Source: Patescibacteria group bacterium
Lineage (GTDB): Bacteria; Patescibacteriota; Microgenomatia; UBA1400; CG1-02-47-37
DNA length: 64,000 nucleotides
Direction of reading: 5' to 3'
Assembly: GCA_038065055.1 (NCBI GenBank)
Contig: JBBTRT010000005.1
Location: 2,706 to 66,705 of the forward strand
Part shown: piece by piece, positions 1-64,000 of the stretch
Numbering within the stretch: the stretch's first letter is position 1
Layout of the letters: every line of letters starts with the position of its first letter
Notes under the pieces: model-generated
What the model was told of the DNA's origin: nothing
The model's database searches: none
What the model saw: only the letters and a program-made list of their open reading frames with translations
Program-made: the position numbers and the translations under genes

Positions 1-691
1 CCACCCAGACGTTACTCACATATTTAAACAAACCAATCTCTTTGGGATGGTTGGTGGCGACTAAAACCGCCAAGTGGGCTTTGGCCTGGCGCTGGTCTTC
101 CCTGAGTTTAGCAAGCCAGCTATCCTGCCACTGGGCGTTTTTGCTTTCCCATAAGATCAGGCCGCAGGTTTGGCCGCGTTTGTCGATGACGGTTTGGACC
201 ACATCGGCGCCGCGCTGGCCTTTTTTGACTTCTTTGATTTCATCGTCAGGAAATTCTTTTTTAAGCAAACCTTCCAGTTCCAGTTCCAAAACTTCGCCCT
301 GGGTTTGCTGGGAACCCTGCTCGGCTTTTCTTTGGGCGGCTTCCAGAGCTTTTTTAAGATCGTTGATCACTTTTTCTTTTTCCTGGTCTTTGAGGGAGTG
401 GGCTTCGCTAAACTGTTTGGCCAATTCCTCTTTGATCTTTCCCTCTTCCCGGGCCAGCTGTTTTTTCATCTCCAGCTCCCGTTCTTCGTCATGGCGCTGT
501 AATAGGCGAATCTGATCAGTCAAGCCGGCCAATTGCTTTAAAAGCTGGCTACTGCGGGCTTTTTCCTGCTCCACTTCTTTTTGGGCTTCTTTTTTAGCGT
601 TTTTAACCGCCTCTTCCTGGATTTCGTGCTGAAGGGCGTCGGAAATTTCCAGTTCCTTACCGCAGTATTTGCATTTTATGGTAGTCAGCAT
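1..691 (-). CDS. DUF2130-like coiled-coil protein; the 3' end runs off the window, so it is absent from the ORF track
   Basis: Minus-strand translation from the ATG at 691 reads MLTTIKCKYCGKELEISDALQHEIQEE...KKGQRGADVVQTVIDKRGQTCGLILWESKNAQWQDSWLAKLREDQRQAKAHLAVLVAT and stays open to position 1. The + ORFs 42-515 and 170-502 are low-complexity antisense shadows. Confidence 0.75.
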   Translation of the reverse strand, partial: MLTTIKCKYCGKELEISDALQHEIQEEAVKNAKKEAQKEVEQEKARSSQLLKQLAGLTDQIRLLQRHDEERELEMKKQLAREEGKIKEELAKQFSEAHSLKDQEKEKVINDLKKALEAAQRKAEQGSQQTQGEVLELELEGLLKKEFPDDEIKEVKKGQRGADVVQTVIDKRGQTCGLILWESKNAQWQDSWLAKLREDQRQAKAHLAVLVATNHPKEIGLFKYVSNVWV

Positions 692-764
692 GACTCTATT
701 CTACCATTACCACTACGGTTAACAGGATATTTGCAAACCTTAGAAAATGGTTTATTCTTAAAGT

Positions 765-1865
765 ATGATTGGAAAATGGCCCGGATTAATTTTATTGATT
801 TTGGCAGTGGTTATTGGAGGAAGATTAAGTTTCAACCGGGAAGAAACCAAACCGGATTTTAAGTTACAAGTCGAAAACGGGGTAAAAGGAGTTTTCCTCG
901 GCCAAGAGGTGATGCCACCGCAAATTGACTTGGCTATGGTTGAGCCGGTAACCCAGGTTTTGGGCGATGCCGACGCAACCGGAGAAAAACATATTTACGT
1001 TGACTTAGCTACCCAAACCCTGACGGCCTATCAGGGAGACAGTTTGTTTATGAAAGTTCTGGTTTCCACCGGAAAATGGGGCCGGACGCCGACCGGGGAT
1101 TTTACCATCTGGTCCAAATTCCGGGCGACGCGCATGTCCGGCGGCTCAGGTAATGACTATTACAACCTGCCGAATGTGCCCTATGTCATGTTTTTTTCCG
1201 GCTCTGGCGTAGCGGCCGCTAGGGGCTTTGCTTTGCACGGGACTTATTGGCATAATAATTTCGGCCATCCGATGAGCCATGGCTGTGTCAATATGAGGAC
1301 AGTTGACGCTCAAAAAATATTCGGCTGGGCAGATATCGATACCAAAATAATAATCGATAGTCAAATTCAGGCAATTGCTGAGCCAAGCCCTAGCCCGGAG
1401 CAGACTTTAGCCGGCATATCATCAGACGGGAAAATTAACCTGGAGATGAAGCAGGAAAAAGGCGCGAGCGCCATTACCTGGACTCTGACTGCTAAACAAG
1501 GCGAGGAAGCGGCAAGCACCATCTGGTGGCAGACCTTAGCGGCTGAAACCACGATCTCGATCCCGCTCAACACGGTTTCCCCGGATAATAAATATATGTT
1601 TTTAAAGCAAACCGGGCCGGATAAAACCCGCTATTTGGTGCTAACTACCAGCGGCAAACCACTTAAGTCCGGCGCGCAAACAGTGGAGTTCGCCGAGCTG
1701 TTTGAGGCCAAGTACCCGGAATATAAAATTACCGAGGCGACCGGCTGGGGCGGGATGAATTTAATTGTATTTAATACCGATAAAGCCAAGGGGGGCATAG
1801 GGCCGTCTTTTTGGTTTGACTTGGCTGGTAAATCGTTTATTCAGCTGTCGAATCGATTTGAGTAG
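765..1865 (+). CDS. L,D-transpeptidase (YkuD domain) with an N-terminal membrane anchor and an uncharacterised C-terminal domain
   Basis: Catalytic motif HGTYWHNNFGHPMSHGCVNM (the H...SHGC signature of YkuD). The N-terminus has a hydrophobic helix (GLILLILAVVIGG). Confidence 0.85.
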   Translation: MIGKWPGLILLILAVVIGGRLSFNREETKPDFKLQVENGVKGVFLGQEVMPPQIDLAMVEPVTQVLGDADATGEKHIYVDLATQTLTAYQGDSLFMKVLVSTGKWGRTPTGDFTIWSKFRATRMSGGSGNDYYNLPNVPYVMFFSGSGVAAARGFALHGTYWHNNFGHPMSHGCVNMRTVDAQKIFGWADIDTKIIIDSQIQAIAEPSPSPEQTLAGISSDGKINLEMKQEKGASAITWTLTAKQGEEAASTIWWQTLAAETTISIPLNTVSPDNKYMFLKQTGPDKTRYLVLTTSGKPLKSGAQTVEFAELFEAKYPEYKITEATGWGGMNLIVFNTDKAKGGIGPSFWFDLAGKSFIQLSNRFE

Positions 1866-1895
1866 GAATTGCTACGTCTAACTGGCTAACACTGG

Positions 1896-1916
1896 CTAAC
1901 ACACCCGGGGTGTTAG
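1896..1916. terminator. GC-rich hairpin CTAACAC-ACCCGGG-GTGTTAG after the L,D-transpeptidase gene; no clear U-tract
   Basis: A 7-bp stem was read directly. It is preceded by the tandem ACTGGCTAAC x2 (1881-1900). The same 20 nt recur at 2181-2200. Confidence 0.45.
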
Positions 1917-1962
1917 CAGTGTGACAGAAAATTCAGGCATAATTTAAGGATATAAAGAAAAT

Positions 1963-2170
1963 ATGGGAAAACCCGGATAAACCTAAGTGCAGTATTAAAG
2001 GGAATATCGGCAGAGACGATAAAAGCCGCTACTATCATTTTCCCGGCTGCCAGCGCTACGATTGGATTTCAGTGGATTTATACCTTGGCGACCAGTGGTT
2101 CTGTACGGAAAAAGAAGCGCAAAAGGCCGGATTTACCAAATCCTCCCAGTGTTTTGAGAAAAAGTTCTGA
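1963..2170 (+). pseudogene. Frameshifted mini-gene for a small Cys-containing module (IKGNI...YHFPGC...WFCTEKEAQKAGF), resembling what I recall being annotated as 'sunset domain'
   Basis: ATG at 1963 sits 6 nt after TATAAA (1951-1956) but hits TAA after 5 codons. The conserved domain is in the +1 frame (1943-2170, stop TGA 2168-2170), which has no ATG/GTG/TTG upstream of it. Removing one G from the ATGGG run would restore MENPDKPKCSIKGNIG... Confidence 0.5.
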
Positions 2171-2180
2171 GATCAACAGA

Positions 2181-2233
2181 CTAACACACCCGGGGTGTTA
2201 AGAGTGTTAAGAGTGTTAAGAGTTAAGAGTTAA
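2181..2233. repeat. Second copy of the 20-nt hairpin (2181-2200), followed by the tandem repeat GTGTTAAGA x3 plus GTTAAGA and GTTAA (2195-2233)
   Basis: Read directly. 2181-2200 is identical to 1896-1915. The tandem repeat runs into the stop codon of the convergent gene 2234-2761. Confidence 0.8.
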
Positions 2234-2761
2234 TTATTCCATTTTGACAATGTTTAAACCGTCGGCAATAACCACTATATCCTGAGACAGAAAGGTTAAA
2301 ACGGCCTGTTCGGATCCATGGGATTGCATTAAAGCATCGTGGTAGGAAATCTGAGTAATAACCTTTTTGATAATTTCGTCAGGTTTAAAGTCTTGAAATC
2401 TGCACCGGGCAAAAAAATTGCCGGCAAAAATAGCGGCAATAAACGAAGCGCCAGCGATTTTACCGGTTGGACTCCCCATCGAAAACCTACCCACTTCCAC
2501 CAACGGAATCCTATAGAATGCCGGAATTACTGCCAGTAATAGTTGTTTTTTGGCTCCAAGTTCGAATACGGTATTAGCGGCGGCATTGGCATATACAGAA
2601 TCTATGGCTACTTTACCAAATTGGACCGGCGCTGGAAATTTAAGTTCTTCCCTGGAATCGGTTAACTGTTTTAAAACCGCATAAAGGGAACCCTTTAAAT
2701 TATGCTGAGTATCTTTAACTTCTTCTCTTTCTCTGGGTTCTAAATCTGCTAATTTTGACAT
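2234..2761 (-). CDS. hypothetical protein (175 aa)
   Basis: Clean ORF. A leaderless-type promoter TGTATAAT (complement of 2768-2775) lies 6 nt upstream of the ATG. I recognise no family. Confidence 0.6.
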   Translation of the reverse strand: MSKLADLEPREREEVKDTQHNLKGSLYAVLKQLTDSREELKFPAPVQFGKVAIDSVYANAAANTVFELGAKKQLLLAVIPAFYRIPLVEVGRFSMGSPTGKIAGASFIAAIFAGNFFARCRFQDFKPDEIIKKVITQISYHDALMQSHGSEQAVLTFLSQDIVVIADGLNIVKME

Positions 2762-2799
2762 GGAGGCATTATACAGTAAAAAGTGGTATAAATAGGGGT

Positions 2800-3519
2800 A
2801 TGGACAGGAGTAAGACGCGGTTGGAGAGAAAAAGAGACCAGAATAGCCTGAAACAGGCGGTTAAGTATATTTTCCTGATTGTTTTAAGTTTGGGTTTAAT
2901 TTTTAAATTCGGCTTGCCGGCACTGATTAACATGGCCGGATTGATCGGCAGTTTTAACCAGGCTAAAATCCCAATCGAAAAACAAGACGTGATCCCCCCG
3001 ACCGCGCCGAGAATGGATTTTCTGCCGGAAGCGACTAACAGCGGCCAATTAGATATTCACGGCCAGGCGGAAAGCGGCACTACGGTCCAACTTTTTATCA
3101 ACGGTTTAAATACCAAAGAATCAATCGCTGATAGCGAGGGGCAATTTAAATTTGACAACATTCATTTCCGCGACGGCGAGAATGAAGTTTACGTTCAGGC
3201 TAAAGACGGCGAAAATAACCTTGGCCAAGCCTCCAAAACCGTGACGGTGCGGGTAGACCAGGAGCCGCCGGCCCTGGAAATTACTAAACCCAAGGCCAGC
3301 GACCGCTTTTTTGATAAGGACAATCCCATCAGCGCGGAAGGGAAAAGTGAAGAAGGGGCAAACCTGACGGTGAATAATCACTTTGTGCTGGTGCGAAGCG
3401 ACGGGAGTTTTAGCACGCAAATAAGTTTAACGACGGGAGATAATCAGTTAGATTTTGTGGCTAAAGACAAAGCCGGCAACGAAACCAAGAAAATAATTAC
3501 CGTAAATTACACGCCTTAA
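2800..3519 (+). CDS. membrane-anchored surface protein with two Ig-like (Big-type) domains
   Basis: TM helix YIFLIVLSLGLIFKFGLPALI. Two repeats follow the pattern I.G.aE.G..v.v..N......d..G.F......GdN...v.AkD.aGN. The start was moved to ATG 2800, 7 nt after TATAAA (2787-2792); the track start is 2755. Confidence 0.65.
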   Translation: MDRSKTRLERKRDQNSLKQAVKYIFLIVLSLGLIFKFGLPALINMAGLIGSFNQAKIPIEKQDVIPPTAPRMDFLPEATNSGQLDIHGQAESGTTVQLFINGLNTKESIADSEGQFKFDNIHFRDGENEVYVQAKDGENNLGQASKTVTVRVDQEPPALEITKPKASDRFFDKDNPISAEGKSEEGANLTVNNHFVLVRSDGSFSTQISLTTGDNQLDFVAKDKAGNETKKIITVNYTP

Positions 3520-4541
3520 ATTCCGGCTAAAACAGTAAACCAGATTAAAACCCAGGGATAAAAGAGAGAGTTTTGAAATAGAGAGTGGATCAGTATGGCT
3601 ACCAGGGAAACTTTCAGCACAAGAGACCGGGAAAAAATAGATTTGAGCCAAAATAAATAAGCCGTTAGGCCGACTAAGCCGGTGGTGACGGCTACAAACA
3701 GCAAGCTGGAATCCTGGCCAGCTGAGGCATGGCTGAGATAATCCTGATTATAGTAACGCAAGGTATTAAAACCAAGGCCAAAAATCGGCTGCTGCCATAA
3801 TTTAAAGCCGGCTTGATAGTTTTCCCAGCGCTGGATAATCGAAAAAGTCCGCTCCAGTTTAACGCCGTCGCCGCCGGGACGGGGCAACAAAAAAAGCACT
3901 AAGCATAAAGCGCTAAATCCTAACAAGAAGAACTTTAATTTTTTATTTACTATTGCCAAATAAAGACCGGCGGCCAGTAAAGCTAAATAGCTGCTTCTTG
4001 AGTAAGTTAACAGCAAAGCCAGCAGGTGGATTGCGTAAAGCCACCAGGACCTGGGACGGTTAAAATAAATCAAAATTAAGCCTAAAACTAAAATCAGGCC
4101 GGTAAAATTGGGGTCAAATAAAACCGAGATCAAGCGGTAATAATGGTCGTCCCAGCCCAGCTGCGCCAAAAACCGGGTATCGGGAATAAAGGCGTATTGG
4201 ACCAGGCCCAAACCGGCAATCGAGGTGGATAAATATAACAACCACTGCCAATTAATGGACAGTGAAATTAAAGCAGTGTAGCTAATAAAACGAAATAAAT
4301 AAAGGCTTGCCAATAAAATGTTGGGAAAAGGCAGTTTAAAGGCAGCCAGAAACAAAGAAAAAATTGCGCTCAGGACAAAAATCAGCCAGGGACGGGAAAA
4401 TTTTAACTGAGAATAATTGAGTAAAAGCAATAAAATGATGATTAAATCGTGAGCGTAAATTAAACCGCCGGGCAGGCGCTGGAGCTGGCCCAGGGCTAAA
4501 GTCAAGAATAAGAGCGGTATAAGAATCTTATTGGGGTTCAT
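3516..4541 (-). CDS. O-antigen ligase/polymerase-like (Wzy_C-type) polytopic membrane protein
   Basis: About 10 hydrophobic helices. It has a TYSRSSYLALLAAGL motif typical of the Wzy_C loop region. Confidence 0.6.
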   Translation of the reverse strand: MNPNKILIPLLFLTLALGQLQRLPGGLIYAHDLIIILLLLLNYSQLKFSRPWLIFVLSAIFSLFLAAFKLPFPNILLASLYLFRFISYTALISLSINWQWLLYLSTSIAGLGLVQYAFIPDTRFLAQLGWDDHYYRLISVLFDPNFTGLILVLGLILIYFNRPRSWWLYAIHLLALLLTYSRSSYLALLAAGLYLAIVNKKLKFFLLGFSALCLVLFLLPRPGGDGVKLERTFSIIQRWENYQAGFKLWQQPIFGLGFNTLRYYNQDYLSHASAGQDSSLLFVAVTTGLVGLTAYLFWLKSIFSRSLVLKVSLVAILIHSLFQNSLFYPWVLIWFTVLAGI

Positions 4542-5718
4542 TGAGGTATAGTTTAACCCGAGTCAGGGAATTTTCATAGACAAGGGGCAAGTCTAAAACC
4601 GGTCCGCTATCCCCCACTAAAATATGAGTGTAGCGAGTATTAGGATTTTTCCAGGATTCGTGGTCAAAAGGAAAATCAACGTAATAAAGATTGTGAATGC
4701 CATAGATTAAAACTTTATCGGTCGGCTTAATGTTAGTTTTAAACCAGTTATCACAGTCGTAAAAGTCGCCGAAATCAAACTTTAAATTTTGGCATAAAAA
4801 TTTTGTCCGGTCCGGCTCTAAATATTTAATATTGGCCCAGGCGCGTCCGGAGATGCCGATTAATGCCTGAAGGATAATTAAAGTCAGTATCAGGCGGGTA
4901 GGTTTAACTGCCGCCAGACACATTAAGGCTAAGGGAAATAAAGCAAAGCGGCCAAAATCGGTCCCCGGCATTAAAAACCAGAAAGCAAAAGTTAAAACGG
5001 CAATGCGGAGATAGGGATGGTTTTTTGCCAACAGAAAGATAACTAAAATAATCGGACCGACCCGGAAAGCCGGATCGAAAAACAAACGCAAAGGCCGGGA
5101 CAGCCAAAACCAAAAACCATTAAAAAACCACTCGGATTCAAAACCAAAATTTTGCCCAAAGGGGTAAATAGCGCTACCGGTAGCGTACCAGTTAATCAGG
5201 GCAAAAGGCAAATAACCGAGCAAGCCCCAGGGAATTAAGGTAATCGCCAAGCCATAGATAATGGCCTGAAGTTTAGTGGCGCCGGCTAAAATTAACAATA
5301 AAATCCGGGTGTTTTTTTTAAAATACAAAGCTCCCAAAAGCCAAGCAGTCACCATGAGGTCGATATAGGCCGAGGTAGACAGCCAGCCGACTAAAAGCGT
5401 GGAATACCATAAAAGAGCCGGAGCCAAACCAGAGAGACGGTAAATAAAATAGGCAGATAAAACCCCAAAAAACCAATGGACCAGACTCCCTGGCAAAAAC
5501 ATATAAAGTATTTCGCCTAAGCGGGGCAGGCCGGACCAGTACAGCAAGTTGCCGGGAATGGGATCAATCGAGCCGCGCTGCCAAAATAGTTTAGCTTCGG
5601 TCAAGTGATACCATAAGGCGTCAAAACCCAGTTCCGGCCCCAAGGCGCCGATTAAATTAACCAAAATTTGGCCGATTAATATGACAAACAACCAATTAAA
5701 TCGCCGCGGTTTTTTCAT
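4528..5718 (-). CDS. GT-C fold membrane glycosyltransferase (ArnT/PMT-like)
   Basis: Polytopic, with an acidic motif in the first extracytoplasmic loop (GFDALWYHLTEAKL). Confidence 0.5.
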   Translation of the reverse strand: MKKPRRFNWLFVILIGQILVNLIGALGPELGFDALWYHLTEAKLFWQRGSIDPIPGNLLYWSGLPRLGEILYMFLPGSLVHWFFGVLSAYFIYRLSGLAPALLWYSTLLVGWLSTSAYIDLMVTAWLLGALYFKKNTRILLLILAGATKLQAIIYGLAITLIPWGLLGYLPFALINWYATGSAIYPFGQNFGFESEWFFNGFWFWLSRPLRLFFDPAFRVGPIILVIFLLAKNHPYLRIAVLTFAFWFLMPGTDFGRFALFPLALMCLAAVKPTRLILTLIILQALIGISGRAWANIKYLEPDRTKFLCQNLKFDFGDFYDCDNWFKTNIKPTDKVLIYGIHNLYYVDFPFDHESWKNPNTRYTHILVGDSGPVLDLPLVYENSLTRVKLYLNEPQ

Positions 5719-6304
5719 AGACTTTTACCCGCACCATCAGCGAGTGAAGGCTCATTAAAAAGGCTAAGGCCAAGCCAGGAAAACCGTCTTTAAAACCCAA
5801 GCGGAAAAAATAATTATAGATAAATTTAAAACCCGGAAAAAAGATCAGCTTAAGTAAATTCAGACTATCCCCGGCCAGCTCAACGGCCCGTAAACTGCTG
5901 TAATAATTTAAGCGGTGAATAAAACGGCGAATGCTGATGTTTTGCCGGTGGAGCAAAGGATGGACTAAAGTTTTCACCGGCAACGAGGAGATAAATTTTT
6001 CGTGAACCTGGCCCTGCCAACTGCCGGTTTTGGGCTGGACCAGGCGGATAAAACGGTTATGGCCGGATTCGCCGTAGTTTAGTTTTCGGCCGAGAAACCA
6101 GTCAGTCCGCTTAACCGCATAGTTATATGCCTTATGTTTCGCTGCCTGGTTTATTTCCCGGCGTAATTCCTCAGTTATCGTCTCATCGCTGTCTAAAAAA
6201 AAGGCCCAGGGAGTAGCTGTAGGACGCAGTAGGTCCTGGCGCGCCTCACTAAAATCAATGATCCGCGGTTGTTTTAAGGTAATATAGCTAATTAATTTGG
6301 TCAT
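5696..6304 (-). CDS. family-2 glycosyltransferase-like protein lacking the usual N-terminal nucleotide-binding segment (possibly a remnant)
   Basis: Contains the DxD region WAFFLDSDETITEEL and a C-terminal amphipathic/TM tail. The ORF begins about 50 aa later than typical GT2 enzymes of this type. Confidence 0.5.
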   Translation of the reverse strand: MTKLISYITLKQPRIIDFSEARQDLLRPTATPWAFFLDSDETITEELRREINQAAKHKAYNYAVKRTDWFLGRKLNYGESGHNRFIRLVQPKTGSWQGQVHEKFISSLPVKTLVHPLLHRQNISIRRFIHRLNYYSSLRAVELAGDSLNLLKLIFFPGFKFIYNYFFRLGFKDGFPGLALAFLMSLHSLMVRVKVYEKTAAI

Positions 6305-8177
6305 AGTTTTGACGATACCACAATAAATATTGATAATTATCCTGACCCGGCTGATCGAGAGAGTTTATTTGTTCGGTTATGGTCGGGCCATAAGGATAAA
6401 AATTATGGGCCAGCAAAGAATAAACATTAAAAACACAGATTAAAATAATTAAGCTTTGCAGGAATTTAGATTTAACCGTCCCCAAGGTTATGGCCCAAAC
6501 CACAAATAAAACCGGAAAATAAGCTTCTGACGGCGCGCCGTGAATAAAAAAAGACAGCAAAGTTAAACCTAAAACTGCCAGTAATAATTTAGATTGGCGG
6601 GGTAAAGAATAAAAAAAGATAAAACCGATAAGAACCGCCAGAAGCGGGTAGCCCCAAGCAGTAAATTTAATCCAAAATTCCCAGATTGCCGGCAGGGCAT
6701 TGCCGTAATGAAAAACATTAACCAAGCGGTAACCGGCCCAGGCGGCAAAACCCAAAGTCTGGGTAAAACCATGAGTCAGGTCATAAATAAGTTTGGGAAC
6801 AAAAGGAATAAACCAAAATATCGAGAAACTTCTAAAGACCAAAATAGATAAAAACGTGAGCGGCAGGGTGGTGAGCTCAAACTGGAGTAAAACCGCGGCT
6901 AAAAAGAAACTCCAACCCAGAGATTTTTGCTTCAGGGCGATTAAATACAAAATCGTAAATAAAGGAATCGGACTGGTGTGGTAAGCCAAACGGCTATGGA
7001 CCACGGCCAAGGGCGCGGTGGCCATAACAAAGGCGGCTAATCGGCTCCGGCTGAAACGATAAACCAGATAAACACTTAGTGTGCCGAAAACAGCAGTCAT
7101 AATTGCCGGGGCGACCGGATGAAAATTTCCCAGTTTTAAAGCCAAAGCAATCAGCCAGATAAAGAACGGGCCCTGGCGCAGCCAGGGGACGCTGGAGGGA
7201 ATGCCGACGAGAACCGGTTGACCGATCAACAACATATCCCTGGCGGCCAAGTAATCGCGGCCCTGGTCAGGAATAAAAGTCATTAATTCCGGCAAGCGGT
7301 AAAGCCGTAAAAATAAGGCCAAAGCCAGAATTAAAACTAAACGCCAGTTATTTAAAGCCATGCCTAGATAAATAATCACACCCTGAATTAATGAATGGTA
7401 TTTCCGGTAATAAGCAAAAGCATCCCGGTTATATAGCGGAGAAATTGTTTGCCAGCCAGCCTTATTTGTGGAAGCCGAGACGCGGTGCCAAACCCGGGCC
7501 AGGCCGTAATGAATTGTGTGCAGACCAAAGGCCTGTAAACGACGGCAAAGATCGTTTTCGGTAAAGTAAAGTTTAAACCGGGTATCATAACCGCGAAGTT
7601 CTTTTAAGACTTTAGTTCTAGCCATAAAAGCAGCATCGCAAATCACTTGAGCCGGCCAAACTTTGTTCCGATCCTTATCTGCCATACGATAATGGCGTAA
7701 AGATTTTGGCTTAATAAGTTTGTGCAATAAGGTCAGCTCGGTTAAAGAATGCCAAAGAGTATCATGTTTAGAGCCGGTGGCTACAATCCGGCCATCTTCG
7801 TATAATTGGGCCGGCTCAATGGCGCCAACTTGAGGATTGGATTTTAAATACTGAAGCATTTTAAATAAGGCATTGTCTTTCAAGAAGATATCGGAGTTTA
7901 AAATTAAAAAATACTCCCCTTCACTGATCGCTAAGGCCTGATTATTGGCGCCGGTATAAAATTGGTTGGCAGAGTTGGCAATGAGTTTAACTTGAGGAAA
8001 ATATTTTTTAACCATGGACGCAGAGCCGTCAGTCGAATCGTTGTCGACAACAATAACTTCAAAACTAAGGTTTTGAGTAAATTTAAAAATTGATGCCAAA
8101 CAACGCCGCAATAAAGCTTTCGTGTTGTAGGAAACGATACTAATGGTTAATTGCTTCAATGCAGATTTGGTGGGCAT
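6288..8177 (-). CDS. fusion of a GT2 glycosyltransferase (N-terminal) and a GT-C-like polytopic membrane domain (C-terminal)
   Basis: The N-terminus reads ISIVSYNTKALLRRCLASI...VVDNDSTDGS. The C-terminal ~350 aa are polytopic with PDQGRDYLAARDM in the first loop. Confidence 0.75.
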   Translation of the reverse strand: MPTKSALKQLTISIVSYNTKALLRRCLASIFKFTQNLSFEVIVVDNDSTDGSASMVKKYFPQVKLIANSANQFYTGANNQALAISEGEYFLILNSDIFLKDNALFKMLQYLKSNPQVGAIEPAQLYEDGRIVATGSKHDTLWHSLTELTLLHKLIKPKSLRHYRMADKDRNKVWPAQVICDAAFMARTKVLKELRGYDTRFKLYFTENDLCRRLQAFGLHTIHYGLARVWHRVSASTNKAGWQTISPLYNRDAFAYYRKYHSLIQGVIIYLGMALNNWRLVLILALALFLRLYRLPELMTFIPDQGRDYLAARDMLLIGQPVLVGIPSSVPWLRQGPFFIWLIALALKLGNFHPVAPAIMTAVFGTLSVYLVYRFSRSRLAAFVMATAPLAVVHSRLAYHTSPIPLFTILYLIALKQKSLGWSFFLAAVLLQFELTTLPLTFLSILVFRSFSIFWFIPFVPKLIYDLTHGFTQTLGFAAWAGYRLVNVFHYGNALPAIWEFWIKFTAWGYPLLAVLIGFIFFYSLPRQSKLLLAVLGLTLLSFFIHGAPSEAYFPVLFVVWAITLGTVKSKFLQSLIILICVFNVYSLLAHNFYPYGPTITEQINSLDQPGQDNYQYLLWYRQNYDQIN

Positions 8178-8784
8178 AAAAATTGGGAAAATATTTGGCG
8201 ATCCAGTTAAAATATTTTATCCCGCCGGCCGGGTCGATTTTAATGGTTTTTAGAGTAAAACCGGTTTGAATAATTAATTGCTGAAAAGTATCATATGTGT
8301 AAAATTTTAAATGGGTCCTGTCCAGAGTGCCGTAATCAGTATAATCCCAATGGCCGATTAATAGCTTAAGCCGCTGGCGCCAGTGGGCAATATTGGAAGT
8401 AGTAATGATTAATTTTCCCTTAGGCTTTAAAACTAATTTAATTAATTGAAGTGCTGTTTCCGGGTCAATTAAATGCTCGATAATTGCCGAGGCGAACACG
8501 ACATCAAATTTACCCTTAGCTTTAATTTTTTCCCAGGTTGATTTTAAGTTTAAATCACCAGCAATATCAGGTTTGGCGGCCGGGTTGATATCAACGCCAA
8601 CAACTTGGCAATGAAGCCAACGCTGAAAATATCGGGACATAAACCCGGTGGCACAGCCCAATTCCAAGACTTTAGACCTTAAAGGCACCAAAGCAGTAGA
8701 TAAACGGTCAATATTATCCCGCCGCATCTTAGAGGGAATAAACGGGCCGGAATGAAAATACTTTATTTTTGGATTAAGAGACAT
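8140..8784 (-). CDS. class I SAM-dependent methyltransferase
   Basis: Motif I VLELGCATGFMS and post-I VVGVDIN. Confidence 0.75.
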   Translation of the reverse strand: MSLNPKIKYFHSGPFIPSKMRRDNIDRLSTALVPLRSKVLELGCATGFMSRYFQRWLHCQVVGVDINPAAKPDIAGDLNLKSTWEKIKAKGKFDVVFASAIIEHLIDPETALQLIKLVLKPKGKLIITTSNIAHWRQRLKLLIGHWDYTDYGTLDRTHLKFYTYDTFQQLIIQTGFTLKTIKIDPAGGIKYFNWIAKYFPNFYAHQICIEAINH

Positions 8785-9326
8785 TTGAGTTTTAATTGTT
8801 TATCTAAATGAGATTCTAATACTTTCAGCTTAAATTGGCGAATTAATTTCTCGTAGTCATGGGCCCAGGTAAAGTAATTTAACTGTCCCGGGCGAGACCT
8901 AACTTCTTCGATAAGAATGAGATATTTTTTTGAGACTCTGATTAATTCAGACATGGCTTTAACTAAATTTTGGGGTTTAAGATGCATTAACAAACCATGG
9001 GTAAAAACCAAATCGAAATTATCCGCGGGGAAGGGTAGTTTTAAAACATTGGCCCGGACAAACTTAATTGAATCAGGCGGTTGAAAAGCAAAGTCAGCGC
9101 CGGTAAGAATTGAAGGCTTAATCCCCTGCTTAATTAAATAGCTTAAGTTGCGGCCAAAACCGCAGCCAGGCTCGAAAATCGAGCGCGGCTTTAAAGCTTT
9201 AATTTTGGTTAATAACCAACGGTGCTGGGGAAAAATTTGCTGCTGCCAGAAATCCTTGCGAAAATCCGGAGTTAAATACTCCCAAAACCAGCGCAAATTC
9301 AGTCTGGCTAAAACGGACTTAAACAT
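8763..9326 (-). CDS. class I SAM-dependent methyltransferase
   Basis: Motif I IFEPGCGFGRNL and later FDLVFTHGLLMH. Confidence 0.75.
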   Translation of the reverse strand: MFKSVLARLNLRWFWEYLTPDFRKDFWQQQIFPQHRWLLTKIKALKPRSIFEPGCGFGRNLSYLIKQGIKPSILTGADFAFQPPDSIKFVRANVLKLPFPADNFDLVFTHGLLMHLKPQNLVKAMSELIRVSKKYLILIEEVRSRPGQLNYFTWAHDYEKLIRQFKLKVLESHLDKQLKLKCLLIQK

Positions 9327-10041
9327 ATTTGGTTAATAAATAGCTGTTCATTGTCCCAAGGGCATGACGGCTTTGGTTAACTATTTTTAAATGATTTAAT
9401 TTATAAATTTGATTCAGCTCGCGGCAAGAAAAAAAATGAACATAGGGGTTGAAAAAACGATCAGCCAAATCTGAACGGGCTTCGGAGAATGAAGAAAATG
9501 ATTTTAAGATCAAAAGACTAAATAAATTATAAAGGATAAAATACAACGGACTAAATAAATTAAGCCAAAACTGAGGATAAAACAATCGGAAAATAAATAA
9601 AGCATATAAATAGCGATAAGGATGAGTAGGGTTATATAAAGTTAAGTAAACCAGTCCCTTAGGCCTTAAAACCCGGCTGATTTGTGAAAAAACAATTAAA
9701 TATTCAGGGATATGATGAATCACGCCACAACTTAAGATTAAATCAAAGGTTTTATCAGGAAAAGGTAGTTTGGCAGCCGAAGCTAAGCGATAATCGGCCG
9801 GAGCCAATTTTTTGGCGGCCTGCAAAGAGATACTTGAAGCGTCGATAGCCGTTACTTGACGCTGCCAGTAGAGTTGGTTAAATCTTTCGATAACCGCACT
9901 AGCACCGCAGCCAACGTCTAATATCTTTTTAGTTTTGACTGGTAAAGGAACTAATTTTCCTAATAAAGTATGGGTTTTTAAATAGACTAACGCCTGGTCA
10001 GACAATAAATGAGCGTAAGGATAGGTGTTGTAGTGGGTCAT
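9319..10041 (-). CDS. class I SAM-dependent methyltransferase with a hydrophobic C-terminal extension
   Basis: Motif I ILDVGCGASAV and FDLILSCGVIHH. The C-terminal region is hydrophobic (LFIFRLFYPQFWLNLFSPLYFILYNLFSLLIL). Confidence 0.7.
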   Translation of the reverse strand: MTHYNTYPYAHLLSDQALVYLKTHTLLGKLVPLPVKTKKILDVGCGASAVIERFNQLYWQRQVTAIDASSISLQAAKKLAPADYRLASAAKLPFPDKTFDLILSCGVIHHIPEYLIVFSQISRVLRPKGLVYLTLYNPTHPYRYLYALFIFRLFYPQFWLNLFSPLYFILYNLFSLLILKSFSSFSEARSDLADRFFNPYVHFFSCRELNQIYKLNHLKIVNQSRHALGTMNSYLLTKYV

Positions 10042-11717
10042 GACTTTTTAGTCACCAGAAAGTTACCGATGGCCAAAGCATCAATATCAGTCCGGGTAAA
10101 AGTAGTAATTGCCTGGGCCGGAGTGCAAACAATCGGCTCAATGTCATTAAAAGAAGTGTTTAAAACCAGGGGAATTTTAGTCAGTTGGTAAAAATCATGA
10201 ATCAACTGCCAATAGCGCTGATTTGTCTCTAGGCTGACGGTTTGCAAACGGGCAGTTTTGTCAACATGAGTAACCGCCGGTATCAACTTTTGTTTACCGG
10301 AATTAACCTTGGCCAACAAAATCATATAAGGAGAATCAGCCACGTCAAAAAATTCCAAAGCATGTTCAACTAAAACCGAGGGGGCAAACGGCCTGAACCA
10401 TTCCCGGTGTTTAACCCGCTGGTTTAAAATCGCTTTCATGTCTTGGCGGCGTGGGTCAGCCAAAAGACTGCGGTTGCCCAAGGCCCGGGGACCGACTTCC
10501 ATGCGGCCCTGAAACCAGGCAATAATTTTCCCCTGACTGATCATTTTCGCCACCACGGCGGTAATCGATTTTAATTTTACGTAATTAAGCCGGGTTTTTT
10601 TGAGCTGGGTTAAAATTTCCGTGTCAGAATATTCAGGGCCAAAATAAACGTGTTTTAACGTGGTTGTGCAAGGTTGTTTTAAACATTGGTGGTAAAAATA
10701 CAAAGCACTGCCCAGGGCCGCGCCGGCATCATTGGGAACGGGTTGGACAAAAATATTTTTAAAACCGGTTTGGCGAATAATTTCCCGGGTCATTAAGCAA
10801 TTCAAAGCTACGCCGCCGGCCAGACACAGATTTGGCGAATGAGTCAGTCGGTATAAATGTTTCACCATATGAATCGCCCCGATCTCCAGAACTACCTGAA
10901 GAGCGCGGGCGATATTTTGCTTTTGTTTCGAACCAAAGCGCTTAATAAATAACGGAGATAGCCATTGCTGGCGGCCATGAGTGTGAAAAGAAAAATATTT
11001 TAAGTTCAGTTCAACCCGGCCATGGGCTTTAAGTTTAATCAACGGACGCATTAGTTTGACTAATGATTGGTTGCCATAGGCCGATAAACCCATCACCTTG
11101 CCTTCGTCGCTAAAGGCGGTAAACCCCAAGTAGTCGGTGACTGCCGAATAAAGCAAACCTAAAGAGTGAGGAATTTTTTCGGTTTGCAAAACTTTAATTA
11201 TATTATCCTCCCCAATAGCCATCATGCTGGTAGCAGCTTCTCCCCTTCCATCCAGAGTGAGAATGGCAGCCTGATCAAAAGGAGAAACAAAAAAGGCGCT
11301 GGCACTGTGGGCAAGATGGTGCGGGCAATAAAAAATTGGCTTTTGGGCTAAATCAGGACTGACTGAAGCTAAATATTTTTTTAAACTTAAAACTGCCAAA
11401 ACCCGCTGAGAAAAAGTATAACGGTCACTACCGGAAGGGCCGGTAAAGAGGTTTAAGCTGGCGGGAAAATAACGGAACAAATGAACCAGGTTTTGGGTCA
11501 TTTCCAGCCAAGGCTGCCAAAAAAAAGTAATCTGGTCAATATCATTGGGGCGTATTTTTGCCTGCTTTAAGACTGCTTTAATTGCCTGAAGCGGAAAAAC
11601 CGAGGTATGTTTTTCCCGGTTAAAACGCTCTTCTTCAATAAAGGCGGTAATCTGACCGTCCTGAATTAAACAGGCTGCGGATTCATGGGAAAAAGCAGTT
11701 AAGCCTAAGATATTCAT
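10038..11717 (-). CDS. carbamoyltransferase (NodU/CmcH family)
   Basis: N-terminus MNILGLTAFSHESAACLIQDGQITAFIEEERFNREKH; the length (559 aa) is typical of the family. Confidence 0.85.
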   Translation of the reverse strand: MNILGLTAFSHESAACLIQDGQITAFIEEERFNREKHTSVFPLQAIKAVLKQAKIRPNDIDQITFFWQPWLEMTQNLVHLFRYFPASLNLFTGPSGSDRYTFSQRVLAVLSLKKYLASVSPDLAQKPIFYCPHHLAHSASAFFVSPFDQAAILTLDGRGEAATSMMAIGEDNIIKVLQTEKIPHSLGLLYSAVTDYLGFTAFSDEGKVMGLSAYGNQSLVKLMRPLIKLKAHGRVELNLKYFSFHTHGRQQWLSPLFIKRFGSKQKQNIARALQVVLEIGAIHMVKHLYRLTHSPNLCLAGGVALNCLMTREIIRQTGFKNIFVQPVPNDAGAALGSALYFYHQCLKQPCTTTLKHVYFGPEYSDTEILTQLKKTRLNYVKLKSITAVVAKMISQGKIIAWFQGRMEVGPRALGNRSLLADPRRQDMKAILNQRVKHREWFRPFAPSVLVEHALEFFDVADSPYMILLAKVNSGKQKLIPAVTHVDKTARLQTVSLETNQRYWQLIHDFYQLTKIPLVLNTSFNDIEPIVCTPAQAITTFTRTDIDALAIGNFLVTKKS

Positions 11718-11721
11718 CAGG

Positions 11722-13140
11722 TTATTCTAGACTAATTATTTTAAAACTGCCATTTTGATAAACCGGTTCTTTCGGCCAAATCCAGTCTGAGGGTAAAACC
11801 AAATAACTGGCTGATTCGGCCCGGGCCAGCTGAAGAATGGCTTCAGGCGGCATTTGACGGGCCTTGGCAATCAGTTGAGCGGTGATAATTGGGCTGGCTG
11901 AGCCTAAAGCGCGCCAATCGATTTGATAATCGGCCAGCAGTTTAAAACCGCTAATAATTGCCTGATCGTTAACAATCCCAATGGTGGTTTCCGGCCAAAT
12001 CAGGTTGTGCGAGCGCAGGGAAAAAGACCGGAAAGTAGGTAAAAACGGCAACAAATACAACTGACTATCAGGGCGGGTGTTGGTCCGGAGCCAAAGTTGA
12101 GCGGCCAGCCAATTTTGATCATAGCCAGATGTTTTCGGTGGCAAATGCAAAGTCAACAGCAGAAGTGCGGCAATTAAAGGCAGGTTAAATTTTAACGGTA
12201 AGAGTGTTATTTTGGCAGCTAATCCGAGCCAGCCTAAAACCACTAAATACATGGAGAGCCGGAAAAACTGCAACTGGATGATAAATTTCAAAGGAAAAAA
12301 TTCCGTGAAAATAAGCGCAAAGATAAAAATAATCATGGCCGAGCCAATCAATAGCCTGACACGTTGCTGGCGAATAAAAAATAAGCCAATGAGAGGCCAA
12401 AGGCCTTTAAACCAGGGGATTAAATCCCAGGTAAAAGGAAATAAGTGGTGGCCGGAGCGAAGTTGGTTAAAGGCCAGCCAACCGGACAAACTGACAATTG
12501 ATGAGTGAAAAATGTTGGACTGGAAATTTTGCCAAATAATCGGGAGGCTAAAAAGCAAAAATAACCCCAGGCCGATAGTGGCCAGACGGATTTTTTTAGC
12601 CAATAATAAGGCTAAACCCAACCAGGCCAGCAAATGAATCGCAGTAAGGCTATGAAAATTAGCCATCAGTCCGGCCAAACTAAAGGCTAATAGTTCTTTT
12701 TGGCGCGTAAACAGCCAAAGACAGAGCAAGCCAAAAGGAAAGACAAAAAAGCTTTGGTACAAATAGCCATGATTGATCCCGACCATGATGCCGCCTAAGG
12801 AGAATTTAGGGAACATTAAAAAGAGAACGGCCAGATAACCGGGAAGAGAAGTTTTAAATAGTATCCTGGATAAAAGCACTAAGCCCAGAACAAAAATAAA
12901 AATCGAGATTAAATGGAAAATAAACCAAACCACAGTAACGCTAATAAAACGGCTAAAAAAAACAATCATTGGGTAAAACCAGGTAACATACTGATTTAAG
13001 GATTGGCGATAGACATCGCTGGGGCCGGGAAAAATCAACGGCAAATAATAGGCATCCTGGTTAATCCCAAAAGTGTGGCCACCAAGCAGCAAACTCAAAC
13101 CGGTCAGGCAAAGAATGATCAACCACGAATTAAGGCGCAT
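11722..13140 (-). CDS. polytopic membrane protein, possibly a further GT-C-like glycosyltransferase
   Basis: At least 10 hydrophobic helices followed by a soluble C-terminal ~110 aa. Only its context within the glycan locus supports the call. Confidence 0.4.
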   Translation of the reverse strand: MRLNSWLIILCLTGLSLLLGGHTFGINQDAYYLPLIFPGPSDVYRQSLNQYVTWFYPMIVFFSRFISVTVVWFIFHLISIFIFVLGLVLLSRILFKTSLPGYLAVLFLMFPKFSLGGIMVGINHGYLYQSFFVFPFGLLCLWLFTRQKELLAFSLAGLMANFHSLTAIHLLAWLGLALLLAKKIRLATIGLGLFLLFSLPIIWQNFQSNIFHSSIVSLSGWLAFNQLRSGHHLFPFTWDLIPWFKGLWPLIGLFFIRQQRVRLLIGSAMIIFIFALIFTEFFPLKFIIQLQFFRLSMYLVVLGWLGLAAKITLLPLKFNLPLIAALLLLTLHLPPKTSGYDQNWLAAQLWLRTNTRPDSQLYLLPFLPTFRSFSLRSHNLIWPETTIGIVNDQAIISGFKLLADYQIDWRALGSASPIITAQLIAKARQMPPEAILQLARAESASYLVLPSDWIWPKEPVYQNGSFKIISLE

Positions 13141-13823
13141 AAAAGCAAATAATATGACTGTAAATAAAACTTCACTCCGGGCCAGCCGCCAATGGAAGAA
13201 GATTCGCTGTAATAGCGGATCGGGATCGGTATTTCGCCAATTTTCAGGCCTTGGGAAATCGCGGCTAAAGTAAATTGCTGGTCAAAAATAAAATCAGTGG
13301 AAAACTGCTGAAACGGAACAGACTTCAAAGTTTTTAAAGAGTAGGCACGCATACCGCTCATATGTTCGGAAAAATTAACCCCCAAAACAGAATTAGCAAT
13401 TAAAGTATAGGCCCGGTTTAAGAAATATTTTATTAAGGGCATGCCGCCGGTTAAAGCCTCCCGGCGCGTCCGGATGCGGGAACCAAACATGTAATCATAG
13501 CGGCCTTGTAAAAGCGGCCGAATTAATTCAGGAATTAAAGTGGCATCATATTGATAATCAGGATGAATCATCACCACCACGCTTGGTTTTAATTTTAAGG
13601 CTTCCCGATAGCAGGTTTTTTGATTAGCGCCGTAGCCTAAGTTTTGCGGGTGGGCAAAAACAGTTAGCTTTAATTTTTTGGCCAAAGAAACGGTTTGATC
13701 ACTGGAGAAGTCATCGACCAGAATAATGTCGCTGACTATTTTCCGGTCAATATCAGCCACGGTTTTTCTTAAAGTTTTAGCACAATTATAAGCCGGCATG
13801 ACAACGACAATTTCAGGTTTCAT
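13119..13823 (-). CDS. GT2 glycosyltransferase (polyprenyl-phosphate sugar synthase-like)
   Basis: VVMPAYNCAKTL...ILVDDFSSDQT and the downstream ED-type region. Confidence 0.8.
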   Translation of the reverse strand: MKPEIVVVMPAYNCAKTLRKTVADIDRKIVSDIILVDDFSSDQTVSLAKKLKLTVFAHPQNLGYGANQKTCYREALKLKPSVVVMIHPDYQYDATLIPELIRPLLQGRYDYMFGSRIRTRREALTGGMPLIKYFLNRAYTLIANSVLGVNFSEHMSGMRAYSLKTLKSVPFQQFSTDFIFDQQFTLAAISQGLKIGEIPIPIRYYSESSSIGGWPGVKFYLQSYYLLLCALIRG

Positions 13824-14716
13824 GAGAGAAATTTTATGAGTTGTTTAAATCGGCGGTAATAGGTATGGCGACGAAGCGTGCGGATTCGGGCGCGGCGGGA
13901 AATAAGCGCTAATTTATCTGGGTGAGATAAATAATAATTAATTTTGGCAACGCAATCCTGAGGCGAAGTAAATAAAACCGCTTCCCTGCCATTAACATAC
14001 CAATCAGAATTTAAATGATCAGATAAAAGCAGGGCGCCGGCGGCAGGGATTTCAAAAGCGCGCAAATTGCCGGCTGAAGGCAAATGAGCCGGGGCTAAAT
14101 TTAAACCGATTAAACTCTGCTGATAAATTTTAATTAATTGGGTACCTTCGGCTAAGCCCTGATAATTCGGCTTAAGCGCTGGTGAAAGTTTAATGCCCGG
14201 CTCCAACCGGCCCCAAATTTTTAAACCAGGATATAATTTGGCAATGGCTAAAAGCTGACGCTGACGGTAAGGGAATAAAGTGCCGACAAAACTAACGGGA
14301 TAAATTTTTTTAAGTTTGCGGGCCGGAAAATCTGCCGGGTCAATGGCAGAAATCGGCAAACAAATTGTTTTTTTGGCCCCGAGCCGTTGCCAAACCGGTA
14401 TATGGGTTGGGTCATTAACCACCACTAATTTTGCCTTAATTCCAATCCGGCGTTCGCTGGCTGATAAGGTTTCCGGAGCAACTCCGGTAAAGAAAACCGT
14501 GTTTTTAAAAGGCAAGACTGCATCCAGGCCAGCGGAAAAGAAAATTTCATCAGGCTGAAAATTATTAATAACAGATTTTAAGCGAAAATAATTAATAATT
14601 CTATTGCCGGGAAATTCAGTTAGTTTAAAGATTTTTATTTGGCAGTGAAGCTGGCGCAGGGCTTTGAGCCACAAATAATGGGACCGGTAAAACGGGGCCA
14701 CGAATAAGATTTTCAT
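13820..14716 (-). CDS. CgeB-like / GT1-type glycosyltransferase
   Basis: C-terminal RAFEIPAAGALLLSD motif and an N-terminal Rossmann-like MKILFVAPFY. Confidence 0.55.
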   Translation of the reverse strand: MKILFVAPFYRSHYLWLKALRQLHCQIKIFKLTEFPGNRIINYFRLKSVINNFQPDEIFFSAGLDAVLPFKNTVFFTGVAPETLSASERRIGIKAKLVVVNDPTHIPVWQRLGAKKTICLPISAIDPADFPARKLKKIYPVSFVGTLFPYRQRQLLAIAKLYPGLKIWGRLEPGIKLSPALKPNYQGLAEGTQLIKIYQQSLIGLNLAPAHLPSAGNLRAFEIPAAGALLLSDHLNSDWYVNGREAVLFTSPQDCVAKINYYLSHPDKLALISRRARIRTLRRHTYYRRFKQLIKFLS

Positions 14717-15924
14717 GCCAGGATTTTTTTAAGCTTGATTAAAAATAACGGGTAAACGCTGATTTGGGCTAAGACAACGGCCCAGGCAGTGCCGACTAAG
14801 CCAAAGTTTTTAGTTAAGGGCCAAAGCAAGATAACCATAACTGCTAATTTGATTAAGTTAAAGCCCGCCACAATCCGGGGCTGGCCAACGGCATCAAATA
14901 AAGCCGAGCCAACGGAAACTAACGGCCGGGTTAAAGCATAAAGCAGTAAAACATTTAAAGCCGGAATCATGCCTAGCCACGCAGGGCCCAGGAAAATTGC
15001 TACCAGCCAGGGGGCAAAAAGATAAATCACCAGGCAAAAAGCCGCGCTTAAAGCAAAAGTAATGATCAGAGCTTTTAGAATACCGCGCCTCAAACGAGTG
15101 GTTTCGGTTTGAATCGTGGAAAAAATCGGAAAAATTATCTGGTAAATCAAACCTGCACCCTGAGTCGTAGTTAAGTTAGAAATTTTATAGGCAGTTTGGT
15201 AAAGACCAAGCGAGTAAGCGCCCAAAACTTTACTGACCAAAAAATCATCGCCCTGATCGTTTAAATAGGAAACAAAAGTGCCGACAGTCACCCACTTGCC
15301 GTAAGCAAATAATTCTTTAATTTTAGTGAAACTAATACGGCTAAAATGGACCCGGGAAAAAATAAATGATAAAAAAGTAAAAGCTAACCCGCCGCAGACA
15401 ATTCCCAAGGGTAAGGCAATTAAGGTGCGCAGCTTTACAGCGAGAATAATCGTGGCGACGGATTCGGCAATGGAGGCTAAAGACTGGTACATAAATTCCT
15501 GTTTGAAGTTCATTTCTTTCCGGAATAAAACCACGGCCGGATTGGCCAGGCCTTTAAGAAACGGGGTCAAGCCGACTAAACGGATAGCTAAAGTCAAATC
15601 AGCCTGGTAAAACCGGCTGATAAACGGCGCGGCCACAAACAAAACGGCAGAAATTAAAAATCCGCGGAGAATAAATGCTACCCAGGCAGAGCTAAAATAT
15701 TGGCGGACATCTTTGCGGGTTTGGACTAAGGCCTGGTACATCCCGGATTCGGTCATGACTTCAACCAAGCCATAGGGCAGCATCACGATGCCAAACCAAC
15801 CAAAGTCAGCCGGAGTTAAAATCCGGGCCACAATGATTAATTTCAGGAAAGAAAAGGCTTTAATGACCACTTTTAATAAGCCCAGCCAAAACGCGCCGGT
15901 AAAACTTAATTTAGTTAAAATCAT
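14713..15924 (-). CDS. polysaccharide flippase (Wzx / MOP superfamily)
   Basis: About 12 TM helices. The start was trimmed to MILTKLSFTG (ATG 15924); the track start 16077 would overlap the aminotransferase gene by 167 bp. Confidence 0.75.
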   Translation of the reverse strand: MILTKLSFTGAFWLGLLKVVIKAFSFLKLIIVARILTPADFGWFGIVMLPYGLVEVMTESGMYQALVQTRKDVRQYFSSAWVAFILRGFLISAVLFVAAPFISRFYQADLTLAIRLVGLTPFLKGLANPAVVLFRKEMNFKQEFMYQSLASIAESVATIILAVKLRTLIALPLGIVCGGLAFTFLSFIFSRVHFSRISFTKIKELFAYGKWVTVGTFVSYLNDQGDDFLVSKVLGAYSLGLYQTAYKISNLTTTQGAGLIYQIIFPIFSTIQTETTRLRRGILKALIITFALSAAFCLVIYLFAPWLVAIFLGPAWLGMIPALNVLLLYALTRPLVSVGSALFDAVGQPRIVAGFNLIKLAVMVILLWPLTKNFGLVGTAWAVVLAQISVYPLFLIKLKKILA

Positions 15925-17023
15925 AAACTGCCTTGATGATTGTTTTTTGATCAGCCAGAGATAAATCCGGATAGATTGGCAACATGACAATTTTGGGCCA
16001 AACTTTTTCCACGGTGGGCACCTGGGACGGAAAAGATTTAAACATCGGGTAATAATGGTTCGGCAAGTAATGGACATTGGCAGAAATGCCTTTGGCGTTT
16101 AAATAGTCGATAAACCGGTCGCGAATTTTAGCCTTGACTTGGATAAAATAATTATGATGGCTGGAACGGGCCCAACTTTTAACCGGCGGAGCTGAAAGCC
16201 AGGACAAAGAAATAAAGGCTTGATTATAGCGCTGGTAAATTTTTTGGCGGCGGGCATTTGTCTTAACTAATTTAGCTAATTGAATTAGGCCAATGGATGC
16301 ACTAATATCGTTCATCTGGTATTTAAAACCCAGGTCAGTAACCGCATACTCCCATTTATGAGGCTGGCGGCCGGAATAGCGTTTCCAGGTAGAAGAACTA
16401 ATTCCGGACCAGGCTAAGTGGCGAATGCGGTCAGCCTTAGCTTTATCATTGGTTACCACCATGCCGCCGTCGCCAGTGGTAATATTTTTAATGGCGGCAA
16501 AAGAAAAGCAGCCCAAGTCCCCAAAGCCGCCCACGTGGCGGCCATAATAATAACTGCCGGCAGCGTGAGCGCAGTCTTCAATTAAAGTAATTTGTTTCTC
16601 CCGGCAAACTTTAGTTAAGGGCTTTAAATCCATGGGGTGGCCGCCGTAATGCAGGACTAAAATGGCTTTAGTTTTGCGGGTAATTTTATTTAAAACATCA
16701 TTAACGTCGGTAGATAAAGTTTCCGGGTCGCAGTCGCTGAAAACAATTTTACCGCCGGCTTGTAAAATGGTTTGGTTGGCGGCAACAAAAGTCAGGGACG
16801 GACTGATCACTTCATCGCCGGGCCGGATGGAAGTTAAAAAAGATAAGTGGAGGGCAGCGGTAGCGGAATTCAAAGCGACCGCATATTTAGTATGGGTTAG
16901 CTTGGCCATTTGGGCCTCAAAGGCTAAAGTTTGCGGGCCATTGCCCAGCCAACCGGAACGCAAAACTTTTATCACCGCCGCTTCTTCGGCCTTGCCTAAG
17001 GAAGGTTTAAATAAGGGGATCAT
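15911..17023 (-). CDS. DegT/DnrJ/EryC1/StrS sugar aminotransferase
   Basis: MIPLFKPSLGKAEEAAV... and the FSFAAIKNITTGDGG PLP-lysine region. The start was trimmed to ATG 17023 (TAATG overlap with the upstream gene). Confidence 0.85.
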   Translation of the reverse strand: MIPLFKPSLGKAEEAAVIKVLRSGWLGNGPQTLAFEAQMAKLTHTKYAVALNSATAALHLSFLTSIRPGDEVISPSLTFVAANQTILQAGGKIVFSDCDPETLSTDVNDVLNKITRKTKAILVLHYGGHPMDLKPLTKVCREKQITLIEDCAHAAGSYYYGRHVGGFGDLGCFSFAAIKNITTGDGGMVVTNDKAKADRIRHLAWSGISSSTWKRYSGRQPHKWEYAVTDLGFKYQMNDISASIGLIQLAKLVKTNARRQKIYQRYNQAFISLSWLSAPPVKSWARSSHHNYFIQVKAKIRDRFIDYLNAKGISANVHYLPNHYYPMFKSFPSQVPTVEKVWPKIVMLPIYPDLSLADQKTIIKAVYDFN

Positions 17024-17886
17024 TATCTTAGAATTATACCAGAAATGGCTCCGGCCATAACCGCTAAATCCGCGGTTAACTGAAGGCCGGGCAAATAAAT
17101 TATGCCCCGCCAATTGGTGAGATAACGAAAGTGTTTAAAGATTGGCCAAAGCAAGTAAAGCAAAAATAACCACGGAAAAAATATGAAAACTAGGTAACGG
17201 CCAAAAACAGTGGCGATTTTAATTAAATGCGGCCGAAAGCGTGCCTGAATATCGCCTTGAGCATAGTGATACAGCTGGCGGAAAAACCGGGAAAAACCAG
17301 CCGCTTGCCGCCAAAAAACAATTGCTTTAGGGGCAGTGGCCATTTTACCTTTGGCTTTCAGTTTTTGGGCAAAAACCAGGTCTTCGCAATAATTTAAGTT
17401 GGCTGGATATTCGGCAACTCCTTTTCTGAAAGCGAGTGAGCGGGATGAAGGCAGATAGGTTTTTGGGTTAAATTTATCCGGCATAACGCAGACAAACAAG
17501 GAAGCATAGTATTGAAAAACAGTGTCTATTTTCGGTTGGTAGTAGCCGGCCACGGACAGCACGGTTTTATCTTTAAACGGCTTAGTTAAGCGTTCCAGCC
17601 AATGCTTATCTAAAATACAGCCGGCGTCGGTAATGGCAATGATTTCATTTTGAGCGGCTTTTATTCCCAAGTTTCTCCCAGTTGATCGATTAGTCCCCCT
17701 ATCACACACCAGGAGTGTGATAGGGTATTGCCGGAGTATTTCGAGCGTGCCATCGGTTGAACCGGCATCCACCACAATAATTTCACTTGGGGGCAAAGAT
17801 TGTTCAAAAAGTGAATTTAACAGCGGCTTGATCGTCTCCGCTTCATTTAATACCGTAACTATAAGGCTAACCTTAACGTCGGACAT
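17023..17886 (-). CDS. GT2 glycosyltransferase
   Basis: VSLIVTVLNEAETI...VVDAGSTDGT...AITDAGC. The start was trimmed to MSDVKVS. Confidence 0.8.
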   Translation of the reverse strand: MSDVKVSLIVTVLNEAETIKPLLNSLFEQSLPPSEIIVVDAGSTDGTLEILRQYPITLLVCDRGTNRSTGRNLGIKAAQNEIIAITDAGCILDKHWLERLTKPFKDKTVLSVAGYYQPKIDTVFQYYASLFVCVMPDKFNPKTYLPSSRSLAFRKGVAEYPANLNYCEDLVFAQKLKAKGKMATAPKAIVFWRQAAGFSRFFRQLYHYAQGDIQARFRPHLIKIATVFGRYLVFIFFPWLFLLYLLWPIFKHFRYLTNWRGIIYLPGLQLTADLAVMAGAISGIILR

Positions 17887-18529
17887 TGATACCGAAAGTA
17901 TTAGTAATTTTAAAGTCGATGCCGTCGGATTCAATGACCGCAAAACCTAAGTTGCTGATGGGCGGCTGGCCGCCTGGATGCCAACGCAACTGCTGGAAAT
18001 CTGCCCAGCCAATACGGATCAAGAAATTCCTCATTAAAGCGCCGTGGCTGACCACTAAAACCGTTTGGCTGGAGTAAGCAAAACTAATCTCCCGCAAAAA
18101 AGTAATTAACCGGGTGACGGCGGCGCCCAAATTTTCAATCCCGTAAGGAAACTGAAACTCAAATTTTTCTTCGGTGGATAATTTCTCGTAATCGGCCAGC
18201 AGCTGTTTAAGCTTGGCGTGGTAAACAGTTTCCGGTTGGCCTTCCAGCTCGCCGAAACCCCGCTCCCGCAATATATGATGGGCCGTTACGGCTAATTGGT
18301 GCTGCAAGCCGATAATTTTCGCGGTTTGGTTGGCCCGGACAGCTTGCGAAGAAAAAGCGGCCGCAAACGGAATTGTTTTTAATTTTTTGGCGGCGGCCCG
18401 GGCCTGTTTAACGCCGGTTGAATTTAAAGGGGCATCGATTGTCGAACCCTGGATAATTCCCTGTTTATTATTGTCAGTTTCGCCGTGGCGGACGAGATAG
18501 ATGGTGCACTGTTTGATTATTTTTGCCAT
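17873..18529 (-). CDS. histidine phosphatase family protein (phosphoglycerate-mutase-like)
   Basis: IYLVRHGETDNN catalytic RHG motif and a downstream SHG (VVSHGALM). Confidence 0.8.
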   Translation of the reverse strand: MAKIIKQCTIYLVRHGETDNNKQGIIQGSTIDAPLNSTGVKQARAAAKKLKTIPFAAAFSSQAVRANQTAKIIGLQHQLAVTAHHILRERGFGELEGQPETVYHAKLKQLLADYEKLSTEEKFEFQFPYGIENLGAAVTRLITFLREISFAYSSQTVLVVSHGALMRNFLIRIGWADFQQLRWHPGGQPPISNLGFAVIESDGIDFKITNTFGINVRR

Positions 18530-19476
18530 AACTGAAGATATATTTTAGCAACTCCTGACCACTTAGGATACTTCGGGCATGGCGGCAGATTTTGATCAAG
18601 CTGGCTGATTAGCTCCTGGGCTGAATTGCTGATATGGATGTGTTTGGCGGCCGGAAAGGTAATTAAATAATCTTTTTTTAAGCCATTGTTGTACAAGGCA
18701 AATACCTGGCGCTTGAGCCTTAACGCTTCCCAAATAATCAGGTAAGACGAGCAGAAAACATGGCTGGCGCTGAGTAAAAAGGGTTGAATATTGTTAACTT
18801 TGCCAACAACCCGGCCAAGTTTAACGGCCTTTTGGCGAAGCGGGCCATCGCCCACAAAAGTAATTTTATAACCCTGTTTGGTTAAGATTTTAAAAGCCTT
18901 AAAGTACTCCAATAAACCTAAATCTGCTTGCAAGCGGCCGATAAAAATCAGGTGTTTAGTTTTAGGCTGGGCGGGTTTAATTTTAATTGGTTCAACGGCG
19001 CCATAAGAAATAAAATCAGGTTTGGTTTTATACCAAATGGTTAAATAGCCGCCGATGCAAATATTGCCCCAAGAAAGCCATTCATAGAGCTTTCTTAAAA
19101 CCAGGTTTTTTAATGGAATAGGAAACTTCCCTTCCCAGCCGTGAAAGGTGGTAAAGACTGGTTTAAATGGTAAAAGCAGGCAAAAAGGCAAATACCAAAA
19201 AAAGATGTCGTGGCAGTGAATAATGTCAGCTGATTTAAAAAGCTGCCGATTTTGCCAAAGTTTGCGCCATATCCCCCATTTGGATTCGCAATAGGGGAGC
19301 CGGACGACTTTAATTCCCTGAATTAGTTCAAAAGATTTTAATTTGGGATCGTATTTTTGGGTGGCAATCGTGACTTGGTGGTTGCGTTTCACTAATTCCC
19401 GGCTGATCATTAAAACGTGTTTTTCAGCTCCGCCAATATGCGGATAAAAGAATTTAGTGAGGAAAAGTATTTTCAT
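18517..19476 (-). CDS. GT4/GT1-type glycosyltransferase; first gene of the minus-strand glycan operon
   Basis: MKILFLTKFFYPHIGGAEKHV. TGGTAAAAT (complement of 19485-19493) lies 8 nt upstream of the ATG. Confidence 0.7.
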   Translation of the reverse strand: MKILFLTKFFYPHIGGAEKHVLMISRELVKRNHQVTIATQKYDPKLKSFELIQGIKVVRLPYCESKWGIWRKLWQNRQLFKSADIIHCHDIFFWYLPFCLLLPFKPVFTTFHGWEGKFPIPLKNLVLRKLYEWLSWGNICIGGYLTIWYKTKPDFISYGAVEPIKIKPAQPKTKHLIFIGRLQADLGLLEYFKAFKILTKQGYKITFVGDGPLRQKAVKLGRVVGKVNNIQPFLLSASHVFCSSYLIIWEALRLKRQVFALYNNGLKKDYLITFPAAKHIHISNSAQELISQLDQNLPPCPKYPKWSGVAKIYLQLWQK

Positions 19477-19504
19477 TCTCCTATATTTTACCAGACGCGG
19501 TCAG

Positions 19505-19527
19505 CCTGCGAGGAGAGTCCTTGTTGG
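19505..19527. repeat. REP-like palindrome, degenerate copy (CCTGCGAGGA GAG TCCTTGTTGG)
   Basis: Read directly. It shares 19 nt (AGCCTGCGAGGAGAGTCCT) with the copy at 63083-63101. Confidence 0.7.
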
Positions 19528-19587
19528 CAGGGCTTAAGTTTACTAATCTGATAGACAAAGAACATAAAAAGTTAATATAATAAAAGA

Positions 19588-19872
19588 ATGATGAAAATTG
19601 ATAATAAACAGTATAAGGAAGATATAAAAAAAGAGGAAAACCTTTGGAATAATACAGCCAAAGAAGAACTAAATATATTTCAACCTGATTATAAATTTTA
19701 TCAAAAAACAATACCTTATAAAATATATCGAGATGTTTATGTCAAAAAAATGTTAGAAAAAATCAGTTTTGGAGATAAAGTTCTCGAATTAGGTTGTTAC
19801 AATGGTTGGTTCTCATTAGAAATGGCAAGAAAAGGAGCAATAATTGACGCTTATGATTTATCCTCTAATTAA
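19588..19872 (+). pseudogene. 5' remnant of a class I methyltransferase gene, ending just after motif I/post-I
   Basis: The 94-aa ORF ends ...KVLELGCYNGWFSLEMARKGAIIDAYDLSSN*. The rest of the fold is missing and the surroundings are very AT-rich. Confidence 0.5.
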
Positions 19873-19941
19873 TTAACTAAATTATTGTAGATTAATGAAA
19901 TTAATGTTAACTTTAGAAGAATAGTAAAATTTAATAAATTT

Positions 19942-22767
19942 ATGCCCGCCCTTGTAGGATTCTTAGTAGGATTCTTACTAAAACTTAGTAAAGGATTATT
20001 TTTAATCTTTGGTTTTTTATTCCTTTTTTCTAATCTTCCTCAAGAAGCCTCAGCTGCGACCTTTAATATTGACCCAGGTGACACCACTGGATTAATTAAT
20101 GCAATTAACTTATCAAATTCTAGTCTTGAAAGTGATGTCATTAATCTATCGCCAAATAGTGTTTATGAACTAACATCGATCAATAATGATACTTATTCAA
20201 AAAATGGAATGCCTGTTATTATTTCAGAAATAGTTATTAATGGAAATAATTCAACAATAAAAAGAATCTCAATTGATAGATTCCGTATTTTAGCAATCGT
20301 AGCCCCAGGAAAATTAACTTTAAACAATATTACAATCTCAAATGGTTTTAGCGAAGATCCTTATTATGGTGGAGGCGGAATATTTAATATTAATGGAAAT
20401 CTTATAATTAATAATTCATTTATTTCAAATAATAATTCTCTTATTGGAGGAGGTGCAGGAATATGGGCTGAAAATGGATCCAATACATCAATTTATAAAA
20501 CTAAAATTTCAAATAATAATGGTGGTGGTGGTGAATCAATATCAAGTGGCGGAGCTTTTACTAAAAGAGGAGCGGGAGTGTTTGAAGTTATCGAAAGTAT
20601 TATCAGTAATAATTTTGCCAAGACAATTGGCGGAGCTATTTATTCCAATCATAGCGGTGAAATAATTTTAAGAAATACCGAGATTTCCAATAACTCTGCT
20701 AATAATGAAGGCGGGGCAATATTTGATTATGCAGGATTAATTACAATAGACAGGTCTTGTATCTCAGGAAATTCTTCAATAGCAGTTTCAATACCCGTCG
20801 ATGGTCTCCCAACTGCAATTATTTCTGCTCCAAACAACTACTGGGGTCATGAGAGTGGACCATCAGGAGTCGGTCCGGGTAGCGGCGACTCGATCAGCTC
20901 CAATGTCAATTATTTGCCATTTTTAGCTGACTGTCCGCCACCCCCTTCCCCCTCCCCTTCCCCTTCGCCAAGCCCGGAGCCAAGCATATTGCCGTCGCCG
21001 CTGCCATCGCCCCAACCGACAAAAACTCCCGTAGTAATGCTTCCCGGCTTTGGCGGCAGTTGGAATACTCAAGCGTTAATTTCCGGAGGCGATGAAGGAA
21101 TTTGGAAAAAAACTCCGTTTGTCAAAATCTACGACAACTTAAAACAGACTTTTTTAAACGCTGGCTACACTGAAGGCCAAAATTATTTTGAGCTTTATTA
21201 CGACTGGCGCAAACCACTGGACAACCTCGCCGATCAATTAAAAAACTTTTTGGAAACAACAGTTTTAGCCGGCAAGCCGGAAAACACAAAAATAAACTTT
21301 ATCGGACATAGTATGGGCGGACTAGTTGCCAGAACGTACGGCCAAAAATACGGCATAGATAAAATCAATGAATTAGTTACCGTCGGTTCATCGCATCAAG
21401 GGGCTATCCCCGCCTGGAGACTTTGGTCGGGCGCGGATGTTGACGACCATTGGTCATTTAGCCGGCTTGGCCTGCAACTTTACTTACAGTTGCAAAAAGG
21501 CAGGTTTGATTCGCCGGTTGCCGCGATTCAAGCCTTATCTCCCAGTCTACAGGACCTAACCCCAACCTTTGATTTTGCCAAAAAGAACAATTTGGCTGTG
21601 CCAATTAACACCATGAGTTTTACTAATAATTATCTAGCCGAATTAAATAATGCTTTAACGCCAAACTTGAAAAATATTTTCAATATTGTTTATGGGGAAG
21701 CCGAAAATAACACCGTTGAATGGGTTAATTTGGGAACCAGATCTTTGGCTGACAGGCTGTTGGGCCGGTGGCCGGACGGCAGACCGATTGATTACCTTTT
21801 CACTCCGCAAGGCGATTTAACCGTTTTGGCGAAAAGCGCAATCATAAATGAAGTTGGCTCTATTGCCACAGTCTCCGGCAATCATTCGGAAATTGTGAGC
21901 GAGGCGGACGGAATTCAGGCAATTTTGAACGCATTGGATTTAACACAAGTCGTGCCGTCGACCGCAACCGCAAGCGCCCGCCGCAACCCGCTTTTGTTTT
22001 TCTTTTTACACTCGCCGGCGCAAATTAAAGTTACCTCCGCTGAAGGACTGGAAGCCGGTTTTGGTTCAGCGGCGACTTTACCGGACACAATTTACTCGGA
22101 AGAAGATAAGTTGCTGCTAATTCAAAACGCTTTAAGCGATTATTATCAAACAGAAATAGTCGGGCAAGGTAATGGAGTTTACGGCCTGGAAATCGGCCAA
22201 TTAACTGATGAAAGCGATAACTGGTTCAATATTGAAAATAATATCAATCAAGGCGAATCTGATTTTTTCGAGGTAAACTTAACCCAAGTGAAACCGGCCA
22301 ATCCGCTGGAATTAACAATTTACCAGTTAAATAAAATAAAAAATTCCGCCAGCAGTAAAAAATTAATCAAAAGAATTGAAGCAATTATCAGGAAATTAAA
22401 CCTGCAAAGGCAAAATGGATTGCTGGACATTATTGATGATATTTACAGCCTGGATTATAAAATCAGCGAACTGGATAAGGCAGGTAAATGGCTAATTGAA
22501 ACGATTGAAGAACCCGTTAAAGACAGGTTGAAAATATTAACTAAACTAATAACGGCAAAAGAAATAATAACCAGCGAAAAGTTTTTGGAGTCGATGAAAA
22601 ATAAAATCGATCAAAAAATTAAGAGCGAAAATCCGGAAATTGGAACAAGACTAGAGCTGGCGGAAGAGTATTTGGCTAAAGCGAAGGCTGATTTTGAAAA
22701 GGGGCTTTACCGGCGGGCAAGGGCGGAAAGAAAGATAGTTAAGATAATTTTGCATAAAATATTATAG
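19942..22767 (+). CDS. secreted multidomain protein: signal peptide, right-handed beta-helix with PMP-like GGAI/FxxN repeats, Pro/Ser linker, alpha/beta-hydrolase lipase (LCAT/PGAP1-like), C-terminal coiled coil
   Basis: Signal peptide ...LPQEASA/ATF. Repeats GGGIFNINGN, GGAGIW, GGAIYSN and GGAIFDY. Linker PPPPSPSPSPSPSPEPSILPSPLPSPQP. Lipase features MLPGFGGSW...YDWR...GHSMGGLVAR. The tail is Lys/Glu-rich and helical. Confidence 0.75.
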   Translation: MPALVGFLVGFLLKLSKGLFLIFGFLFLFSNLPQEASAATFNIDPGDTTGLINAINLSNSSLESDVINLSPNSVYELTSINNDTYSKNGMPVIISEIVINGNNSTIKRISIDRFRILAIVAPGKLTLNNITISNGFSEDPYYGGGGIFNINGNLIINNSFISNNNSLIGGGAGIWAENGSNTSIYKTKISNNNGGGGESISSGGAFTKRGAGVFEVIESIISNNFAKTIGGAIYSNHSGEIILRNTEISNNSANNEGGAIFDYAGLITIDRSCISGNSSIAVSIPVDGLPTAIISAPNNYWGHESGPSGVGPGSGDSISSNVNYLPFLADCPPPPSPSPSPSPSPEPSILPSPLPSPQPTKTPVVMLPGFGGSWNTQALISGGDEGIWKKTPFVKIYDNLKQTFLNAGYTEGQNYFELYYDWRKPLDNLADQLKNFLETTVLAGKPENTKINFIGHSMGGLVARTYGQKYGIDKINELVTVGSSHQGAIPAWRLWSGADVDDHWSFSRLGLQLYLQLQKGRFDSPVAAIQALSPSLQDLTPTFDFAKKNNLAVPINTMSFTNNYLAELNNALTPNLKNIFNIVYGEAENNTVEWVNLGTRSLADRLLGRWPDGRPIDYLFTPQGDLTVLAKSAIINEVGSIATVSGNHSEIVSEADGIQAILNALDLTQVVPSTATASARRNPLLFFFLHSPAQIKVTSAEGLEAGFGSAATLPDTIYSEEDKLLLIQNALSDYYQTEIVGQGNGVYGLEIGQLTDESDNWFNIENNINQGESDFFEVNLTQVKPANPLELTIYQLNKIKNSASSKKLIKRIEAIIRKLNLQRQNGLLDIIDDIYSLDYKISELDKAGKWLIETIEEPVKDRLKILTKLITAKEIITSEKFLESMKNKIDQKIKSENPEIGTRLELAEEYLAKAKADFEKGLYRRARAERKIVKIILHKIL

Positions 22768-22819
22768 AGGCAATGGTGGTGAAGGTGATAATGAAGTGGT
22801 AAGTGGTATAATTTATCCA

Positions 22820-23302
22820 ATGCCAGGACAAATTATTCTTATTCATGATAGACCAGACTTTGCCGAAGTCAAAGCAGAGCTTTTAAGCTGGCAACTTGAA
22901 TGCAAAGTAATACCGGTGACTACAGCCAAAGAAGCAATGGAATTAATTTCCAAGGGCTTAGGAAAAGTTGACACGGTAATAGTTCATAAAGACCAGGGGC
23001 AATATTCCAAAGAAGAATATACTGGATCTAATAGAGGGTGGGTTGATGATATCGTTGAGGCAATTCATAAAGAAAATGAAACAGTACGGATAGGAATATT
23101 AAGCGGAGAATTTCCTAACGGGATCGGGCACGTTAAAGAATTAAAAGCGGATTTTTACCTTAGCCCTGAAGACACCGTACGAGAAGAATCATGGTTTTTG
23201 GAGCAATTGCAAAAAGGACCTGTTTCTCCAAAGGAAATTGGGAAAAGAGGGCAAGAGGTAGCGATGCCGTCAGGCCCTTCGGCTGCTGAAAGGCTTTATT
23301 AA
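22820..23302 (+). CDS. receiver (CheY-like) fold protein with degenerate acidic pocket; hypothetical
   Basis: QIILIHDRPDF...VIPVTTAKEAMELI...VDTVIVHKD resembles a receiver beta-alpha pattern, but the N-terminal DD pair is HD. The start was set to ATG 22820, 7 nt after TATAAT (22807-22812). Confidence 0.4.
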   Translation: MPGQIILIHDRPDFAEVKAELLSWQLECKVIPVTTAKEAMELISKGLGKVDTVIVHKDQGQYSKEEYTGSNRGWVDDIVEAIHKENETVRIGILSGEFPNGIGHVKELKADFYLSPEDTVREESWFLEQLQKGPVSPKEIGKRGQEVAMPSGPSAAERLY

Positions 23303-23372
23303 TTTTTTTGGTTAAGATAAATTTTTAAAGCAAGGGGTGGGGCGAGGGCAGAGGCAATTGTGAAAAAAGTGA

Positions 23373-23852
23373 TTATACAAAAGTGGCTTTGATAACTTTT
23401 CGATCACCCTGGCACCAATCCCAACCTCTGGGAATGGGGATACCGGCTTGAGACAAATGAGCAAAATTTTCCTGGTAATTCCTACCAGTCAACCGAATAG
23501 TTTCCCTGGTAAAATCATCACGGCACGAATAGCTGCTAACGGCAAGAAAAAATGGCAGTTCCTGACCTGATTCCAGCTGGGGCAACCTCGACCAGGTAGT
23601 TTGCAGGTTAATAATATCCCCGTTCATCGGCATGGCGGCCAGGTAAACACCTGAGGAAAGCGCCCTAAGGACTTGCTCAACTGACTGGGGATACAGCCGG
23701 CCAAATTCTTGAGGAATATCAAAGCAAATGGTCGCAAAATTGGCGACAGTCGCCGCTTGAGTATATTGGTACTTGACTAAACGCTGTTGCAAAAAATCTT
23801 TCAGGGCAGAGGTTTCTTGTTCGCTGTAAGCACCACAAAATTCTATTGACAT
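23373..23852 (-). CDS. hypothetical protein (159 aa)
   Basis: Clean ORF, 10 nt downstream of its operon partner. I recognise no family. Confidence 0.5.
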   Translation of the reverse strand: MSIEFCGAYSEQETSALKDFLQQRLVKYQYTQAATVANFATICFDIPQEFGRLYPQSVEQVLRALSSGVYLAAMPMNGDIINLQTTWSRLPQLESGQELPFFLAVSSYSCRDDFTRETIRLTGRNYQENFAHLSQAGIPIPRGWDWCQGDRKVIKATFV

Positions 23853-23862
23853 AACTGTGTAG

Positions 23863-24336
23863 CTACTCGGCTAAAACTGATTCTCTCTGGACAGAAGGAA
23901 AAATAACCACTGAAATAGGCGCGTCAGTTACTGAAGGCGTAAATTTTACAGGAACATCTAGGGTATCAGCATAAAAAGTAGCCGTTATTTCAGGAACAAT
24001 TTGAACTGGTTTGCCTTCTTCGCTTAACTCAAATGAACCTAGGTGTCTAGCTGTATCTTCGGTAGTAAAAACGTCAACTATGGTTTTACCTGGTTGACCT
24101 GTTTTCTTGTTTTTTCTAATATCGCTGACGGAAAGAATTAAGGCTGGCTGTCCAGCCTCATCAACTATATCTAATTTCTGATCTTGCCCGGTTGTTACCA
24201 TAGCAATCGTGCCGGCATCCTTTAATTTAAGTTTGCTGGAAGGCGGGTTAATCGCCACTAAACCTTCCCCTAATTTAAAAAGCGCAGCTCCGGCAAGAGG
24301 CAAAAGAGTACCAATTAAACTAATTTCTTGAAACAT
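23863..24336 (-). CDS. hypothetical secreted/membrane-anchored protein (157 aa)
   Basis: N-terminal hydrophobic segment ISLIGTLLPLAGAALF. TGGTAAAAT (complement of 24344-24352) lies 7 nt upstream of the ATG. Confidence 0.5.
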   Translation of the reverse strand: MFQEISLIGTLLPLAGAALFKLGEGLVAINPPSSKLKLKDAGTIAMVTTGQDQKLDIVDEAGQPALILSVSDIRKNKKTGQPGKTIVDVFTTEDTARHLGSFELSEEGKPVQIVPEITATFYADTLDVPVKFTPSVTDAPISVVIFPSVQRESVLAE

Positions 24337-24371
24337 ATGGCATATTTTACCATTTTGCTATAATCTGGGTA

Positions 24372-24800
24372 ATGAGAGAGTTGTTTACTAAATTCGAGCC
24401 GGAATTTTGCGATGCCCCGATAGCAAAAGAAGTTCAATTTGCTTATCAACTAATGGTTTGGATGAGTAATAAAAAAAGATTTCTTTCACCTAGAGACACC
24501 ATTTCTAATTTAATGGCGGCGGTCACTTTAAGAATGGAAATGATGCCTCATGTTTACCAATTAGGTTTACAGTCAAACGCCACGATTGAAACTGCAATAC
24601 CAATATACAGTCAACAAAATAAAGGCATTACCGCACACACTATTTTAGTGCCAGCTTATTTTGACAAGATATTTAATCTGCCTTTCAGAATGCATCAAGC
24701 CTTAAATGGTTTAGTCACCGCAACCAGCCAAATGAGATATGACGGAAGTTGCCAATTTGTTGAATATCATCGAGCCGCGTTCTTACAATCAGTCCACTAA
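24372..24800 (+). CDS. hypothetical protein (142 aa)
   Basis: Clean ORF. TGCTATAAT (24356-24364) lies 7 nt upstream of the ATG. Confidence 0.5.
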   Translation: MRELFTKFEPEFCDAPIAKEVQFAYQLMVWMSNKKRFLSPRDTISNLMAAVTLRMEMMPHVYQLGLQSNATIETAIPIYSQQNKGITAHTILVPAYFDKIFNLPFRMHQALNGLVTATSQMRYDGSCQFVEYHRAAFLQSVH

Positions 24801-24819
24801 ATTTTGGTATAATAGGCTT

Positions 24820-25605
24820 ATGACTAAAATATTTTTAGATAGCGGGGATCCGCAGGAAACTAAAACGGCTTTGCAGGTGCTGGGAAAACTGGATGGCCAA
24901 ACGACTAATCCCAGCTTGATTGCCAAAAACCCCCAAGCGCAAGGAAAAAAATTTAAAGCCGTAGTGCAGGAAATTTCCCAACTAATCCCCCAGGGTTCGG
25001 TATCAATTGAAGTGTACGCGGATAAGACGACCACAAAAGAACAAATGGTCAGCGAGGGTTTGAAAATGAACAGCTGGATCCCGAACTGCCACATTAAACT
25101 GCCGATTTTTCCGGCCGGGCTGGAAGCGGCGGCTGAACTGGTAAAACAAGGAGTAAACGTGAACATGACTTTGTGTTTCAGTCAAGAACAGGCCGCGGCA
25201 GTCTACGGCGCTACCATGGGAGCGAAAAAAGGCCAGGTGTTTATTTCGCCGTTTATCGGTAGGCTGGATGATAAAGGCATTAAAGGCATGGATTTAATTA
25301 AAAATATTCTGAATATGTATAAAACCGGCGACGGGCACGTGGAGGTGCTAGGGGCCAGCATCCGGTCTTTGTCCCACCTGACTGACAGCCTGGAAATGAA
25401 CGTGGATATTTTGACGGCCCCTTTATCGATTTTAACGGCCTGGCAGAATAAAGAAGCGGTGACTGAACCGGCGACCTTGCTAGGGATTGAGTATGAAACT
25501 CTGGATTTGAACAAACCCTGGCATGAATTTAATCTTGAACATGAATTGACAAATGCGGGAATGGATAAGTTCGCGGCCGACTGGAAAGGGATGATTAAAG
25601 AATAG
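24820..25605 (+). CDS. tal: transaldolase / fructose-6-phosphate aldolase family (short TalC/FSA type)
   Basis: MTKIFLDSGD...GQTTNPSL...CHIKLP...NMTLCFS...FISPFIGRLDD. The start was set to ATG 24820, 6 nt after TGGTATAAT. Confidence 0.85.
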   Translation: MTKIFLDSGDPQETKTALQVLGKLDGQTTNPSLIAKNPQAQGKKFKAVVQEISQLIPQGSVSIEVYADKTTTKEQMVSEGLKMNSWIPNCHIKLPIFPAGLEAAAELVKQGVNVNMTLCFSQEQAAAVYGATMGAKKGQVFISPFIGRLDDKGIKGMDLIKNILNMYKTGDGHVEVLGASIRSLSHLTDSLEMNVDILTAPLSILTAWQNKEAVTEPATLLGIEYETLDLNKPWHEFNLEHELTNAGMDKFAADWKGMIKE

Positions 25606-25679
25606 TGCTCGCGTCTGGATTTGAACCAGAGACCTCTCGAATGTGAATCGAACGCTCTAACCAACTGAGCTACGCGAGC
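25606..25679 (-). tRNA. tRNA-Val (anticodon CAC), 74 nt, no encoded CCA
   Basis: The reverse complement folds as a cloverleaf. Acceptor GCTCGCG/CGCGAGC; D arm GCTC-AGTTGGTTA-GAGC; anticodon arm TTCGA-TTCACAT-TCGAG; variable loop AGGTC; T arm TCTGG-TTCAAAT-CCAGA; discriminator A. Confidence 0.9.
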
Positions 25680-25695
25680 AATTTGGGATTAAGCG

Positions 25696-25724
25696 TTGAC
25701 ATAATTATAACAAACCCCTAGCAT
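25696..25724 (+). promoter_or_regulatory. sigma70-type promoter for lepB: TTGACA, 17 nt spacer, TAGCAT, 7 nt before the ATG
   Basis: TTGACA at 25696-25701, TAGCAT at 25719-25724 and ATG at 25732, all read directly. Confidence 0.55.
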
Positions 25725-25731
25725 TAAGAGT

Positions 25732-26310
25732 ATGGAAAATGACGGAATTTTAAAAAGATTGTGGCTGTGGTTTTTAGATTTTATCGAGACAATCGTAATT
25801 GCCCTGGCTATTTTTGTGGTGGTATACCGCTTTTTATTCCAGCCGCACCAGGTAAAAGGCAATTCCATGTTTGATAATTTTCATGACGGCGAATACTTGC
25901 TGACCGATAAAGTCAGCTACCGCTTTAATCTGCCGGTAAAAGACGACGTCATTGTCTTTAAAGCGCCGATGAATGAAGATTATGATTACATCAAGCGAAT
26001 TATTGGCTTGCCCGGAGATAAAGTGTCACTAAAAGATGGTCAAGTATATATCAATGACCAACAAGACAATGAATCCGGCTATTTAGACGGCAGAATCCGA
26101 ACTATGCCTGGACGATATTTATATGAAGGAGTAACGATTAACGTACCCAGCGGCAATTATTTTGTCATGGGAGATAACCGAAATAACTCAAGCGATTCCA
26201 GGGATTTTGGGCCGGTGCCGGGGGAAAATATCGTCGGCAAAGCTTGGGTAAAATACTGGCCGTTAAATGATCTGGGGCTGATTAAAAAATACCCTAAGTT
26301 AAAGATTTAA
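25732..26310 (+). CDS. lepB: signal peptidase I
   Basis: Catalytic Ser box KGNSMFDNF, Lys box YIKRIIGLPGD and GDNRNNSSDSR. Confidence 0.9.
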   Translation: MENDGILKRLWLWFLDFIETIVIALAIFVVVYRFLFQPHQVKGNSMFDNFHDGEYLLTDKVSYRFNLPVKDDVIVFKAPMNEDYDYIKRIIGLPGDKVSLKDGQVYINDQQDNESGYLDGRIRTMPGRYLYEGVTINVPSGNYFVMGDNRNNSSDSRDFGPVPGENIVGKAWVKYWPLNDLGLIKKYPKLKI

Positions 26311-27112
26311 CTAGCTGCTGAAGGATGGTTTCGGTGGCTTCAGGCGTTCCTTTTAAGACAATCTGCAACCGGGTTTCACGGTGGGTGCGGATTAATTTAA
26401 CTTTCGCGCCAGGCAATGACTTGGTTAAAGATGCGACCATGGAGTCGATTTCCTGGCTGACTAAATGGGCCGGGCGGGAAGGCGAGGCTTTGGCCTCTTG
26501 GCCGGTTTTAGACTTCATCCGGCGGGCCAGTTCTTCAGCGCGGCGGACAGAACCGGATTCTTTGAGAATAATCTTGTACGCCTCAATCATCGAATTTTTA
26601 TCTTCGATTGAAGATAAGGCCCGGGCGTGGCCTTCAGAAATCAGGCCGGACAGCAAGCCGTCTTTTAAAGCATCAGGCAAAGATAAAAGTTTCAAGGAGT
26701 TGGAAACATAAGACGGGCTTTTGCCGATACGCTGGGCAATCTCGGCATTGGAAAGGTCAAATTCTTCGATCAGGCGTTCAAAAGCTTTAGCCCGGTCGAT
26801 GGCGTTTAAGTCGGTGCGCTGGACGTTTTCCACAATCGCCATCTCCAGCATTCCCTGAGGCGAAGTTTCCTTGATAATTGAGGGAACATGGCTTAAACCG
26901 GCTAGCTTGGCGGCCCGCCAGCGGCGTTCGCCGGCAATAATCTGAAAACCGGCCGGGGTGTGGGCCACAATCAAGGGTTCAATAATACCATGTTCGCGAA
27001 TGGAATCAACCAAATCCATCAACGAATCCGGAGTAATCATGCCGCGGGGCTGAAGCGGATTGGGCTGAACCTGGTTAATGTCGAGTTGGTCGATGGCTTG
27101 TTTATCCGGCAT
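26294..27112 (-). CDS. parB: ParB/Spo0J-type partition protein
   Basis: GIIEPLIV...FQIIAGERRWRAAKLAG and HTH region SNAEIAQRIGKSPSYVSNSLKLL. Confidence 0.9.
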   Translation of the reverse strand: MPDKQAIDQLDINQVQPNPLQPRGMITPDSLMDLVDSIREHGIIEPLIVAHTPAGFQIIAGERRWRAAKLAGLSHVPSIIKETSPQGMLEMAIVENVQRTDLNAIDRAKAFERLIEEFDLSNAEIAQRIGKSPSYVSNSLKLLSLPDALKDGLLSGLISEGHARALSSIEDKNSMIEAYKIILKESGSVRRAEELARRMKSKTGQEAKASPSRPAHLVSQEIDSMVASLTKSLPGAKVKLIRTHRETRLQIVLKGTPEATETILQQLVKSLT

Positions 27113-27353
27113 AGACGGAAATAAATTTACGGCCTTGGCGGGTTAAAAATTTAACAATGCCGTTGCGCATAGCGTATAAAGTGTAATCGCGCCCCTGGCC
27201 AACGCCTTCGCCCGCATGGACAACCGTGCCATTTTGGCGGATTAGAATCATGCCGGTGGTGACTTTGGCGCCGCCGAATTTTTTAACCCCTAAGCGTTTA
27301 CCGGGACGGGTGGTATGCTGAATAGTGGAACCGGTGGTTTTTTTATGGGCCAT
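27102..27353 (-). CDS. rpmA: 50S ribosomal protein L27
   Basis: MAHKKTTGSTIQHTTRPGKRLGVKKFGG...GMILIRQNGT. Confidence 0.95.
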   Translation of the reverse strand: MAHKKTTGSTIQHTTRPGKRLGVKKFGGAKVTTGMILIRQNGTVVHAGEGVGQGRDYTLYAMRNGIVKFLTRQGRKFISVYAG

Positions 27354-27357
27354 AAAA

Positions 27358-27666
27358 TTAGATTTTTAAAATTTTAACCTCAGTTAATTGCTGGCGCTTA
27401 CCAGTGGTCTTGCGGTAACGGGATTTAGCTTTAAATTTTTCCACCGAGATTTTTTTAGCCTGATATTGGCGAAGAATTTCCGCTGTCACCTTAACAGCTT
27501 TCAGGTAAGGTTCGCCGAATTCAGCCTTATCACCGTCTATGGTTAGCAGGACCTGATCAAAGTTAATTTTATCACCGGCTTTTCCCTCAAAACGGGGAAT
27601 TGATAACTTTAGGTTAGGAGTGACTAAAAATTGTTTGCCTTTGGTTAAAATGACAGCAGTCTTCAT
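27358..27666 (-). CDS. rplU: 50S ribosomal protein L21
   Basis: MKTAVILTKGKQFLVTP... and a C-terminal basic tail. TATAAT (complement of 27675-27680) lies 8 nt upstream of the ATG. Confidence 0.9.
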   Translation of the reverse strand: MKTAVILTKGKQFLVTPNLKLSIPRFEGKAGDKINFDQVLLTIDGDKAEFGEPYLKAVKVTAEILRQYQAKKISVEKFKAKSRYRKTTGKRQQLTEVKILKI

Positions 27667-27689
27667 AAAACGGTATTATAAAACAATTT

Positions 27690-28739
27690 TCACTTAATTG
27701 CCAATGGTGTTTTCACTGAGTGATGTGACTCAATATTAGCCACTAGCCCGAGACAAAACATGACTGATAAAAGTGAACTGCCGCCGCCGGAAGCCAAGGG
27801 CAAGGTAATGCCGGTAACCGGTAAAATCCCCAAATTCATCCCCAAATTTACAATTATCTGAAAACTTAACATGAAAAAACTACCCATGACAACCAAATAG
27901 CCGAATTTATCGGGAGCCTGACTGGCTAAAGTTAATAAATATTTAAGCAACCAAAAATAAGCCAAAATTAAAACACAAGAACCTACAAAACCCAATTCTT
28001 CTGCCAGGGCGGCAAAGATAAAATCAGTGTGGCTTTCAGGGAGAAATTGCAGTTGTAACTGGATTCCCTGACCTAATCCCCGGCCGAAAAAACCACCGGA
28101 ACCGATGGCAACCAAAGATTGAATAACCTGATAGCCGCTGCTGCCGGCCTGCTGGTAAGGGTTTAAAAAAGTTAATAGCCGCTGCTGCTGGTAAGGGTGG
28201 AGAAATTTAATTGCCAGCGGGATAAAAGCCGCTCCGGCGATAATTAAGCTAAAGGGGTAAAACCACGGCCAATCCGAGGCCAGCAACATCCCCAGCCAAA
28301 TGGCTAAAACCACTAAAGTACTGCCTAAATCAGGCTGGAAATAAATTAAACCGGCAGGCAAAAGGACTAATAGGCCATAGACTATAAATTGAATTGGCTG
28401 GGACCAAGAATGTTTGACGGATAAAAACCCGGCAAAAATAATAATTAACAAGGGTTTGATCAGCTCTGACGGCTGAATGGTAAAATTACCCAACTGAATC
28501 CAGCGGACCGAACCCCGGGTAACGACGCCAAAAACAAACGGCAGTAACAGCAGTCCCAAGGTTAATAAATAATACAACTTGGTTAAAACCAGGTGGTTTA
28601 AATAATAAAACCGGAAACTGATTACGGCGACGATTAGACCAAAAAATAAAAATAGCAGCTGACTGAATAAAAGATCAAGGGAAATCGAGCCTAAAATCGC
28701 TAAGCTTAAAGCTAAAATAATCACTACCGGAATAATCAT
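27690..28739 (-). CDS. rodA: SEDS family protein (FtsW/RodA/SpoVE); RodA-like because it lies outside the dcw cluster
   Basis: Polytopic, with QPSELIKP, GSGGFFGRGLGQG, LPESHTDFIF and GITLPLASGGGSS. Confidence 0.8.
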   Translation of the reverse strand: MIIPVVIILALSLAILGSISLDLLFSQLLFLFFGLIVAVISFRFYYLNHLVLTKLYYLLTLGLLLLPFVFGVVTRGSVRWIQLGNFTIQPSELIKPLLIIIFAGFLSVKHSWSQPIQFIVYGLLVLLPAGLIYFQPDLGSTLVVLAIWLGMLLASDWPWFYPFSLIIAGAAFIPLAIKFLHPYQQQRLLTFLNPYQQAGSSGYQVIQSLVAIGSGGFFGRGLGQGIQLQLQFLPESHTDFIFAALAEELGFVGSCVLILAYFWLLKYLLTLASQAPDKFGYLVVMGSFFMLSFQIIVNLGMNLGILPVTGITLPLASGGGSSLLSVMFCLGLVANIESHHSVKTPLAIK

Positions 28740-31540
28740 AGCCGGATAACTTTAAGTTTTGGGCCGCGGATTAGTTTTTTCACCAAAGTTTTTTGGGAAA
28801 TATAGCCAGCAAAATCATTGGGCCAATCAGGCAGTTCCAAATTAATCCATTCGTTGAGCTCGGTCCCGGCCAGCTTACGGGCAGATTGAATCTGGCGAAC
28901 CAGCTCCCGGGCAATACCCTCTGACTTTAATACCGAAGTCAGTTTTGTATCCAAAACTACTGCCCCGTCTTCTTTGTCAGTAAAAATTAAAATTTTAATA
29001 TTTGTTTCCTGTAAAATTAAGTTTCTTAATTCTGCTGACCCAAAAGACTGAGTATTTACAGTGGCTTTGGCTAAGGGTTGGCGGACAGGAAAATTTAAGG
29101 CTTTGCGCTGAGAATGAATTTTTTCGACTAAATCACGGGCTACAATCATATCATTTTCCAAACTTTGATTAATTAAAGCGTCATCAAATTTCGGCCAATC
29201 GGTTAAATGAACTGAAGTTTTAGAGCCGGTTAAATTATGATAAACCGTTTCGCTGATAAACGGTGTGATCGGCGCCATGACCTGGCTTAAGTTTAAAAGC
29301 GCCCAGGCAAGAGTGGCCTGTGAGTTTTTGTCAGATCTCACTTGTTCCCGGCTGTTGCGTAAATACCAGGTGGATAAATCAGTGACATAAGCCTGAATCA
29401 AACGGCAGGCCGAAACGGTGTTATAGCGATCGAGGCTGTGAGTGACATTAGAAATTAAACTGTGGGTTAAGCTGACCAGCCATTGATCTAATAAGCGTTC
29501 AGTTGAGGGGGTAAAGCCAGCGGCCAGCTGAGGCACATAAAGTTTATAGAAACTAAAAACATTAAAGAAAATCGAGATTAGTTTTTGATAAATTTCCTTA
29601 ACGGAGATTTCCGAAAAATTAGGATTATCCGCTTTCATCACTGAAGAAGACATTAAGTAAAAACGCAAGGCATCAACGCCGTATTTTTCGATCAATAAAT
29701 TCGGATCAGGAAAGTTGCGTTTGGATTTGCTCATTTTGGTACCGTCTTCGGCCATAATAGTGCCGGTAGTAAGAACGTTTTCAAAAGAGGGTTTTTTAAA
29801 TAAGGCCACGGACATCACGTGCAAGGTGTAAAACCAGGCGCGGGTTTGGGCAATGTATTCGGAAATAAACTGGGCCGGGTAGTGGGATTCAAATTTGGCT
29901 TTATTTTCAAACGGGTAATGCAGGGAAGCAAACGACATACTGCCGGATTCCACCCAACAGTCGAATACCTCTTTGATCCTGGTGCCGGAGTCGGTCTTAG
30001 CCTCATCAACCCAAACCTTGATATCATCAATAAATTCACGGTGGATATCAGTTATTTTGGCGGCGGCTGGTTTACCCACGGCCCACTTTTTAAGCTCGGC
30101 AATCGAACCAATAACCCTCATTTTTCCGGTTTTAGAACTAAGCCAAACCGGCATCGGCGTGCCCCAATAACGGGAACGGGAAATGTTCCAGTCAGGCGCC
30201 TCTTCCAAACCTTTGCCGAAACGGCCGTGCTTTAAATGGGCCGGATACCAATTGATGCTTTCGTTCGCTTTAATTAATTGAAGTTTTAATTTTTGGATAT
30301 TAATAAACCAAGCCGGAATCGGAGCATAATAAAGGCGGGTGCTGCAGCGGTAACAAACCGGCACCCGGTGCTGGTAAGGATCGTGGCGGTAAATTAAATT
30401 GCGTTTGGCTAATTCCTCATCAATCAAAGGATCGGCTTTTAAGATATATATCCCGGCCCATGGTTTAACGACTGATTTTAATTTTCCTTCTTCATCAACG
30501 TGTTCAATCATTTGAATTTTGTGTTTGGCCATAACCCGATAGTCATCTTCGCCGTAAATAGCCAAAGTGACAACGCCGGTACCATCAGCATCGGTGACAT
30601 AATCATCGGCGACAATGACGCCATGACGTTCATCTTTTTTTGGTTTAAAAAATTGAAAGTGTTCCACAAACTCTAGCTTTTCCAAATCTTTACCGGCATA
30701 AGTGGCGACGATTTTATAAGGCTCAGGATTTAATATTTTTAAAGTGTTTTTGGCTAAAATGTAAAATTCATCCCCTTGCTTGACTTTGACATAAGTATAT
30801 TTGGGATTAACGGCCAGGGCCGGAGTGGCTAATTTATTCCAAGGGGTAGTGGACCAAGCCAAAAGGAAAGTTTTAGCTTCAGCTTTAACCGGAAATTTAT
30901 AAATGGTGGAAGCGTCGTTAATTTCGGCGTAAGAATTATCCATGGCAATTTCAAAGTTAGATAAAGGCGTGCCGCAGCGCGGGCAGTAAAGAATGACCCG
31001 GCGGCCCTGATAAACCAAATCTTTTTCGTATAAAGATTTAAAGGCCCACCAAACCGATTCCATATAGGTTGTGTCCATGGTTTTATAGGAATGTTTAAAA
31101 TCCACCCAGCGGCCCATGCGACGAATGGTTTTTTCCCACTCTTTATCAAAGCGCAAAATAGCCGAGCGGCAGGCGGCGTTAAATTTTCCGATGCCCATGG
31201 CTTCGATGGCTTTTTTGCCACCTTTTAAATCCAACTCTTTTTCAACAATGTTTTCGATCGGGATGCCGTGGCAATCCCAGCCCCAAACCCGCTCCACCCG
31301 ATAACCTTTCATGGTCCAGTAACGGGGAATAACGTCTTTAGTGGTGGAAGATAAGATATGGCCGTAGTGCGGCAAACCGGTGGCAAACGGCGGGCCGTCG
31401 TAAAAGATGTAGGAATGTTTGGGGTCGCGCTGGTTGACCGAAGTTTCAAACACGTTAGTTTTGTCCCAAAACTTTAAGACCTCGTGTTCCAGTTGAGGCA
31501 AATTAGGCCGGGTTTGAAAGTAAGTGATTTTTAAAGACAT
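28736..31540 (-). CDS. ileS: isoleucyl-tRNA synthetase
   Basis: HIGH box PFATGLPHYGHIL, KMSKS box GTKMSKSKRN, 934 aa. Confidence 0.95.
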   Translation of the reverse strand: MSLKITYFQTRPNLPQLEHEVLKFWDKTNVFETSVNQRDPKHSYIFYDGPPFATGLPHYGHILSSTTKDVIPRYWTMKGYRVERVWGWDCHGIPIENIVEKELDLKGGKKAIEAMGIGKFNAACRSAILRFDKEWEKTIRRMGRWVDFKHSYKTMDTTYMESVWWAFKSLYEKDLVYQGRRVILYCPRCGTPLSNFEIAMDNSYAEINDASTIYKFPVKAEAKTFLLAWSTTPWNKLATPALAVNPKYTYVKVKQGDEFYILAKNTLKILNPEPYKIVATYAGKDLEKLEFVEHFQFFKPKKDERHGVIVADDYVTDADGTGVVTLAIYGEDDYRVMAKHKIQMIEHVDEEGKLKSVVKPWAGIYILKADPLIDEELAKRNLIYRHDPYQHRVPVCYRCSTRLYYAPIPAWFINIQKLKLQLIKANESINWYPAHLKHGRFGKGLEEAPDWNISRSRYWGTPMPVWLSSKTGKMRVIGSIAELKKWAVGKPAAAKITDIHREFIDDIKVWVDEAKTDSGTRIKEVFDCWVESGSMSFASLHYPFENKAKFESHYPAQFISEYIAQTRAWFYTLHVMSVALFKKPSFENVLTTGTIMAEDGTKMSKSKRNFPDPNLLIEKYGVDALRFYLMSSSVMKADNPNFSEISVKEIYQKLISIFFNVFSFYKLYVPQLAAGFTPSTERLLDQWLVSLTHSLISNVTHSLDRYNTVSACRLIQAYVTDLSTWYLRNSREQVRSDKNSQATLAWALLNLSQVMAPITPFISETVYHNLTGSKTSVHLTDWPKFDDALINQSLENDMIVARDLVEKIHSQRKALNFPVRQPLAKATVNTQSFGSAELRNLILQETNIKILIFTDKEDGAVVLDTKLTSVLKSEGIARELVRQIQSARKLAGTELNEWINLELPDWPNDFAGYISQKTLVKKLIRGPKLKVIRL

Positions 31541-31552
31541 AGGGTTATCTTA

Positions 31553-31577
31553 ACAAAAAATCGCCGGAAAGGCGATT
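31553..31577 (-). terminator. intrinsic terminator-like hairpin (AATCGCC-TTTCC-GGCGATT followed by TTTTTTG) in minus orientation, just upstream of the ileS -10 box
   Basis: Minus strand reads ...TATAATCGCCTTTCCGGCGATTTTTTGTTAAGATAACCCTATG. Confidence 0.6.
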
Positions 31578-31626
31578 ATAAAACAACTATTTTAATTGCG
31601 GTTATTTAGTGTTAAGTTAAATTAAT

Positions 31627-32094
31627 ATGATCAATGATCTTAATCCTGAACAGAAAGTTTCTTTAGAAAAAAAACAAAATGGAACCGAAACCATAAAATG
31701 GTGGGAACTTTCTTTACCTGGAGAAACTTTACTTGCCAATGGAGGGGAATTGCCGGAGATTGCCGTTCCAGGTCATGAATCTCCAGTAGAAACAAATTCC
31801 CAATATAATTCTTATACTCTTTTAACAGCTCCAGAGGAACAAGGAAAAATTAGAGTATTGGCTGCTTGTTTCACTGGTCATATCTATTCTGATAAGGATG
31901 TAGGTTATGATCTAACTAGTTTGCATAATGATATTAAGTCAGAGATGGAAAGAAGGGGGTTAAAAAATTATACACTTAGAGAAGTAGTAGCTATTCTAAA
32001 AGATCGCGAATCAGAACTGGAAAAAGTTGGGGTAGAAATAAAACAACTAACAGGCGGCAAAATGAGTGTCGATTATATAAAGATTGATGAATAA
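31627..32094 (+). CDS. hypothetical protein (155 aa), AT-rich island gene
   Basis: Clean ORF with noticeably lower GC than its neighbours. I recognise no family. Confidence 0.5.
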   Translation: MINDLNPEQKVSLEKKQNGTETIKWWELSLPGETLLANGGELPEIAVPGHESPVETNSQYNSYTLLTAPEEQGKIRVLAACFTGHIYSDKDVGYDLTSLHNDIKSEMERRGLKNYTLREVVAILKDRESELEKVGVEIKQLTGGKMSVDYIKIDE

Positions 32095-32098
32095 CTCC

Positions 32099-32121
32099 CC
32101 TACAAGGACGGACCTTGTAGG
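32099..32121. repeat. REP-like palindrome (CCTACAAGG ACGGA CCTTGTAGG), perfect 9-bp stem
   Basis: Read directly. It lies 4 nt after the stop of 31627-32094, between convergent genes. Confidence 0.8.
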
Positions 32122-32181
32122 TAAAAGACAAATTAATGGCGTCCATAATGTTGAAGATGTTATTGTTAATAATTTTAATAT

Positions 32182-32985
32182 TTATGACAATATCAACTTT
32201 ACAACAATAATATTTCCTTCTTCTTTTACGCTCTTCTTTAATCTTCCTTTAATTTTAAGATTTTCAATAACTTTTTTAATTTTTTCAACATTTTCTCCGC
32301 CTATACCATGTATATTAAACTCACTAATGCCATATTTCCTCATTAAATCAATTTTCTTAGAAATTGACTCCTCAATATCTTTTCCGCTCATTTCATGATG
32401 AACAAAAAGTGCAAAAGGATAATTTAGAACAATTTCCTCATAAACCTTAAGAAAGCTTTCTGGGGTGAATTTTGGTAATTTTGACATTTCTTCATAAGCT
32501 GGCCTAACCCAACTCTCAAAGTAGCCAGCACTACATAAATTACTAATATTTCTCCCCCTTAAACCATATCTACGACTGATTTCTTCTTTTAATCCGCGCG
32601 TTTCACCTCCATTCCTAAGAACAGACCTTAAATATAAAGAAGCCTTTAATATAGGAAAGTCTTCTAATGGAATTTTTTCTTTAAAATAATTCAAGAGCTC
32701 ATCGTTGTCAGACTCTCCAATCTTTGCAACATAGTCATCAGCTTTACTATTAAAATCCTCCTCCAGAACAGGCATTCCCCTATTAACAAGCTTGGGTGCA
32801 CGACGAAGAATTGTTTGTTTTTCTTTTTCTGTTAGTTGGTTCCAATTTACATTGAGCGTTCGGCTATCAACAATATATGTTGCTTTTGCGTTATTGGAAA
32901 AGAGAGACACACTAATATTATTAAGAAGACGTAAATTAACGCTTTTAAGAGCAGGAAAAAGCCCTTTTAGCCATTCCCAATTCAT
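32182..32985 (-). CDS. hypothetical protein (267 aa), AT-rich island gene
   Basis: Clean ORF with a 4-bp ATGA overlap with the upstream small gene. The C-terminal ~50 aa (EFNIHGIGGENVEKIKKVIENL...IIVVKL) faintly resemble an Smr-like alpha/beta module, but the similarity is weak. Confidence 0.5.
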   Translation of the reverse strand: MNWEWLKGLFPALKSVNLRLLNNISVSLFSNNAKATYIVDSRTLNVNWNQLTEKEKQTILRRAPKLVNRGMPVLEEDFNSKADDYVAKIGESDNDELLNYFKEKIPLEDFPILKASLYLRSVLRNGGETRGLKEEISRRYGLRGRNISNLCSAGYFESWVRPAYEEMSKLPKFTPESFLKVYEEIVLNYPFALFVHHEMSGKDIEESISKKIDLMRKYGISEFNIHGIGGENVEKIKKVIENLKIKGRLKKSVKEEGNIIVVKLILS

Positions 32986-33215
32986 CTACCGCTCTCAACA
33001 AATTCAATTAAAGAAGGTATATCAGACTTTAAATAAATCTCTGATCCTTTCGTAATACCAGCAAATTCTTTTATATTAACTTCCTCCCCATTACGAGATA
33101 AAATTCTTTCTCCAGTTTTATTATCTACTATTAATCCATCACCATCTATCCTCTTACCAAAAGCGCTGAGAATATTAAAGCCAATACTTTTATGAAATGT
33201 AAATACTTTTTTCAT
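32982..33215 (-). CDS. hypothetical small protein (77 aa from ATG 33215; the track gives a TTG start at 33263)
   Basis: MKKVFTFHKSIGFNILSAFGKRIDGDGLIVDNKTGERIL... On the minus strand, TTGCTT, 17 nt spacer and TATAAA lie upstream of ATG 33215, and the track's TTG start coincides with that -35 box. Confidence 0.45.
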   Translation of the reverse strand: MKKVFTFHKSIGFNILSAFGKRIDGDGLIVDNKTGERILSRNGEEVNIKEFAGITKGSEIYLKSDIPSLIEFVESGR

Positions 33216-33272
33216 TTTATCTGAGTCAAATTTATTTATACACGATATAAAATTGTAAAGCAAGCATATATT

Positions 33273-34388
33273 TTATCTTCCCTGGCGGAGAAAGGCGGGG
33301 ATGTCGAACTCGTCGCCGGGGTTGTCTTTGACTTCGGTTAGTTCCGGTTTGGCCAGCGGAGAGTTAGGGTCGGTACCCGGAGTAGTGGCCTGCACAATCG
33401 GCCGGGTGGATAAATCTTTTAAGCGCTGGCGGGTTTCATCAAAACCTGTGGCAATAACGGTAATTTTTATTTGATCAATTAAATCTTTATCAATCGAAGT
33501 CCCGAAAATAATATTGGCATCGGCGTCGGCCGAGCGGGCAATAATTTCCGAGGCTTGGTTAACCTCATTCATCGTTAAGTCAACGCCGCCGACGATGTTG
33601 TACAGCACGCCTTTAGCGCCTTCAATCGAGGCTTCCAAAAGTGGCGAGGCAATGGCCGACCGGGCGGCAGTCTGGGCGCGGTTTTCACCGACGCCGCTGC
33701 CAATACCCATCAAAGCCGTACCGGCATCTTTCATGATGGTTTTAACATCGGCAAAGTCAACGTTAATCAACCCGGTGCTGGTAATTAAATCAGCAATTCC
33801 CTGAACGCCCTGCATTAAAACGCCATCGGCCAGTTTAAAGGCTTCGATTAAAGTCAGGTTTTTATCGATCACATCCATCAAGCGCTGGTTGGGAACTACA
33901 ATGAGGGTATCCACCTTGCCTTTTAAGTTCTCAATCCCCTCTTCAGCGGTAACCATGCGGCGGGTGCCTTCAAATAAAAACGGTTTCGTCACAACGGCGA
34001 CAGTCAAAGCCCCGGATTCTTTGGCCACCTCGGCAATAATCGGCGTGGCGCCGGTACCGGTGCCGCCGCCCATACCGCAGGTAATGAAAATCATATCAGA
34101 ATCGAATAAAAGTTCCTGAAGTTTTTCCTTGGACTCTTCGGCCGCTTGCTGGCCGATTTTGGGATCAGAACCGGAGCCTAAACCTTTGGTTAATTTGTCG
34201 CCGATTTGAAGTTTGGTATCGGCCTGGCAGGCCAGTAAAACCTGCGCATCAGTATTAATCGAAACAAACTCCACGCCTTTTATCTGGCGGGATTGAATCA
34301 TGGTATTGACAGCATTGTTGCCGCCGCCGCCGACGCCTAAAACTTTGATTTTGGCAAAGGTTTTTAAATCAGGTTTAACTAAAGCCAT
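33273..34388 (-). CDS. ftsZ: cell division GTPase FtsZ
   Basis: IKVLGVGGGGNNAVN and GGGTGTGATP tubulin signature. The start was trimmed to MALVKPD. Confidence 0.95.
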   Translation of the reverse strand: MALVKPDLKTFAKIKVLGVGGGGNNAVNTMIQSRQIKGVEFVSINTDAQVLLACQADTKLQIGDKLTKGLGSGSDPKIGQQAAEESKEKLQELLFDSDMIFITCGMGGGTGTGATPIIAEVAKESGALTVAVVTKPFLFEGTRRMVTAEEGIENLKGKVDTLIVVPNQRLMDVIDKNLTLIEAFKLADGVLMQGVQGIADLITSTGLINVDFADVKTIMKDAGTALMGIGSGVGENRAQTAARSAIASPLLEASIEGAKGVLYNIVGGVDLTMNEVNQASEIIARSADADANIIFGTSIDKDLIDQIKITVIATGFDETRQRLKDLSTRPIVQATTPGTDPNSPLAKPELTEVKDNPGDEFDIPAFLRQGR

Positions 34389-34437
34389 AGTACAGATCCG
34401 GGCAGGGAGATTAAATAACAATACCCTATTTTTTAAA

Positions 34438-35718
34438 TTAAGGCAAGAAGCTTTTAAAAAGCTTAAGGCCTTTGGAAAAAACGCCTTTGACGGGAATTTT
34501 ACCCATAAAGTTACCTAAGGTTTTAAAGGCAGAATCGGACTTAATCCCTTTAAAATTTTTCACTCCATATTCAATCAATCCCCAGGCAGTGGCAAAAGCA
34601 GGAGATTTAATTTCATCAACTAATCCATTTAAACCTTTGGGGTAACCGACTCTTACCGGCAAGGATAACGTCCGTTTGCAGGCGCTGGTTAAACCGGCAG
34701 TTAAAGCGCCGCCGCCGGTAATCACAATGCCGGCCGGGGTGGCGCCGCCAAAACCGGATTGTTTTAATTGTTCACCGATCAGGCTGAAAATTTCGTTCAG
34801 GCGCGGACGAATAATGCCTTCAATCAAAGTTTTGCGGGAAAGTTTACCAACTTCTTCATTTAAATTTAATTTTTTAACATCCAATTCATCGGTAATTTCA
34901 CCCTCAGGCAAACGACTATGGTCGGATAAAGCAATTTTAATTTTTTCCGCGGTTTCCAAACTAACCCGCAAACCAATCGCCAGGTCATTGGTAATATTTT
35001 TGGCGCCAACCGGCAAAACACAGGAATAAGACAGCGAACCCTCAACAAAAATGCCGATGGAAGTGCTGCCGCCGCCCAAGTCAACCAAAACCACTCCCAA
35101 TTCTTTTTCCGTGGGGGACAAAACCGCTTCGGCGCTGGCTAACCCGGAAAAAACCAAACTATCCACTTCGACGCCAATTTCCGAAACACACTTACTGACA
35201 TTTCTCATGGCGGTGGAACTTCCGGTGATTAGATGAGCTTCGGCCTCCAACCGAACGCCGCCCATTCCCACCGGATCTTTAACCCCTTCCTGAGAATCGA
35301 CTTTAAAATCCCGGGGAATAACATGTAAAATATCCCGCGAAGACGGCAAAGAAACCGCCCGGGCGGCATCAATCACCCGGCTGACATCCTGATCGCTAAT
35401 TTCTCCATCCGGTTCAGCCACAGCCACCACACCCTTGGAATTAATCGATTCAATGTGAGCGCCGGAAATGGAAGTTAAGCACGAAGATAAGGAATAGCCG
35501 GCCATGCGCTCGGCGGCTTCAACTGACTGGGTAATCGACTCAATAGTTTCTTCAATGTCGACAATCTGGCTTTTGCGCAACCCTTTAGCCGGCTCAACCG
35601 CTACGCCAATAACACTGATTTTTTCCCGGTTTTCACTTAAGCTCGCGATTAAAGTGGTCACTTTGGTAGTCCCGATATCAATGGCGGAGATAAGTTGATT
35701 TTTTGGCATATTATTCAT
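34438..35718 (-). CDS. ftsA: cell division protein FtsA
   Basis: Actin-fold motifs AIDIGTTKV, LVDLGGGSTSI and GIVITGGGA. Confidence 0.9.
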   Translation of the reverse strand: MNNMPKNQLISAIDIGTTKVTTLIASLSENREKISVIGVAVEPAKGLRKSQIVDIEETIESITQSVEAAERMAGYSLSSCLTSISGAHIESINSKGVVAVAEPDGEISDQDVSRVIDAARAVSLPSSRDILHVIPRDFKVDSQEGVKDPVGMGGVRLEAEAHLITGSSTAMRNVSKCVSEIGVEVDSLVFSGLASAEAVLSPTEKELGVVLVDLGGGSTSIGIFVEGSLSYSCVLPVGAKNITNDLAIGLRVSLETAEKIKIALSDHSRLPEGEITDELDVKKLNLNEEVGKLSRKTLIEGIIRPRLNEIFSLIGEQLKQSGFGGATPAGIVITGGGALTAGLTSACKRTLSLPVRVGYPKGLNGLVDEIKSPAFATAWGLIEYGVKNFKGIKSDSAFKTLGNFMGKIPVKGVFSKGLKLFKSFLP

Positions 35719-36409
35719 AGCTTAAGACCGGCTTGTCAAAGCGTAAGTCAATTTTTGCCGGTAAAGCTTCATCTATTTTAAAGCCTGACAAGATGTATTG
35801 TAAAGCGGCAATACTAGCGGAAATATCTTTTTCCAAATTTATCACGGCTAAGGGGCCTTTGGCAGTTTGCAGTTCAATTATTTGCTGGGGCAGCCAAGTA
35901 ATTTTTTGACTGGCAATAAAATATTCATTTAAAGCGGTAATAAGCTTGAACAATGAATCAGAGAAATCTGACCGGCCTAAGCTTACAGGCTTATCAGCGG
36001 GAACGTTAATTACCGGCAGCTGGCTGCTGGTTTGCTGGCCGGTAAAAATTTCGCCCTTAGAGTCCATAAAATAAACCTTGGCGTCAGCGGACTCAATTCT
36101 GGCTAAAGCCAAACGGCGGGTTAATTTTAAATATATTTTATCCGGCAAGGTCCGGCGCAGATTAATTTCGGCAAGGCTTGGATCAAGCGCCTGCAATTGG
36201 CGGTTAATCGAAAGGCTCGAGATTTGTAAAATGTTCTGGTTATGCAAACCAACTAAAACCGGCTCGTAAATCAACGGACAAGGGTATTGGTCTAATTCGC
36301 ACCCAATTGATTTAATTTTAAAAAAATCGCTGCGCATTAAAAAAAAGCCGACCGCAATAATTACGATGGCTAAAAATAAAGGGAAAAAACGCTTAATTTT
36401 CCGCTTCAT
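35711..36409 (-). CDS. ftsQ: FtsQ/DivIB-type cell division protein
   Basis: N-terminal TM helix FFPLFLAIVIIAVGFFL followed by a POTRA-like region. It sits between murG and ftsA. Confidence 0.7.
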   Translation of the reverse strand: MKRKIKRFFPLFLAIVIIAVGFFLMRSDFFKIKSIGCELDQYPCPLIYEPVLVGLHNQNILQISSLSINRQLQALDPSLAEINLRRTLPDKIYLKLTRRLALARIESADAKVYFMDSKGEIFTGQQTSSQLPVINVPADKPVSLGRSDFSDSLFKLITALNEYFIASQKITWLPQQIIELQTAKGPLAVINLEKDISASIAALQYILSGFKIDEALPAKIDLRFDKPVLSYE

Positions 36410-37394
36410 AGCTTAGTTCTTTGACAAGGATAAATAATTTGGCGGTTGCCTGTCTGATCAGAGAACGGTCAAGACGGCGCTGACTTGACTGAGGTAAAAT
36501 TTTAAAGGCCACACGAATAGCTTTTTGGAGAGAGTTTGAAGTTAATTTAGGCTGGGGCAAAATTAAGGCTAAACCTAAGGAACGTAAAAATTTGGCATTA
36601 GTCAGCTGTTCATTTGGTTGCGCGGTGGTTAACGGAATTAAAATTGCCCGCTGGTTTAACCAGGCCAATTCGGTAACAATATTAATGCCGCTGCGGCTGA
36701 TCACCAAGCAGTTAGGAGTTAAAATTTGGGCCAGTTCTTGGGGTTCAAACCAGGGCTTAACAACATAATTTTGGTGGGTAAATTCAGGCCAAGTGGTTTG
36801 ATCCTGAGCCAAACCAAACTGATGATAGACCTGATAGCGCTTGACTAAATCAGGCAGAATCAAAGCGATAGCCCTATTAATTACCAATGAACCCTGATGG
36901 CCGCCGGTAATATAGATGGCCTGACGAGAGGAGGGTGACCGAAAGTGTAATTTTAAAAATTCCTGACGAATAGGATTACCGGTTAAAACAGTTTTACGGC
37001 GGGGGAAATATACCAGGCTTTCCGGCCAAGAAACGGCAATTTTATTTGCCAGAATTGACGTTAAGCGGGAAGTCAGGCCGCTAGCAAAAGTCTGTTCATG
37101 AATCAGCAACGGCACTCGTTTAATTTTAGCGGCCAAACAGACCGGCAAAGCCGCATAACCGCCAAAACTGACTATCACCGAGGGCTGCAGCTGCTTTATT
37201 TTCTGCAGTGAAAGAAAAATAAAATAGGGTAATTTGAAGAACGAGAGAAAGGATTTAATTGGTTTGTGGCGGTTAAATTTCGGCGAGTTTAAAGTTAAAA
37301 ACTCCACCTGGAAATGATGTTTTTCCAGCTCTGATTGCAAAGCTAAAGCCGGAGTCAAATGAGCGCCGGTAAGTAAAATTTTAGGCTGAGTCAT
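36393..37394 (-). CDS. murG: UDP-N-acetylglucosamine--N-acetylmuramyl-(pentapeptide) pyrophosphoryl-undecaprenol GlcNAc transferase
   Basis: GGYAALPV, LLIHEQT, VISRSGINIVTELA and PNEQLTNAKFL. The N-terminal G-loop is divergent (LLTGAHLTP). Confidence 0.8.
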   Translation of the reverse strand: MTQPKILLTGAHLTPALALQSELEKHHFQVEFLTLNSPKFNRHKPIKSFLSFFKLPYFIFLSLQKIKQLQPSVIVSFGGYAALPVCLAAKIKRVPLLIHEQTFASGLTSRLTSILANKIAVSWPESLVYFPRRKTVLTGNPIRQEFLKLHFRSPSSRQAIYITGGHQGSLVINRAIALILPDLVKRYQVYHQFGLAQDQTTWPEFTHQNYVVKPWFEPQELAQILTPNCLVISRSGINIVTELAWLNQRAILIPLTTAQPNEQLTNAKFLRSLGLALILPQPKLTSNSLQKAIRVAFKILPQSSQRRLDRSLIRQATAKLFILVKELSYEAEN

Positions 37395-38496
37395 GCTTTT
37401 TTTTCGGATTAACGCAGAGGCGCGAAATATTTAATAAGATACCGACTGCGGCCAAATTAACTACCAGGGAAGAGCCGCCGTAAGAAATAAACGGCAAAGG
37501 CACGCCGGTTAACGGCAATAAAGCCAGCATAGCAGACAGATTGATGACAGTTTGAATCCCCAACCAACCGGCAATCGCTGAAGCTAAAAGCCGACTGAAT
37601 TCATCCGGAGCGAAACGGGCAATGGTAATCGCCCGGAAAACTAAATAAAATAAGGCGGCAATTAAAATGGCGGCGCCGATAAAACCGACTTCTTCGGCAA
37701 TAATGGCAAAAATCGAATCAGTGGATACCTGAGGCAAAAACTCATATTTTTGCCGCGATTGGCCAAGCCCCAACCCCCACCAGCCGCCGGAACCAATAGC
37801 AATTAACGCCTGCTGGATATGGTAAGAACTGCCTAAAGGATCGCGGCCGGGGTCAAAAAAAGTCAACAGCCTGGCCCGACGGTAATCTGAAAGCCAAATC
37901 AGGCCGCCACCGCTAGCTAAACCTAAAATTATTAAGCCAAATAAATGAAATAAATTAGCCCCGGAAATAAAATAAGTTAACACGGCCGTGAAAATTACGA
38001 CAATGGCAGTTCCTAAATCCGGCTGCAGCATAATTAAACCTAAAATTAAAGCAATTAAAGCCAAAAACGGCAATAAATGACGTTTTTTGGCCATCCAGGC
38101 AGCTAAGTAAAGGCTTAAAGTCAGTTTAACCAATTCAGTCGGCTGCAAGGTAAAACCAAAAAGGTTTAACCAGCGGCGGGCGCCTAAAGTGCTTTGGCCA
38201 AAACCGGGAATTAAAACCGCAACCAATAATATTAAGCTAAAAATGAGGCCGGGAAGGGCCAGTTTTGCCAGCCAGGTTAAAGGAAGCCGCGACAAAACCA
38301 GCAAACTAATAAAACCAAATATTGCCCACAGGCTTTGCTGGCGGACAAAATGATACTTGTCAGCAAACAAGCGGTTAGCCTCAATAATTGAGGCGTCATA
38401 AACCATTAATAAGCCAAATAAAGTAATAACGACTGTCAAAACTAATAAAATTCTATCGACAGGTTTAGTTTTGGGTTTGAAGCTGGTTAACGGCAT
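37381..38496 (-). CDS. ftsW: SEDS family lipid II flippase/polymerase FtsW
   Basis: QPTELVK, GSGGWWGLGLGQS, LPQVSTDSIF and PFISYGGSS, within the dcw cluster. Confidence 0.85.
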   Translation of the reverse strand: MPLTSFKPKTKPVDRILLVLTVVITLFGLLMVYDASIIEANRLFADKYHFVRQQSLWAIFGFISLLVLSRLPLTWLAKLALPGLIFSLILLVAVLIPGFGQSTLGARRWLNLFGFTLQPTELVKLTLSLYLAAWMAKKRHLLPFLALIALILGLIMLQPDLGTAIVVIFTAVLTYFISGANLFHLFGLIILGLASGGGLIWLSDYRRARLLTFFDPGRDPLGSSYHIQQALIAIGSGGWWGLGLGQSRQKYEFLPQVSTDSIFAIIAEEVGFIGAAILIAALFYLVFRAITIARFAPDEFSRLLASAIAGWLGIQTVINLSAMLALLPLTGVPLPFISYGGSSLVVNLAAVGILLNISRLCVNPKKKHDSA

Positions 38497-39850
38497 ATTT
38501 AAACTGATCGCCCCGGTCTTTGTAATTTATAAACATATCAAAGCTGGCGCAAGCCGGCGACAAAACCACGGCACTAACCGGCGGGGCTAATTTAACGGCG
38601 GCGCTAACAATGGATTTCATGTCAGTCAGGCCCTCAATTACCGGCGCTTGAAGCCGGCCGGCAGCGGCAATCGAGGCTTTAATTTTCCCAGCCATCTGGC
38701 CGATTAAAATCACTCCGGCCAAACGATGACAACTATGCAAGGTGGCACCCAAATGAGAATAATCGGAACCTTTATCCGAGCCGCCTAAAATGATGACAAT
38801 GGGTTCGTGAAAAGACTGCAGGGCGGCAATGGCGGTTTCCGGAATCGTCGAAAAAGAATCGTTATAGAATTTCACCTGATTTACCTCTTTGACTAATTCC
38901 AAACGGTGTTCCAAACCTTTAAATTCAAAAACCGCTTTTTTAATCCCCACAATCGAGGCCCGGGCCAAACGGCCGGCAACTATCGCGGCAGTCACATTTT
39001 CCCAGTTATGCTCCCCCCGCAATAATAATTTATCAACTGAACCGACCAAGAGCGGCTGACCCATGGTTTTTAAATACAAGCGGCGCTGGTAGACATAACT
39101 GCCAGTCACCCGCTGATACCGGCTAAACCAATAAATTTGCGCTTTGGTGGAGTGAGCCAAAGACCGGCTAAACTGATAATCAGAGTTTAAAACCGCAAAA
39201 TCAGCTTTTGATTGCCAACGGACAAGATTAGTTTTGGCTAGGCGGTACTCCCGGGTATGCCGGTGAACATCAAGATGCTCGCTGGTAATGTTAAGCACAA
39301 CGCTAATATGAGGACTAACAGTTAAATCCTGGAGTTGAAAGCTGGAAAGTTCCAAACAGACCCAGTCTTTGGGCTTTAAAACGCTTAATAATTTAAGCAT
39401 GGGCTTACCGATGTTGCCGGCCAAAAAAACATTGATCCCGGATGCGCGCAAAATAGCAGCGATCAAAGAGGCGGTCGTTCCTTTACCCTTGGTGCCGGTG
39501 ACGCCGATAATCTTAGCGGGGCAAAATTCAAAAAAAAGCTTAGTCGGGCTGGTAATTTTGACCCGGTGTTTCTGGGCCGCTAATAAGACAGGATGAAGGC
39601 GGTAAAAGCCGGGCGAGCGGACAATAATTTGGAATTCGTTTAAACCGGCAGCTAAATAGTCCGGACCAAAAAAAGTTTTTACAGCCAAGTCTGCAGGTAA
39701 TTGTTTGATTAGCGGCGCAAGTTCAACTTCTGTTTGGCGATCAAATACCGTCACTGAACAGGTAGTTTTTAAACCGTCCAACCAACGGAGAAAATCAAGA
39801 GTTTCTAAGCCCAAACCGAGAACGGCCACCGACTGATTTACAAAGCGCAT
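38465..39850 (-). CDS. murD: UDP-N-acetylmuramoylalanine--D-glutamate ligase
   Basis: VAVLGLGLE Rossmann N-terminus and P-loop GVTGTKGKGTT; dcw position. Confidence 0.85.
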   Translation of the reverse strand: MRFVNQSVAVLGLGLETLDFLRWLDGLKTTCSVTVFDRQTEVELAPLIKQLPADLAVKTFFGPDYLAAGLNEFQIIVRSPGFYRLHPVLLAAQKHRVKITSPTKLFFEFCPAKIIGVTGTKGKGTTASLIAAILRASGINVFLAGNIGKPMLKLLSVLKPKDWVCLELSSFQLQDLTVSPHISVVLNITSEHLDVHRHTREYRLAKTNLVRWQSKADFAVLNSDYQFSRSLAHSTKAQIYWFSRYQRVTGSYVYQRRLYLKTMGQPLLVGSVDKLLLRGEHNWENVTAAIVAGRLARASIVGIKKAVFEFKGLEHRLELVKEVNQVKFYNDSFSTIPETAIAALQSFHEPIVIILGGSDKGSDYSHLGATLHSCHRLAGVILIGQMAGKIKASIAAAGRLQAPVIEGLTDMKSIVSAAVKLAPPVSAVVLSPACASFDMFINYKDRGDQFKYAVNQLQTQN

Positions 39851-40539
39851 GATGTGAATATTATACTATTTTTGATTTTGGCCGGGTCACCAGTGGTAAA
39901 AAATTCATGAGTCGGATGAAGAGAATTACTTAATAAATTTTTTTGCGTTAATATTTTCCGGGTTTGGCAGGCAATGGCACGACTGGGTTCAATCAACGCA
40001 ACCTGGCTGCCGACAATTTTTTGAATCTGGTCTTTTACCAAAATATAGTGAGTACAACCCAAAGCGATGGTTTTTGTTCCTGATGGGATCGGCGGGAAAA
40101 AATCGGTAATATTTGCTCCAGCTTCAATTGCTTCCGCTAAACCCGGGCAAGCAATCGTGGTCACCGGATATTGGCTCGATAATTTACGATAACCCCGGCT
40201 TTTAGCGGTGGACGGGGTTACCAAAACCACGCCGCCTTGTTTAACTGCCGGCTCAGTGCCAATAATCGGCAAGGAATAATGTTGGCGTAAAGGACTGATG
40301 GTATTGGTAGTAATGGTGTTGCAGGCAATCACTAAAGCTTTGCAATTATTAACCAGAAAAAAATTCATTATTTTTAATAAACGGCGGTTGATTGTGCCAG
40401 GATTTTTGGCACCGTAGGGAAAAAAGGCATGGTCGGCCAAATAAAGGATGTTTTCCTGAGGCAGTTCGGTTAAGATGGCTTGGTAAATCGCTAAGCCGCC
40501 CAAACCGGAATCCAGAATTGCTAAAGGACGGCGATCCAT
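39838..40539 (-). CDS. murI: glutamate racemase
   Basis: ILDSGLGGL, catalytic Cys motifs VIACNT and LGCTHY. Confidence 0.85.
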   Translation of the reverse strand: MDRRPLAILDSGLGGLAIYQAILTELPQENILYLADHAFFPYGAKNPGTINRRLLKIMNFFLVNNCKALVIACNTITTNTISPLRQHYSLPIIGTEPAVKQGGVVLVTPSTAKSRGYRKLSSQYPVTTIACPGLAEAIEAGANITDFFPPIPSGTKTIALGCTHYILVKDQIQKIVGSQVALIEPSRAIACQTRKILTQKNLLSNSLHPTHEFFTTGDPAKIKNSIIFTSCAL

Positions 40540-41594
40540 ATTCCAAATAAAGCCAGCATGATGCTGGCCAAAATCGCCCGGGTAACAATTTTCGGTTCTT
40601 CCCAGCCTTTAAGCTGCAACCATAAATGAAAGGGTGAAACCGGAAAAATTTTGCGACGACGGAATCTTTTAGACAATAACTGCAATAAGCTGGAGAGGAT
40701 TTCGGCAATAAAAATGCCGCCGATAATAATTAAGGCCATGACTTTCCCGAGCAATAAACCAACCACGGCAAAAGTAGCGCCAAAAGCCAAGGAACCGACG
40801 TCGCCCAGCCAAATTCTGGCCGGGTAAACATTAAAGTAAAGAAAAGCAATCAAACTTCCCAGCCACAGGGCGAGAAAAAAAGATAACGGCGTATCTAAAA
40901 TCGAGGCGGATAAAAACCAAAAAGCAAACAAAGCGATCATTAAGACTCCGGAAGCCAAACCGTCCAGGCCGTCGGTGATATTAACCGCATTGGCAAAACT
41001 TACCACCACGGTGGCGGCAAAAGGGATAAACAACCAACCAAGCTTCAAGGTGGAGATAAAGGGAATATAAAGAATGTCGATGCCTAAATTAAAGTAAAAC
41101 ATACAGGCAATAATCAAGGCCAAAATCCACTGGATAATAAATTTGTGGCGCATTCTTAAGCCAAAAAAGCCGGTGTGGTCAAAATGGAAAAACTTCATGA
41201 TGTCGTCGTAAAGGCCTAAAAGCCCGAAAGAAATAAAAGTAAAAAAGATGACGTGGATTTCCGCTTTGATCGGGTAAACATTGGTAATAAAAACCCCGGC
41301 GTACTTAGCTAGAGGAAAAAGCAAAAAGAAAAGCAAGGTCACAACACTAATAACTAAAAACCCGCCGCCGACCGGAGTGCCTTTTTTATGGGCGTGAAAG
41401 CGGTCAAAAATCGGCGTGGGCCGATTAAAAGCGTCTTTGGTTTTTTGGGCCTGGCGGGTAAAACGCCAGCGGTAAAGCAAGTGAATAAAAGGCACCAGGC
41501 TCACGGCAGTGATGACAAAAGAAAAAATAAGCAAGCTTAAAAGCAAAGCCATAGGTTGATTATAAATGGCGGAAGAGACGGCGGATAGTCTCAA
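40521..41594 (-). CDS. mraY: phospho-N-acetylmuramoyl-pentapeptide transferase
   Basis: KKGTPVGGG and NAVNITDGLDGLA; polytopic. Confidence 0.9.
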   Translation of the reverse strand: MRLSAVSSAIYNQPMALLLSLLIFSFVITAVSLVPFIHLLYRWRFTRQAQKTKDAFNRPTPIFDRFHAHKKGTPVGGGFLVISVVTLLFFLLFPLAKYAGVFITNVYPIKAEIHVIFFTFISFGLLGLYDDIMKFFHFDHTGFFGLRMRHKFIIQWILALIIACMFYFNLGIDILYIPFISTLKLGWLFIPFAATVVVSFANAVNITDGLDGLASGVLMIALFAFWFLSASILDTPLSFFLALWLGSLIAFLYFNVYPARIWLGDVGSLAFGATFAVVGLLLGKVMALIIIGGIFIAEILSSLLQLLSKRFRRRKIFPVSPFHLWLQLKGWEEPKIVTRAILASIMLALFGIWIAVL

Positions 41595-42573
41595 ATATAT
41601 AGGTTAACCAATAAGTCCAGTGAAGCGGCAGATCATGGGCAGGCAAATAGTTGATTGACCGGCCCCCAAAACCGGTTTTAAATAAAGTCACGCCGGCAAA
41701 ACGATGATGAGGATTATTTCCACTGGCTATCCCCCAAAAATTGTAACGTTTAAAACCACGGCGCCTGGCTTCTTTAATTACGGCCCACTGCAAGGCATAA
41801 GAAGCCGGAATATCCCGGAATTGGTCGGCCGAGCCAGAGTAATGATAAACCGCTTCGGGGCCGTAAAAAATAATAAAAGCAATGGCTAAAACCTGCTGTT
41901 TATAGATTACTTTAAATAGTTGAATTTGATTATCTGGCAAAAAAGCCTGAAATTGAGCCTCGAGGTAGGCAAGAGAAAAAGGAACAAAATGATGTCTCTT
42001 GGCAACCGCCAGCTGCAAATGGTAAAGGGCCTGAACGTCTTTAATGTCCTTTGAGGAGACGACTTTTAGCCCCAGAGACAAAGATTTTTTAATACTATAG
42101 CGGGTATTTTTCCTCATGGCGGCAAGCAATTGCTCTTCGGATGGTTCCAGATCTAAAACCCAAGTAGATTCGGCATGAAGATGCATGGGCGACTTAATTA
42201 AATTTAATTTAGGAACTGAAGTAATGTTCGGTCTAATTCTGATAAAGACTGCCTGTTCTTTCACACCTAAAGACTTTAAATAACTAAAAACATAATCAAT
42301 TTCAGCTTGACTCTGCCAATTAAGAATCGGGCCGCCGGGAATTTCCAAATAAGTCGCCCGCTTGGCGCGAATTTTGATCGCTAAAATTAAGCCAACTAGT
42401 TTATTTGTCTCAAAAATACCCAGGCGAAAAATCTTATGGCCAAGCTGGAGATGAAATTCGCCCCAATTCCAGGACTGAAGGAAAGTGCATTGCTCTGACT
42501 TCTGTAAATAACTTTCCCAATCAGCTTTACTGGTAATTGGTTTTAAATTAAGCATGGGATTTAATGAAGTCAA
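41560..42573 (-). CDS. FemAB-family peptidoglycan aminoacyltransferase (FemX-like)
   Basis: FLQSWNWGEF N-terminal signature; the length and two-GNAT-like architecture are typical of FemABX. Confidence 0.75.
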   Translation of the reverse strand: MTSLNPMLNLKPITSKADWESYLQKSEQCTFLQSWNWGEFHLQLGHKIFRLGIFETNKLVGLILAIKIRAKRATYLEIPGGPILNWQSQAEIDYVFSYLKSLGVKEQAVFIRIRPNITSVPKLNLIKSPMHLHAESTWVLDLEPSEEQLLAAMRKNTRYSIKKSLSLGLKVVSSKDIKDVQALYHLQLAVAKRHHFVPFSLAYLEAQFQAFLPDNQIQLFKVIYKQQVLAIAFIIFYGPEAVYHYSGSADQFRDIPASYALQWAVIKEARRRGFKRYNFWGIASGNNPHHRFAGVTLFKTGFGGRSINYLPAHDLPLHWTYWLTYIFETIRRLFRHL

Positions 42574-43597
42574 CGACTCTTTGGACGTCGCTTAAATTCA
42601 TCCGCGGGTGAGTCGGCAAATTAATAATTTTATTTTCATACCAATTCCCCAGCCACAAATGCTCTAATTTAGCCAGTTTAATTAATTGAATTGGATCTTT
42701 AACGATTAAAGGAAAACGCAGGTAAGTTGCTTCCGGGTGAAAGGGCTGGTTAAAAGCCTGGCAATAAAGCCGGGCAATCTGGCGGCGGTGACGATTAAAA
42801 CTATCCAGCCTCTGCCACTGATGCAAGGCCAGACCGGCCAAAGCATTGGGAAGCTGTTCAGGAACTAACTGGTTTAAAGGCAAGGCAATTAAGTTTAATT
42901 TCCGGCACAGATGAATTAAATATTTGCCGAAATAATAGTAAGCCGGCACCGCTAGGGAAAAAATTAAAGGGTGTAATAATTGCTTAAAAATCCAAAAATA
43001 TCCGGGCAAAGGCATATTTAATTGAACTGTTTTCCGGGTTAAAAGAGCGCCGCCGAAAATCGAAGAGATGATTTTATCCCGGCCAAAACTCAAAACCGTG
43101 ATCTCGCCAAAGCTACCGACTTTTTTACCTTTGAAAGTGGCGCCTAAGCTGTGGGCCAAATCTTCGATCAAGATTAACTGATGTTTTTTGCATAAACTGG
43201 CAATAAAAGCCATGTCATCGGGAATGCCGAAAAGATGCTGAATAATTAAAACTTTAGTCTGGGAAGTAATTTTGGCTTTGATTTGGCCCAATTCATAACC
43301 AATTGGTTTTAAACCGGCCTTAATAATCGCCTGAGGTACTACCTGACAAGTGAAACTGGGGTATAGAACCTCAGCTGAAGATAAATTTAATGATTTTAAG
43401 CCCAGGTAAAGCGCAGTCCTGGCTGAGTTTGTCAAATAAACATGGGGAAAATTAAAATAAGTTTTAATTTTAGCGGTCAAACGGCCGGTAAATTGGCCGG
43501 TTTGCCAAAGCCAGGGTTGCAGCAATAATTTTAATGCCAGCAAGACATCAGTAAATTGAGCGTTGGGTGAGATGCCGATCAGGATTGGTTTGAGCAT
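42548..43597 (-). CDS. DegT/DnrJ/EryC1-like PLP-dependent aminotransferase embedded in the dcw cluster
   Basis: EDLAHSLGA...GEITVLSFGRDKIISS (PLP-Lys region). Confidence 0.7.
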   Translation of the reverse strand: MLKPILIGISPNAQFTDVLLALKLLLQPWLWQTGQFTGRLTAKIKTYFNFPHVYLTNSARTALYLGLKSLNLSSAEVLYPSFTCQVVPQAIIKAGLKPIGYELGQIKAKITSQTKVLIIQHLFGIPDDMAFIASLCKKHQLILIEDLAHSLGATFKGKKVGSFGEITVLSFGRDKIISSIFGGALLTRKTVQLNMPLPGYFWIFKQLLHPLIFSLAVPAYYYFGKYLIHLCRKLNLIALPLNQLVPEQLPNALAGLALHQWQRLDSFNRHRRQIARLYCQAFNQPFHPEATYLRFPLIVKDPIQLIKLAKLEHLWLGNWYENKIINLPTHPRMNLSDVQRVVDFIKSHA

Positions 43598-44865
43598 AAA
43601 ACTTTAATAAATTTGGCAGAAAAACGACCTTCAATTAATAATAAATGATTCTTAGTTAAAATTAGGGTCAATTTTTGAAGCAGATCGGCTTCAGAACCGG
43701 TCTTGACCTGGAAATATGGGGCAATCTCCGGTTTGGTAACAAAAATTTGGTCAAAAACAGGTTTCGCCTGAGCAGCCAGCTGGCGATGAATTTTGGCTGA
43801 CTGACTGCCTAATTCAATAATCCCCGGGGTAATCAAGATTTTGGTTTTAAAAGGCAAATCAGAAACATATTTTATAGCCTGGTTAAAACCGGCAGGATTG
43901 GAGTTATAACTGTCATTGATAATGGTTGCTTGATTTAGCCCTTTAGTCAAAGTGAGTGCAGATTTTAATTGAGGGAGATGAGTTAAGTCAAATTTTTTAA
44001 TTCCCAAATATTGCGCCACAATAATAGCGGCACTAAGATTTAATTGCTGGCCTTGGCCAAGCAAATTTATCTTTTGTTTGGCATAACCATAAAACTTGGT
44101 TGGGGCCTGGCTGATGGCGAGTTTTTTAGTAAATTGGTTAACGCCGTTAACGACCGCCAGGCCGTTTTTGGGTAAAGCTAAGAGTAATTCTGATTTGGCT
44201 TTAATAATATTTTCCTGGCTGCCAAAAAGACCCAAATGCTGCTCATTAATTCCGGTTAAAATACCAATTTTTGGCTTAACCAGGCGGCAGATGGCGGCAA
44301 TCTCGCCGAGCCTATAAGCGCCCATTTCAACCACAAAATATTGATGGGTTGAATTTAAAGATTTAAGAATTGTAAGAGCAACACCAATGGTAGTATTGGA
44401 ATTTAATGGAGTTTTAAGGACAGGATACTTTGAGGCTAAGATATGACTCAATATTTCTTTGGTGCTAGTTTTGCCATAACTGCCGGTAATACCGATAACA
44501 GTCAATTTTTTATAAAATAAAAGCTTAATTTTGGCGGCCAAAATAATCAGGTCGTAAAGCAAACCGGTTAGGGGAGCTAAAAATAAAACCGCTAAGCTGA
44601 CAGTTAAAGGCAGCAATAAATAGGCCAGCAAAGGGTGAAATAAAAAAGAGAAATAAAAAGATAGATAAAATAAAATTAAAATTTTAAAGGTTAGGCGGGG
44701 GCGGAAAAGTTGAAGCGAGGGCAATAAGTATTGATTTCGGGCAGAAGTGGCTAACATGGCCCGGAACCGGTCCCAGCGGTATTCTTTCAGCTGCCAAAAA
44801 TACAAGCAGCGGCTGATTGCCTGCAGCAATAATAAAAAATAAATTATTTTGAACCAATAAACCAT
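43579..44865 (-). CDS. murF: MurF-type Mur ligase whose N-terminal domain is replaced by a ~125-aa hydrophobic (about 4-helix) region
   Basis: P-loop GITGSYGKTSTKE begins near residue 128. It is preceded by IIYFLLLLQAI..., ILILFYLSFYFSFLFHPLLAYLLLPLTVSLAVLFLAPLTGLLYDLIILAA. The C-terminal part is Mur-ligase-like (NDSYNSNP). Confidence 0.75.
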   Translation of the reverse strand: MVYWFKIIYFLLLLQAISRCLYFWQLKEYRWDRFRAMLATSARNQYLLPSLQLFRPRLTFKILILFYLSFYFSFLFHPLLAYLLLPLTVSLAVLFLAPLTGLLYDLIILAAKIKLLFYKKLTVIGITGSYGKTSTKEILSHILASKYPVLKTPLNSNTTIGVALTILKSLNSTHQYFVVEMGAYRLGEIAAICRLVKPKIGILTGINEQHLGLFGSQENIIKAKSELLLALPKNGLAVVNGVNQFTKKLAISQAPTKFYGYAKQKINLLGQGQQLNLSAAIIVAQYLGIKKFDLTHLPQLKSALTLTKGLNQATIINDSYNSNPAGFNQAIKYVSDLPFKTKILITPGIIELGSQSAKIHRQLAAQAKPVFDQIFVTKPEIAPYFQVKTGSEADLLQKLTLILTKNHLLLIEGRFSAKFIKVLCSNQS

Positions 44866-45512
44866 AAGATTTTTTCCTTAAGCGGCTTAATGTGAGTAAA
44901 CGGCAAGCCGTGTTGAGCGTCACTGATAACGAAAAAGCGCGAATGGTTAATCAATTCATGGATTAACCGGCCGTCTTTAAGCGGGGTGTAGTGGTCGAAC
45001 TTTCCCCAGATAATCAGCGTCGGCGCCTTAACTTTAACCATATTTTTTTGTTGGTCTTCAGTTAAAATTATGGCCATGGTCTGCCTCATTTTTGGATTAG
45101 CGCGGTAATAATCAGTCGCGAGGAGTAAACGGTAAAGCAAAGATTTGGCTTTTTCCCGCAGGTAACCACGAAGCAATTTAGCCAGCGGGGTGATTATTTT
45201 CCGTTTCCAGCTTGGACGCCTAATTCCGGCGCTAGCAATAAGAATTAATTTTTTCACCCGCTCCGGATGGTTAGCGGCAAAATTAATGGCAATCTGGCCG
45301 CCAAAAGAATGGCCGGCAAGAAAAAACGGCGGTAATGTTTTGGTTTTCTGATAAAGCCAATCGGAAAAGTCAGCAATATTTCTGACTTTATCTTGGGGCA
45401 AACCAGGTAAAATTACAAATAAACCGGTAGATTTGAGTTTTTTAACCAATGGTTTCCAGCGGGACAAATCACTGCCCCAACCGTGAAGAATAACCAATGT
45501 CTCTGCCATCAA
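44844..45512 (-). CDS. alpha/beta hydrolase
   Basis: Nucleophile elbow AGHSFGG and LVILHGWGS. Confidence 0.75.
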   Translation of the reverse strand: MMAETLVILHGWGSDLSRWKPLVKKLKSTGLFVILPGLPQDKVRNIADFSDWLYQKTKTLPPFFLAGHSFGGQIAINFAANHPERVKKLILIASAGIRRPSWKRKIITPLAKLLRGYLREKAKSLLYRLLLATDYYRANPKMRQTMAIILTEDQQKNMVKVKAPTLIIWGKFDHYTPLKDGRLIHELINHSRFFVISDAQHGLPFTHIKPLKEKILWFIGSK

Positions 45513-46486
45513 CGATTAATTAATTTAATAATCGTACGGGCTAATTTGGCAGAATCGTGGCGCAACAAACTGCGTTTTAAGCTGTCGCTGGTTGGTTTTT
45601 GATAAGGAGTGTTGGCCAGCAATGGTTGGCGGATTACCCGGCTGTCTTCTCCCAAATTATCTTCCACCGAATATTCAGTTTGAGTTTTGTAGGCTTGTAA
45701 AATTACCGGCGGAATCGGTTGATTATTCACAATAATACTGTCAATCTTACGACCGCTGTATTTTTCCAGCTCTTTAATATGGTCCAGGGCGGTAAAATAA
45801 TTAGTTTGGCTATTTAAAGTCATCAGGTTAACAATGTAAACTAATTTGGCTTGGGAACGTTGAAGCGCTGACCGCGACCCCTTGACAACTAAACTGGCAA
45901 TCAAACTGTTAAACAAATCGCCCGGGGCAAAAATAACCAGTTCAGCGGTTTCGATGGCAACTTTTGCCTGAGGATTAATCAAGGCTTGAGGCAAAGTGTA
46001 AAGCTTGACAATCCGTTCATTTTTTTTCAGGCGGTGGACTTCGATTTTGTGTTCGGAAATAATGGTTTGGCCATCAGAATACTCGGCAGCCAGTTTGACC
46101 ATCTGCCGGGAAATAGGCAGAATCGTGCCTTTAAGGCGGAAAAGTTTGGAAATTTGTTCAACAGCGGCCGGTTCACTGCCTAAAATGTCTTCCAAGGCAG
46201 TTAAAAATAAGTTACCCAGGCTGTGGCCCTTAATCCCTTTGCCTTTTTCAAACCGGTAAGTAAAAAGTTTTTGGAATAAGCCGTTTTCTTTTGCCAAGGC
46301 CGCCAAGCACTGGCGGATATCGCCAACCGGTAAAAATCCAAATTCATCCCGCAGGCGGCCGGTTGACCCACCATCGTCAGTGACCGGCACAATGGCGGTT
46401 AAATCGACCGGGTAATTTTTTAAACCGGAAAGCAAGACAAAACTGCCGGTGCCGCCGCCAATGACCACAATTTTTTTTTGTTGCAC
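45509..46486 (-). CDS. YvcK/CofD-family protein (gluconeogenesis factor-like); GTG start
   Basis: VVIGGGTGSFVLLSGLK...VTDDGGSTGRLR. TGGTAAAAT (complement of 46494-46502) lies 7 nt upstream of the GTG. Confidence 0.85.
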   Translation of the reverse strand: MQQKKIVVIGGGTGSFVLLSGLKNYPVDLTAIVPVTDDGGSTGRLRDEFGFLPVGDIRQCLAALAKENGLFQKLFTYRFEKGKGIKGHSLGNLFLTALEDILGSEPAAVEQISKLFRLKGTILPISRQMVKLAAEYSDGQTIISEHKIEVHRLKKNERIVKLYTLPQALINPQAKVAIETAELVIFAPGDLFNSLIASLVVKGSRSALQRSQAKLVYIVNLMTLNSQTNYFTALDHIKELEKYSGRKIDSIIVNNQPIPPVILQAYKTQTEYSVEDNLGEDSRVIRQPLLANTPYQKPTSDSLKRSLLRHDSAKLARTIIKLINR

Positions 46487-46562
46487 AGCGTCTATTTTAC
46501 CATTTGATTGACTTTTAAGAAAATAGGAATAAACTACGAGTGTAATTTACAAAAATATAATT

Positions 46563-47030
46563 ATGAGCTTAAATGAAACCTCGGTTACGTATTCTGAAAA
46601 AATAAATCCTGTTATCAAGGCGGCGGCGGCTTTCGTTCCGGTCAGTGATTATTGGCAATTAAGATTAAGCACAGCAATTCCAACTGATGAAGTAGGGCAA
46701 ATTACCCGGGCAGTCAGGGCAACCAATGAATGGGCTCGGAATTTTGGCAAATCAGAAAAGATTAATCAGCCGATTAAGCCATCTTTAAATCCGATCGTGA
46801 TCGCTTCAAGAAAATTTCTCCAGCGTATCCCTTTGGAGGAATATTTACCGGCCCGGCATGAAGTAATTGTAGAGGCAATTGCATCCAGTAACAAAAGGGT
46901 GGCTTATCTTGAAGAATCAATTGGTTATGATGCTGAACTAGATAAAGCTGAATGTGAAGGGATGGCTCTTTCAAGTGAACTTAGTATGACTACAGCAGCA
47001 ATAAAGGCAGTCAACCAGCCTCCGGCTTGA
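46563..47030 (+). CDS. hypothetical protein (155 aa)
   Basis: Clean ORF. I recognise no family. Confidence 0.5.
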   Translation: MSLNETSVTYSEKINPVIKAAAAFVPVSDYWQLRLSTAIPTDEVGQITRAVRATNEWARNFGKSEKINQPIKPSLNPIVIASRKFLQRIPLEEYLPARHEVIVEAIASSNKRVAYLEESIGYDAELDKAECEGMALSSELSMTTAAIKAVNQPPA

Positions 47031-47035
47031 TTCAA

Positions 47036-47057
47036 CCTGCAGGGCTGTCCTCGTAGG
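47036..47057. repeat. REP-like palindrome, degenerate (CCTGCAGGG CTGT CCTCGTAGG), immediately 5' of the RayT-like gene promoter
   Basis: Read directly. It abuts TATAGT (47060-47065). Confidence 0.7.
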
Positions 47058-47219
47058 TGTATAGTTAAAGTAATGCCGGCAAAAAATAGTCTTAAGAATT
47101 ATTCCCCTGAGGCTTACTACCATGTTTATAATCGCGGAGTTGCCAAACAACCTATTTTTCTTGACGAGCAAGATTTTAAAACCTTTTTATCTTACCTTAA
47201 ATTTTACTTGACTACTCCC

Positions 47220-47246
47220 AACCTTCAAGGACTGTCCTTGAAGGTT
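47220..47246. repeat. REP-like palindrome, perfect 13-bp arms (AACCTTCAAGGAC T GTCCTTGAAGGTT), inside the RayT-like ORF (encodes NLQGLSLKV)
   Basis: Read directly. Confidence 0.85.
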
Positions 47247-47525
47247 GCCCCCTCAAGAAAACTAAAAAACTATACCGATCAAATTAAGCTGCTTGCCTAT
47301 TGTTTAATGCCAAACCACTTTCATTTTTTTATTTTTCAAAAAGAAGCAAATTCAATGACTGAATTCATTAGCTCGATAAGTACAAAATATTCAATGTATT
47401 TTAACAAAAAATACAAATGCGTCGGCCATGTTTTCCAAGGAAGATATAAAGCATTAACGGTAATAAATGAGAATCAGTTTATTTATCTGTCCAAATATAT
47501 CCACCAAAATCCCTTAGATATTTTA

Positions 47526-47548
47526 CCTACAGGGACTGTCCTTGAAGG
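47526..47548. repeat. REP-like palindrome (CCTACAGGGACTGTCCTTGAAGG) inside the RayT-like ORF (encodes PTGTVLEG)
   Basis: Read directly. It is identical over 26 nt to the copy at 47737-47762. Confidence 0.85.
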
Positions 47549-47736
47549 TTATAAATTCTCCAGCTATCAAAATTATCTAGGTTTGTATAATCAGGCTTGG
47601 ATAAATAAGGATGAAATTTTATGCTATTTCAATCAAAATCCAACTAAACAATCTTATAAAGTTTTTGTCGAAGAATCAGATGAAAGAGATTTACCTATGA
47701 TTAAAAATATTACCTTGGACTTCGAATAATAATGCG

Positions 47737-47759
47737 CCTACAGGGACTGTCCTTGAAGG
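47737..47759. repeat. REP-like palindrome (CCTACAGGGACTGTCCTTGAAGG) 3' of the RayT-like gene; it overlaps the last codons and the stop of murA on the other strand
   Basis: Read directly. MurA ends ...NNLQGQSL* and its TAG is the complement of 47738-47740. Confidence 0.85.
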
Positions 47760-49000
47760 TTATTTATTTTAGCACCAAGGGCCTGCAAATGGCCGATAAA
47801 GTTTTCGTAACCCCGGTTAAGATGCTCCACTCCGGTCAACACAGTTTCCCCCCGGGCACACAAGCCGGCTAAAACCAAAGTGGCGCCGGCGCGGATATCC
47901 GGAATCGTTAATTTTTGCCCCTGAAGCTTGGCCGGACCAATAATTTTAATGGATCCGGGCATCTGACTAATCTTGGCACCCATGGCTAGTAGCAGAGGCA
48001 CAAACTGAAACCGGTGAGGAAAAATAGTATCCGTGACCTGTGACTGGCCCTGAAACTGAGTAGCGAGAACTGACCATAGTGGCTGCCAATCAGTCATAAA
48101 GCCTGGGTGCGGAGCGGTCTTAATGTTAACCGCACGTAACGGTTGATGATAGTAAAAACGAATCCCCTCGCTTAAAACTTTAAAACCCGCGCCAATTTCG
48201 GTTAATTTGGTTAAAAAAGCGGTTAAATCTTGTTCCCGGGCATGCTTGACCAGAATATTTCCTTGAGTAATCAAAGCGGCAATGGCATAGGAGACTGCTT
48301 CATTGCGATCCGGCATTACCGAGTAACTGGCTGAACCTAAGTCTTTAACGCCGTTAATAATGATCGTCCGGGGCGCTTGCCTGGTTATTTTGGCGCCCAT
48401 TTGAGTTAAAAAAGCAATTAAGTCATCGACTTCCGGTTCCAAAGCGCAATTTTTAAGGATGGTTTTCCCTCGGGCCAAGACAGCGGCCATAATTAAAGTT
48501 TCTGTGCCGGTGTGGGTAGGCTCGGGAAAAGTATAATTTCCGCCTTTTAAAACAGGACAAGTGGCGTAAATTAATTGGTTTTTGAGCTTAATTTTGGCGC
48601 CTAAGGCCTGCAGTCCGGCAAAGTGCCAGTTTAAGCGGCGCTCCCCGATTTGGTCGCCGCCGGGCAAAGGCATGATTGCCTGCTGAAACCGGGCCAAAAG
48701 CGGAGCTAAAAATAAACTGGAAGCCCGCGAGGCCTGACCCAAACTTTGCGGCACAGTAAAAGACTGAAGGTTATCTGCCTGAAGTTTAAAATAGTTAGCG
48801 TCAGCCTTAACTTGGCCGCCTAGCTGAAGAATAATTTCTTTGACCAACTCAACATCGGCAATGCGGCAAACATTGGTTAAGTTAACTTCCCTATGGCTCA
48901 ACAACGAAGCAATCATCAGTTTAAAAGCAGAGTTTTTGGCACCGCTTAAACTGACCGTGCCGTTTAAACGTTGGCCGCCTTGAATAGTAATTTCAGCCAT
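47738..49000 (-). CDS. murA: UDP-N-acetylglucosamine 1-carboxyvinyltransferase
   Basis: MAEITIQGGQRLNGTVSLSGAKNSAFKLMIASLL; 420 aa. Confidence 0.9.
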   Translation of the reverse strand: MAEITIQGGQRLNGTVSLSGAKNSAFKLMIASLLSHREVNLTNVCRIADVELVKEIILQLGGQVKADANYFKLQADNLQSFTVPQSLGQASRASSLFLAPLLARFQQAIMPLPGGDQIGERRLNWHFAGLQALGAKIKLKNQLIYATCPVLKGGNYTFPEPTHTGTETLIMAAVLARGKTILKNCALEPEVDDLIAFLTQMGAKITRQAPRTIIINGVKDLGSASYSVMPDRNEAVSYAIAALITQGNILVKHAREQDLTAFLTKLTEIGAGFKVLSEGIRFYYHQPLRAVNIKTAPHPGFMTDWQPLWSVLATQFQGQSQVTDTIFPHRFQFVPLLLAMGAKISQMPGSIKIIGPAKLQGQKLTIPDIRAGATLVLAGLCARGETVLTGVEHLNRGYENFIGHLQALGAKINNLQGQSL

Positions 49001-49784
49001 AAATAATTATTTCCGGTTCCAAGTTTAAATTAAGCTTGGTTTTAGCCTGGGTTTGAATTAATTTAATTAATTGCCGGACATCGGCTGATTTAGCCCCGCC
49101 TAAATTAACAATAAAATTGGCGTGGCGACGAGAAATTTGCGCCTGGCCAAGCTGCCTGCCTTTAAGGTGCAGCTGTTGGTCAATAATAGCGCCGCTAGAT
49201 TGACCGGGAGGATTTTTAAAAATACAGCCGCTAGATTGCTGGGGCTGATGAGCTTTTTTTAATTGGATAGTTTTTACTAAGCGCCGGGCGGCTTCAGAAT
49301 CGCCGGGTTTTAACTGGACAGTGACAGTTAAAATTACTCCCTGATATTTGGTAGTTTTAATAACAAACTCTGACCATAAATGGCCGACGCCGTGCATGGC
49401 CACAGCGGTGGCGCCGCCAACAGTCGCCGGAATGCCAGCAAAAGCCTCCAGCCCGGTTAAACCGTGATTAATCAGGTGCATAATGGCTTTGGGTAAAAAA
49501 ACGCCGCTGTCCAGTTCAACCCGCTGATGTGGTAAAAGCCGGATTTTGGCGGTGGAATTTTTAATTACCAAGCCTTTTAAGCCTTTATCCGGAATTAAAA
49601 TATTACTCCCCTTGCCTAAGATGGTAACCGGCCAATGATTGATTTTAGCTAGTTTGACGGCTAATTTTAAATCACTAATGGTTTTAGCTTCGCAAAAATG
49701 CTCGGCCGGGCCGCCGATTTTAAAAGTGGTAAAAGGAGCTAAGATTTGATTTTGGATAATGTCCATAGAATCTCCTTGTGCCAA
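48993..49784 (-). CDS. murB: UDP-N-acetylenolpyruvoylglucosamine reductase (short form)
   Basis: LAPFTTFKIGGPAEHF FAD-binding N-terminus. An alternative start is MDIIQ at 49766. Confidence 0.8.
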   Translation of the reverse strand: MAQGDSMDIIQNQILAPFTTFKIGGPAEHFCEAKTISDLKLAVKLAKINHWPVTILGKGSNILIPDKGLKGLVIKNSTAKIRLLPHQRVELDSGVFLPKAIMHLINHGLTGLEAFAGIPATVGGATAVAMHGVGHLWSEFVIKTTKYQGVILTVTVQLKPGDSEAARRLVKTIQLKKAHQPQQSSGCIFKNPPGQSSGAIIDQQLHLKGRQLGQAQISRRHANFIVNLGGAKSADVRQLIKLIQTQAKTKLNLNLEPEIIIYG

Positions 49785-51163
49785 AGCCAGTTATTGCCGG
49801 CGCCAAGGGTAATTAAGATATCGCCGGAACGGCAATAGTGTTTGATAAAGGCTAAAGTAGCGGCTTTACCAGGGCAATAATAAACTTGGCGGTGGTGTTT
49901 AGCAACCGAGTTGCTAAAACTTTTACTGGTTAAGCCTAAGTTGTCTTTTTCCCGGGCAGAAGCAAAAATGTCGTTGATCACGACCAGGTCGGCCTGGCTA
50001 AAACTTTGACTAAACTCAGTTAACAAAGCTTTGGTACGGGAATAAGTGTGTGACTGGAAAATAGGAATCAAACGGCGGTCAGGAAACCATTCCCGGGCGG
50101 CTTGCAGAACGGCTTTAATTTCAGTCGGGTGATGAGCATAATCATCATAAAGACTAATTTTCTTAACCTCACTAATTAATTCAAACCGACGCTTAACCCC
50201 GGTAAAAGTTTTTATACCAGCTTGCAATTTTTGGGTTGAGGCCCCTAAATTATAGGCCGTTACTATGGCGGCAGTAGCATTTAAAAGATTGTAATTGCCG
50301 GGCAGAGTTAAAATCATTTCCGGCCAAGTTACGCCTTTGACTTTAAGGGTAAAAAACTGTTTTTTATCGGCCAAATGATGGCTAATAATCTGCCAATCGG
50401 CCAAAGGAGAAAAACCATAAGTGATCACCGGGCGGTTTAAACGGCTGATAAATTGCTTGCAGCGGGGATTATCGATATTAATAATAATAAAGCCATTTTT
50501 AGGAACTGGCTGTAAAAACTTAATAAACGAGTCAAAAACTGAATCTAAAGACGGATAAACATCCGGGTGATCGTATTCCAGATTAGTAATTACTGCCATA
50601 TAAGGAGTTAAATAATGAAACCGGGGAGTTAAATTTTTTAGCGGGTCGGTGATGAATTCATCGGCTTCCGCCACAAAATACGGGGAACGGGAATTAAAGC
50701 GGCCAGGGGCCGGTAAGGAAAAAATCGCGCCGGCGCCAACCGCATAACTGGGCTGAAAGCCGGCCGCAGTTAACAGATGAGCAATCAGGGCCGAAACAGT
50801 TGATTTGCCGCCAACGCCGCTAACCGCCACGACCTGTTTACCGCTGGAAAATAGACCGAGCGCCTGAGCATGGCTTAAAACCGGAATATTTTTAGCTTGA
50901 GCGGCCACCACTTCCGGATTATCACTCCCCTGGTGAGCGCCGGTATAAATAACTAAATCACAATTACGGGGCAAATTTTTTGGGGAAAAACCCAGCTTAA
51001 CTTTCAACTTCCTGGTTTTTAAAACCGCATCGGTAGGAAACACTTCAGCGGTGTCGCTGCCGGAGACTTTTTTACCTAAATCTAAAGCGCACAAAGCCAG
51101 GGCAGTCATACCGACGCCTTTAATCCCGGTAAAATGAATGGTTTTAAGTTTTTTTAAATTCAC
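49739..51163 (-). CDS. murC: UDP-N-acetylmuramate--L-alanine ligase
   Basis: IHFTGIKGVGMTALA and P-loop SGVGGKSTVSA. Confidence 0.9.
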   Translation of the reverse strand: MNLKKLKTIHFTGIKGVGMTALALCALDLGKKVSGSDTAEVFPTDAVLKTRKLKVKLGFSPKNLPRNCDLVIYTGAHQGSDNPEVVAAQAKNIPVLSHAQALGLFSSGKQVVAVSGVGGKSTVSALIAHLLTAAGFQPSYAVGAGAIFSLPAPGRFNSRSPYFVAEADEFITDPLKNLTPRFHYLTPYMAVITNLEYDHPDVYPSLDSVFDSFIKFLQPVPKNGFIIINIDNPRCKQFISRLNRPVITYGFSPLADWQIISHHLADKKQFFTLKVKGVTWPEMILTLPGNYNLLNATAAIVTAYNLGASTQKLQAGIKTFTGVKRRFELISEVKKISLYDDYAHHPTEIKAVLQAAREWFPDRRLIPIFQSHTYSRTKALLTEFSQSFSQADLVVINDIFASAREKDNLGLTSKSFSNSVAKHHRQVYYCPGKAATLAFIKHYCRSGDILITLGAGNNWLWHKEILWTLSKIKS

Positions 51164-52238
51164 CGGCTGATAATGATTGATAAAGAACTAAACCGCTAGC
51201 CAGCAAGGCTTTAGCACCTAAAGTGACGCCCGGCATCACCGAAGAGTTAATTCCCAATTGGCTTCCTTTTGCCAAAATAGCGCCTAGCTTTGACTTGCCG
51301 GGAAGAACCTCTTTTTTGTCAAACCGCATATTGGCCAGCCGAGCGCCGGAGCCTAAATTGCTCCCCCCTTCGATAATGGAATCACCCACATAATTGGTGT
51401 GGAAAAAATTATTCGGGCCAACGTAACTCCGGGCAATTTCCGTGTAATATCCGACCGTAGTACCGGATTCAATGATAGAATCCCGAATCAAACAGTGGTG
51501 GCCGATGATAACTTTGGGGCCAATATAGGAATTAATAATCTGGGCGCCGGGGTAAATCTTGGCGGTTTTATCGATGATAGATTTACCGGTTAATAAACCG
51601 GCAGTTAAATCCAAAATTTGCCAAGGATATTTTAGTTGATAGAATTTGCCGGCGGCTTTAACCAGAAGCGAATTGGTTAATTGATTTAAACCGGCTTCGT
51701 AATCAGCTTTAAGCACGGCAATAAATTCTTCGATTTTAGGAAAATAGTCTAAGACGATTTTTAACCACTCGCTCGGTTCTTTTCCCTCGGCAGGCTTTTC
51801 GATGACCTGCAGGGACTGTCCCTGCAGGCTGAAAAAACCGCCGGTGAGACCGGGATGGCTCTTGATACCGGTAAAAATTACTTTATCAGGAGTAGTTTTT
51901 ATTGCTCGTGAAAATTGCTGAATAATTTTAGGGTCAATCCAGTCATCTCCGTTAACTACTACGGTCGGGCCTACAAGGTCCAACCTTGCAGATAAGACGG
52001 CGCCGGCCATGCCGTTGGGTGCGGGTTGGACGACTATCTTGGCTTTGGGAAAAAGTTTAGCAACTGCAGTTTTGTCTTTAGGATTAACCACGATAATTAT
52101 TTGGCTGGGTTTTAAACCCTGACAATTAGCCACAACATGCTCCAGCAAAGTCTTGCCTAAAAACGGCAATAAAGGCTTACTGGTAACAAGCGGCTGAAAC
52201 CGTTTACCGATGCCGGCGGCTAAAACTAGTAATTGCAT
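51144..52238 (-). CDS. sugar-phosphate nucleotidyltransferase with a C-terminal left-handed beta-helix (GlmU-like)
   Basis: LVLAAGIGKRFQPLVTSKPLLPF N-terminal signature, VIEKP motif and C-terminal hexapeptide-repeat region (IGPKVIIGHHCLIRDSIIESGTTVG...). Confidence 0.75.
   Translation of the reverse strand: MQLLVLAAGIGKRFQPLVTSKPLLPFLGKTLLEHVVANCQGLKPSQIIIVVNPKDKTAVAKLFPKAKIVVQPAPNGMAGAVLSARLDLVGPTVVVNGDDWIDPKIIQQFSRAIKTTPDKVIFTGIKSHPGLTGGFFSLQGQSLQVIEKPAEGKEPSEWLKIVLDYFPKIEEFIAVLKADYEAGLNQLTNSLLVKAAGKFYQLKYPWQILDLTAGLLTGKSIIDKTAKIYPGAQIINSYIGPKVIIGHHCLIRDSIIESGTTVGYYTEIARSYVGPNNFFHTNYVGDSIIEGGSNLGSGARLANMRFDKKEVLPGKSKLGAILAKGSQLGINSSVMPGVTLGAKALLASGLVLYQSLSAGEFKKT
51806..51828. repeat. REP-like palindrome, perfect (CCTGCAGGGAC T GTCCCTGCAGG), in frame inside the GlmU-like gene (encodes SLQGQSLQV)
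   Basis: Read directly. Both arms contain CCTGCAGG. Confidence 0.85.
51970..51992. repeat. possible degenerate REP-like copy (CCTACAAGG TCCAA CCTTGCAGA) in the same gene
   Basis: 7 of 9 stem positions can pair. It resembles the 32099 copy. Confidence 0.35.
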
Positions 52239-53272
52239 AATTTTAAAGCCTTTCTGACAGCCTGATGTTCAGACCAGGGCGATTCTATTGTACCAAAACA
52301 CATTGATTGTTCGTGGGCTTTGCCGAAACAAGCGACGGTATCTCCCGGCCGGGCCAGTTTAACCGCCAGGTTAATAGCTTTTTGGCGGTCAGGCTCAAGG
52401 TAAAGTTTTTTCTTGGTTTTATAGCCGGCTTTAATTGCCTGAATAATCTGGTTCACGTCCTCGGTGCGGGGGTCTTCGGCAGTTAAAATGGTAATATCCG
52501 CCAAACGGCCGGAAATTTCCCCCATAAGCGGCCGTTTAAGACGATCGCGCAAACCCGCGCAGCCAAAAACCGCGATCAGTCTTTTTTGAGTTTTGGAGCG
52601 CAAATACAGTAAAGCTTTTTCCAGGGCATCGGGTTTGTGGGCAAAATCAATCACCACATTAAAAGGCTTGAGGCGAACAAATTCCATCCGGCCGGGAACA
52701 CCGGGAAAAGTTTTTAGGGCCTGAGCAATAACTGTCTGCTTGATACCCATTTTTACGGCAATAGCGCTAGCGGCATTGTTATTGGCTTTGAAAAAATTGT
52801 CGGAAGGCGCAAAGCTGACTTTATTTTCCGACATTTGCAATAACTTCAATTTCGCCTGGCGGTAATTGGCAAAAGTCCGATGATAATCCAAATGCTCATG
52901 GGTGATGTTGGTAATCAGGCCGTATTTAAACTTAATTCCCCAATTGCGATTTTGATCCAAACCATGAGAAGTGACCTCGAGAACCACGTGAGTATGTTTT
53001 TTATCCAGATATGAACGGAGCAGTTTTTGCAGAGTAAACGGTTCGGGGTTAGTAACGTGCAGGCCGGGAACCGAGACAGTGGATAAAAGTGCCGCTTTAT
53101 AGCCGGCTTTAGTTAAAATATGATGCAGGAGGTGGCAGACGCTGGTTTTACCGGAGGTGCCGGTAATGCCGATGACAATGAGTTTTCTTGAGGGAAAACC
53201 ATAAATTAAGTTTGCCAAGACCGCCTGAGGCAAATGCCAAAAAAGATTAATTAGGTTTTGCCTAAAATTCAT
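52226..53272 (-). CDS. murE: MurE-like Mur ligase, short (348 aa), lacking the canonical N-terminal UDP-binding domain
   Basis: P-loop GITGTSGKTS at residue ~36, NITHEHLDYH, DFAHKPDALEKAL and TAEDPRTED (at the position of the DNPR-type motif). Confidence 0.7.
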   Translation of the reverse strand: MNFRQNLINLFWHLPQAVLANLIYGFPSRKLIVIGITGTSGKTSVCHLLHHILTKAGYKAALLSTVSVPGLHVTNPEPFTLQKLLRSYLDKKHTHVVLEVTSHGLDQNRNWGIKFKYGLITNITHEHLDYHRTFANYRQAKLKLLQMSENKVSFAPSDNFFKANNNAASAIAVKMGIKQTVIAQALKTFPGVPGRMEFVRLKPFNVVIDFAHKPDALEKALLYLRSKTQKRLIAVFGCAGLRDRLKRPLMGEISGRLADITILTAEDPRTEDVNQIIQAIKAGYKTKKKLYLEPDRQKAINLAVKLARPGDTVACFGKAHEQSMCFGTIESPWSEHQAVRKALKLCNY

Positions 53273-53334
53273 TAATCTATTGTACTACATTGGCTTTTTT
53301 TATCGAACTGATATAATATCCTATAATTAATTCT

Positions 53335-53877
53335 ATGCTCTATCAAGAACAATTTGCTGATACCAGAGCCTTAATGGGTGAGATTGATAGTTTTCTAACT
53401 CATGTCGAACCATTAAATATTAAGTTAAGTGGTGACGTATTGGTAATTGGTCCGGCACCGGATTTAATTGACTTAGTCGTAGTAGAACCGCAGTTAAATC
53501 GAGTTAAGTCAATTACCATTGTTGATCAAGATTTTAGAGCGGAAAGGGCTGGTTTTCTGAGTATTTTTCAACAATGTCACCCTGATGTTGCTGTAACTTT
53601 AATACAACCTAAGCGATTTCAAGATTTAACCCAAACATTTGACGCAATTATTTTTATAGGCGCGAGCGCTTATTTTCATATATGTAATTCTTATTTAAGC
53701 ATACCTAATCGCCTTAAACCTGGAGGAAAATTCTTCGGAACATGTAATTTCCCTCTTGAAGCGGCAACTGTAAGTTTGACTCAAGATTCAACTATGGAAG
53801 TCATTGTATCTGTGCCAGGTCATCCACGTTGGGAACCTGATTGGACCGGAATTATTATTGAGAAGGCACAACATTAA
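53335..53877 (+). CDS. hypothetical protein with a Rossmann/methyltransferase-like pattern, opposite strand within the dcw cluster
   Basis: VLVIGPAPD, ITIVDQD, FDAIIFIGA and LKPGGKFF. TATAAT (53322-53327) lies 7 nt before the ATG. The 3' end overlaps ftsI by 23 bp. Confidence 0.4.
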   Translation: MLYQEQFADTRALMGEIDSFLTHVEPLNIKLSGDVLVIGPAPDLIDLVVVEPQLNRVKSITIVDQDFRAERAGFLSIFQQCHPDVAVTLIQPKRFQDLTQTFDAIIFIGASAYFHICNSYLSIPNRLKPGGKFFGTCNFPLEAATVSLTQDSTMEVIVSVPGHPRWEPDWTGIIIEKAQH

Positions 53878-55546
53878 AATGATTCAGTAATTCGGCGGCG
53901 ATGTTAAACCACAAAGGGGCAGCAGTTTCCGAGGCCCACTGGGAAGTTTTCGGTTCTTTTAAGGTAACTAGCATCACAAATTTGGGTTTGTCCGCGGGAG
54001 CAAAACCGATAAACGAAGCGTTTGTAACAGTGTCCGCATATTTACCACCGACCGCCACTTGAGCGGTACCGGTTTTACCGGCAATGTTATAACCGGTAAC
54101 ATTGGTCCACTTGGCTTCGCCGTCTTTAACGGCAGCCACCATCATATCAGTCACCTGCTGGGCGGCTTCCTGGCTGATAACCCGGTGGCGGGATTTAAGC
54201 GGCAAAGTAATCGTTTGCCGGTCGCTGATAATTTGATTCACCATTCTCGGCTCAACTAATTCGCCGCCGTTGGCAATCGCGGCCGTTGCCTGAAGCATTT
54301 GCATTCCGGTGGCTAAAAAACCCTGGCCAAAACTGGCAGTCGCCAGATCAACAAAAGTCCACTGTTTATCAGGTTTAAAGGGCGGCACTTGTTCATCCTG
54401 CAAATCAATGTTGGTCGGAGTCGAAAAACCAAATTTTTTAAAATAGTCCAAGAATTTGTCCAGCCCGAGTTTTTGACCCACAAAAACCATTCCAACATTG
54501 TCAGAATGGACAATAATATCAGTCATGGTTTCGTTAGGACGGTACTGATTATCCCAAGTATTAATCAGATATTTATCAATTTTAACCGGACCGTCACAGA
54601 TTTCACAGATCGTATCGGGTTTAATTAAATCTTCATTCATGGCAGCGGCCATAACCACGATTTTAAAAATCGATCCGGGTTCAAAAGCATCGGCAATCAC
54701 CGGATTTAAAAACAATTCCGGCTCGAACTGAGAATATTTAACCGGATCATAAGCCGGCAAAGACGCCATCGCGAGAATCGCGCCGGTAAAGGGGTCCATG
54801 ACTGTGACGGAACCGGACTTAGCGCCATAACGTTCGAGGGCAGCAGCCATCTTTTTTTCGACCATAAATTGCAAACCTTTATCTAAAAAAAGCTTTAACT
54901 TCCGGCCGTCGCGCGGTTCCTGGTTGAAAAACTGGCCAAAAATAATCGGCTGGCTGAAAGCATCGTGTTCCTGACGGAGAATTCCCGGCTGGCCGGCCAA
55001 TTCGGCCTGATAAAAGCCTTCCAAGCCATACACGCCTTTATCTTCTCCTTGATCTCCTTGGCCGACAAAACCAACGAGATGGGCGGCCATTGAGGCCTCT
55101 GGATAAAACCGAAGCTGGTCAGGTTCAAAACTTAAATTTTTCCAGGCTAAACTTTCTAAGGACCATTTTTGTGCCTGGCTGATTTTTTTTGCCAAAGTTA
55201 CCCAGTTAGTTTTAGGATCGGATAAACGATTATAAAGCGCGGCAGAAACCGTTGAGTTTAAAAGCGGGGCTAAAGTATTAGCCGCAGTTTTTAGATCGGT
55301 GTCCGGGTTATTTTTAATAAAAAAAGCATTATAGGCCGGTTGATTGGCCACCAGATAACTGTTGTCACTGGTAAAAATTTCCCCTCTTTTAGCACTTACC
55401 GTAGTAGTGGTTTGCTGTTGGGAACGGGCTAAGGAGAGCAAGTTATCCGCGGCTAACACCTGCCAGTAAAACAGCCGCCCTAATAAAACAATGACCATTA
55501 AGATAAAAAACAGGCGAAGGCTAATTAAGCGCCAATGAATGCTCAT
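53855..55546 (-). CDS. ftsI: class B penicillin-binding protein (FtsI-type transpeptidase)
   Basis: SxxK (GSIFKIV), SxN (HSDNVG), KTG (AGKTGTA) and an N-terminal TM anchor. Confidence 0.9.
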   Translation of the reverse strand: MSIHWRLISLRLFFILMVIVLLGRLFYWQVLAADNLLSLARSQQQTTTTVSAKRGEIFTSDNSYLVANQPAYNAFFIKNNPDTDLKTAANTLAPLLNSTVSAALYNRLSDPKTNWVTLAKKISQAQKWSLESLAWKNLSFEPDQLRFYPEASMAAHLVGFVGQGDQGEDKGVYGLEGFYQAELAGQPGILRQEHDAFSQPIIFGQFFNQEPRDGRKLKLFLDKGLQFMVEKKMAAALERYGAKSGSVTVMDPFTGAILAMASLPAYDPVKYSQFEPELFLNPVIADAFEPGSIFKIVVMAAAMNEDLIKPDTICEICDGPVKIDKYLINTWDNQYRPNETMTDIIVHSDNVGMVFVGQKLGLDKFLDYFKKFGFSTPTNIDLQDEQVPPFKPDKQWTFVDLATASFGQGFLATGMQMLQATAAIANGGELVEPRMVNQIISDRQTITLPLKSRHRVISQEAAQQVTDMMVAAVKDGEAKWTNVTGYNIAGKTGTAQVAVGGKYADTVTNASFIGFAPADKPKFVMLVTLKEPKTSQWASETAAPLWFNIAAELLNHFNVVPSQ

Positions 55547-55838
55547 GAAAATATTTTACCTGTGGTTTATCGGTATAACCGGCAGCCAGGGCCGCTTGCT
55601 GTAAATCAATTAAATTACCGCTTTTGGCCGCCAATTCAGTTGCCAGGTAGAAATTCTGAGTTTTAACCTCAGCAACAGTTTGTTTTAATTGATTTAAATC
55701 TCCACCCCAGGTAGCCGGACGATTAGATAAAACCATGCGCGTAAAAGCTAATAAAATCACTAAGGTAATTGAACCGCCAAGACACCACCGGCATTTGCGG
55801 CTAATTTGCTGATATTGAGTTTTTTCTCCTCTTGTCAT
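55521..55838 (-). CDS. ftsL: FtsL-like small bitopic division protein
   Basis: A single TM helix (GGSITLVILLAFTRMVL) plus a short helical ectodomain. It sits between rsmH and ftsI. Confidence 0.55.
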   Translation of the reverse strand: MTRGEKTQYQQISRKCRWCLGGSITLVILLAFTRMVLSNRPATWGGDLNQLKQTVAEVKTQNFYLATELAAKSGNLIDLQQAALAAGYTDKPQVKYFHEHSLALN

Positions 55839-56668
55839 ATCTTTTCTCCTAAACGCAGCTTGGCACTGCGGCTGCGGGGGTTGGTTAAAACTTCTTCCCG
55901 ACTGGGTTTAAGCGGGTGTTTCGTTAAATTTTTAAGTTGCTGATTATGTTTCATAAAATTTTTGACAATGCGGTCTTCCAGCGAATGAAAGCTGATAACG
56001 GCTAATCTTCCGCCTGGTTTTAATAGTTTTACGGCCTGAGGTAAAACCGCTTCCAGGTTGGCCAGTTCCTGGTTAACCGCAATCCGTAAAGCCTGAAAAA
56101 CCTGGGTCGCCGGGTTGGTTCTCCCCCGGTGGCGAACCACAGAGCTAATTAACTGGGCCAGCTCTTGAGTCGTGGTTATTGGCCGGCTTTTGACGATTAC
56201 CGAGGCAATCGCTAACGCTCTGGGTTCTTCACCGTAATCAGTGAACAACTGATAAAGCTCGGCTTCGCTCAGTTTATTCACCAGATCGGCGGCAGTCGTG
56301 GTTAAGCGCGGGTCCAGCCGCATGTCTAACGGGCCATTGGTTTGAAACGAAAAGCCCCGGTTAACATCGGCCAGCTGATTACTGGATAAACCTAAGTCAA
56401 GCAAGACGCCGCTTGCCTGGGTAACCCCGAGCGATTCGGCAACCTTGAGTAACTGACTAAAGTTAGCCTGGACAAAGCGGGCATTAGGTAATTTAGCCTG
56501 GGCCCGCTTTAAGGCATCCGGGTCAACGTCTAAACCGATAACCTCACCACCAAGGCGAGCAATTTCGGCAGCATGGCCGGCAGAACCGACGGTGCAGTCG
56601 AAATATATTTGGTTGGCGGTTATGTTCAAACCGTCAACAACTTCATGTAAAAGAACTGGGTTGTGCAG
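55835..56668 (-). CDS. rsmH: 16S rRNA (cytosine1402-N4)-methyltransferase; proposed CTG start at 56668 (the first canonical start is TTG at 56629)
   Basis: The in-frame upstream extension encodes HNPVLLHEVVDGLNITANQIYFDCTVGSAGH, which matches the conserved RsmH N-terminus. AGGAG (complement of 56678-56682) lies 9 nt before the CTG, and an in-frame TAG lies at 56681-56683. Confidence 0.8.
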   Translation of the reverse strand: MHNPVLLHEVVDGLNITANQIYFDCTVGSAGHAAEIARLGGEVIGLDVDPDALKRAQAKLPNARFVQANFSQLLKVAESLGVTQASGVLLDLGLSSNQLADVNRGFSFQTNGPLDMRLDPRLTTTAADLVNKLSEAELYQLFTDYGEEPRALAIASVIVKSRPITTTQELAQLISSVVRHRGRTNPATQVFQALRIAVNQELANLEAVLPQAVKLLKPGGRLAVISFHSLEDRIVKNFMKHNQQLKNLTKHPLKPSREEVLTNPRSRSAKLRLGEKI

Positions 56669-57083
56669 AGAGTTTTTCTCCTAAGGCACTGATATTTTTT
56701 GATAGGTATTTTTCATATTCGGTCCACCGGCTCTCGCTCCATAATTCCACCCGATTACCGACGCCGATAAACACGGCCGCCGTCTGAATCTGGGCATAAT
56801 CGCGCAAGTATTTGGGAATAATAAAGCGGCCCTGGCTATCCAGATCAATTTCAAAGGCGCTTCCCAAAAGAAAGCGGTCAGTCGCCCGGGCGGGTTCAAG
56901 AGTAAGTTTCTGGTTGGTAATTTGGCCCACCACTTGCTGCCAGTCTTTATTAGAGACAATCATCAGGGATTGTTCGTAACCGGCGGTAATAATGGCTTTT
57001 TGGCCTAGAGCCTGTTTAAATTTAACCGGTAAGGCAGTTCTTCCCTTGAGGTCGATTTTAGTTTGATAATGACCGATAAGCAT
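56643..57083 (-). CDS. mraZ: transcriptional regulator MraZ
   Basis: MLIGHYQTKIDLKGRTALPVKFKQAL and the second SpoVT/AbrB-like repeat DSQGRFIIPKYLRDYA. Confidence 0.9.
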   Translation of the reverse strand: MLIGHYQTKIDLKGRTALPVKFKQALGQKAIITAGYEQSLMIVSNKDWQQVVGQITNQKLTLEPARATDRFLLGSAFEIDLDSQGRFIIPKYLRDYAQIQTAAVFIGVGNRVELWSESRWTEYEKYLSKNISALGEKLSAQPSSFT

Positions 57084-57092
57084 ATATATTCA

Positions 57093-57120
57093 CCACTATT
57101 CCCCACTTTGTTCCACTTTA
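57093..57120 (-). promoter_or_regulatory. putative MraZ operator: three direct boxes AAAGTGG / AAAGTGG / ATAGTGG with exact 10-bp phasing, in the mraZ 5' leader
   Basis: Minus strand reads TTAAAGTGGAACAAAGTGGGGAATAGTGGTGAATATATATG. The CCACT cores on the plus strand are at 57093, 57103 and 57113. Confidence 0.65.
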
Positions 57121-57124
57121 ATTG

Positions 57125-57153
57125 ATTTTGATGTATTTTCACGGGCATGTCAA
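57125..57153 (-). promoter_or_regulatory. Pmra-like promoter: TTGACA (complement of 57148-57153), 17 nt spacer, CAAAAT (complement of 57125-57130)
   Basis: Read directly on the minus strand: TTGACATGCCCGTGAAAATACATCAAAAT. Confidence 0.55.
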
Positions 57154-57171
57154 GTGGTATATAATCTAACT

Positions 57172-57630
57172 ATGACTGGTCCACTTGTTCCAAAAGATTT
57201 TAAAGTTCCTGAAGTTTTAGAAACAGAAAAATTCAGATTAAGAATGTTGAAAATCAGTGATGTGGTTAAAGATTATGATGCAGTAATGTCTAGCCTTAAC
57301 CATCTACGGGGAATTTTTGGTGATGGTAGTACCTGGCCACAAAAAGACTTGGGTTTTGAACAAGACTTAATTGATTTGGGATGGCATCAAAAAGAGTTCC
57401 AAACCAGATCATCTTTTGCCTATACGGTCATGAACCCTAATGAAAGCCAATGCTTGGGTTGCATGTATATTTTTCCCTCATCAAAACCAGAATACGAGGT
57501 CGAAATATTTATGTGGGTAAGAAAAAGTGAGTTCGATAAAGGACTTGATCAAGTGTTATTTAAAACCGTAAAGAGTTGGGTTGAAGAAAAATGGCCATTT
57601 AAAAAAGTCCGTTACCCTGGAAGAGAGTAA
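57172..57630 (+). CDS. GNAT-like acetyltransferase (tentative)
   Basis: The ETEKFRLRMLKISDVVKDYDAV N-terminal pattern and the size fit the Acetyltransf_3-type. The start was set to ATG 57172, 6 nt after TATAAT (57160-57165); the track has GTG at 57154. Confidence 0.4.
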   Translation: MTGPLVPKDFKVPEVLETEKFRLRMLKISDVVKDYDAVMSSLNHLRGIFGDGSTWPQKDLGFEQDLIDLGWHQKEFQTRSSFAYTVMNPNESQCLGCMYIFPSSKPEYEVEIFMWVRKSEFDKGLDQVLFKTVKSWVEEKWPFKKVRYPGRE

Positions 57631-57669
57631 AACAAATTTTTGAAGTGCTGTGGAATATGGGGAAGAAGG

Positions 57670-58026
57670 TTAATCGGTAACCTCAACTCCAACCTTGTCA
57701 GCAACCTTAATCATTAATGACTCTAACCGATGATATTGTTCTGCCATAATTACTTCATTATCGCGATGTTTTTCTATTTCTGCTAAAATTGGGTCGATTT
57801 TTTGCTGCCATTTATGCTCAAATTCTCTGAACGTGTCTGATTTGAAAAAATTCCAATCTTCTTTCATTTCCTCTCGAAAATATTTGAATTGGTCGTTTAC
57901 TTGTCCGAAACGCTTATCTACTTGTTCGAAGCGCTTATCTACCTGTTCGAAGCGCCTATCCATCTTTTTTTCTAAATGCTGAATATCTTTCTTGGTGGCA
58001 AAACCATTAGTTAATTTTTTGGTCAT
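57670..58026 (-). CDS. small coiled-coil protein with tandem RFEQVDK heptads (DUF1640-like)
   Basis: ATKKDIQHLEKKMDRRFEQVDKRFEQVDKRFGQVNDQF, encoded by 21-bp tandem DNA repeats at 57885-57968. Confidence 0.6.
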   Translation of the reverse strand: MTKKLTNGFATKKDIQHLEKKMDRRFEQVDKRFEQVDKRFGQVNDQFKYFREEMKEDWNFFKSDTFREFEHKWQQKIDPILAEIEKHRDNEVIMAEQYHRLESLMIKVADKVGVEVTD

Positions 58027-58085
58027 AGTTAATTAGTACCGCGTGTAAAGAAAAAAGTAAATTACCAAAAGTTAGAAAACAGTTA

Positions 58086-58937
58086 TTATATCTTCAGCTT
58101 TTCTACGGCAATACCGGCAAGGACAATTAACCCGCCGCCAAGTAATTGAATCGGAGTCATGGTTTCTTTAAGTAAAGTCATGGCCATTAAACTGACAAAA
58201 ACCGGGGTTAAGGAATACATCATGGTCAGATAGGCGGCCGAAGCATATTGATAAGCCCGGAAACGAAATAAAGTTAAAACAATGTATGCACCAGCCAACA
58301 AAATTATTAAAGCGATTGATTTTGGCCAATAGACAGCATGATTAAATAAAGCAATGAGGCTAAGGGGAATGACGCCAATTAAATAGGCAGCGGCCGCACT
58401 TAAATTCGGGCTCATTCTTTTAACCGCCATTTTCCCTAAAACAGTATTTCCCAAAGCAATTAAGGCGGCTTCGATTAAGGTAAAAATATCACCGGCAGAA
58501 AACACCAGTTTTTGCCCTTGGGCGATCAATAAATATGAACCAAATAAAATTACTATGGCTAGAACTATCTTCTTTAAAGTTAGTTTTTCTCCCAGAAAAA
58601 TGTATGCAAACAAAAAAGTAAATAAGATTACAGTGCGAATTAAAAACGAGTAATTAATCGCTTGGCTATACCTTAAAGCTAAAGCTTCAGTGATGCCGAT
58701 GCCGACGGTGCTAATTAAGCCCATGCCTAAAAGAATAGTTAGATCATATCGGGTAATTTTTTTAGCCGCCTCTTTTTGTTTTAAAAACACTATTCCCCAA
58801 AATGGAACCGAGAAAATAGTAGTCCAAAAAGCGACGTTGTAAGCGTTTCCGCCGCCAATATAAATGAATCGGGCAATAATAATGGCAATTGCCCAAGATA
58901 GTGCCGCAAGAAAAGTGTATTTAAACTTCTGGGTCAT
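58086..58937 (-). CDS. EamA/DMT-family transporter
   Basis: 10 TM helices in two 5-TM halves. AAGTGGTAAAAT (complement of 58945-58956) lies 7 nt upstream of the ATG. Confidence 0.75.
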   Translation of the reverse strand: MTQKFKYTFLAALSWAIAIIIARFIYIGGGNAYNVAFWTTIFSVPFWGIVFLKQKEAAKKITRYDLTILLGMGLISTVGIGITEALALRYSQAINYSFLIRTVILFTFLFAYIFLGEKLTLKKIVLAIVILFGSYLLIAQGQKLVFSAGDIFTLIEAALIALGNTVLGKMAVKRMSPNLSAAAAYLIGVIPLSLIALFNHAVYWPKSIALIILLAGAYIVLTLFRFRAYQYASAAYLTMMYSLTPVFVSLMAMTLLKETMTPIQLLGGGLIVLAGIAVEKLKI

Positions 58938-59012
58938 TTTGGCTATTTTACCACTTACTGGATAAGTTTTATTTCCAATTACAATTAAAATCGCTAAAAC
59001 CCAGAGGCAACT

Positions 59013-60005
59013 TTAAGAATTATCTTTAATATATTGTTTAAATTGTTTCATTAGAGAATCGTCAATCTCAATCCAACCTTTTCTTAAATTTTCGTCTCTA
59101 GTTTTGATAGTCGTTTCACCAGGGATTCTCATTTTTTCCCCAACCTTCATTTTGGCTTTTTTCATTCTTTCAATCATCATTTTCATTTTACGTTTAAACT
59201 CTTTCACATCCCCGACTAGTTTTGGAGAAAAGACCAAAAGAAAATTACCCCAATCATTTCTTTTCGGCATGTCAATAAATCCAGCCCCGACTAAGATACC
59301 AGCTAAAATCTCCACGATCATAGCCAGGCCAGAGCCTTTATAAGTATTATCAAAAGAAAGCAGTGATTTAGCTTTATTGGGATTGGTTGTTAATTCCCCA
59401 GTTTCATCGACAGCCACGTTTTCCGGTAAAGATTTTCCCGTTGCTTGAGCTATAAGCAAAGCGCCCCAACTGATCGCCGTTGTCCCCATGTCAAAAATAA
59501 ACGGCTGCGGTTCAGCAGGAATAGCAAAACCAACCGGATTGGTTCCAAATAAAGGTTCTGCAGTGCTAAAACTGGCCATGCATAATGGCGATCGCGCCAT
59601 AGCTATTCCAATTAAATTAGTTTGAGCGATTTTTTCCAGATAATATGACAAACTGCCGCAAGTCGAGTAGGTATTTCTGGTGCCGGTTATCGCAAATCCT
59701 ACTTTTGTGGCTTTTTCCATGGCTTTTTCCATTGCCAAAGACATCACCAACATGGCCGGATTCTGATTTGCGTCAATAATTTGTGATGCTGGCGTATCAA
59801 TTACAATCTTTGGTTTGCCAGTTGGTTTTTGAGCCAGTTGACTCGACCCGGCAATAAACAAACGGACAATCCCATGAGAAGTTTTATTGGAAAGTTGACC
59901 AAATAAAATTACCTCGGCAATTCTGTCAGCATCTTTTCCATCATAATGTTTTGTTTTTAAAGCCTGATAAATTAACTTCCTTAACTCAGGAATTGTTATT
60001 TTCAT
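59013..60005 (-). CDS. Ldh_2-family (malate/L-lactate/sulfolactate-type) dehydrogenase
   Basis: SHGIVRL motif and the GTNPVGFAIP region. The start was trimmed to MKITIPE (ATG 60005). Confidence 0.75.
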   Translation of the reverse strand: MKITIPELRKLIYQALKTKHYDGKDADRIAEVILFGQLSNKTSHGIVRLFIAGSSQLAQKPTGKPKIVIDTPASQIIDANQNPAMLVMSLAMEKAMEKATKVGFAITGTRNTYSTCGSLSYYLEKIAQTNLIGIAMARSPLCMASFSTAEPLFGTNPVGFAIPAEPQPFIFDMGTTAISWGALLIAQATGKSLPENVAVDETGELTTNPNKAKSLLSFDNTYKGSGLAMIVEILAGILVGAGFIDMPKRNDWGNFLLVFSPKLVGDVKEFKRKMKMMIERMKKAKMKVGEKMRIPGETTIKTRDENLRKGWIEIDDSLMKQFKQYIKDNS

Positions 60006-60538
60006 ATAAACTCTAAAATCTGAGGCAGCCGAACGCATTTATCATCATTACCAAAATGACCAAGCCCTTTAACTAAAACAAATTTTGCATTGAGCCTTTT
60101 ACTCATTTCTTCAGCCGTAGAAGCAGTTACGTACGGATCATGTTCTCCCTGAATTACCACTATATCTTTGACATTATTCTTAATTTTCCGATGGTTAATT
60201 TTTGTTTTCCAAAATAATCGATGAGCTTTAAATAAATCATCAAAGTCCCAACCGGAAACTATAATCATCTTGGCAAATTTGTATTTTTCGGCTAAACGCA
60301 TGGCAACCAAAGTACCAATACTATGGCCGATGATAATCGTGTTTTTATCGATTATTAAAATCTGTTTAACTTTCTGAATCATCTTGGTCAAATTTGGCGT
60401 TTTAGCCCTAATTGTGGGTAAATCTGGAAGAAAAACAGCATAACCACGTTTTTCTAATTCTGATTTAATCCACGGATACCAAATATCCGTTGTTTGGGAA
60501 AACCAACTTTGAAGAAATAATGCTTGTTTTTTTGCCAT
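60002..60538 (-). CDS. small alpha/beta hydrolase (YdeN/RBBP9-like serine hydrolase)
   Basis: IIGHSIGT nucleophile elbow and GEHDPYV...GHF; 178 aa. Confidence 0.65.
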   Translation of the reverse strand: MAKKQALFLQSWFSQTTDIWYPWIKSELEKRGYAVFLPDLPTIRAKTPNLTKMIQKVKQILIIDKNTIIIGHSIGTLVAMRLAEKYKFAKMIIVSGWDFDDLFKAHRLFWKTKINHRKIKNNVKDIVVIQGEHDPYVTASTAEEMSKRLNAKFVLVKGLGHFGNDDKCVRLPQILEFI

Positions 60539-60545
60539 ATGCCGC

Positions 60546-61340
60546 CTACCTTACCACTAAGAATGTTCCCAGGCTGGTGACCGGGGCGGAGAGCTTAGCT
60601 TCGCCAACGGTCGATTTTAACTCGGCGTAAGCCTTACCATCCCAAAACATTAACTTAGCGCCGGTCAGGTCATCTTTAGACTGGATGGTTAAAGTGGCAG
60701 ACTTTAAAGTTTGTTTGTCGGCGGCTAAAAACGCGTACGGGCCGGCTAAAACTTCACCGTCAACCGGGGCGGGAAGGCCCATGGTGCCGGAAATAATTAA
60801 ATAAGTGGCACTGGGTAAACCGGATTTACCCACGTCCAAAGTGGCTTTAATATCTTTGCTGGTAAACACCCCCTGGCGGTCAAACATATTTTGGAGGTTA
60901 AAGTCAGACTTTAAAGTATAAGCTTCGCTGCCGCCGTCGAAACGCAAAGTTAAACTGCCGCCGGAAACATTTTCATCGTAACGGCATTTACCCTTGGAGC
61001 AGGAACCAAAGAGTAGGTTTTTGGCCACCGGAGTGGGTTCTTGCGAAAAATCTATGTTGCCGAAAACGCCCTGGATTAAATTGTCAGCCTGGTATTCCAT
61101 TTCGTACTCCACTTTAGTGGCATTGGTGACTTTATCAATCCCCAAGGTCACTTCCTTACCGTCTGCCCTGGGAATTAAGGTCACAAAAGGCCTGTCTTTG
61201 AGCGCTAATTGGTTGATTTGCTCGACTTTACGGCTAGCGGGTTTGGTAGTTTCTGTGTTTTTTGGTTTTTTATAAATATAAATACCGACGATTAAAACAA
61301 TAATAATAGCGGGAATAATATATTTTAAGTAAGGTTTCAT
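60546..61340 (-). CDS. hypothetical membrane-anchored extracytoplasmic protein
   Basis: N-terminal TM helix YIIPAIIIVLIVGIYIY; the remainder looks beta-rich. I recognise no family. Confidence 0.5.
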   Translation of the reverse strand: MKPYLKYIIPAIIIVLIVGIYIYKKPKNTETTKPASRKVEQINQLALKDRPFVTLIPRADGKEVTLGIDKVTNATKVEYEMEYQADNLIQGVFGNIDFSQEPTPVAKNLLFGSCSKGKCRYDENVSGGSLTLRFDGGSEAYTLKSDFNLQNMFDRQGVFTSKDIKATLDVGKSGLPSATYLIISGTMGLPAPVDGEVLAGPYAFLAADKQTLKSATLTIQSKDDLTGAKLMFWDGKAYAELKSTVGEAKLSAPVTSLGTFLVVR

Positions 61341-62689
61341 AGTTTCTCCTGAAAATAGTTAACTAATTGATCAATTTTGATTCGCTCCTGTTTCATGGTG
61401 TCCCGGTCGCGGACCGTGACCGCCTTATCTTTTAGGCTATCAAAATCCACGGTAATGCACCAGGGGGTGCCGGCTTCGTCCTGACGGCGGTAGCGCTTGC
61501 CGATGTTACCACCATCATCCCAGGCGGTGGTGAATTTAGGACTTAAGAGTTTAAAAACCTGACGGGCGGCAGTAACTAACTCTGGTTTATTTGGCAATAA
61601 TGGAAAAACAGCGACTTTAAATGGTGCCAAACGGGGGGTTAATTTTAACACCACTCGGTCTTTTTCCTCAGTGTAGGCTTCAGTCAGTAAAACCAGAATT
61701 GAGCGGGATAAGCCAAAAGTCGGTTCGATGACGTGGGGAATGAATTTTTCCTGAGTGTAGGGGTCGGTGTAGCGCAAATCCACGCCACTTTTTTCCATGT
61801 GGTTTTTCAGATCAAAATCAGTCCGGTAAGCACAAGCAAACCACTCTTTAAAACCAAAGGGGAATTCGTATTCTAAATCTTCAGTGCGCTTAGAATAGTG
61901 AGCTAATTCTTTTTGGTCGTGAGCGCGCCACTTTAATTTCTTTTTGTTAACGCCTAAGGAAACAGCAAATTTCTCGATTTCTGATTGCCAGTATTCAAAC
62001 TCTTTTTCCCAGGTTTTAGCGTCAATGTAATATTCAAATTCAGCCAAGTCGAATTCCAGAGTGCGGAAAACCTGCTGGCCTTTGGTGATTTCATTGCGGA
62101 ATACTTTGCCGGATTGGGCCAGGCCAAAAGGCAGCTTGGGAGCAAAAGTATCCAAAATTTGTTTAAAGTCCACAAACATACCCTGGGCGGTCTCCCCTCT
62201 TAAATAGGCAAGGGATTTATTTTCCGGGACAATGCCGATGTGGGTTTCGAAAAGCAAGTTGAATTTTTTGGCTTCGGTCCAGTTAAATTGGCCGCAAGCC
62301 GGGCAAGCAATCTTTTTAGTGGTGATAATTTCGTTTAATTCTGCCAAACTTTTACCTTCGACTTTGGTTTTCAATTTGTCTTCGATCAAGTGATCGGCGC
62401 GGGTACGGGTGTGGCACTGCTTGCATTCAATTAAAGCGTCGGTAAAACTGGAGGTGTGGCCGGAGGCTTCCCAAACTTTGGGGTTCATGAGAACGCTGGT
62501 TTCAAGGCCGTAAATATTTTCCCGGGTGGAAACAAAAAATTCCCACCAGTAATTCCGGAGGTTGCGCAAAAGTTCGACGCCCAAGGGGCCGTAGTCGTAA
62601 GTATTGGCCAGTCCCCCATAAATTTCCGAGCCGGGGAAAATAAACCCGCGGCGCTTAGCCAAGGCGGTCACTTGCTTAAATAAGTCCAT
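61337..62689 (-). CDS. glyQS: glycyl-tRNA synthetase (dimeric class II type)
   Basis: AKRRGFIFPGSEIYGGLANTYDYGPLG and the class II motifs (FRNEITKG..., GLSR...). Confidence 0.9.
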   Translation of the reverse strand: MDLFKQVTALAKRRGFIFPGSEIYGGLANTYDYGPLGVELLRNLRNYWWEFFVSTRENIYGLETSVLMNPKVWEASGHTSSFTDALIECKQCHTRTRADHLIEDKLKTKVEGKSLAELNEIITTKKIACPACGQFNWTEAKKFNLLFETHIGIVPENKSLAYLRGETAQGMFVDFKQILDTFAPKLPFGLAQSGKVFRNEITKGQQVFRTLEFDLAEFEYYIDAKTWEKEFEYWQSEIEKFAVSLGVNKKKLKWRAHDQKELAHYSKRTEDLEYEFPFGFKEWFACAYRTDFDLKNHMEKSGVDLRYTDPYTQEKFIPHVIEPTFGLSRSILVLLTEAYTEEKDRVVLKLTPRLAPFKVAVFPLLPNKPELVTAARQVFKLLSPKFTTAWDDGGNIGKRYRRQDEAGTPWCITVDFDSLKDKAVTVRDRDTMKQERIKIDQLVNYFQEKL

Positions 62690-63041
62690 ATCTGCCGGTA
62701 ACCCTTTGTTTTAAAATTTCAAATTCCTGACGGGTAGGAGTAGTTTCGGCTAAATTGGCAATTGATTGCTGTAAATCCCGACCCATTTTATTCATTCTAA
62801 CTACTAATCTTCGCTCTAACCGTCGTTCAGATTTGCCTAATTCGCTCTTTAAATCGTCTTTTGTGGGAAAACTTTTAAGATCATTTTTCGTGGCGAAATT
62901 TTTCAAGTCGCCTCTCGCAACTAATTTCCTTTGAGTGATTTCTTCACCGATTATTTGCCGAACATCGTCCTTGGTGGCAACACCAACATCTTTTAAAACT
63001 TTGATTAAATCTGTTTTTGTTAAAGCTTTATCTTTTACCAT
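62676..63041 (-). CDS. small coiled-coil protein with repeated (A/P)TK(D/N)DL motifs (DUF1640-like); possibly related (by repeat style) to 57670-58026
   Basis: VATKDDV..FATKNDLKSFPTKDDLKSEL. TAGTAT (complement of 63049-63054) lies 7 nt upstream of the ATG. Confidence 0.55.
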   Translation of the reverse strand: MVKDKALTKTDLIKVLKDVGVATKDDVRQIIGEEITQRKLVARGDLKNFATKNDLKSFPTKDDLKSELGKSERRLERRLVVRMNKMGRDLQQSIANLAETTPTRQEFEILKQRVTGRYGLI

Positions 63042-63080
63042 ATATGTAATACTAACAAATTGAATTAATGAAGTCTATCA

Positions 63081-63111
63081 GTTAGCCTGCGAGGAGAGTC
63101 CTCTTAGGCTA
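63081..63111. repeat. REP-like palindrome (TTAGCCTGCGAGGA GAG TCCTCTTAGGCTAA), degenerate
   Basis: Read directly. Confidence 0.7.
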
Positions 63112-63137
63112 ATAATTACTTCTATCTACATCAAGTA

Positions 63138-63162
63138 CCTGCAAGGAGAGTCCTCGCAGAGG
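63138..63162. repeat. REP-like palindrome (CCTGCAAGGA GAG TCCTCGCAGAGG), degenerate with a 1-nt bulge
   Basis: Read directly. Confidence 0.6.
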
Positions 63163-63168
63163 TTCACA

Positions 63169-63202
63169 ACTACGAGGTTGGACCTTGTAGGTTACTTGTA
63201 GG
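63169..63202. repeat. REP-like palindrome (ACTACGAGG TTGGA CCTTGTAGG) plus a duplicated right half-site CTTGTAGG
   Basis: Read directly. Confidence 0.6.
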
Positions 63203-63392
63203 CTTATTTTCTTAAACTAATTCCTAACATGAGGAGGAGGTTGAAGTCGAGGAGCCAGGCGGCGGTGAAGATGATGAGTTTAATCGGACGGGTGGCAGAT
63301 TTGGAAGACAAATACAACTTAACCGGGTAGGCGAAAACCAGCAAGCCGCAAATTAGGGCCGAAGTGGAAAGAAGAATCAGCTTTTAATTATA

Positions 63393-63923
63393 CTACCTGA
63401 TTTTGTTGGAATGAAGCGTGCGTTCGGTAATGGAGGCAATGTGGGTTTCTAAAGACTCGCGGGAGATTTCGGCGGGCAAGCCAAAACCCAATAATTTTAA
63501 TAATTCTGTTTCAAAGTTAACGATTAAATCCGAGGTAACTGATTGGCTGTTTAATTGGGATAAATAAGTTTTGAGTAAAGCAAAAATTGCCACCTGTTCC
63601 TGGTTTTCGACCGTTAATTTGTCGACTAATTCGCAAAATAAATAGGCAATGCGGACACGGTTTAAATTTTGGCGCAAACGGGAAAAATTATTAACCGTGG
63701 CGGCTTCGGTGATCAAATCAATACTTTTAGTTGTCACGATCATTAAGCGGGATAAAGTAAAAATTTCCAAGTGGCCTTTTTTGCGGGAGGTCAATTTGCG
63801 GATACCTTTGGCCATTAATTTTAATTTGCCGGATCTTTCGGAAAAAACAGTAATTAAGCGGTCGGCTTCGCCTAAATTCTGCCGTTTTAAAATAATCGCG
63901 GTGGCCCGGTAAATTTTGGCCAC
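63393..63923 (-). CDS. recO: DNA repair protein RecO (short form), GTG start
   Basis: AKIYRATAIILKRQNLGEADRLITVFSERSGKLKLMAKG (OB-fold N-terminus typical of RecO). Confidence 0.75.
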   Translation of the reverse strand: MAKIYRATAIILKRQNLGEADRLITVFSERSGKLKLMAKGIRKLTSRKKGHLEIFTLSRLMIVTTKSIDLITEAATVNNFSRLRQNLNRVRIAYLFCELVDKLTVENQEQVAIFALLKTYLSQLNSQSVTSDLIVNFETELLKLLGFGLPAEISRESLETHIASITERTLHSNKIR

Positions 63924-63924
63924 G

Positions 63925-64000
63925 TTACCAAGCTAATTCCCGATCAGCGTCTAAAGCAAAGGTTTCTTCCTGGCCGTTGAGTTTAATGGTGTAGTTGAAA
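63925..64000 (-). CDS. 3' end of an unidentified gene; the 5' part lies outside the window
   Basis: The minus frame reads ...FNYTIKLNGQEETFALDADRELAW* with TAA at 63925-63927, 1 nt before the recO GTG. Confidence 0.4.
   Translation of the reverse strand, partial: FNYTIKLNGQEETFALDADRELAW

Follow-up and report, generated by a model that had tools for sequence, protein, structure and literature searches.

-10 boxes 6-8 bases from the start codon imply leaderless mRNAs for about three quarters of the operons in 64 kb of a Microgenomates genome

Introduction

Transcripts from the extended -10 (TGnTATAAT) sigma-70 promoters of E. coli and Firmicutes normally carry a leader of 20-50 nt and a Shine-Dalgarno (SD) sequence. 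Another layout, with the -10 box adjacent to the open reading frame and a leaderless mRNA, has been validated experimentally in Deinococcus (PMC12340547, PMC4007540) and in M. tuberculosis (PMC3898074). As the available part of the GeneMarkS-2 paper describes it, 'group C' genomes have a Pribnow box 6-8 nt from their starts and are frequent in Actinobacteria and Deinococcus-Thermus (Lomsadze 2018, PMC6028130); no statement on CPR was found in that part. Nor was any prior report of a leaderless promoter design in CPR, a large uncultured group, found in the literature, or any 5'-end data for Microgenomates in the searchable literature.

Here we analyse 64 kb of one genome (the window, meaning this whole stretch of DNA) from a Microgenomates-group (CPR/Patescibacteria) bacterium of Hainich groundwater. 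Judged by its motifs, its architecture matches group C and the '-10 adjacent to ORF' pattern of Deinococcus-Thermus, where likewise TAnnnT lies a few bp ahead of an ATG or GTG with no SD, and an optional -35 at 17 bp raises expression (de Groot 2014, PMC4007540; Zhong 2025, PMC12340547). There the design covers ~30% of ORFs and 47-60% of mRNAs, here 24/67 ORFs and ~74% of unit-first genes. Unlike in Deinococcus-Thermus, the phylum is Patescibacteria, the genome portion has ~43% GC and the box is usually TGG-extended; Deinococcus, moreover, has a clear GGAG motif class, whereas SD is rare at the internal genes of the window, and its case is experimentally validated, while ours is predicted from sequence. 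With M. tuberculosis (Cortes 2013, PMC3898074) and group C (PMC6028130), the window shares the Pribnow box at 6-8 nt of first-in-operon genes, the coexistence of leaderless genes with others, and starts restricted to AUG and GUG. About 40% of M. tuberculosis operons are predicted to be leaderless, the rest having an SD at the same distance (PMC3898074); here the leaderless fraction exceeds that, and SD hardly occurs. Leaderless genes of Archaea (GeneMarkS-2 group D) resemble those described here in lacking a 5' UTR, in their high leaderless share and in handling internal genes differently, but they are transcribed from a TATA box/BRE ~26 nt upstream that TBP/TFB recognise, instead of from a -10 box at 6-8 nt.

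Materials and methods

A curated gene table of the window comprised 27 transcription-unit-first and 43 operon-internal genes. For the shuffle test, each 40-nt upstream region was permuted 5000 times with its composition preserved; the start-agnostic test assigned to each ORF of 80 aa or more its first ATG and scored boxes at a gap of 6-8 nt. E. coli served as control, and 80 Patescibacteria loci formed the wider comparison set.

Results

Boxes ahead of transcription units

The sites are given below by span and strand, followed by the box, its gap to the start codon, and the start codon itself.

689..706 (-): TGGTAGAAT (698-706), 6 nt, ATG 691; extended -10 of a DUF2130 gene
753..767 (+): TATTCT (weak), 6 nt, ATG 765; YkuD L,D-transpeptidase gene, divergent from 691
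1951..2170 (+): TATAAA, 6 nt, ATG 1963; doubtful, ATG frame of 5 codons (MGKPG, then stop)
2759..2773 (-): TATAAT, 6 nt, ATG 2761; half of a back-to-back pair, 38-bp intergenic region
2784..2802 (+): TGGTATAAA, 7 nt, ATG 2800; Ig-domain protein, hexamer not TAnnnT, TGG extension present
19474..19493 (-): TGGTAAAAT, 8 nt, ATG 19476; first gene of a 16-kb glycosyltransferase operon
19552..19590 (+): TAGACA-18-TATAAT, 6 nt, ATG 19588; newly listed
22804..22822 (+): TGGTATAAT, 7 nt, ATG 22820
24334..24352 (-): TGGTAAAAT, 7 nt, ATG 24336; half of a back-to-back pair, 35-bp intergenic region
24356..24374 (+): TGCTATAAT, 7 nt, ATG 24372; partner of 24336, hexamers 9 bp apart
24805..24822 (+): TGGTATAAT, 6 nt, ATG 24820; transaldolase, Pfam profile from residue 4
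25696..25734 (+): TTGACA-17-TAGCAT, 7 nt, ATG 25732; signal peptidase I
27664..27704 (-): TTGGCA-18-TATAAT, 8 nt, ATG 27666; rplU-rpmA-parB unit
31538..31577 (-): terminator-like hairpin and T-run (31559-31577), TGTTAAGAT (31547-31555), 6 nt, ATG 31540; ileS
31610..31629 (+): TGTTAAGTT (TGtTAAGTT), 8 nt, ATG 31627; newly listed
46484..46502 (-): TGGTAAAAT, 7 nt, GTG 46486; CofD-family gene starting the mur/fts cluster unit, Pfam profile from residue 6
47036..47075 (+): REP-like hairpin (47036-47057), TATAGT (47060-47065), 7 nt, ATG 47073; IS200-like Y1 transposase
53270..53284 (-): TACAAT, 6 nt, ATG 53272; Mur ligase, newly listed
53322..53337 (+): TATAAT, 7 nt, ATG 53335
57155..57174 (+): TGGTATATAAT, overlapping TATATA/TATAAT, 6 nt, ATG 57172
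58935..58953 (-): TGGTAAAAT, 7 nt, ATG 58937; EamA transporter, Pfam position 7 at residue 8
63039..63057 (-): TGTTAGTAT, 7 nt, ATG 63041; glyS-containing unit

The original prediction had placed such hexamers before 19 starts, and all 19, with their start codons, lie where it put them, at gaps of 6 nt (8 sites), 7 nt (8 sites) or else 8 nt; the 8-nt gaps, at 3 sites, imply leaders of 1-2 nt rather than zero. Eighteen of them lie ahead of credible gene starts. At 1963 the ATG begins an ORF of just 5 codons, and a sunset-domain ORF (NCBIfam NF051437, 38 bits) occupies the +1 frame, 1964-2170, without a canonical start, so that 1963 is not a clean gene start; this doubtful site may reflect a frameshift, an assembly error or a pseudogene. 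Most of the listed hexamers are indeed TAnnnT, the exceptions being TATAAA at 1951-1956 and 2787-2792, and TATTCT (753-758) is weak. That a box precedes "essentially every" unit start was an overstatement: a strict TAnnnT at 6-8 nt is found in 20 of the 27 unit-first genes. Conversely, boxes at 19588, 53272 and 31627, and several -10-like boxes before operon-internal genes, had gone unlisted.

Positional lock

Could AT-rich intergenic DNA simply yield TAnnnT near starts? The upstream regions are 70% A+T, and the pattern is loose, with 2533 copies in the window; yet the shuffles gave only 3.2 +/- 1.7 unit-first genes with a box at 6-8 nt (maximum 9) against the 20 observed, and 0.43 against 14 for TAnAAT. 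Gaps of 3-5 and 9-11 nt showed no box enrichment in either the start-agnostic or the shuffle test, the E. coli control had no 6-8 nt peak (2/63 start-agnostic, 2/43 annotated starts), and the box is conserved in orthologues (see below). An artefact of chance or composition, which the shuffles and positional controls already refute, retains a negligible probability. When starts were treated agnostically, 24 of 67 ORFs were boxed (5.1 expected, P ~1e-9), and 9 of the 41 TATAAT copies in the window lie 6-8 nt ahead of a long-ORF ATG. The comparison of box-to-start distances between first and internal genes proposed with the prediction returned, at window scale, both a 6-8 nt peak and a unit-first bias (20/27, 74%, versus 10/43, 23%; Fisher P 5e-5).

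An unbiased word search of positions -20 to -1 put TATA, TAnnnT, GGTA and TGGT on top and found no SD-like word enriched; as predicted, an SD core is missing upstream of unit starts (0/26 unit-first genes, against 24/43 in E. coli by the same rule). The unit-first start codons comprise 26 ATG and 1 GTG, with no others. Outside the window, a tiny test found TATTAT at 6 nt from the transketolase start and a box at 11 nt from that of the neighbouring 87-aa gene.

Resemblance to sigma-70 promoters

The element has the look of a sigma-70 promoter and not of a ribosome-binding site. The frequent TG(G) extension that had been claimed is borne out by a TGn ahead of 11 of the 20 unit-first boxes, compared with 130 of all 2533 TAnnnT in the window (5%), so that, as in E. 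coli and Firmicutes, TG at -15/-14 directly precedes the hexamer. TGGTAWAAT occurs in 10 copies (2.2 expected), 7 of them 6-9 nt from gene starts. T, T and G are enriched at -23 to -21 from the hexamer, i.e. at a 17-bp spacer, in the window and the 80 Patescibacteria loci. A number of boxes lacking TGn are instead served by a good -35 at 17-18 bp, again as in those sigma-70 promoters: TTGGCA (27666), TAGACA (19588) and, at 25732, the TTGACA that had been pointed out. A generic promoter scan of 19-33 kb returned exactly these box sites as its best matches. What sets them apart from the E. coli/Firmicutes type is that the start codon occupies the expected +1 position.

Both divergent regions described as holding two promoters in under 40 bp do so: 2762-2799 (38 bp) and 24337-24371 (35 bp) separate start codons that each have their own extended -10. 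At ileS the hairpin and T-run end 3 nt before TGTTAAGAT, so that hairpin, box and ATG fall within ~40 nt.

Would the promoters be real but the true starts lie downstream of the annotated ATGs, on short-leadered mRNAs? Start codons are often miscalled in metagenome-assembled genomes, several first genes encode hypothetical proteins whose N-terminus no family model pins down, and the 1963 ATG shows that the one after a box need not open the real frame. Against this, Pfam profiles start 1-16 residues from the ATG in L21, transaldolase, LepB, CofD, EamA and GT4, IleRS of 35 relatives agrees in its N-terminus to within +/-3 residues in the alignment, downstream candidate starts have no SD or other preceding signal, and the exact 6-8 nt register to the ATG would be left unexplained. 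We regard such misplacement as very improbable.

Exceptions and operon-internal genes

Seven of the 27 unit-first genes have no strict box: 57083 (mraZ), 34388 (ftsZ), 19942, 46563, 58026, 2800 and 1963. For mraZ, a classical leadered promoter is predicted, with operator-like repeats in the leader.

19942: TAAAAT at 11 nt
46563: TATAAT at 1 nt, AAAAAT at 6 nt
58026: TACTAA
57081..57153 (-): mraZ promoter, TTGACA (57148-57153), 17 nt, CAAAAT (57125-57130), ~36-nt leader, ATG 57083
57113-57116, 57103-57106, 57093-57096: three GTGG repeats of the mraZ leader, 10-nt period

Internal genes had been assigned to overlaps or SD-like sequences. The first part stands, with 34 of 43 overlapping the upstream gene, and coupling by overlap probably dominates among them; the second applies to only ~3-4 genes (4/43, equal to the control window; a good AGGAG at only ~3, including the one cited for rsmH, at 56682-56678). 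TAnnnT at 6-8 nt precedes 10 of 43 internal genes (~3 expected), and because only 1 of the 10 has TGn these boxes are of uncertain status. Including one at a 9-nt gap, such -10-like boxes are possible internal leaderless promoters; alternatively, they may have another role or be due to chance.

17033-17041 (-): TGGTATAAT, 9 nt, ATG 17023
11724-11729 (-): TAGAAT, 6 nt
13831-13836 (-): TAAAAT, 7 nt
33270-33275 (-): TAAAAT, 6 nt, TTG start
39858-39863 (-): TAATAT, 7 nt
41559-41564 (-): TATAAT, 6 nt, mraY
55553-55558: TAAAAT, 6 nt, ftsI, outside the 17021..41564 span

Perhaps, then, TAnnnT/TAWAAT is no promoter at all but a non-SD translation signal within a leadered 5' UTR, an AT-rich landing site for the ribosome or S1. 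The GeneMarkS-2 'group B' genomes of Bacteroidetes offer a precedent for a non-SD AT-rich signal; SD use near nil in the genome calls for some other initiation signal; and the internal boxes, at ~3x chance and mostly without TGn, would suit one. However, a ribosome-binding site should serve first and internal genes equally (a criterion given in PMC6028130), whereas the motif strongly favours the former. Translation has no use for the TGn at -15/-14 or for a TTG set off by a 17-bp spacer, both of them features of sigma-70 contact; the 35-38 bp divergent regions leave no space for a separate upstream promoter, and the ileS box directly follows a terminator-like hairpin. A translation signal of this kind is therefore improbable.

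Conservation

In the nearest relative (L082/L083; 53-74% amino-acid identity at five proteins), all 5 comparable genes have a box at 6-8 nt: ileS TGtTAAGAT at 6 nt, with the whole hairpin-box-ATG arrangement kept in L082; rplU TATAAT at 6 nt; lepB, for which L082 retains TAGCAT at 7 nt; tal TAAACT at 8 nt; and the L083 GT4 orthologue of 19476 TGgTAAAAT at 7 nt. Spacer sequences differ from those of the source while the boxes stay. More widely, a box stands at 6-8 nt in 12 of 31 rplU orthologues among the Patescibacteria loci, and the 80 loci show the same signal, weaker (TGn 28-30% versus 9-10%, P ~1e-7); the same architecture thus appears detectable across Patescibacteria. In most other Microgenomates ileS looks leadered, with a hairpin and T-run abutting the ATG or AAGGA upstream, which suggests that the leaderless state is evolutionarily labile.

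Discussion

Wherever the leaderless-promoter reading makes a prediction testable on sequence, that prediction held, and the reading is supported accordingly: it is likely that these are primary-sigma promoters positioned to start transcription on the start codon or 1-2 nt ahead of it. RNA polymerase holoenzyme would recognise an extended -10 of consensus TGG-TAWAAT, the -35 (TTGnnn at 17-18 bp) being often weak and good mostly where TGn is missing; it would open the DNA and initiate at the A of the ATG, which follows the hexamer by 6-8 nt. Initiation there would yield an mRNA without a 5' UTR and therefore without SD, and the ribosome would load straight onto the 5'-terminal AUG, while downstream genes of the operon would rely mostly on translational coupling where stop and start codons overlap. 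We infer the leaderless mRNA, the transcription start site and the mode of ribosome loading from the DNA.

For about three quarters of the operons, the -10 box 6-8 bases from the start codon would thus imply leaderless mRNAs, and a leaderless promoter design well known from Deinococcus and Actinobacteria would extend to Microgenomates/CPR.

Organism and gene content

The window has a GC content of about 43% and is densely coding, with long co-directional operons in which the following genes and clusters are found.

Operon of 16 kb, glycosyltransferase and methyltransferase genes
ileS-rodA
rplU-rpmA-parB
lepB and the transaldolase gene (tal)
47073-47729, ORF of an IS200-like Y1 transposase
Complete division cluster mraZ-rsmH-ftsL-ftsI...mur...ftsQAZ, divided among several units

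An Rfam search of the window returned a single tRNA and nothing else. Judged by its sequence, the source organism belongs to the Microgenomates group of the CPR/Patescibacteria: its IleRS resembles (at most 63% identity) the IleRS of Microgenomates-group genomes, Candidatus Gottesmanbacteria included, and matching contigs come from Hainich groundwater. One contig from well H51 (0.1 µm fraction) is 100% identical, and several Hainich assemblies contain the same organism at 99.5-100% identity, among them the 276-kb contig Hain_H52_02um_R3_5 of ERZ1292621. A look-up of the exact IleRS protein gave no match.

A hexamer in fixed register with start codons

The original prediction held that a TAnnnT (extended) -10 box lies 6-8 nt from the start codon at 19 transcription-unit starts. 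All 19 hexamers are where they were placed, each 6-8 nt from an ATG or, once, a GTG, and most conform to TAnnnT, the three off-pattern sites being TATAAA (1951 and 2787) and TATTCT (753). One listed gene start did not survive: the ATG at 1963 opens only MGKPG, four codons past the ATG and then a stop. In a curated table of 70 genes, strict TAnnnT stands at 6-8 nt in 20/27 unit-first genes (gaps of 6, 7 and 8 nt in 8, 9 and 3 genes), so that 'essentially every' unit start was too strong a wording for a set in which seven lack the box; conversely, the boxes at the unit-first sites 19588, 53272 and 31627 had been overlooked. Unit-first start codons comprise 26 ATG and 1 GTG.

Composition-preserving shuffles would yield 3.2 +/- 1.7 such unit-first genes against the 20 observed. 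Among operon-internal genes the box occurs at 6-8 nt in 10/43 (Fisher P 5e-5 against the first genes), which is still about 3-fold over chance. The distance comparison that had been proposed with the prediction, run in the window, thus bore it out, with a peak at 6-8 nt that is higher in first than in internal genes and far above shuffles.

Three further tests do not depend on the prediction's choice of start codons. When anchored on the motif, 304 copies of TAnAAT in the window are followed 6 or 7 nt downstream by an ATG in 25 cases, versus about 4 for each of the other gaps, and ORFs of 80 aa or more begin at 16 of these 25 ATGs; 9 of the 41 TATAAT copies precede the ATG of a long ORF at gaps 6-8. 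When each ORF of 80 aa or more is instead anchored on its first ATG, TAnnnT is found at gaps 6-8 in 24/67, versus 5.1 expected from gaps 12-30 (P ~1e-9); the same script applied to 50 kb of E. coli, the negative control, gave 2/63. Finally, the top words in an exhaustive search of positions -20 to -1 of unit-first genes are TATA, TAnnnT, GGTA and TGGT, with no SD-like word appearing.

The Deinococcus radiodurans megaplasmid MP1 (L086) was dropped as a positive control, the first-ATG method failing in high-GC DNA; at its annotated starts 4/42 carry a box, a count that is uninformative as a control. A generic promoter/terminator scan of 1-20 kb gave 43 hits versus 36 in shuffles, a total not above the shuffles and hence uninformative; in 19-33 kb its best hits fall on the claimed box sites. 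The 9 kb past the right end of the window form one long co-directional operon with zero new unit starts, and the same genome left of the window (L099) adds two only. At 374-401 of L099, the start codons of an 87-aa gene and of the transketolase gene diverge 22 nt apart and have one palindromic TATTATA segment in common; depending on the strand, it is TATTAT at 6 nt or TATAAT at 11 nt.

Protein comparisons bear on the starts themselves. Pfam profile position 1 aligns with residue 4 of transaldolase, residue 14 of GT4 and residue 6 of CofD (for which no start other than GTG is possible), position 3 with residue 4 of L21 and residue 16 of LepB, and position 7 with residue 8 of EamA. For IleRS, 35 relatives have N-termini that align to within three residues. 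The predicted feature is real, and its interpretation is correct in the main.

Promoter or ribosome-binding site?

Might the box nevertheless be a non-SD translation signal within a leader, i.e. a ribosome-binding motif of the GeneMarkS-2 group B type? This main rival draws some weight from the essential absence of SD cores in the window: as had been predicted, none occurs in 26 unit-first genes, and internal genes have them in 4/43, a frequency equal to that of the control window, as compared with 24/43 in E. coli under the same rule. A ribosome-binding motif is, however, expected at first and internal genes alike, whereas a strong first-gene bias is seen; the flanks of the box are of promoter type; and the divergent regions of 35-38 bp leave no space for a leader.

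As regards the flanks, the predicted TG extension holds, TGn preceding 11/20 unit-first hexamers versus 5% of all TAnnnT, and TGGTAWAAT occurs in 10 copies versus 2.2 expected, 7 of them 6-9 nt before starts. Three boxes without TGn have a -35 element at a spacer of 17-18 bp.

lepB (25732), TTGACA, 6/6 match
rplU (27666), TTGGCA, 5/6 match
19588, TAGACA, 5/6 match

At the remaining sites a -35 is not recognisable, and in the window as well as in relatives the hexamer-aligned columns -23 to -21 are enriched for T, T and G. TGn and the -35 are contacts of sigma-70 regions 3.0 and 4, respectively, and have no use in translation, which is why a promoter is favoured over a ribosome-binding site.

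The geometry of the divergent regions agrees with the promoter reading. In both 2762-2799 (38 bp) and 24337-24371 (35 bp), where back-to-back promoters had been proposed, each start codon indeed has its own extended -10, and no space is left for further promoters or leaders. Upstream of ileS, a GC hairpin with a T-run (31559-31577) stops 3 nt before TGTTAAGAT, which is followed by 6 nt and the ATG. Taken at the sequence level, the -10 position, the first-gene bias, the absence of SD and the AUG/GUG starts appear as expected of a leaderless-gene architecture (GeneMarkS-2 group C / TA-led), and the TG at -15/-14 as expected of a sigma-70 extended -10.

Further copies of these elements were noted. 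Perfect TGGTAAAAT lies within genes at three places, in two cases in antisense orientation, and no start codon follows; these copies may have arisen by chance or may be promoters, antisense or internal.

1099-1107, minus strand
23507-23515, plus strand
28478-28486, plus strand

The prefix AGTGGTAWA (5 window copies versus 0.36 expected) is common to four boxes, at 2782-2792, 22802-22812 and 57153-57163 on the plus strand and 58945-58955 on the minus strand, and recurs at 39892-39902 (plus); the GTGGTA unit is doubled at 22793-22812. The AAGTGG prefix of the four boxes may represent a site for a regulator (MraZ-like GTGG), an UP-like site or shared ancestry.

A model for leaderless expression and coupling

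What is observed is a promoter-type motif in fixed register to the start codon, free of SD and conserved. RNA polymerase with the primary sigma factor would initiate at the A of the ATG, the canonical discriminator length being a -10 to +1 distance of 6-8 nt. No SD-anti-SD interaction would take part in translating the resulting 5'-AUG mRNA, and translation of the downstream cistrons would occur by coupling. Internal genes had been expected to use overlaps or SD sequences, of which the overlaps stand: 34/43 overlap the gene before them, in many cases by 8-38 nt and not by the usual 1 or 4. AGGAG at 5-7 nt is found at three internal genes. The 16S 3' end is absent from the window and from all fetched loci; most CPR retain the anti-SD (PMC9297842).

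Conservation in relatives

In the closest sequenced relative (loci L082/L083), the box stands at 6-8 nt in 5/5 comparable unit-first genes, whose proteins have 53-74% amino-acid identity.

ileS, TGtTAAGAT at 6 nt; upstream hairpin also kept, loop different
rplU, TATAAT at 6 nt
lepB, TAGCAT at 7 nt; hexamer identical to that of the window
tal, TAAACT at 8 nt
GT4, TGgTAAAAT at 7 nt (8 nt in the window)

Between the two genomes, the spacers have different sequences. Strain contigs (L081, L087-L092; 99.5-100% identical metagenome contigs) were uninformative on constraint of the box. Both the peak at 6-8 nt and the enrichment of TGn were found again (P 1e-7 to 1e-20) in 80 Patescibacteria loci totalling 1.4 Mb, in the Microgenomates-like as well as the Parcubacteria-like half, with TGn at 28-30% versus 9-10%. 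Low SD frequencies (9-17%) were likewise noted in these loci. By a crude automatic classification the window is the highest of the loci (52% of unit-first genes versus a mean of ~20-23%), and in 12/31 genomes a box precedes rplU by 6-8 nt. The trait is labile, as most of the other ileS orthologues appear to have leaders. In many Microgenomates (comparison loci L004, L006, L033, L024, L016, L018, L020, L003 and L058) ileS has a GC hairpin ~45 nt upstream, with AAGGAGG in its 3' arm and a T-run abutting the ATG, unlike the window and L082; it looks like an attenuator or a T-box-type leader.

Exceptions and neighbouring elements

The division cluster contains what reads as a clear leadered exception with a classical promoter.

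57081-57153, minus strand, mraZ: TTGACA-17-CAAAAT, ~36-nt leader, three GTGG repeats with a 10-nt period

The GTGG repeats have the arrangement expected of an MraZ operator, and the mraZ -35 overlaps the promoter of the divergent 57172. For ftsZ neither a -10 box nor an SD is found in the window (34389-34410, minus strand) or in L082 (~13520-13545, minus strand); the upstream string ctgcccggat is common to both. At 19942, TAAAAT at 11 nt implies a leader of ~4 nt; the start at 46563 is preceded by TATAAT (1 nt) and AAAAAT (6 nt). Good boxes also stand before seven or eight internal genes, e.g. mraY, ftsI, murD and degT (start 17023, TGGTATAAT at 9 nt), and may be internal leaderless promoters; among the ten internal genes with a box at 6-8 nt, TGn is present just once.

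At the abortive ATG 1963, a sunset-domain ORF (NCBIfam NF051437; 1964-2170) runs in the +1 frame without a canonical start, and a 1-nt indel in the GGGAAAACCC run in 1960-1975 would align its frame with the ATG; likely causes are a single-base indel, gene decay or an assembly error. Two copies of the hairpin AACACACCCGGGGTGTT (1898-1914 and 2183-2199) bracket this ORF, and a short tandem array of GTTAAGAG-like units (2197-2233) follows it.

The AGGAG reported before rsmH is present at 56682-56678 (minus strand). In 56629-56685 (minus strand) there is no ATG, GTG or TTG upstream of the conserved HNPVLLHEV motif, and the listed TTG start cuts 16 positions off the Pfam profile. The sole near-cognate codon is CTG 56668-56666, 9 nt past AGGAG, and a non-canonical start is possible.

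A family of ~23-nt palindromic hairpins (CCTRCRRGG-ACNGT-CCYTGNAGG) occurs at 19505-19530, 32099-32121, 47036-47057, 47222-47244, 47526-47548, 47737-47759, 51806-51828, 51970-51992, 63086-63108, 63138-63162 and 63169-63191. Two flank the Y1 transposase ORF and two more lie inside it; the others are dispersed in intergenic DNA, three of them in the 351-nt gap upstream of 63041, and several are directly upstream of -10 boxes. The family resembles a system of the REP/RAYT or the IS200 type, here in a CPR genome.

Implications

Patescibacteria/CPR are estimated to make up at least a quarter of bacterial diversity, and to our knowledge next to nothing is known about how transcription and translation start in them. 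The mechanism itself is already known, and what is added here is a new lineage for a known architecture, which was defined computationally by Zheng et al. and demonstrated experimentally in Deinococcus (PMC4007540; PMC12340547) and mycobacteria (PMC3898074). The fraction of -10 boxes here is at least that of Deinococcota, the most prominent phylum according to a 2025 survey. The literature searched contained no paper tying leaderless expression to CPR/Patescibacteria, only reference-list matches, and a TM7x transcriptome preprint makes no mention of UTRs, promoters or transcription start sites; the sole related fact found is that about half of Parcubacteria have lost the anti-SD motif (PMC9297842).

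It is conceivable, if on balance rather doubtful, that leaderless initiation, overlap coupling and near-zero SD use are the default in this Microgenomates lineage and common across Patescibacteria. Such a default could be linked to the reduced CPR ribosomes (uL30 and bL9 lost, bS1 shortened; PMC9297842) and to the partial anti-SD loss in Parcubacteria. If true, it would be the translation-initiation regime of a large share of bacterial diversity. Should most operons be leaderless and independent of SD, a promoter-at-start model would be called for when gene starts are predicted in thousands of assembled genomes, and promoter design for the new genetic systems of Saccharibacteria would be simple: TGGTATAAT, 6-7 nt, ATG. 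For leaderless initiation as an ancestral or streamlining trait, there would be a third deep-branching bacterial lineage in which to test it against ribosome reduction.

Follow-up and report, generated by a model that had tools for sequence, protein, structure and literature searches.

The short palindromes dispersed over the window (the whole stretch of DNA that was analysed, 64 kb) are best explained, with a probability of about 0.8, as REP-type hairpin sites of a REPtron-like unit composed of a RayT-like Y1 HUH transposase gene and its cognate hairpin. As the original prediction held, they are true repeats of the REP type belonging to the RayT-like gene; this is borne out by the Y1_Tnp domain, the structural match to 4ER8, the flanking copies and the covariation over 79 related loci.

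The palindrome family and the RayT-like enzyme

All eleven palindromes reported previously, as well as the additional half-site, are present in the window. Nine sites match CCTRCARGGANNNTCCYTGYAGG with three mismatches or fewer (19505, 32099, 47222, 47526, 47737, 51806, 51970, 63086 and 63138), which is above chance, the expectation from 100 dinucleotide-preserving shuffles being 0.00. The pattern misses the copies at 47036-47057 (CCTGCAGGGCTGTCCTCGTAGG, with a loop shorter by one base) and 63169-63191 (ACTACGAGGTTGGACCTTGTAGG). Folded as single-stranded DNA, all 11 copies form hairpins of -3.9 to -12.8 kcal/mol. Three subfamilies can be distinguished, in agreement with the earlier description: A (GGACTGTCC / GGGACTGTCCC; 47036, 47222, 47526, 47737 and 51806), B (GAGGAGAGTCCTC; 19505, 63086 and 63138) and C (AAGG-ACGGA/TTGGA/TCCAA-CCTT; 32099, 51970 and 63169). 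The G[T/C/A]AG sequence is internal to the stem in these palindromes and is not an unpaired 5' GTAG tag. Four copies are intragenic, a point absent from the original prediction: 47222 and 47526 in the RayT-like coding sequence, 51806 and 51970 in a glmU-like gene. The features are as follows (strand is given for genes and the promoter box).

19505..19527, subfamily B copy in the gap separating the divergent ORFs 18517-19476 (minus) and 19588-19872 (plus); -6.0 kcal/mol
19950..19958, isolated half-site CCTTGTAGG at the 5' end of ORF 19942-22767, additional to the original prediction
32099..32121, subfamily C copy whose 9-bp stem is perfect, 5 nt past the stop of ORF 31627-32094, between convergent ORFs; -8.8 kcal/mol
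47036..47057, upstream flanking palindrome of the RayT-like gene, subfamily A; -4.3 kcal/mol
47060..47065, plus, -10-like box TATAGT, 7 nt before the RayT-like ATG
47073..47729, plus, RayT-like Y1 HUH transposase gene (predicted), 218 aa; Pfam Y1_Tnp, HUH at aa 82-84 (HFH), Tyr142 (SKYIHQNP)
47220..47246, internal palindrome 1 (core 47222-47244), encoding aa 50-58 NLQGLSLKV in frame; 13-bp stem, -12.8 kcal/mol
47526..47548, internal palindrome 2, encoding aa 152-159 PTGTVLEG in frame, right after the catalytic-Tyr helix
47737..47759, downstream flanking palindrome, 8 nt past the RayT stop, overlapping the 3' end of convergent murA
47738-49000, minus, murA, convergent to the RayT-like gene
51144-52238, minus, glmU-like gene, host of copies 51806 and 51970
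51806..51828, subfamily A copy in the glmU-like gene, in frame, aa 137-145 SLQGQSLQV
51970..51992, subfamily C copy with a weaker stem in the glmU-like gene, in frame, aa 83-90 SARLDLVG
63081..63111 (core 63086-63108), subfamily B copy whose stem is extended, within the 350 nt that separate recO from ORF 62676-63041; -7.1 kcal/mol
63138..63162, subfamily B copy (core 63138-63160), loop orientation same as in copy 63086
63169..63191, subfamily C copy; -5.6 kcal/mol
63195..63202, half-site, a duplicated right arm CTTGTAGG, 3 nt past copy 63169

Arm duplications resembling that at 63195-63202 were also observed in loci L088 and L159.

Both the sequence and the AF2 model identify the product of gene 47073-47729 as a predicted Y1 HUH transposase. 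The protein passes the Pfam Y1_Tnp cut-off (46.4 bits, cut-off 23) and scores 40.6 bits with NCBIfam REP_Tyr_transpos, under the equivalog cut-off of 80. His82, His84 and Tyr142 are invariant across the homolog alignment A1, and one homolog carries the JGI name 'REP element-mobilizing transposase RayT'. The best PDB match of the AF2 model is 4ER8 (E. coli RAYT with the REP hairpin, E 2.6e-5), followed by the TnpA structures of ISDra2 and IS608; the family sequence profile found no chain in the PDB.

Four palindrome copies at the transposase gene

In the window the RayT-like gene is accompanied by four copies: one upstream, one downstream and two in frame inside the coding sequence. This arrangement was found again across 79 related loci, and most members of the clade possess both in-frame internal copies. 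The upstream hairpin is present in 77 of these loci, mostly 8-30 nt ahead of the ATG, and a hairpin matching a flank occurs at internal site 1 in 52/79 and at internal site 2 in 51/79. The codon phase of site 1 is constant (59/60); at site 2 two phases are seen in different clades (39 vs 17). In the AF2 model the internal copies flank the HUH and Tyr motifs, in loops predicted to be disordered, with pLDDT below 50 at aa 53-57 (internal palindrome 1) and aa 149-160 (internal palindrome 2).

The four copies of one gene have stem and loop in common, and these are lineage-specific, differing between paralogs and species. Internal palindrome 2 and the downstream copy 47737 are identical over 27 nt. 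Over the 79 loci the identity of the 19-nt cores is 0.89 within a locus (median 0.95) vs 0.59-0.69 for the same site between loci, and in a permutation test none of 300 shuffles reached the observed within-locus likeness. The stem of site 2 covaries, with compensatory double changes in 7 of 11 pairs and 64 double-change cells vs 25.8 +/- 4.8 in shuffled data (0/500 shuffles as high); the percentage of paired positions is inflated in this set, as the hairpins of the 79 loci were chosen by a score threshold. The G-T and A-C mispairs are balanced on both strands. Given the compensatory changes, the lack of strand bias and reading frames that vary from clade to clade, the constraint acts at the DNA level, and the peptide encoded by the internal copies is a passenger.

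The upstream palindrome 47036-47057 adjoins the -10-like box. A TATAnT box ending 5-11 nt (mostly 6-7) before the ATG was found in 46 of the 79 loci, compared with 3.9% of 4,413 control ATGs. The position of TATAGT at 7 nt from the ATG implies a leaderless or near-leaderless transcript, and the upstream palindrome would then lie in the spacer/-35 zone of the putative RayT-like promoter. At the other end of the gene, the murA reading frame takes its final six codons (LQGQSL) and its TAG stop from copy 47737, a further point absent from the original prediction; the murA orthologs terminate in LGAKI(K/R/E)RI(N/G) and have no LQGQSL tail.

It is possible, at appreciably less than even odds, that the internal and intragenic copies are passive: old insertions in permissive loops whose palindromic form is maintained by template-switch 'quasipalindrome correction' or biased short-patch conversion, the copies inside the gene having no role, with the relationship between flanking REPs and RayT still valid. 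The predicted disorder of the encoded segments is in line with this, as are the loss of site 1 from about 9 of the 79 loci with the gene retained and the occurrence of intragenic copies in many unrelated housekeeping genes. However, correction of a single hairpin cannot give four separate copies the same new loop and inner stem, and both internal positions persist throughout the clade (Beckwithbacteria to Woesebacteria and Gottesmanbacteria). For RecA-dependent conversion, moreover, 23-nt repeats are short.

Inheritance of the gene and its dispersed hairpins

The exact RayT-like protein occurs in one genomic context only, and the order cofD, rayT, murA is kept in an ortholog of 82% identity. 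RayT-like paralogs within one genome are 43-74% identical (51 pairs). We propose that the gene is domesticated, in a clade confined to Microgenomates-type Patescibacteria. The cassette as a whole can be present in one strain and absent from another although their flanks are 95-99.9% identical; a closely related strain lacks it, so the RayT-like gene has not become strictly fixed. On its left side the gap in this strain begins within the 5' end of cofD and not at a palindrome.

An autonomous IS200/IS605-type insertion sequence, whose gene and two flanking hairpins would move as a unit and leave the dispersed palindromes as solo ends or footprints, is quite improbable. Elements of this type (IS608, ISDra2), whose subterminal hairpins are recognised as single-stranded DNA, share the fold and catalytic motifs, and they would be expected to show what is seen here: a Y1 transposase gene with a hairpin at each end, several copies of the gene in a genome and the presence or absence of the cassette between strains. 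But near-identical copies are absent, the gene is syntenic between species, the gap does not begin at a palindrome, and the same near-perfect palindrome stands at both ends in place of distinct left and right ends. The internal copies are also left unexplained.

A scan for the family gave 205 matches in ~74 kb of gene zones vs 47 in flanks totalling 1,037 kb and 9 in shuffled sequence. Dispersed copies are sparse (0.45, or about 0.5, per 10 kb of flank), the genome-wide census being extrapolated from the 64-kb window and 20-kb flanks of related loci. The genomes carry several old RayT paralogs, and every paralog has a hairpin variant of its own. In the flanks of a locus its own 15-mer core is found at 0.13 per 10 kb and foreign cores at 0.009 per 10 kb, and for 13 of the 22 dispersed copies a matching RayT paralog was sampled in the same genome. 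Within the window the predicted link to the RayT-like gene holds for subfamily A only. Subfamilies B and C resemble the hairpins that are cognate to RayT paralogs of other genomes, so their owners are probably RayT paralogs beyond the window. Inverted doublets of REPIN type were not seen: in the cluster 63086-63191 the two B copies share one loop orientation and the third is a subfamily C copy. A metagenome sample anchored on the palindrome of one subfamily includes some unrelated high-GC matches; among the matches listed, 75 of 106 sites are away from RayT genes and 27 of 52 full-length sites are inside ORFs.

It had also been suggested that the palindromes act as RNA 3'-end stabilisers or terminators. 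Such a role, or more generally that of host regulatory or structural elements (binding sites of another protein included) with only incidental proximity to a transposase, is very improbable. Some intergenic copies are indeed located just past stops (32099, and 47737 for both convergent genes), and one copy was flagged as terminator-like. Against this, the hairpin sequence co-varies with the transposase lineage, each gene has four copies with two of them within the coding sequence, and G-T mispairs show no sense-strand bias over A-C. The upstream copies are at promoters and precede the probable transcription start, and about half of the dispersed copies among the metagenome matches listed are intragenic. 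A terminator scan gave 1 match vs 1.6 expected.

The five intragenic copies tested are length-neutral or nearly so and overlie look-alike native peptides. Compared with solved homologs, no residues are added in the glmU-like gene (5z09/2ggo for copy 51806), SOD, IscU and RecG, and 2 aa are added in RadA. In ortholog L005 a palindrome with a different core occupies the position equivalent to 51806, and a subfamily-B-like palindrome, GCTGCGAGTAAAGTCCTCGCAGG, that of the subfamily C copy 51970; the core is switched at orthologous sites with the length unchanged. Replacement is therefore likelier than plain insertion, and the comparison suggests that the palindromes spread by overwriting hairpin-like proto-sites. 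Length-neutral copies on look-alike peptides in preferred frames, as seen here, are a known pattern of uptake sequences (USS and DUS of Haemophilus and Neisseria), but a molecular drive in which a motif favoured by DNA uptake or recombination accrues by point mutation in compatible codons is scarcely credible, given several motifs per genome each tied to one transposase paralog, the concentration of four copies on the gene, and a density ~1/20 of the ~1 per kb typical of USS.

Probable mode of action and relation to known systems

For the REPtron-like unit, each enzyme probably acts on its own hairpin in single-stranded DNA, which it would bind, cut and rejoin, by analogy with E. coli TnpA-REP and the IS200/IS605 transposases. 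Such activity would generate dispersed copies and keep those of one lineage alike, more likely through replacement of hairpin-like proto-sites than through plain insertion. The copies near the promoter and within the gene are likely sites for the action of the enzyme on its own gene, e.g. autoregulation; this is the least certain step, and the internal copies could be tolerated passengers.

The closest known example is provided by REPtrons (REP with RAYT, or TnpA-REP), namely the group 3 S. maltophilia REPtron Sm. In both cases a Y1 HUH gene is flanked by its own cognate short hairpins. A genome can reportedly contain several RAYTs, each with its own REP class (Bertels and Rainey are said to have described this in 2011), and the same is seen here. 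REPSm has 23 nt, a perfect 8-bp stem and a 3-nt loop (PMC8266576); the window palindromes are also of 23 nt. RAYTs are inherited vertically without recent duplicates (PMC5581495), in accordance with the synteny and the paralog identities of at most 74% found for the RayT-like genes. No report of REP or RAYT in Patescibacteria was found in the literature searched. Unlike known REPtrons, the present system belongs to a tiny groundwater bacterium of the Patescibacteria (Microgenomates, Beckwithbacteria-like), its enzyme scores under the NCBIfam equivalog cut-off and is extended at the C-terminus by ~60 aa, and G[T/C/A]AG lies within the stem instead of in a 5' tag. Its dispersed copies are much less abundant than REPs of the classical kind, and neither REPIN nor BIME doublets were seen.

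The concentration of hairpins at the transposase gene resembles that of REPtrons Ma and Mb of Marinomonas sp. MWYL1, whose REPs lie beside tnpA-REP and are not evenly spread over the genome (PMC8266576). There it was read as recent arrival, whereas here it is conserved over a class-level clade, the copies inside the coding sequence included. Intragenic REPs and Rickettsia palindromic elements (RPE) are likewise in-frame repeats in functional genes, DNA repair genes included; their insertions add 20 to 30 aa (dimers, grouped repeats) or up to 82 aa (clusters), and REPs can overlap the 5' or 3' ends of RAYT genes (PMC3733652). In contrast, the single 23-nt copies described here leave the protein length essentially unchanged and lie over look-alike peptides of the native protein. 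The literature searched contained no report of copies fixed within a RAYT coding sequence and co-varying with the flanks. The system further differs from known REPtrons in the presence of two extra cognate copies in frame inside the coding sequence of the enzyme itself, which change in step with the flanking copies.

The RayT-like gene and its four palindromes

The ORF at 47073–47729 (+) encodes a protein of 218 aa and lies between cofD and murA. It matches Pfam Y1_Tnp with 46.4 bits (cut-off 23). The equivalog model NCBIfam NF047646 (REP_Tyr_transpos) gives 40.6 bits, below its cut-off of 80, and the match is confined to residues 68–148. The histidines of the HUH motif (H82 and H84) and Tyr142 are invariant across homologs. 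The family sequence profile had no match at E ≤ 0.01 among PDB chains, so a fold search was needed. The best PDB fold match of the AlphaFold model (mean pLDDT 76.9) is 4ER8, the E. coli RAYT with a REP hairpin (E 2.6e-5, target-normalised TM-score 0.62), followed by the ISDra2 and IS608 transposases. Judged by the names given to its homologs, the window belongs to Patescibacteria, near Candidatus Beckwithbacteria, and its sequence is also present in groundwater metagenomes. The gene carries four palindromes and a promoter-like element:

47036–47057, upstream palindrome, 15 nt 5' of the ATG
47060–47065 (+), -10-like box TATAGT, 7 nt before the RayT-like ATG, conserved across loci
47220–47246, internal palindrome 1 (site 1), in frame in the coding sequence, encodes residues 50–58 (NLQGLSLKV)
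47526–47548, internal palindrome 2 (site 2), in frame in the coding sequence, encodes residues 152–159 (PTGTVLEG)
47737–47759, downstream palindrome, 8 nt past the stop, supplying the last six codons and the TAG stop of the convergent murA

In the model, the internal palindromes correspond to the two internal loops of low confidence (residues 53–57 and 149–160). As modelled, these loops flank the HUH strand and the helix of the catalytic Tyr, one on each side.

In the related locus L005 the ortholog (82% identity) has the same neighbours in the cell-wall gene cluster, cofD on one side and murA on the other, and palindromes are present at the same four positions; a stem pair is G-C there versus T-A in the window, and the central loop base is flipped. 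The scan of species-representative genomes gave 236 relatives, of which 79 loci were kept. Where an organism name is given, all are of Microgenomates type (Beckwith-, Collier-, Gottesman-, Woese- and Roizmanbacteria), but the titles of many records are generic or plainly wrong ('uncultured Pseudomonadales', 'uncultured Gammaproteobacteria'). Three to five RayT-like paralogs are common in one genome, with identity within a genome of only 43–74%. Among the 79 loci the upstream hairpin occurs in 77, the downstream hairpin in 72, the site 1 hairpin in 58 and the site 2 hairpin in 54. An apparent 'truncated second copy' in locus L021 was dismissed, since the stored record consists of Ns at that place and the truncation is not real.

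Each locus has a lineage-specific core common to its copies, for example GGACTGTCC, GGTCCAACC, GGAGAGTCC, GGCCAGGCC, GGATCATCC, GGTAGAGTACC or GGGGATCAACCCC. Within a locus the 19-nt cores have a mean identity of 0.89 (median 0.95; 0.88 between the upstream and the downstream core), compared with 0.59–0.69 for the same site between loci; the within-locus value was reached in none of 300 shuffles of a permutation test. The site 2 alignment contains compensatory double changes at 7 of 11 stem pairs, and its percentage of paired positions is inflated since the sequences were picked by hairpin score. The number of double-change cells is 64, versus 25.8 ± 4.8 after shuffling, with none of 500 shuffles as high. 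Some homologs (L009, L010 and P0065) have tandem repeats of the right-arm codons of site 2 (LEGLEG, LEGLEGLEG), an arm duplication within the coding region.

The encoded peptides track the DNA: LQGQSL goes with TGTVLEG, LQGPTL with TRLDLEG and KLQVEYLKL with TSSRVLEV. Two reading frames are in use at site 2, each in other clades (39 versus 17 loci), and some members are without site 1 through a gap of three codons, the remainder being kept. With symmetric scoring, G-T mispairs were not more frequent than A-C mispairs on the sense strand at any of the four positions. An earlier indication of such an excess was a scoring artefact, and the idea of an mRNA structure was dropped with it. The tracking peptides, the two frames, the losses of site 1 and the balanced mispairs together place the constraint on a symmetric DNA element, and not on the protein or the mRNA. 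Loops face both ways relative to the gene, and for many variants the call hinges on one central base, which makes orientation uninformative.

A TATAnT box ends 5–11 nt (mostly 6–7) before the ATG in 46 of the 79 loci, as against 3.9% of 4,413 control ATGs. Such proximity to the start codon suggests a leaderless or near-leaderless transcript, and the upstream palindrome would then occupy the spacer/-35 zone, an operator-like position. A simple sigma-70 scan did not flag the RayT-like promoter because it has no -35 match; the assignment of the -10-like box rests on its conservation across loci. TATAGT is not a canonical extended -10 element, as the TG directly adjoins the hexamer.

Distribution of the palindrome family

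Pattern scan together with direct reading of the sequence recovered all eleven palindromes of the original prediction as well as the half-site at 63195–63202. When up to three mismatches are allowed, the pattern CCTRCARGGANNNTCCYTGYAGG gives 9 sites in the window, where 0 are expected from 100 dinucleotide-preserving shuffles. It misses the copies at 47036–47057, whose loop is one base shorter, and 63169–63191, yet both are present. All eleven copies form hairpins when folded as single-stranded DNA (free energy -3.9 to -12.8 kcal/mol). Four belong to the RayT-like gene, two lie in frame in the glmU-like gene and five are intergenic, which leaves 7 palindromes outside the RayT-like gene in 63 kb of the window. 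The division into subfamilies by loop and stem also proved real, and there are three of them (A, B and C), the four gene-borne copies being A. G[T/C/A]AG is base-paired inside the stem (CCTTGTAGG, CCCTGCAGG, CCTTGAAGG), and literal GTAG or CTAC occurs in some copies only. An additional feature of the family is

19950–19958, extra isolated half-site

The pairing of inverted copies expected of a REPIN-type system was not borne out: no REPIN or BIME inverted doublet was found in the only cluster of the window (63086–63191), which consists of two subfamily-B copies with loops oriented alike and one copy of another subfamily; a call of loop orientation often hangs on a single central base. The idea that a degraded RayT gene underlies the cluster (63081–63202 with its outermost parts) was rejected, its spacings being 52 and 31 nt versus 186, 304 and 211 nt in the gene. 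Duplication of an arm beside a full copy is seen at 63195–63202 and in the loci L088 and L159.

It had also been proposed that the palindromes act as RNA 3'-end stabilisers or terminators. Neither role is supported: G-T and A-C mispairs are balanced, most copies lack the T-run that would give the U-tract of an intrinsic terminator, and terminator-like sites in 46500–47900 number 1, versus 1.6 expected.

A family-level scan round the 79 genes gave 205 matches in ~74 kb of gene zones, and 47 in the flanks, which total 1,037 kb (0.45 per 10 kb), versus 9 in shuffled sequence. Flanking sequence contains the 15-mer core of its own locus 0.13 times per 10 kb, and foreign cores 0.009 times per 10 kb. 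Dispersed copies matched a paralog sampled from the same genome in 13 of 22 cases, some of them on another contig. Among the matches listed, a palindrome-anchored metagenome scan gave at least 106 sites in 80 loci, 31 in RayT zones and 75 elsewhere, including a few high-GC matches from unrelated repeats; the full CCT...AGG copies away from RayT (n = 52 among the matches listed) are within ORFs in 27 cases and non-coding or at ORF ends in 25. The flank, own-core and metagenome scans indicate at the level of sequence that the family is truly dispersed, at low copy number and with an unusual intragenic share. One palindrome recurs within and between metagenome contigs with identical 15-nt flanks on both sides (L132 at 846 and 3186, L121 at 583, L150 at 1584); these copies differ solely in the central loop base (A/T), which would equal an inversion of the element if the palindrome is perfect.

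The window holds a second, unrelated palindrome family at 1894–1918, 2180–2202 and 17699–17723. CTAACACACCCGGGGTGTTAG occurs twice, flanking a small Cys-rich ORF at ~1961–2170 (+), and CTATCACACACCAGGAGTGTGATAG lies inside the ORF 17023–17943 (-). The core pattern of this family has 6 matches, both strands counted, versus 0.39 expected. Directly after the second CTAACACACCCGGGGTGTTAG copy, at 2200–2230, two tandem short units AGAGTGTTA are followed by two of AGAGTTA, which look like repeated half-arms. The ORF 19588–19872 (94 aa) aligns with class I methyltransferase models over their N-terminal part only and may be a gene fragment. Rfam contained no other RNA family for the window than the following:

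25605–25679 (-), tRNA-Val(CAC), found by Rfam and ARAGORN, the sole match of either in the window

Proposed overwriting of native sequence, and mobility of the gene

Five intragenic copies were aligned to solved homologs, as shown below.

Intragenic palindrome copies and the corresponding segments of solved homologs
glmU-like: no added residues, the solved chain having 2 more at this place
SOD: DLQGLSLQE versus native DLQNKSLEE, ungapped
IscU: LQGQSLKAV versus VKGKSLDEA, ungapped
RecG: PPSRTVLEGA versus FPKTFYHLEKA, ungapped
RadA: 2 extra residues

Both glmU-like sites are filled in the window and in L005, with different subfamily cores and unchanged length. From these largely length-neutral copies and the switching of cores it seems that copies originate, and are exchanged, when sequence that already resembles the repeat is overwritten. 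The arm duplications beside full copies may be related to this process. A general statement would be that the hairpins spread by replacement and not by insertion, the enzyme or an enzyme-dependent conversion overwriting look-alikes of the hairpin arms. The targets would then include the two loops of the gene itself and look-alike codons in housekeeping genes, among them SOD, IscU, RecG, RadA and the glmU-like gene. In this general form we consider the proposal speculative and rather unlikely.

That the gene is an active insertion sequence is argued against by the single genomic context of the exact protein and by the lack of near-identical paralogs (top identity within a genome 74%). The related strain L097 (a Hainich H51 contig) is without window positions 46475–47764, which comprise a hypothetical ORF of 155 aa and the whole RayT cassette, and its murA stop overlaps the cofD start (ATGA). 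Identity in the two flanks of this gap is 99.86% and 94.6%, a drop that suggests a recombination breakpoint. The left edge of the gap is off any palindrome, so that the gap has the appearance of a loss or recombinational replacement and not of a clean excision. A truncated RayT-like pseudogene (L026, 11759–12247) starts exactly at the site 1 palindrome with the first ~47 codons gone, which is consistent with a deletion or rearrangement that had the palindrome as its endpoint. Another segment of the window, 53295–53892, is absent from L097 and from the syntenic region of L005; it contains the ORF 53335–53877 (+), a hypothetical protein of 180 aa on the opposite strand within the minus-strand mur/dcw operon.

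Relation to known systems and proposed explanation

The closest known systems are REPtrons, that is, REP repeats together with their tyrosine transposase. The features shared with them are a Y1 HUH enzyme gene, cognate palindromes on both of its sides and a lineage-specific palindrome class; with the RAYT fold match they support the original REP/RayT reading. The group 3 REP of S. maltophilia is 23 nt long with a perfect stem, and in Marinomonas REPtrons the REPs are concentrated near the gene (PMC8266576); the palindromes here are likewise 23 nt and stemmed, and likewise concentrated near the gene. Intragenic REPs and REPs overlapping the ends of RAYT genes are already recorded (PMC3733652). 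In the literature searched there was no REP/RAYT report for Patescibacteria, nor any account of a RAYT coding region with cognate REPs fixed at two positions within it and co-varying with the flanks; the REP/RAYT papers found made no mention of the Candidate Phyla Radiation.

The equivalog score is missed and REPIN doublets were not encountered, and the likeness to a REPtron is less clear in the 5' GTAG tag (G[T/C/A]AG being base-paired in the stem) and in the copy number, which is low in the sequence sampled. For these reasons the system is regarded as a variant within the REP/RAYT group and not as a standard member. It differs from IS200/IS605 elements too: multiple identical or near-identical copies of a whole element are lacking, and both flanks are the same near-perfect palindrome instead of distinct imperfect left and right hairpins. 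Palindromic elements of the Rickettsia type add a block of residues, whereas four of the five copies here add 0 and the fifth 2 aa.

The observed sequence patterns, covariation and fold are most likely explained by a putative enzymatic activity, in which each RayT-like enzyme would recognise its own hairpin on single-stranded DNA and then cut and rejoin it. Such activity would keep the four gene-borne copies and the sparse dispersed population alike, probably through a replacement mechanism at proto-sites. The diverged enzyme–hairpin pairs, the length-neutral switching of variants and the copies on native look-alikes point to such replacement. Some self-regulation is conceivable too, as the copies near the promoter and inside the gene may give the enzyme a means of acting on the gene that encodes it.

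If replacement is true, the coding region of each lineage carries selection-protected master copies of its own substrate, and gene and substrate form a self-referential unit that also rewrites short peptides of host proteins. It would offer a concrete approach to the question of how REPs disseminate. The clade is a compact natural experiment with many diverged enzyme–hairpin pairs, so that determinants of specificity should be readable from protein–DNA covariation. With this finding, the range of REP/RAYT systems would come to include the Candidate Phyla Radiation. The small genomes of this group leave little intergenic room for repeats, which visibly alter a few residues in essential proteins.

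Follow-up and report, generated by a model that had tools for sequence, protein, structure and literature searches.

A RAYT-like gene from an uncultured groundwater bacterium raises the question of whether a gene for a domesticated transposase can hold, within its own reading frame, the hairpins that its product is presumed to act on. The initial annotation of the 64-kb window (the whole stretch of DNA analysed here) had described this gene as flanked by a short palindrome and as carrying two further copies of it in frame, and had suggested that the gene absorbed its own putative substrate. RAYTs are textbook domesticated transposases, whose benefit and in vivo mode of action are unclear. In-frame cognate REPs inside a RAYT open reading frame set this case apart from classical REP/RAYT systems: the REPs described in the papers cited here flank RAYT genes or overlap their ends (5′ov/3′ov, PMC3733652), and internal ones are not among them.

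The gene (47,073–47,729, plus strand) encodes a protein of 218 aa, in which all of the hallmark motifs first read from it are present: YHVYNRG at aa 16–22, HFH as the HUH motif (H82-F83-H84, aa 82–84), FQGRYK at aa 121–126, and YIHQNP with the catalytic Tyr142. Residues H82, H84, Y142, and N146 are unchanged across 71 homologues. The RayT-like Y1 HUH identity of the protein is supported by a match to Pfam PF01797 (Y1_Tnp) of 46.4 bits over aa 69–146, above the cut-off of 23; the N-terminal strand is left out of this alignment because the loop that holds the first internal palindrome (site 1) breaks it. The NCBIfam equivalog NF047646 (REP_Tyr_transpos) scores 40.6 bits, under its cut-off of 80, and the protein is therefore assigned to a divergent branch specific to Patescibacteria and is no equivalog of the enzymes from Proteobacteria. 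There are 6495 homologues of equal length, the majority of them from Ca. Beckwithbacteria and other Patescibacteria.

A PDB sequence search with the protein returned spurious matches only, and it was the fold search that was informative. The AlphaFold model (pLDDT 78.9) has Y142 on helix 133–149, and its top PDB match is 4er8_A (E = 1.3e-5, target-normalised TM 0.63), which is the E. coli REP-associated tyrosine transposase (TnpA_REP) with a bound REP hairpin. The TnpA proteins of IS608, ISDra2, and IS200 rank behind it (2a6o, 2xo6, and 2f4f matched, with E of at least 1.2e-3). The gene has one copy in the window, and some assemblies hold two RAYT paralogues.

Palindromes are found at the four places first reported, upstream of the gene, twice in frame, and after the stop, and the upstream one proves to be decayed. 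This upstream copy (CCTGCAGGG-CTGTCCTCGTAGG, 47,036–47,057) starts 5 nt past the stop of an open reading frame at 46,563–47,030 and ends 15 nt before the ATG. It is the weakest of the four, with a 1-nt deletion and mismatches; a search allowing up to 3 mismatches missed it, and as DNA it folds with only −4.3 kcal/mol (z −1.8). A good copy occupies the equivalent position in the close relatives L087 and L088, and in relatives the copy is intact at −38 to −45. The upstream copy also adjoins a TATAGT −10-like hexamer, which is a reading of the sequence; a promoter scan gave no signal over background. On this reading the copy could also act as an operator.

The site-1 copy (47,219–47,247) is in frame and encodes NLQGLSLKV (N50–V58). 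It had been described as a perfect palindrome with 13-bp arms; the palindrome is indeed perfect, and its arms measure 14 bp. As DNA it folds with −13.4 kcal/mol (z = −7.2), and in the protein model its codons are predicted to form a disordered loop between helix 32–46 and strand 71–78, with pLDDT below 50 at aa 52–58. The second internal copy (site 2, 47,526–47,552), also in frame, encodes PTGTVLEG (P152–G159) and falls in the loop directly after the catalytic-Tyr helix. It is identical to the downstream copy (47,737–47,763), as the initial annotation had it, over 27 nt rather than 26. Each departs from a perfect palindrome by one A/A mismatch and one G·T pair and folds weakly (−4 to −5 kcal/mol, z −1.4 to −2.4). 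The palindrome consensus has 10 strand-matches in the window versus 0.01 expected.

The neighbors of the gene are cofD, a 155-aa open reading frame, and murA, and there is no tnpB. The downstream copy begins 7 nt past the RAYT stop and overlaps the end of murA (47,738–49,000, minus strand), to which it supplies the last 7 codons and the stop; the C-terminus of MurA thus reads ...KINNLQGQSL* here versus ...KIKRI* in relatives. Relatives of at least 73% identity share the position of the gene between cofD and murA, and those of 56–62% do not. Among GTDB species-representative loci the murA context occurs in 0 of 80, and it is seen only in closer metagenome relatives. The 155-aa frame upstream (46,563–47,030) and one of equal length at 31,627–32,094 were considered as paralogues that could make up a mobile unit of open reading frame and REP, since each precedes a REP by 4–5 nt, but they are unrelated.

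The four-site arrangement is a family trait, ancient and conserved. Across 65 homologous loci from Patescibacteria the palindrome sequence is genome-specific, yet it stands at the same four places, at about −40, +150, and +460 and just past the stop. All four copies are present at 9 loci, the upstream, site-2, and downstream copies at 10, the upstream, site-1, and downstream copies at 6, and the flanks only at 12; both flanking copies are thus found at 37 of the 65. A site-1 copy lies at the same place in 18 loci, each time matching the flank REP of its own genome, and a site-2 copy in 23. Lineages with internal copies range over Beckwithbacteria, Daviesbacteria, Saccharibacteria, and Zambryskibacteria. 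One or both internal copies are missing in many homologues, which indicates that the protein does not need them. The two length-variable loops that hold them bracket the HUH-Tyr core. Their size in the family lies anywhere between 0 and about 25 aa, and minimal homologues have short loops or none. The palindrome-encoded peptides are therefore insertions with respect to these minimal homologues, the point on which the initial annotation had advised an alignment.

Within each genome the internal and the flanking copies evolve in concert. The flank REP recurs inside its own coding sequence (at most 3 mismatches in 17) in 33 of 51 genomes, versus 3.6% of cross-genome comparisons, and an internal copy is on average 0.83 in 17 nt away from its own flank, versus 7.8 in 17 nt from the flanks of other genomes. 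The suggestion that the gene absorbed its own putative substrate hairpins is upheld, more strongly than the sequence alone could show, by this tracking of the flank, by the position of the peptides in loops that are short or absent in minimal homologues, and by the dispersal of the palindrome beyond RAYT genes. The data are wholly metagenome-assembled and REPs are repeats, and assemblers that collapse or chimerise sequence at short repeats might have produced false internal copies and mosaics. We consider this highly unlikely, given that the intact 218-aa frame with the same copies is found on 12 independent contigs from several samples, that more than 30 unrelated assemblies share the architecture while differing in their palindromes, and that common assemblers finish with k-mers longer than a 23-nt repeat.

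Several observations indicate what is conserved at the internal sites. The site-2 palindrome is read in three frames depending on the lineage, giving PTGTVLEG, AFRESPGR or PYKDNPRR, and LQGDSLQ or SQGQALR. In the aligned hairpins 87.9% of cells are paired, a figure inflated by the choice of the set through a hairpin search; changes on both sides of the stem account for 173 cells versus 58 in shuffles, and the number drops far lower when the partner is shifted by 1–3 columns. On each arm G[T/A/C]AGG makes up the outer portion of the stem, where its second base and the base opposite (pair 5–21) covary. A separate unpaired 5′ GTAG guide at the foot of the hairpin is not evident. Since the palindrome is read in three frames, its stems covary, and G·T is not preferred to A·C on the sense strand, it is the DNA palindrome that is conserved and not a peptide or an mRNA structure. 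The internal copies are accordingly DNA-level elements and not protein motifs.

It could still be supposed that LQGxSLK and PTGTVLEG are kept for protein function and that their DNA is near-palindromic by chance, and LQG-x-SLK is indeed common to many Beckwithbacteria homologues. This account is hardly credible, being contradicted already by the use of three frames, which yields unrelated peptides at site 2, and by the match of internal copies to the REP of their own genome. When the REP of a genome changes, the peptides change with it; the residues at the internal sites differ wherever the sequence or the frame of the palindrome differs, and similar residues always come with palindromic DNA. 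The same sequence also stands in the non-coding DNA on either side of the gene, and the loops are absent in minimal homologues.

A role in mRNA deserves somewhat more attention, in which in-frame hairpins would limit translation, recruit RNase III, or bind the protein, with DNA palindromy as a secondary property. The internal copies are transcribed within the open reading frame, the site-1 hairpin is highly stable, the downstream copy is the sole terminator-like site in the region (a hairpin followed by a T-rich tail), and REPs elsewhere are known as 3′-UTR elements (PMC3733652). An RNA structure should tolerate G·U and not A·C, but the excess of G·U that would be its signature is absent from the sense strand of the internal copies, where G·T and A·C number 2 versus 8 at site 1 and 9 versus 8 at site 2. 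Furthermore, the asymmetric loop of the hairpin flips its orientation freely across sites and genomes, and Rfam has no match in 46,400–48,000. Autoregulation through mRNA would also leave the exchange of REP-bounded DNA, described below, unexplained, and is on balance improbable.

The palindrome is not confined to the RAYT gene, contrary to one of the outcomes that would have spoken against the initial annotation. Five copies of mixed subtype lie elsewhere in the window and the density at other loci is about 1 per 29 kb, a copy number far under that of classical REPs. A scan of metagenome contigs found at least 110 REP sites away from RAYT genes. A perfect palindrome at 51,806–51,828 (−12.1 kcal/mol, z −6.0) lies in frame within a GlmU-like gene (51,144–52,238, minus strand) for a sugar-1-phosphate nucleotidyltransferase, where it encodes SLQGQSLQV ahead of the EKP motif. 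It is found at orthologous codons with covarying bases in L092 and is decayed in L087, and the GlmU-like protein is no longer than its solved homologues despite the REP copy. A copy of a sister subtype (loop GGACGGACC) at 32,099–32,121 (−8.8 kcal/mol, z −4.2) lies 4 nt past the stop of the open reading frame at 31,627–32,094, and its loop type GGACGGACC also accompanies another RAYT lineage (L217/L218). An intergenic cluster at 63,085–63,192 holds three REP-like hairpins of other subtypes, with GGAGAGTCC twice and GGTTGGACC once.

These dispersed copies bear on a neutral account, in which REPs land or gene-convert anywhere, the RAYT loops merely tolerate them, gene conversion passively homogenises the copies, the internal ones have no role, and the borders of exchanged cassettes reflect microhomology. 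More than half of the dispersed copies (55%) are in frame inside open reading frames of at least 100 aa and of many kinds, the GlmU-like gene and the C-terminus of murA bear copies as well, many homologues do without one or both internal copies, and the RAYT loops are disordered or variable. A neutral process accords poorly with the density of about 3 copies per kb inside the gene, roughly 90-fold that of about 1 per 29 kb elsewhere, in the same two loops of distant lineages. Nor does it predict the state of the internal copies: neutral relics under coding constraint would be expected to decay, but Watson-Crick pairing is 86–89% in internal and 82–85% in flanking copies. We regard the neutral account as a possible, though disfavored, explanation.

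The comparison of syntenic, otherwise near-identical loci reveals two pairs in which a REP-bounded module has been swapped for a diverged version, 50–70% identical, in an otherwise identical background. A maximum chi-square breakpoint scan of all pairs peaks at aa 170–180 and is dominated by the faster-evolving C-terminal third, so only strict mosaics were used, in which mismatch does not exceed 5% on one side and reaches 20% or more on the other. Only two clean REP-bounded exchanges satisfy this, with junctions that are approximate and placed within 0–45 nt of a REP. L214 and L213 have essentially the same DNA, with two isolated differences, between −740 and +432, and once more beyond the 3′ edge of the downstream REP. 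Identity is only 50–65% over a stretch that begins about 20 nt ahead of the site-2 REP and includes the 3′ REP; this swapped stretch bears a different REP type. The L213 sequence is a single short contig. L216 and L215 have identical flanks, and the stretch bounded by the 5′ edge of the upstream REP and the 3′ edge of the site-2 REP is only 63–70% identical between them; here each variant is found in several independent assemblies, which argues further against an assembly artefact. L092 has the gene in the opposite orientation between the flanking REPs, at an unchanged chromosomal position.

Two further candidates were set aside. In the pair L219/L220 a divergent patch spans +300 to +890, with borders that lie away from REPs. 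The pair P0028/P0035 (L217/L218), considered as an exchange bounded by site 1, is diverged throughout and lacks a sharp mosaic, and none of the pairs compared shows an exchange with a border at site 1.

The explanation that we favor, and consider probable, is a REP/RAYT system of Patescibacteria in which the cognate REP also lies twice in frame and the internal hairpins serve as recombination joints. A homologue of the Y1 HUH single-strand DNA transposases is paired with its presumed cognate palindromic REP, of which copies flank the gene, and the two in-frame REPs sit in insertion-tolerant surface loops bracketing the catalytic HUH-Tyr core. The gene is thereby split into three REP-bounded modules: N-terminal, catalytic core, and C-terminal. 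Joining might follow from nicking and strand transfer by the RAYT at the hairpins, an activity that E. coli TnpA_REP has in vitro, or from stalled replication and template switching there. Either kind of recombination at the hairpins would homogenise the four copies and let enzyme and REP evolve in modular fashion. If so, replacement of hairpin-bounded modules would offer a concrete route for the co-evolution of enzyme and repeat, and the hairpins in the gene of the enzyme itself would record where the system acts on DNA in unculturable cells. REPs are commonly in frame in ordinary genes of compact Patescibacteria genomes, and would thus be a source of variation in protein loops as well as a trap for annotation and homology-based alignment.

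A bolder version of this proposal, which we think doubtful, is a self-editing modular gene, whose product would cut and rejoin at the in-frame REPs and so exchange or remove REP-bounded parts of the frame that encodes it. One such module would be the C-terminal part, whose position matches that of the auto-inhibitory tail in E. coli TnpA_REP. Recombination between the site-2 and downstream copies, as 27-nt direct repeats, would leave a protein of 163 aa ending just past the catalytic helix. The specificity and activity of the enzyme and the sequence of the REP would in this way change jointly in single steps.

Classical REP/RAYT pairs (REPtrons) are among the closest known systems (Nunvar 2010, PMC2817692; Bertels & Rainey 2011, PMC3116915; Messing 2012, PMC3479197; Bertels 2017, PMC5581495). 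As in E. coli TnpA_REP/RayT and the Pseudomonas RAYTs, the protein has the Y1 HUH fold, the HUH motif, and a Tyr in a Y-x3-NP helix. A genome-specific short palindrome likewise flanks the gene on both sides and has some copies away from it, the single RAYT copy in the window is syntenic in close relatives, and some Patescibacteria genomes have two RAYTs with their own REP type each. The system differs in the two cognate REPs in frame in conserved loops, in the length of the protein (218 versus 165 aa) and its score under the NCBIfam equivalog cut-off, and in REPs that are near-perfect palindromes with G[TAC]AGG within the stem and no evident separate unpaired 5′ GTAG guide. Copy number is also low here, with more than half of the dispersed copies intragenic; RAYT groups 1 and 4 have low REP numbers too, with 12–14 occurrences (PMC5581495).

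The TnpA proteins of IS200/IS605 elements (IS608, ISDra2) share the Y1 HUH fold and act on subterminal hairpins in single-stranded DNA, and the unit that they move is, similarly, the segment from hairpin to hairpin. An insertion sequence of this kind was rejected for the present locus, which has one copy in 64 kb, no tnpB, and the same palindrome at both flanks, unlike the distinct LE and RE. Moreover, the hairpins lie inside the transposase frame, and homologous modules are replaced in place, with no insertion at new sites. A HUH endonuclease gene that contains the site or hairpin recognised and nicked by its own product is familiar from phiX174 gene A and pT181 repC. Those are single rolling-circle origins of a phage and a plasmid and their outcome is initiation of replication, whereas here there are two in-frame and two flanking copies of a dispersed chromosomal repeat and the outcome seen is segment exchange.

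Intragenic REPs and the Rickettsia palindromic elements (RPEs) resemble the present REPs in being short palindromes that lie in frame, leave genes open, and add or alter loop peptides (PMC3733652). RPE-1 has no identified cognate transposase, whereas the presumed mobilising enzyme is known here and the elements measure 23–27 nt. RPE-1 elements are much longer, roughly 100–150 bp. Also unlike the situation in RPEs, the gene of the presumed enzyme is itself the most densely occupied target. Within this window, in-frame palindromes are found in the GlmU-like gene, the C-terminus of murA, and the RAYT gene.

The RAYT-like gene (47073-47729, plus strand; 218-aa product) lies within the dcw/mur cluster, where the initial annotation had placed it, between cofD (45509-46486, minus strand) and murA (47738-49000, minus strand). 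Its proposed RayT-like identity is borne out by a match of Pfam Y1_Tnp to residues 69-146 (46.4 bits, cut-off 23), by the invariance across homologues of H82 and H84 in the HUH motif and of Y142 and N146 in YIHxNP, and by a fold nearest to TnpA_REP. The AlphaFold model (71 input sequences; pLDDT 78.9, pTM 0.81) has its top PDB match in E. coli TnpA_REP with bound REP hairpin (4er8_A, E = 1.3e-5), ahead of the TnpA proteins of IS608, ISDra2 and IS200. The curated NCBIfam equivalog model for REP-associated tyrosine transposases scores 40.6 bits, and the protein fails its cut-off of 80. By fold, motifs and flanking repeats the gene belongs with REP/RAYT systems, and it departs from that family in carrying cognate repeats in frame within the ORF and in having a repeat that is present in few copies, most of them inside genes. 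Same-length homologues number 6495 and, where named, are Candidatus Beckwithbacteria or Patescibacteria transposases, one of them "RayT". The identical protein is encoded on 12 groundwater-metagenome contigs, in unchanged context. Between cofD and the RAYT gene, a 155-aa ORF (46563-47030) without a Pfam or NCBIfam match is found in same-species contigs only, and is missing from the relatives L087, L088 and L092. It is unrelated to a second 155-aa ORF (31627-32094), which also has a REP after its stop.

All four palindromes described earlier at this gene are present. The upstream copy (47036-47057) is decayed, with a 1-nt deletion and mismatches, and has a DNA fold of -4.3 kcal/mol (z -1.8). 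Site 1 (47219-47247) is perfect, as had been stated, with arms of 14 rather than 13 nt (14+1+14) and a fold of -13.4 kcal/mol (z -7.2). Site 2 (47526-47552) and the downstream copy (47737-47763) are imperfect, at -4 to -5 kcal/mol each; the identity claimed for them holds, over 27 nt instead of 26. Any two copies are mutually complementary, and the whole unit folds with its 5' and 3' copies paired. The upstream REP adjoins a -10-like hexamer and could possibly act as an operator; a promoter scan found nothing over background.

The palindrome occupies recurrent places in the family. Homologous loci (L-numbers) comprised 80 from species-representative genomes together with closer relatives from metagenomes, and 65 were analysed for copies. 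These fall at about -40, about +150 (site 1), about +455 to +510 (site 2) and directly past the stop, while the palindrome itself differs genome by genome (CCTACGAGGAGAGTCCTCGTAGG, ACTTAGAGGATCAACCTCTAAGT, ACCTTCAGGGTCTCACCCTGAAGGT, ATTGCAGGGTCTGACCCTGCAAT). All four copies are found in 9 of the 65 loci, the flanks with site 2 in 10, the flanks with site 1 in 6 and the flanks alone in 12. The four-site arrangement is thus a conserved family trait, in lineages that include Beckwith-, Woese-, Davies-, Sacchari- and Zambryskibacteria; no internal copies were seen in the sampled non-Patescibacteria homologues. The mean difference between internal copies and the flanking copy of the genome they belong to is 0.83 of 17 nt, versus 7.8 of 17 when the flanks come from other genomes. 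In an unbiased form of this test, the flank 17-mer is matched (at most 3 mismatches) inside the genome's own CDS in 33 of 51 genomes, and inside the CDS of other genomes in 92 of 2550 comparisons, every one between close relatives. These data show concerted evolution of the four copies, and the original reading of a gene that carries its own hairpins holds: a RAYT-like Y1 HUH gene has its cognate, genome-specific hairpin at both flanks and also in frame at two permissive loops bracketing the catalytic core.

Across the family, no loops vary more in length than sites 1 and 2 (0 to about 25 residues). Minimal Saccharibacteria homologues have short versions of both, so that relative to them the peptides encoded by the palindromes are insertions. 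In the AlphaFold model, site 1 (aa 50-58) is disordered and site 2 (aa 152-159) lies directly past the catalytic-Tyr helix. At site 2, one palindrome type is read in three frames, depending on lineage, and gives PTGTVLEG/PTRTLLVD, AFRESPGR/PYKDNPRR/ACKDGPCR or LQGDSLQ/SQGQALR/VEGQTLD. Across 85 distinct copies, 87.9% of stem cells are paired, a percentage inflated because the copies came from a hairpin search, which does not inflate compensatory changes between genomes. Both sides of the stem have changed in 173 cells versus 58±6 in shuffles, and sliding the stem partner by 1-3 columns lowers all covariation measures. Internal copies pair no worse than flanking ones, with 86-89% versus 82-85% Watson-Crick. 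Selection on mRNA structure is argued against by the lack of a G·T excess over A·C on the sense strand (2 versus 8 at site 1, 9 versus 8 at site 2); an Rfam search gave no match. The conserved entity is the DNA palindrome. Some homologues carry partial tandem duplications of the encoded peptide (PDLQNLQGP, DLQGQSLKSLKI and TRLDLEGLEG, at window aa 47-58 and 150-160 of homologue alignment A1), consistent with slippage at hairpins.

Comparing the identities of the three REP-bounded gene parts in 120 homologues yielded strict mosaics, and DNA was compared for three pairs. L214 and L213 (proteins P0083 and P0105), both between PPDK and PGI, are essentially identical from -740 to +432 (two isolated differences) and again beyond the downstream REP, starting at its 3' edge. 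Identity is only 50-65% over the segment that starts about 20 nt ahead of the site-2 REP and includes the downstream REP. L213 has a type A REP upstream, and both its site-2 and its downstream REP are of type B (CCTACAGGGTTTCACCYTGAAGG). L216 and L215 (P0100 and P0094), both between POR and a CoA ligase, share identical flanks. Their divergent segment, 63-70% identical, begins at the 5' edge of the upstream REP and ends at the 3' edge of that at site 2; another 4 mismatches follow within 45 nt. At site 2, L215 has a REP that resembles a hybrid of both types, and both variants occur in several assemblies. These two clean cassette cases show hairpins marking the borders of replaced gene segments. 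L219/L220 was rejected as a REP-bounded exchange, its divergent patch (+300 to +890) having borders away from REPs, and L217/L218, diverged throughout, is uninformative. In L092 (10001-10660), the RAYT gene sits in the same chromosomal slot as in the window (cofD / glmS-murA), inverted relative to its neighbours, an outcome that would be expected of recombination between flanking palindromes. Diverged RAYT paralogues, possible donors for such exchanges, occur in pairs in several genomes, each with its own REP type (L213 and L220 in GCA_018826225.1; L021/L026; L016/L031; L028/L030); since GCA_018826225.1 carries two, donors can sit in the same genome.

The mechanism is the main uncertainty, with two clean cassette cases available. 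All four copies are probably substrates of one process. Either the RAYT itself would nick them and transfer strands, an activity that E. coli TnpA_REP has in vitro (PMC3479197), or the hairpins would stall replication, followed by template switching or gene conversion. Such a process at all four copies would mean that the gene evolves by exchanging modules at its hairpins and that enzyme and repeat stay matched. The E. coli C-terminal tail is auto-inhibitory and contacts guide bases (PMC3479197); here the module from site 2 to the downstream copy is the C-terminal third, which might act in a similar way. This variant is of clear interest to workers on HUH enzymes, REP/REPIN biology and Patescibacteria genomes. 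REPs within genes are already known (PMC3733652), and a literature search that included PMC3733652 and the HUH phylogenomics paper PMC6006769 turned up no account of a RAYT ORF with cognate REPs in it, nor of a REP/RAYT system from the candidate phyla radiation.

Around homologous genes, 608 kb of sequence holds 21 copies of the genome-specific palindrome (about 1 per 29 kb), and the 0.66-kb RAYT gene itself holds about two, roughly a 90-fold enrichment. Scanning metagenome contigs with CCTNCARGGACWGTCCYTGNAGG gave at least 120 loci, of which those listed (L093-L212) include 15 with a RAYT gene, and at least 110 sites away from any RAYT gene. About 55% of these dispersed sites fall in frame in a stop-to-stop ORF that is 100 aa or longer (up to 1101 aa), versus 87% of random positions, so the sites are enriched between genes though mostly intragenic. 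The peptides that intragenic copies encode are of the LQGQSLK, PSRTVLEG or CKDSPCR type, and related contigs often have them at orthologous sites; this in-frame habit in Beckwithbacteria resembles that of Rickettsia RPEs.

The palindrome recurs in the window away from the RAYT gene, and REP consensus strand-matches number 10 against 0.01 expected. A perfect copy (51806-51828) lies in frame inside a GlmU-like sugar-1-phosphate nucleotidyltransferase ORF (51144-52238, minus strand), encoding SLQGQSLQV directly before an EKP motif; the segment aligns with the native beta-hairpin of solved homologues and adds no length relative to PDB 5z09. At the same codons, the L092 orthologue has a REP whose bases covary (GGA...TCC to GGT...ACC, Ser to Thr), and that of L087 is decayed. 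The downstream REP of the RAYT gene overlaps the end of murA (47738-47760, minus strand), where MurA ends in ...KINNLQGQSL* with its stop from CTGTAG of the REP; relatives end in ...KIKRI* or ...KIRRIN*. Another REP (32099-32121), 4 nt past the stop of ORF 31627-32094, has loop GGACGGACC, a type that belongs to another RAYT lineage (L217/L218); in L092, the GlmU copy has the near-identical loop GGTCCGACC. A BIME-like cluster (63085-63192) in the intergenic gap 63042-63392 consists of three REP-like hairpins with other loops, two of subtype GGAGAGTCC and one of GGTTGGACC. The GGAGAGTCC subtype also accompanies other RAYT lineages (L007, L048), and its copies here suggest a second RAYT or a past cassette exchange in the source genome. 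A second, unrelated palindrome family is found at 1896-1915, 2181-2200 and 17700-17722 (CTAACACACCCGGGGTGTTA twice, TATCACACACCAGGAGTGTGATA once), and in other Patescibacteria (L082, L067, L068) RAYT homologues are flanked by hairpins that resemble it (CACAC...GTGTG).
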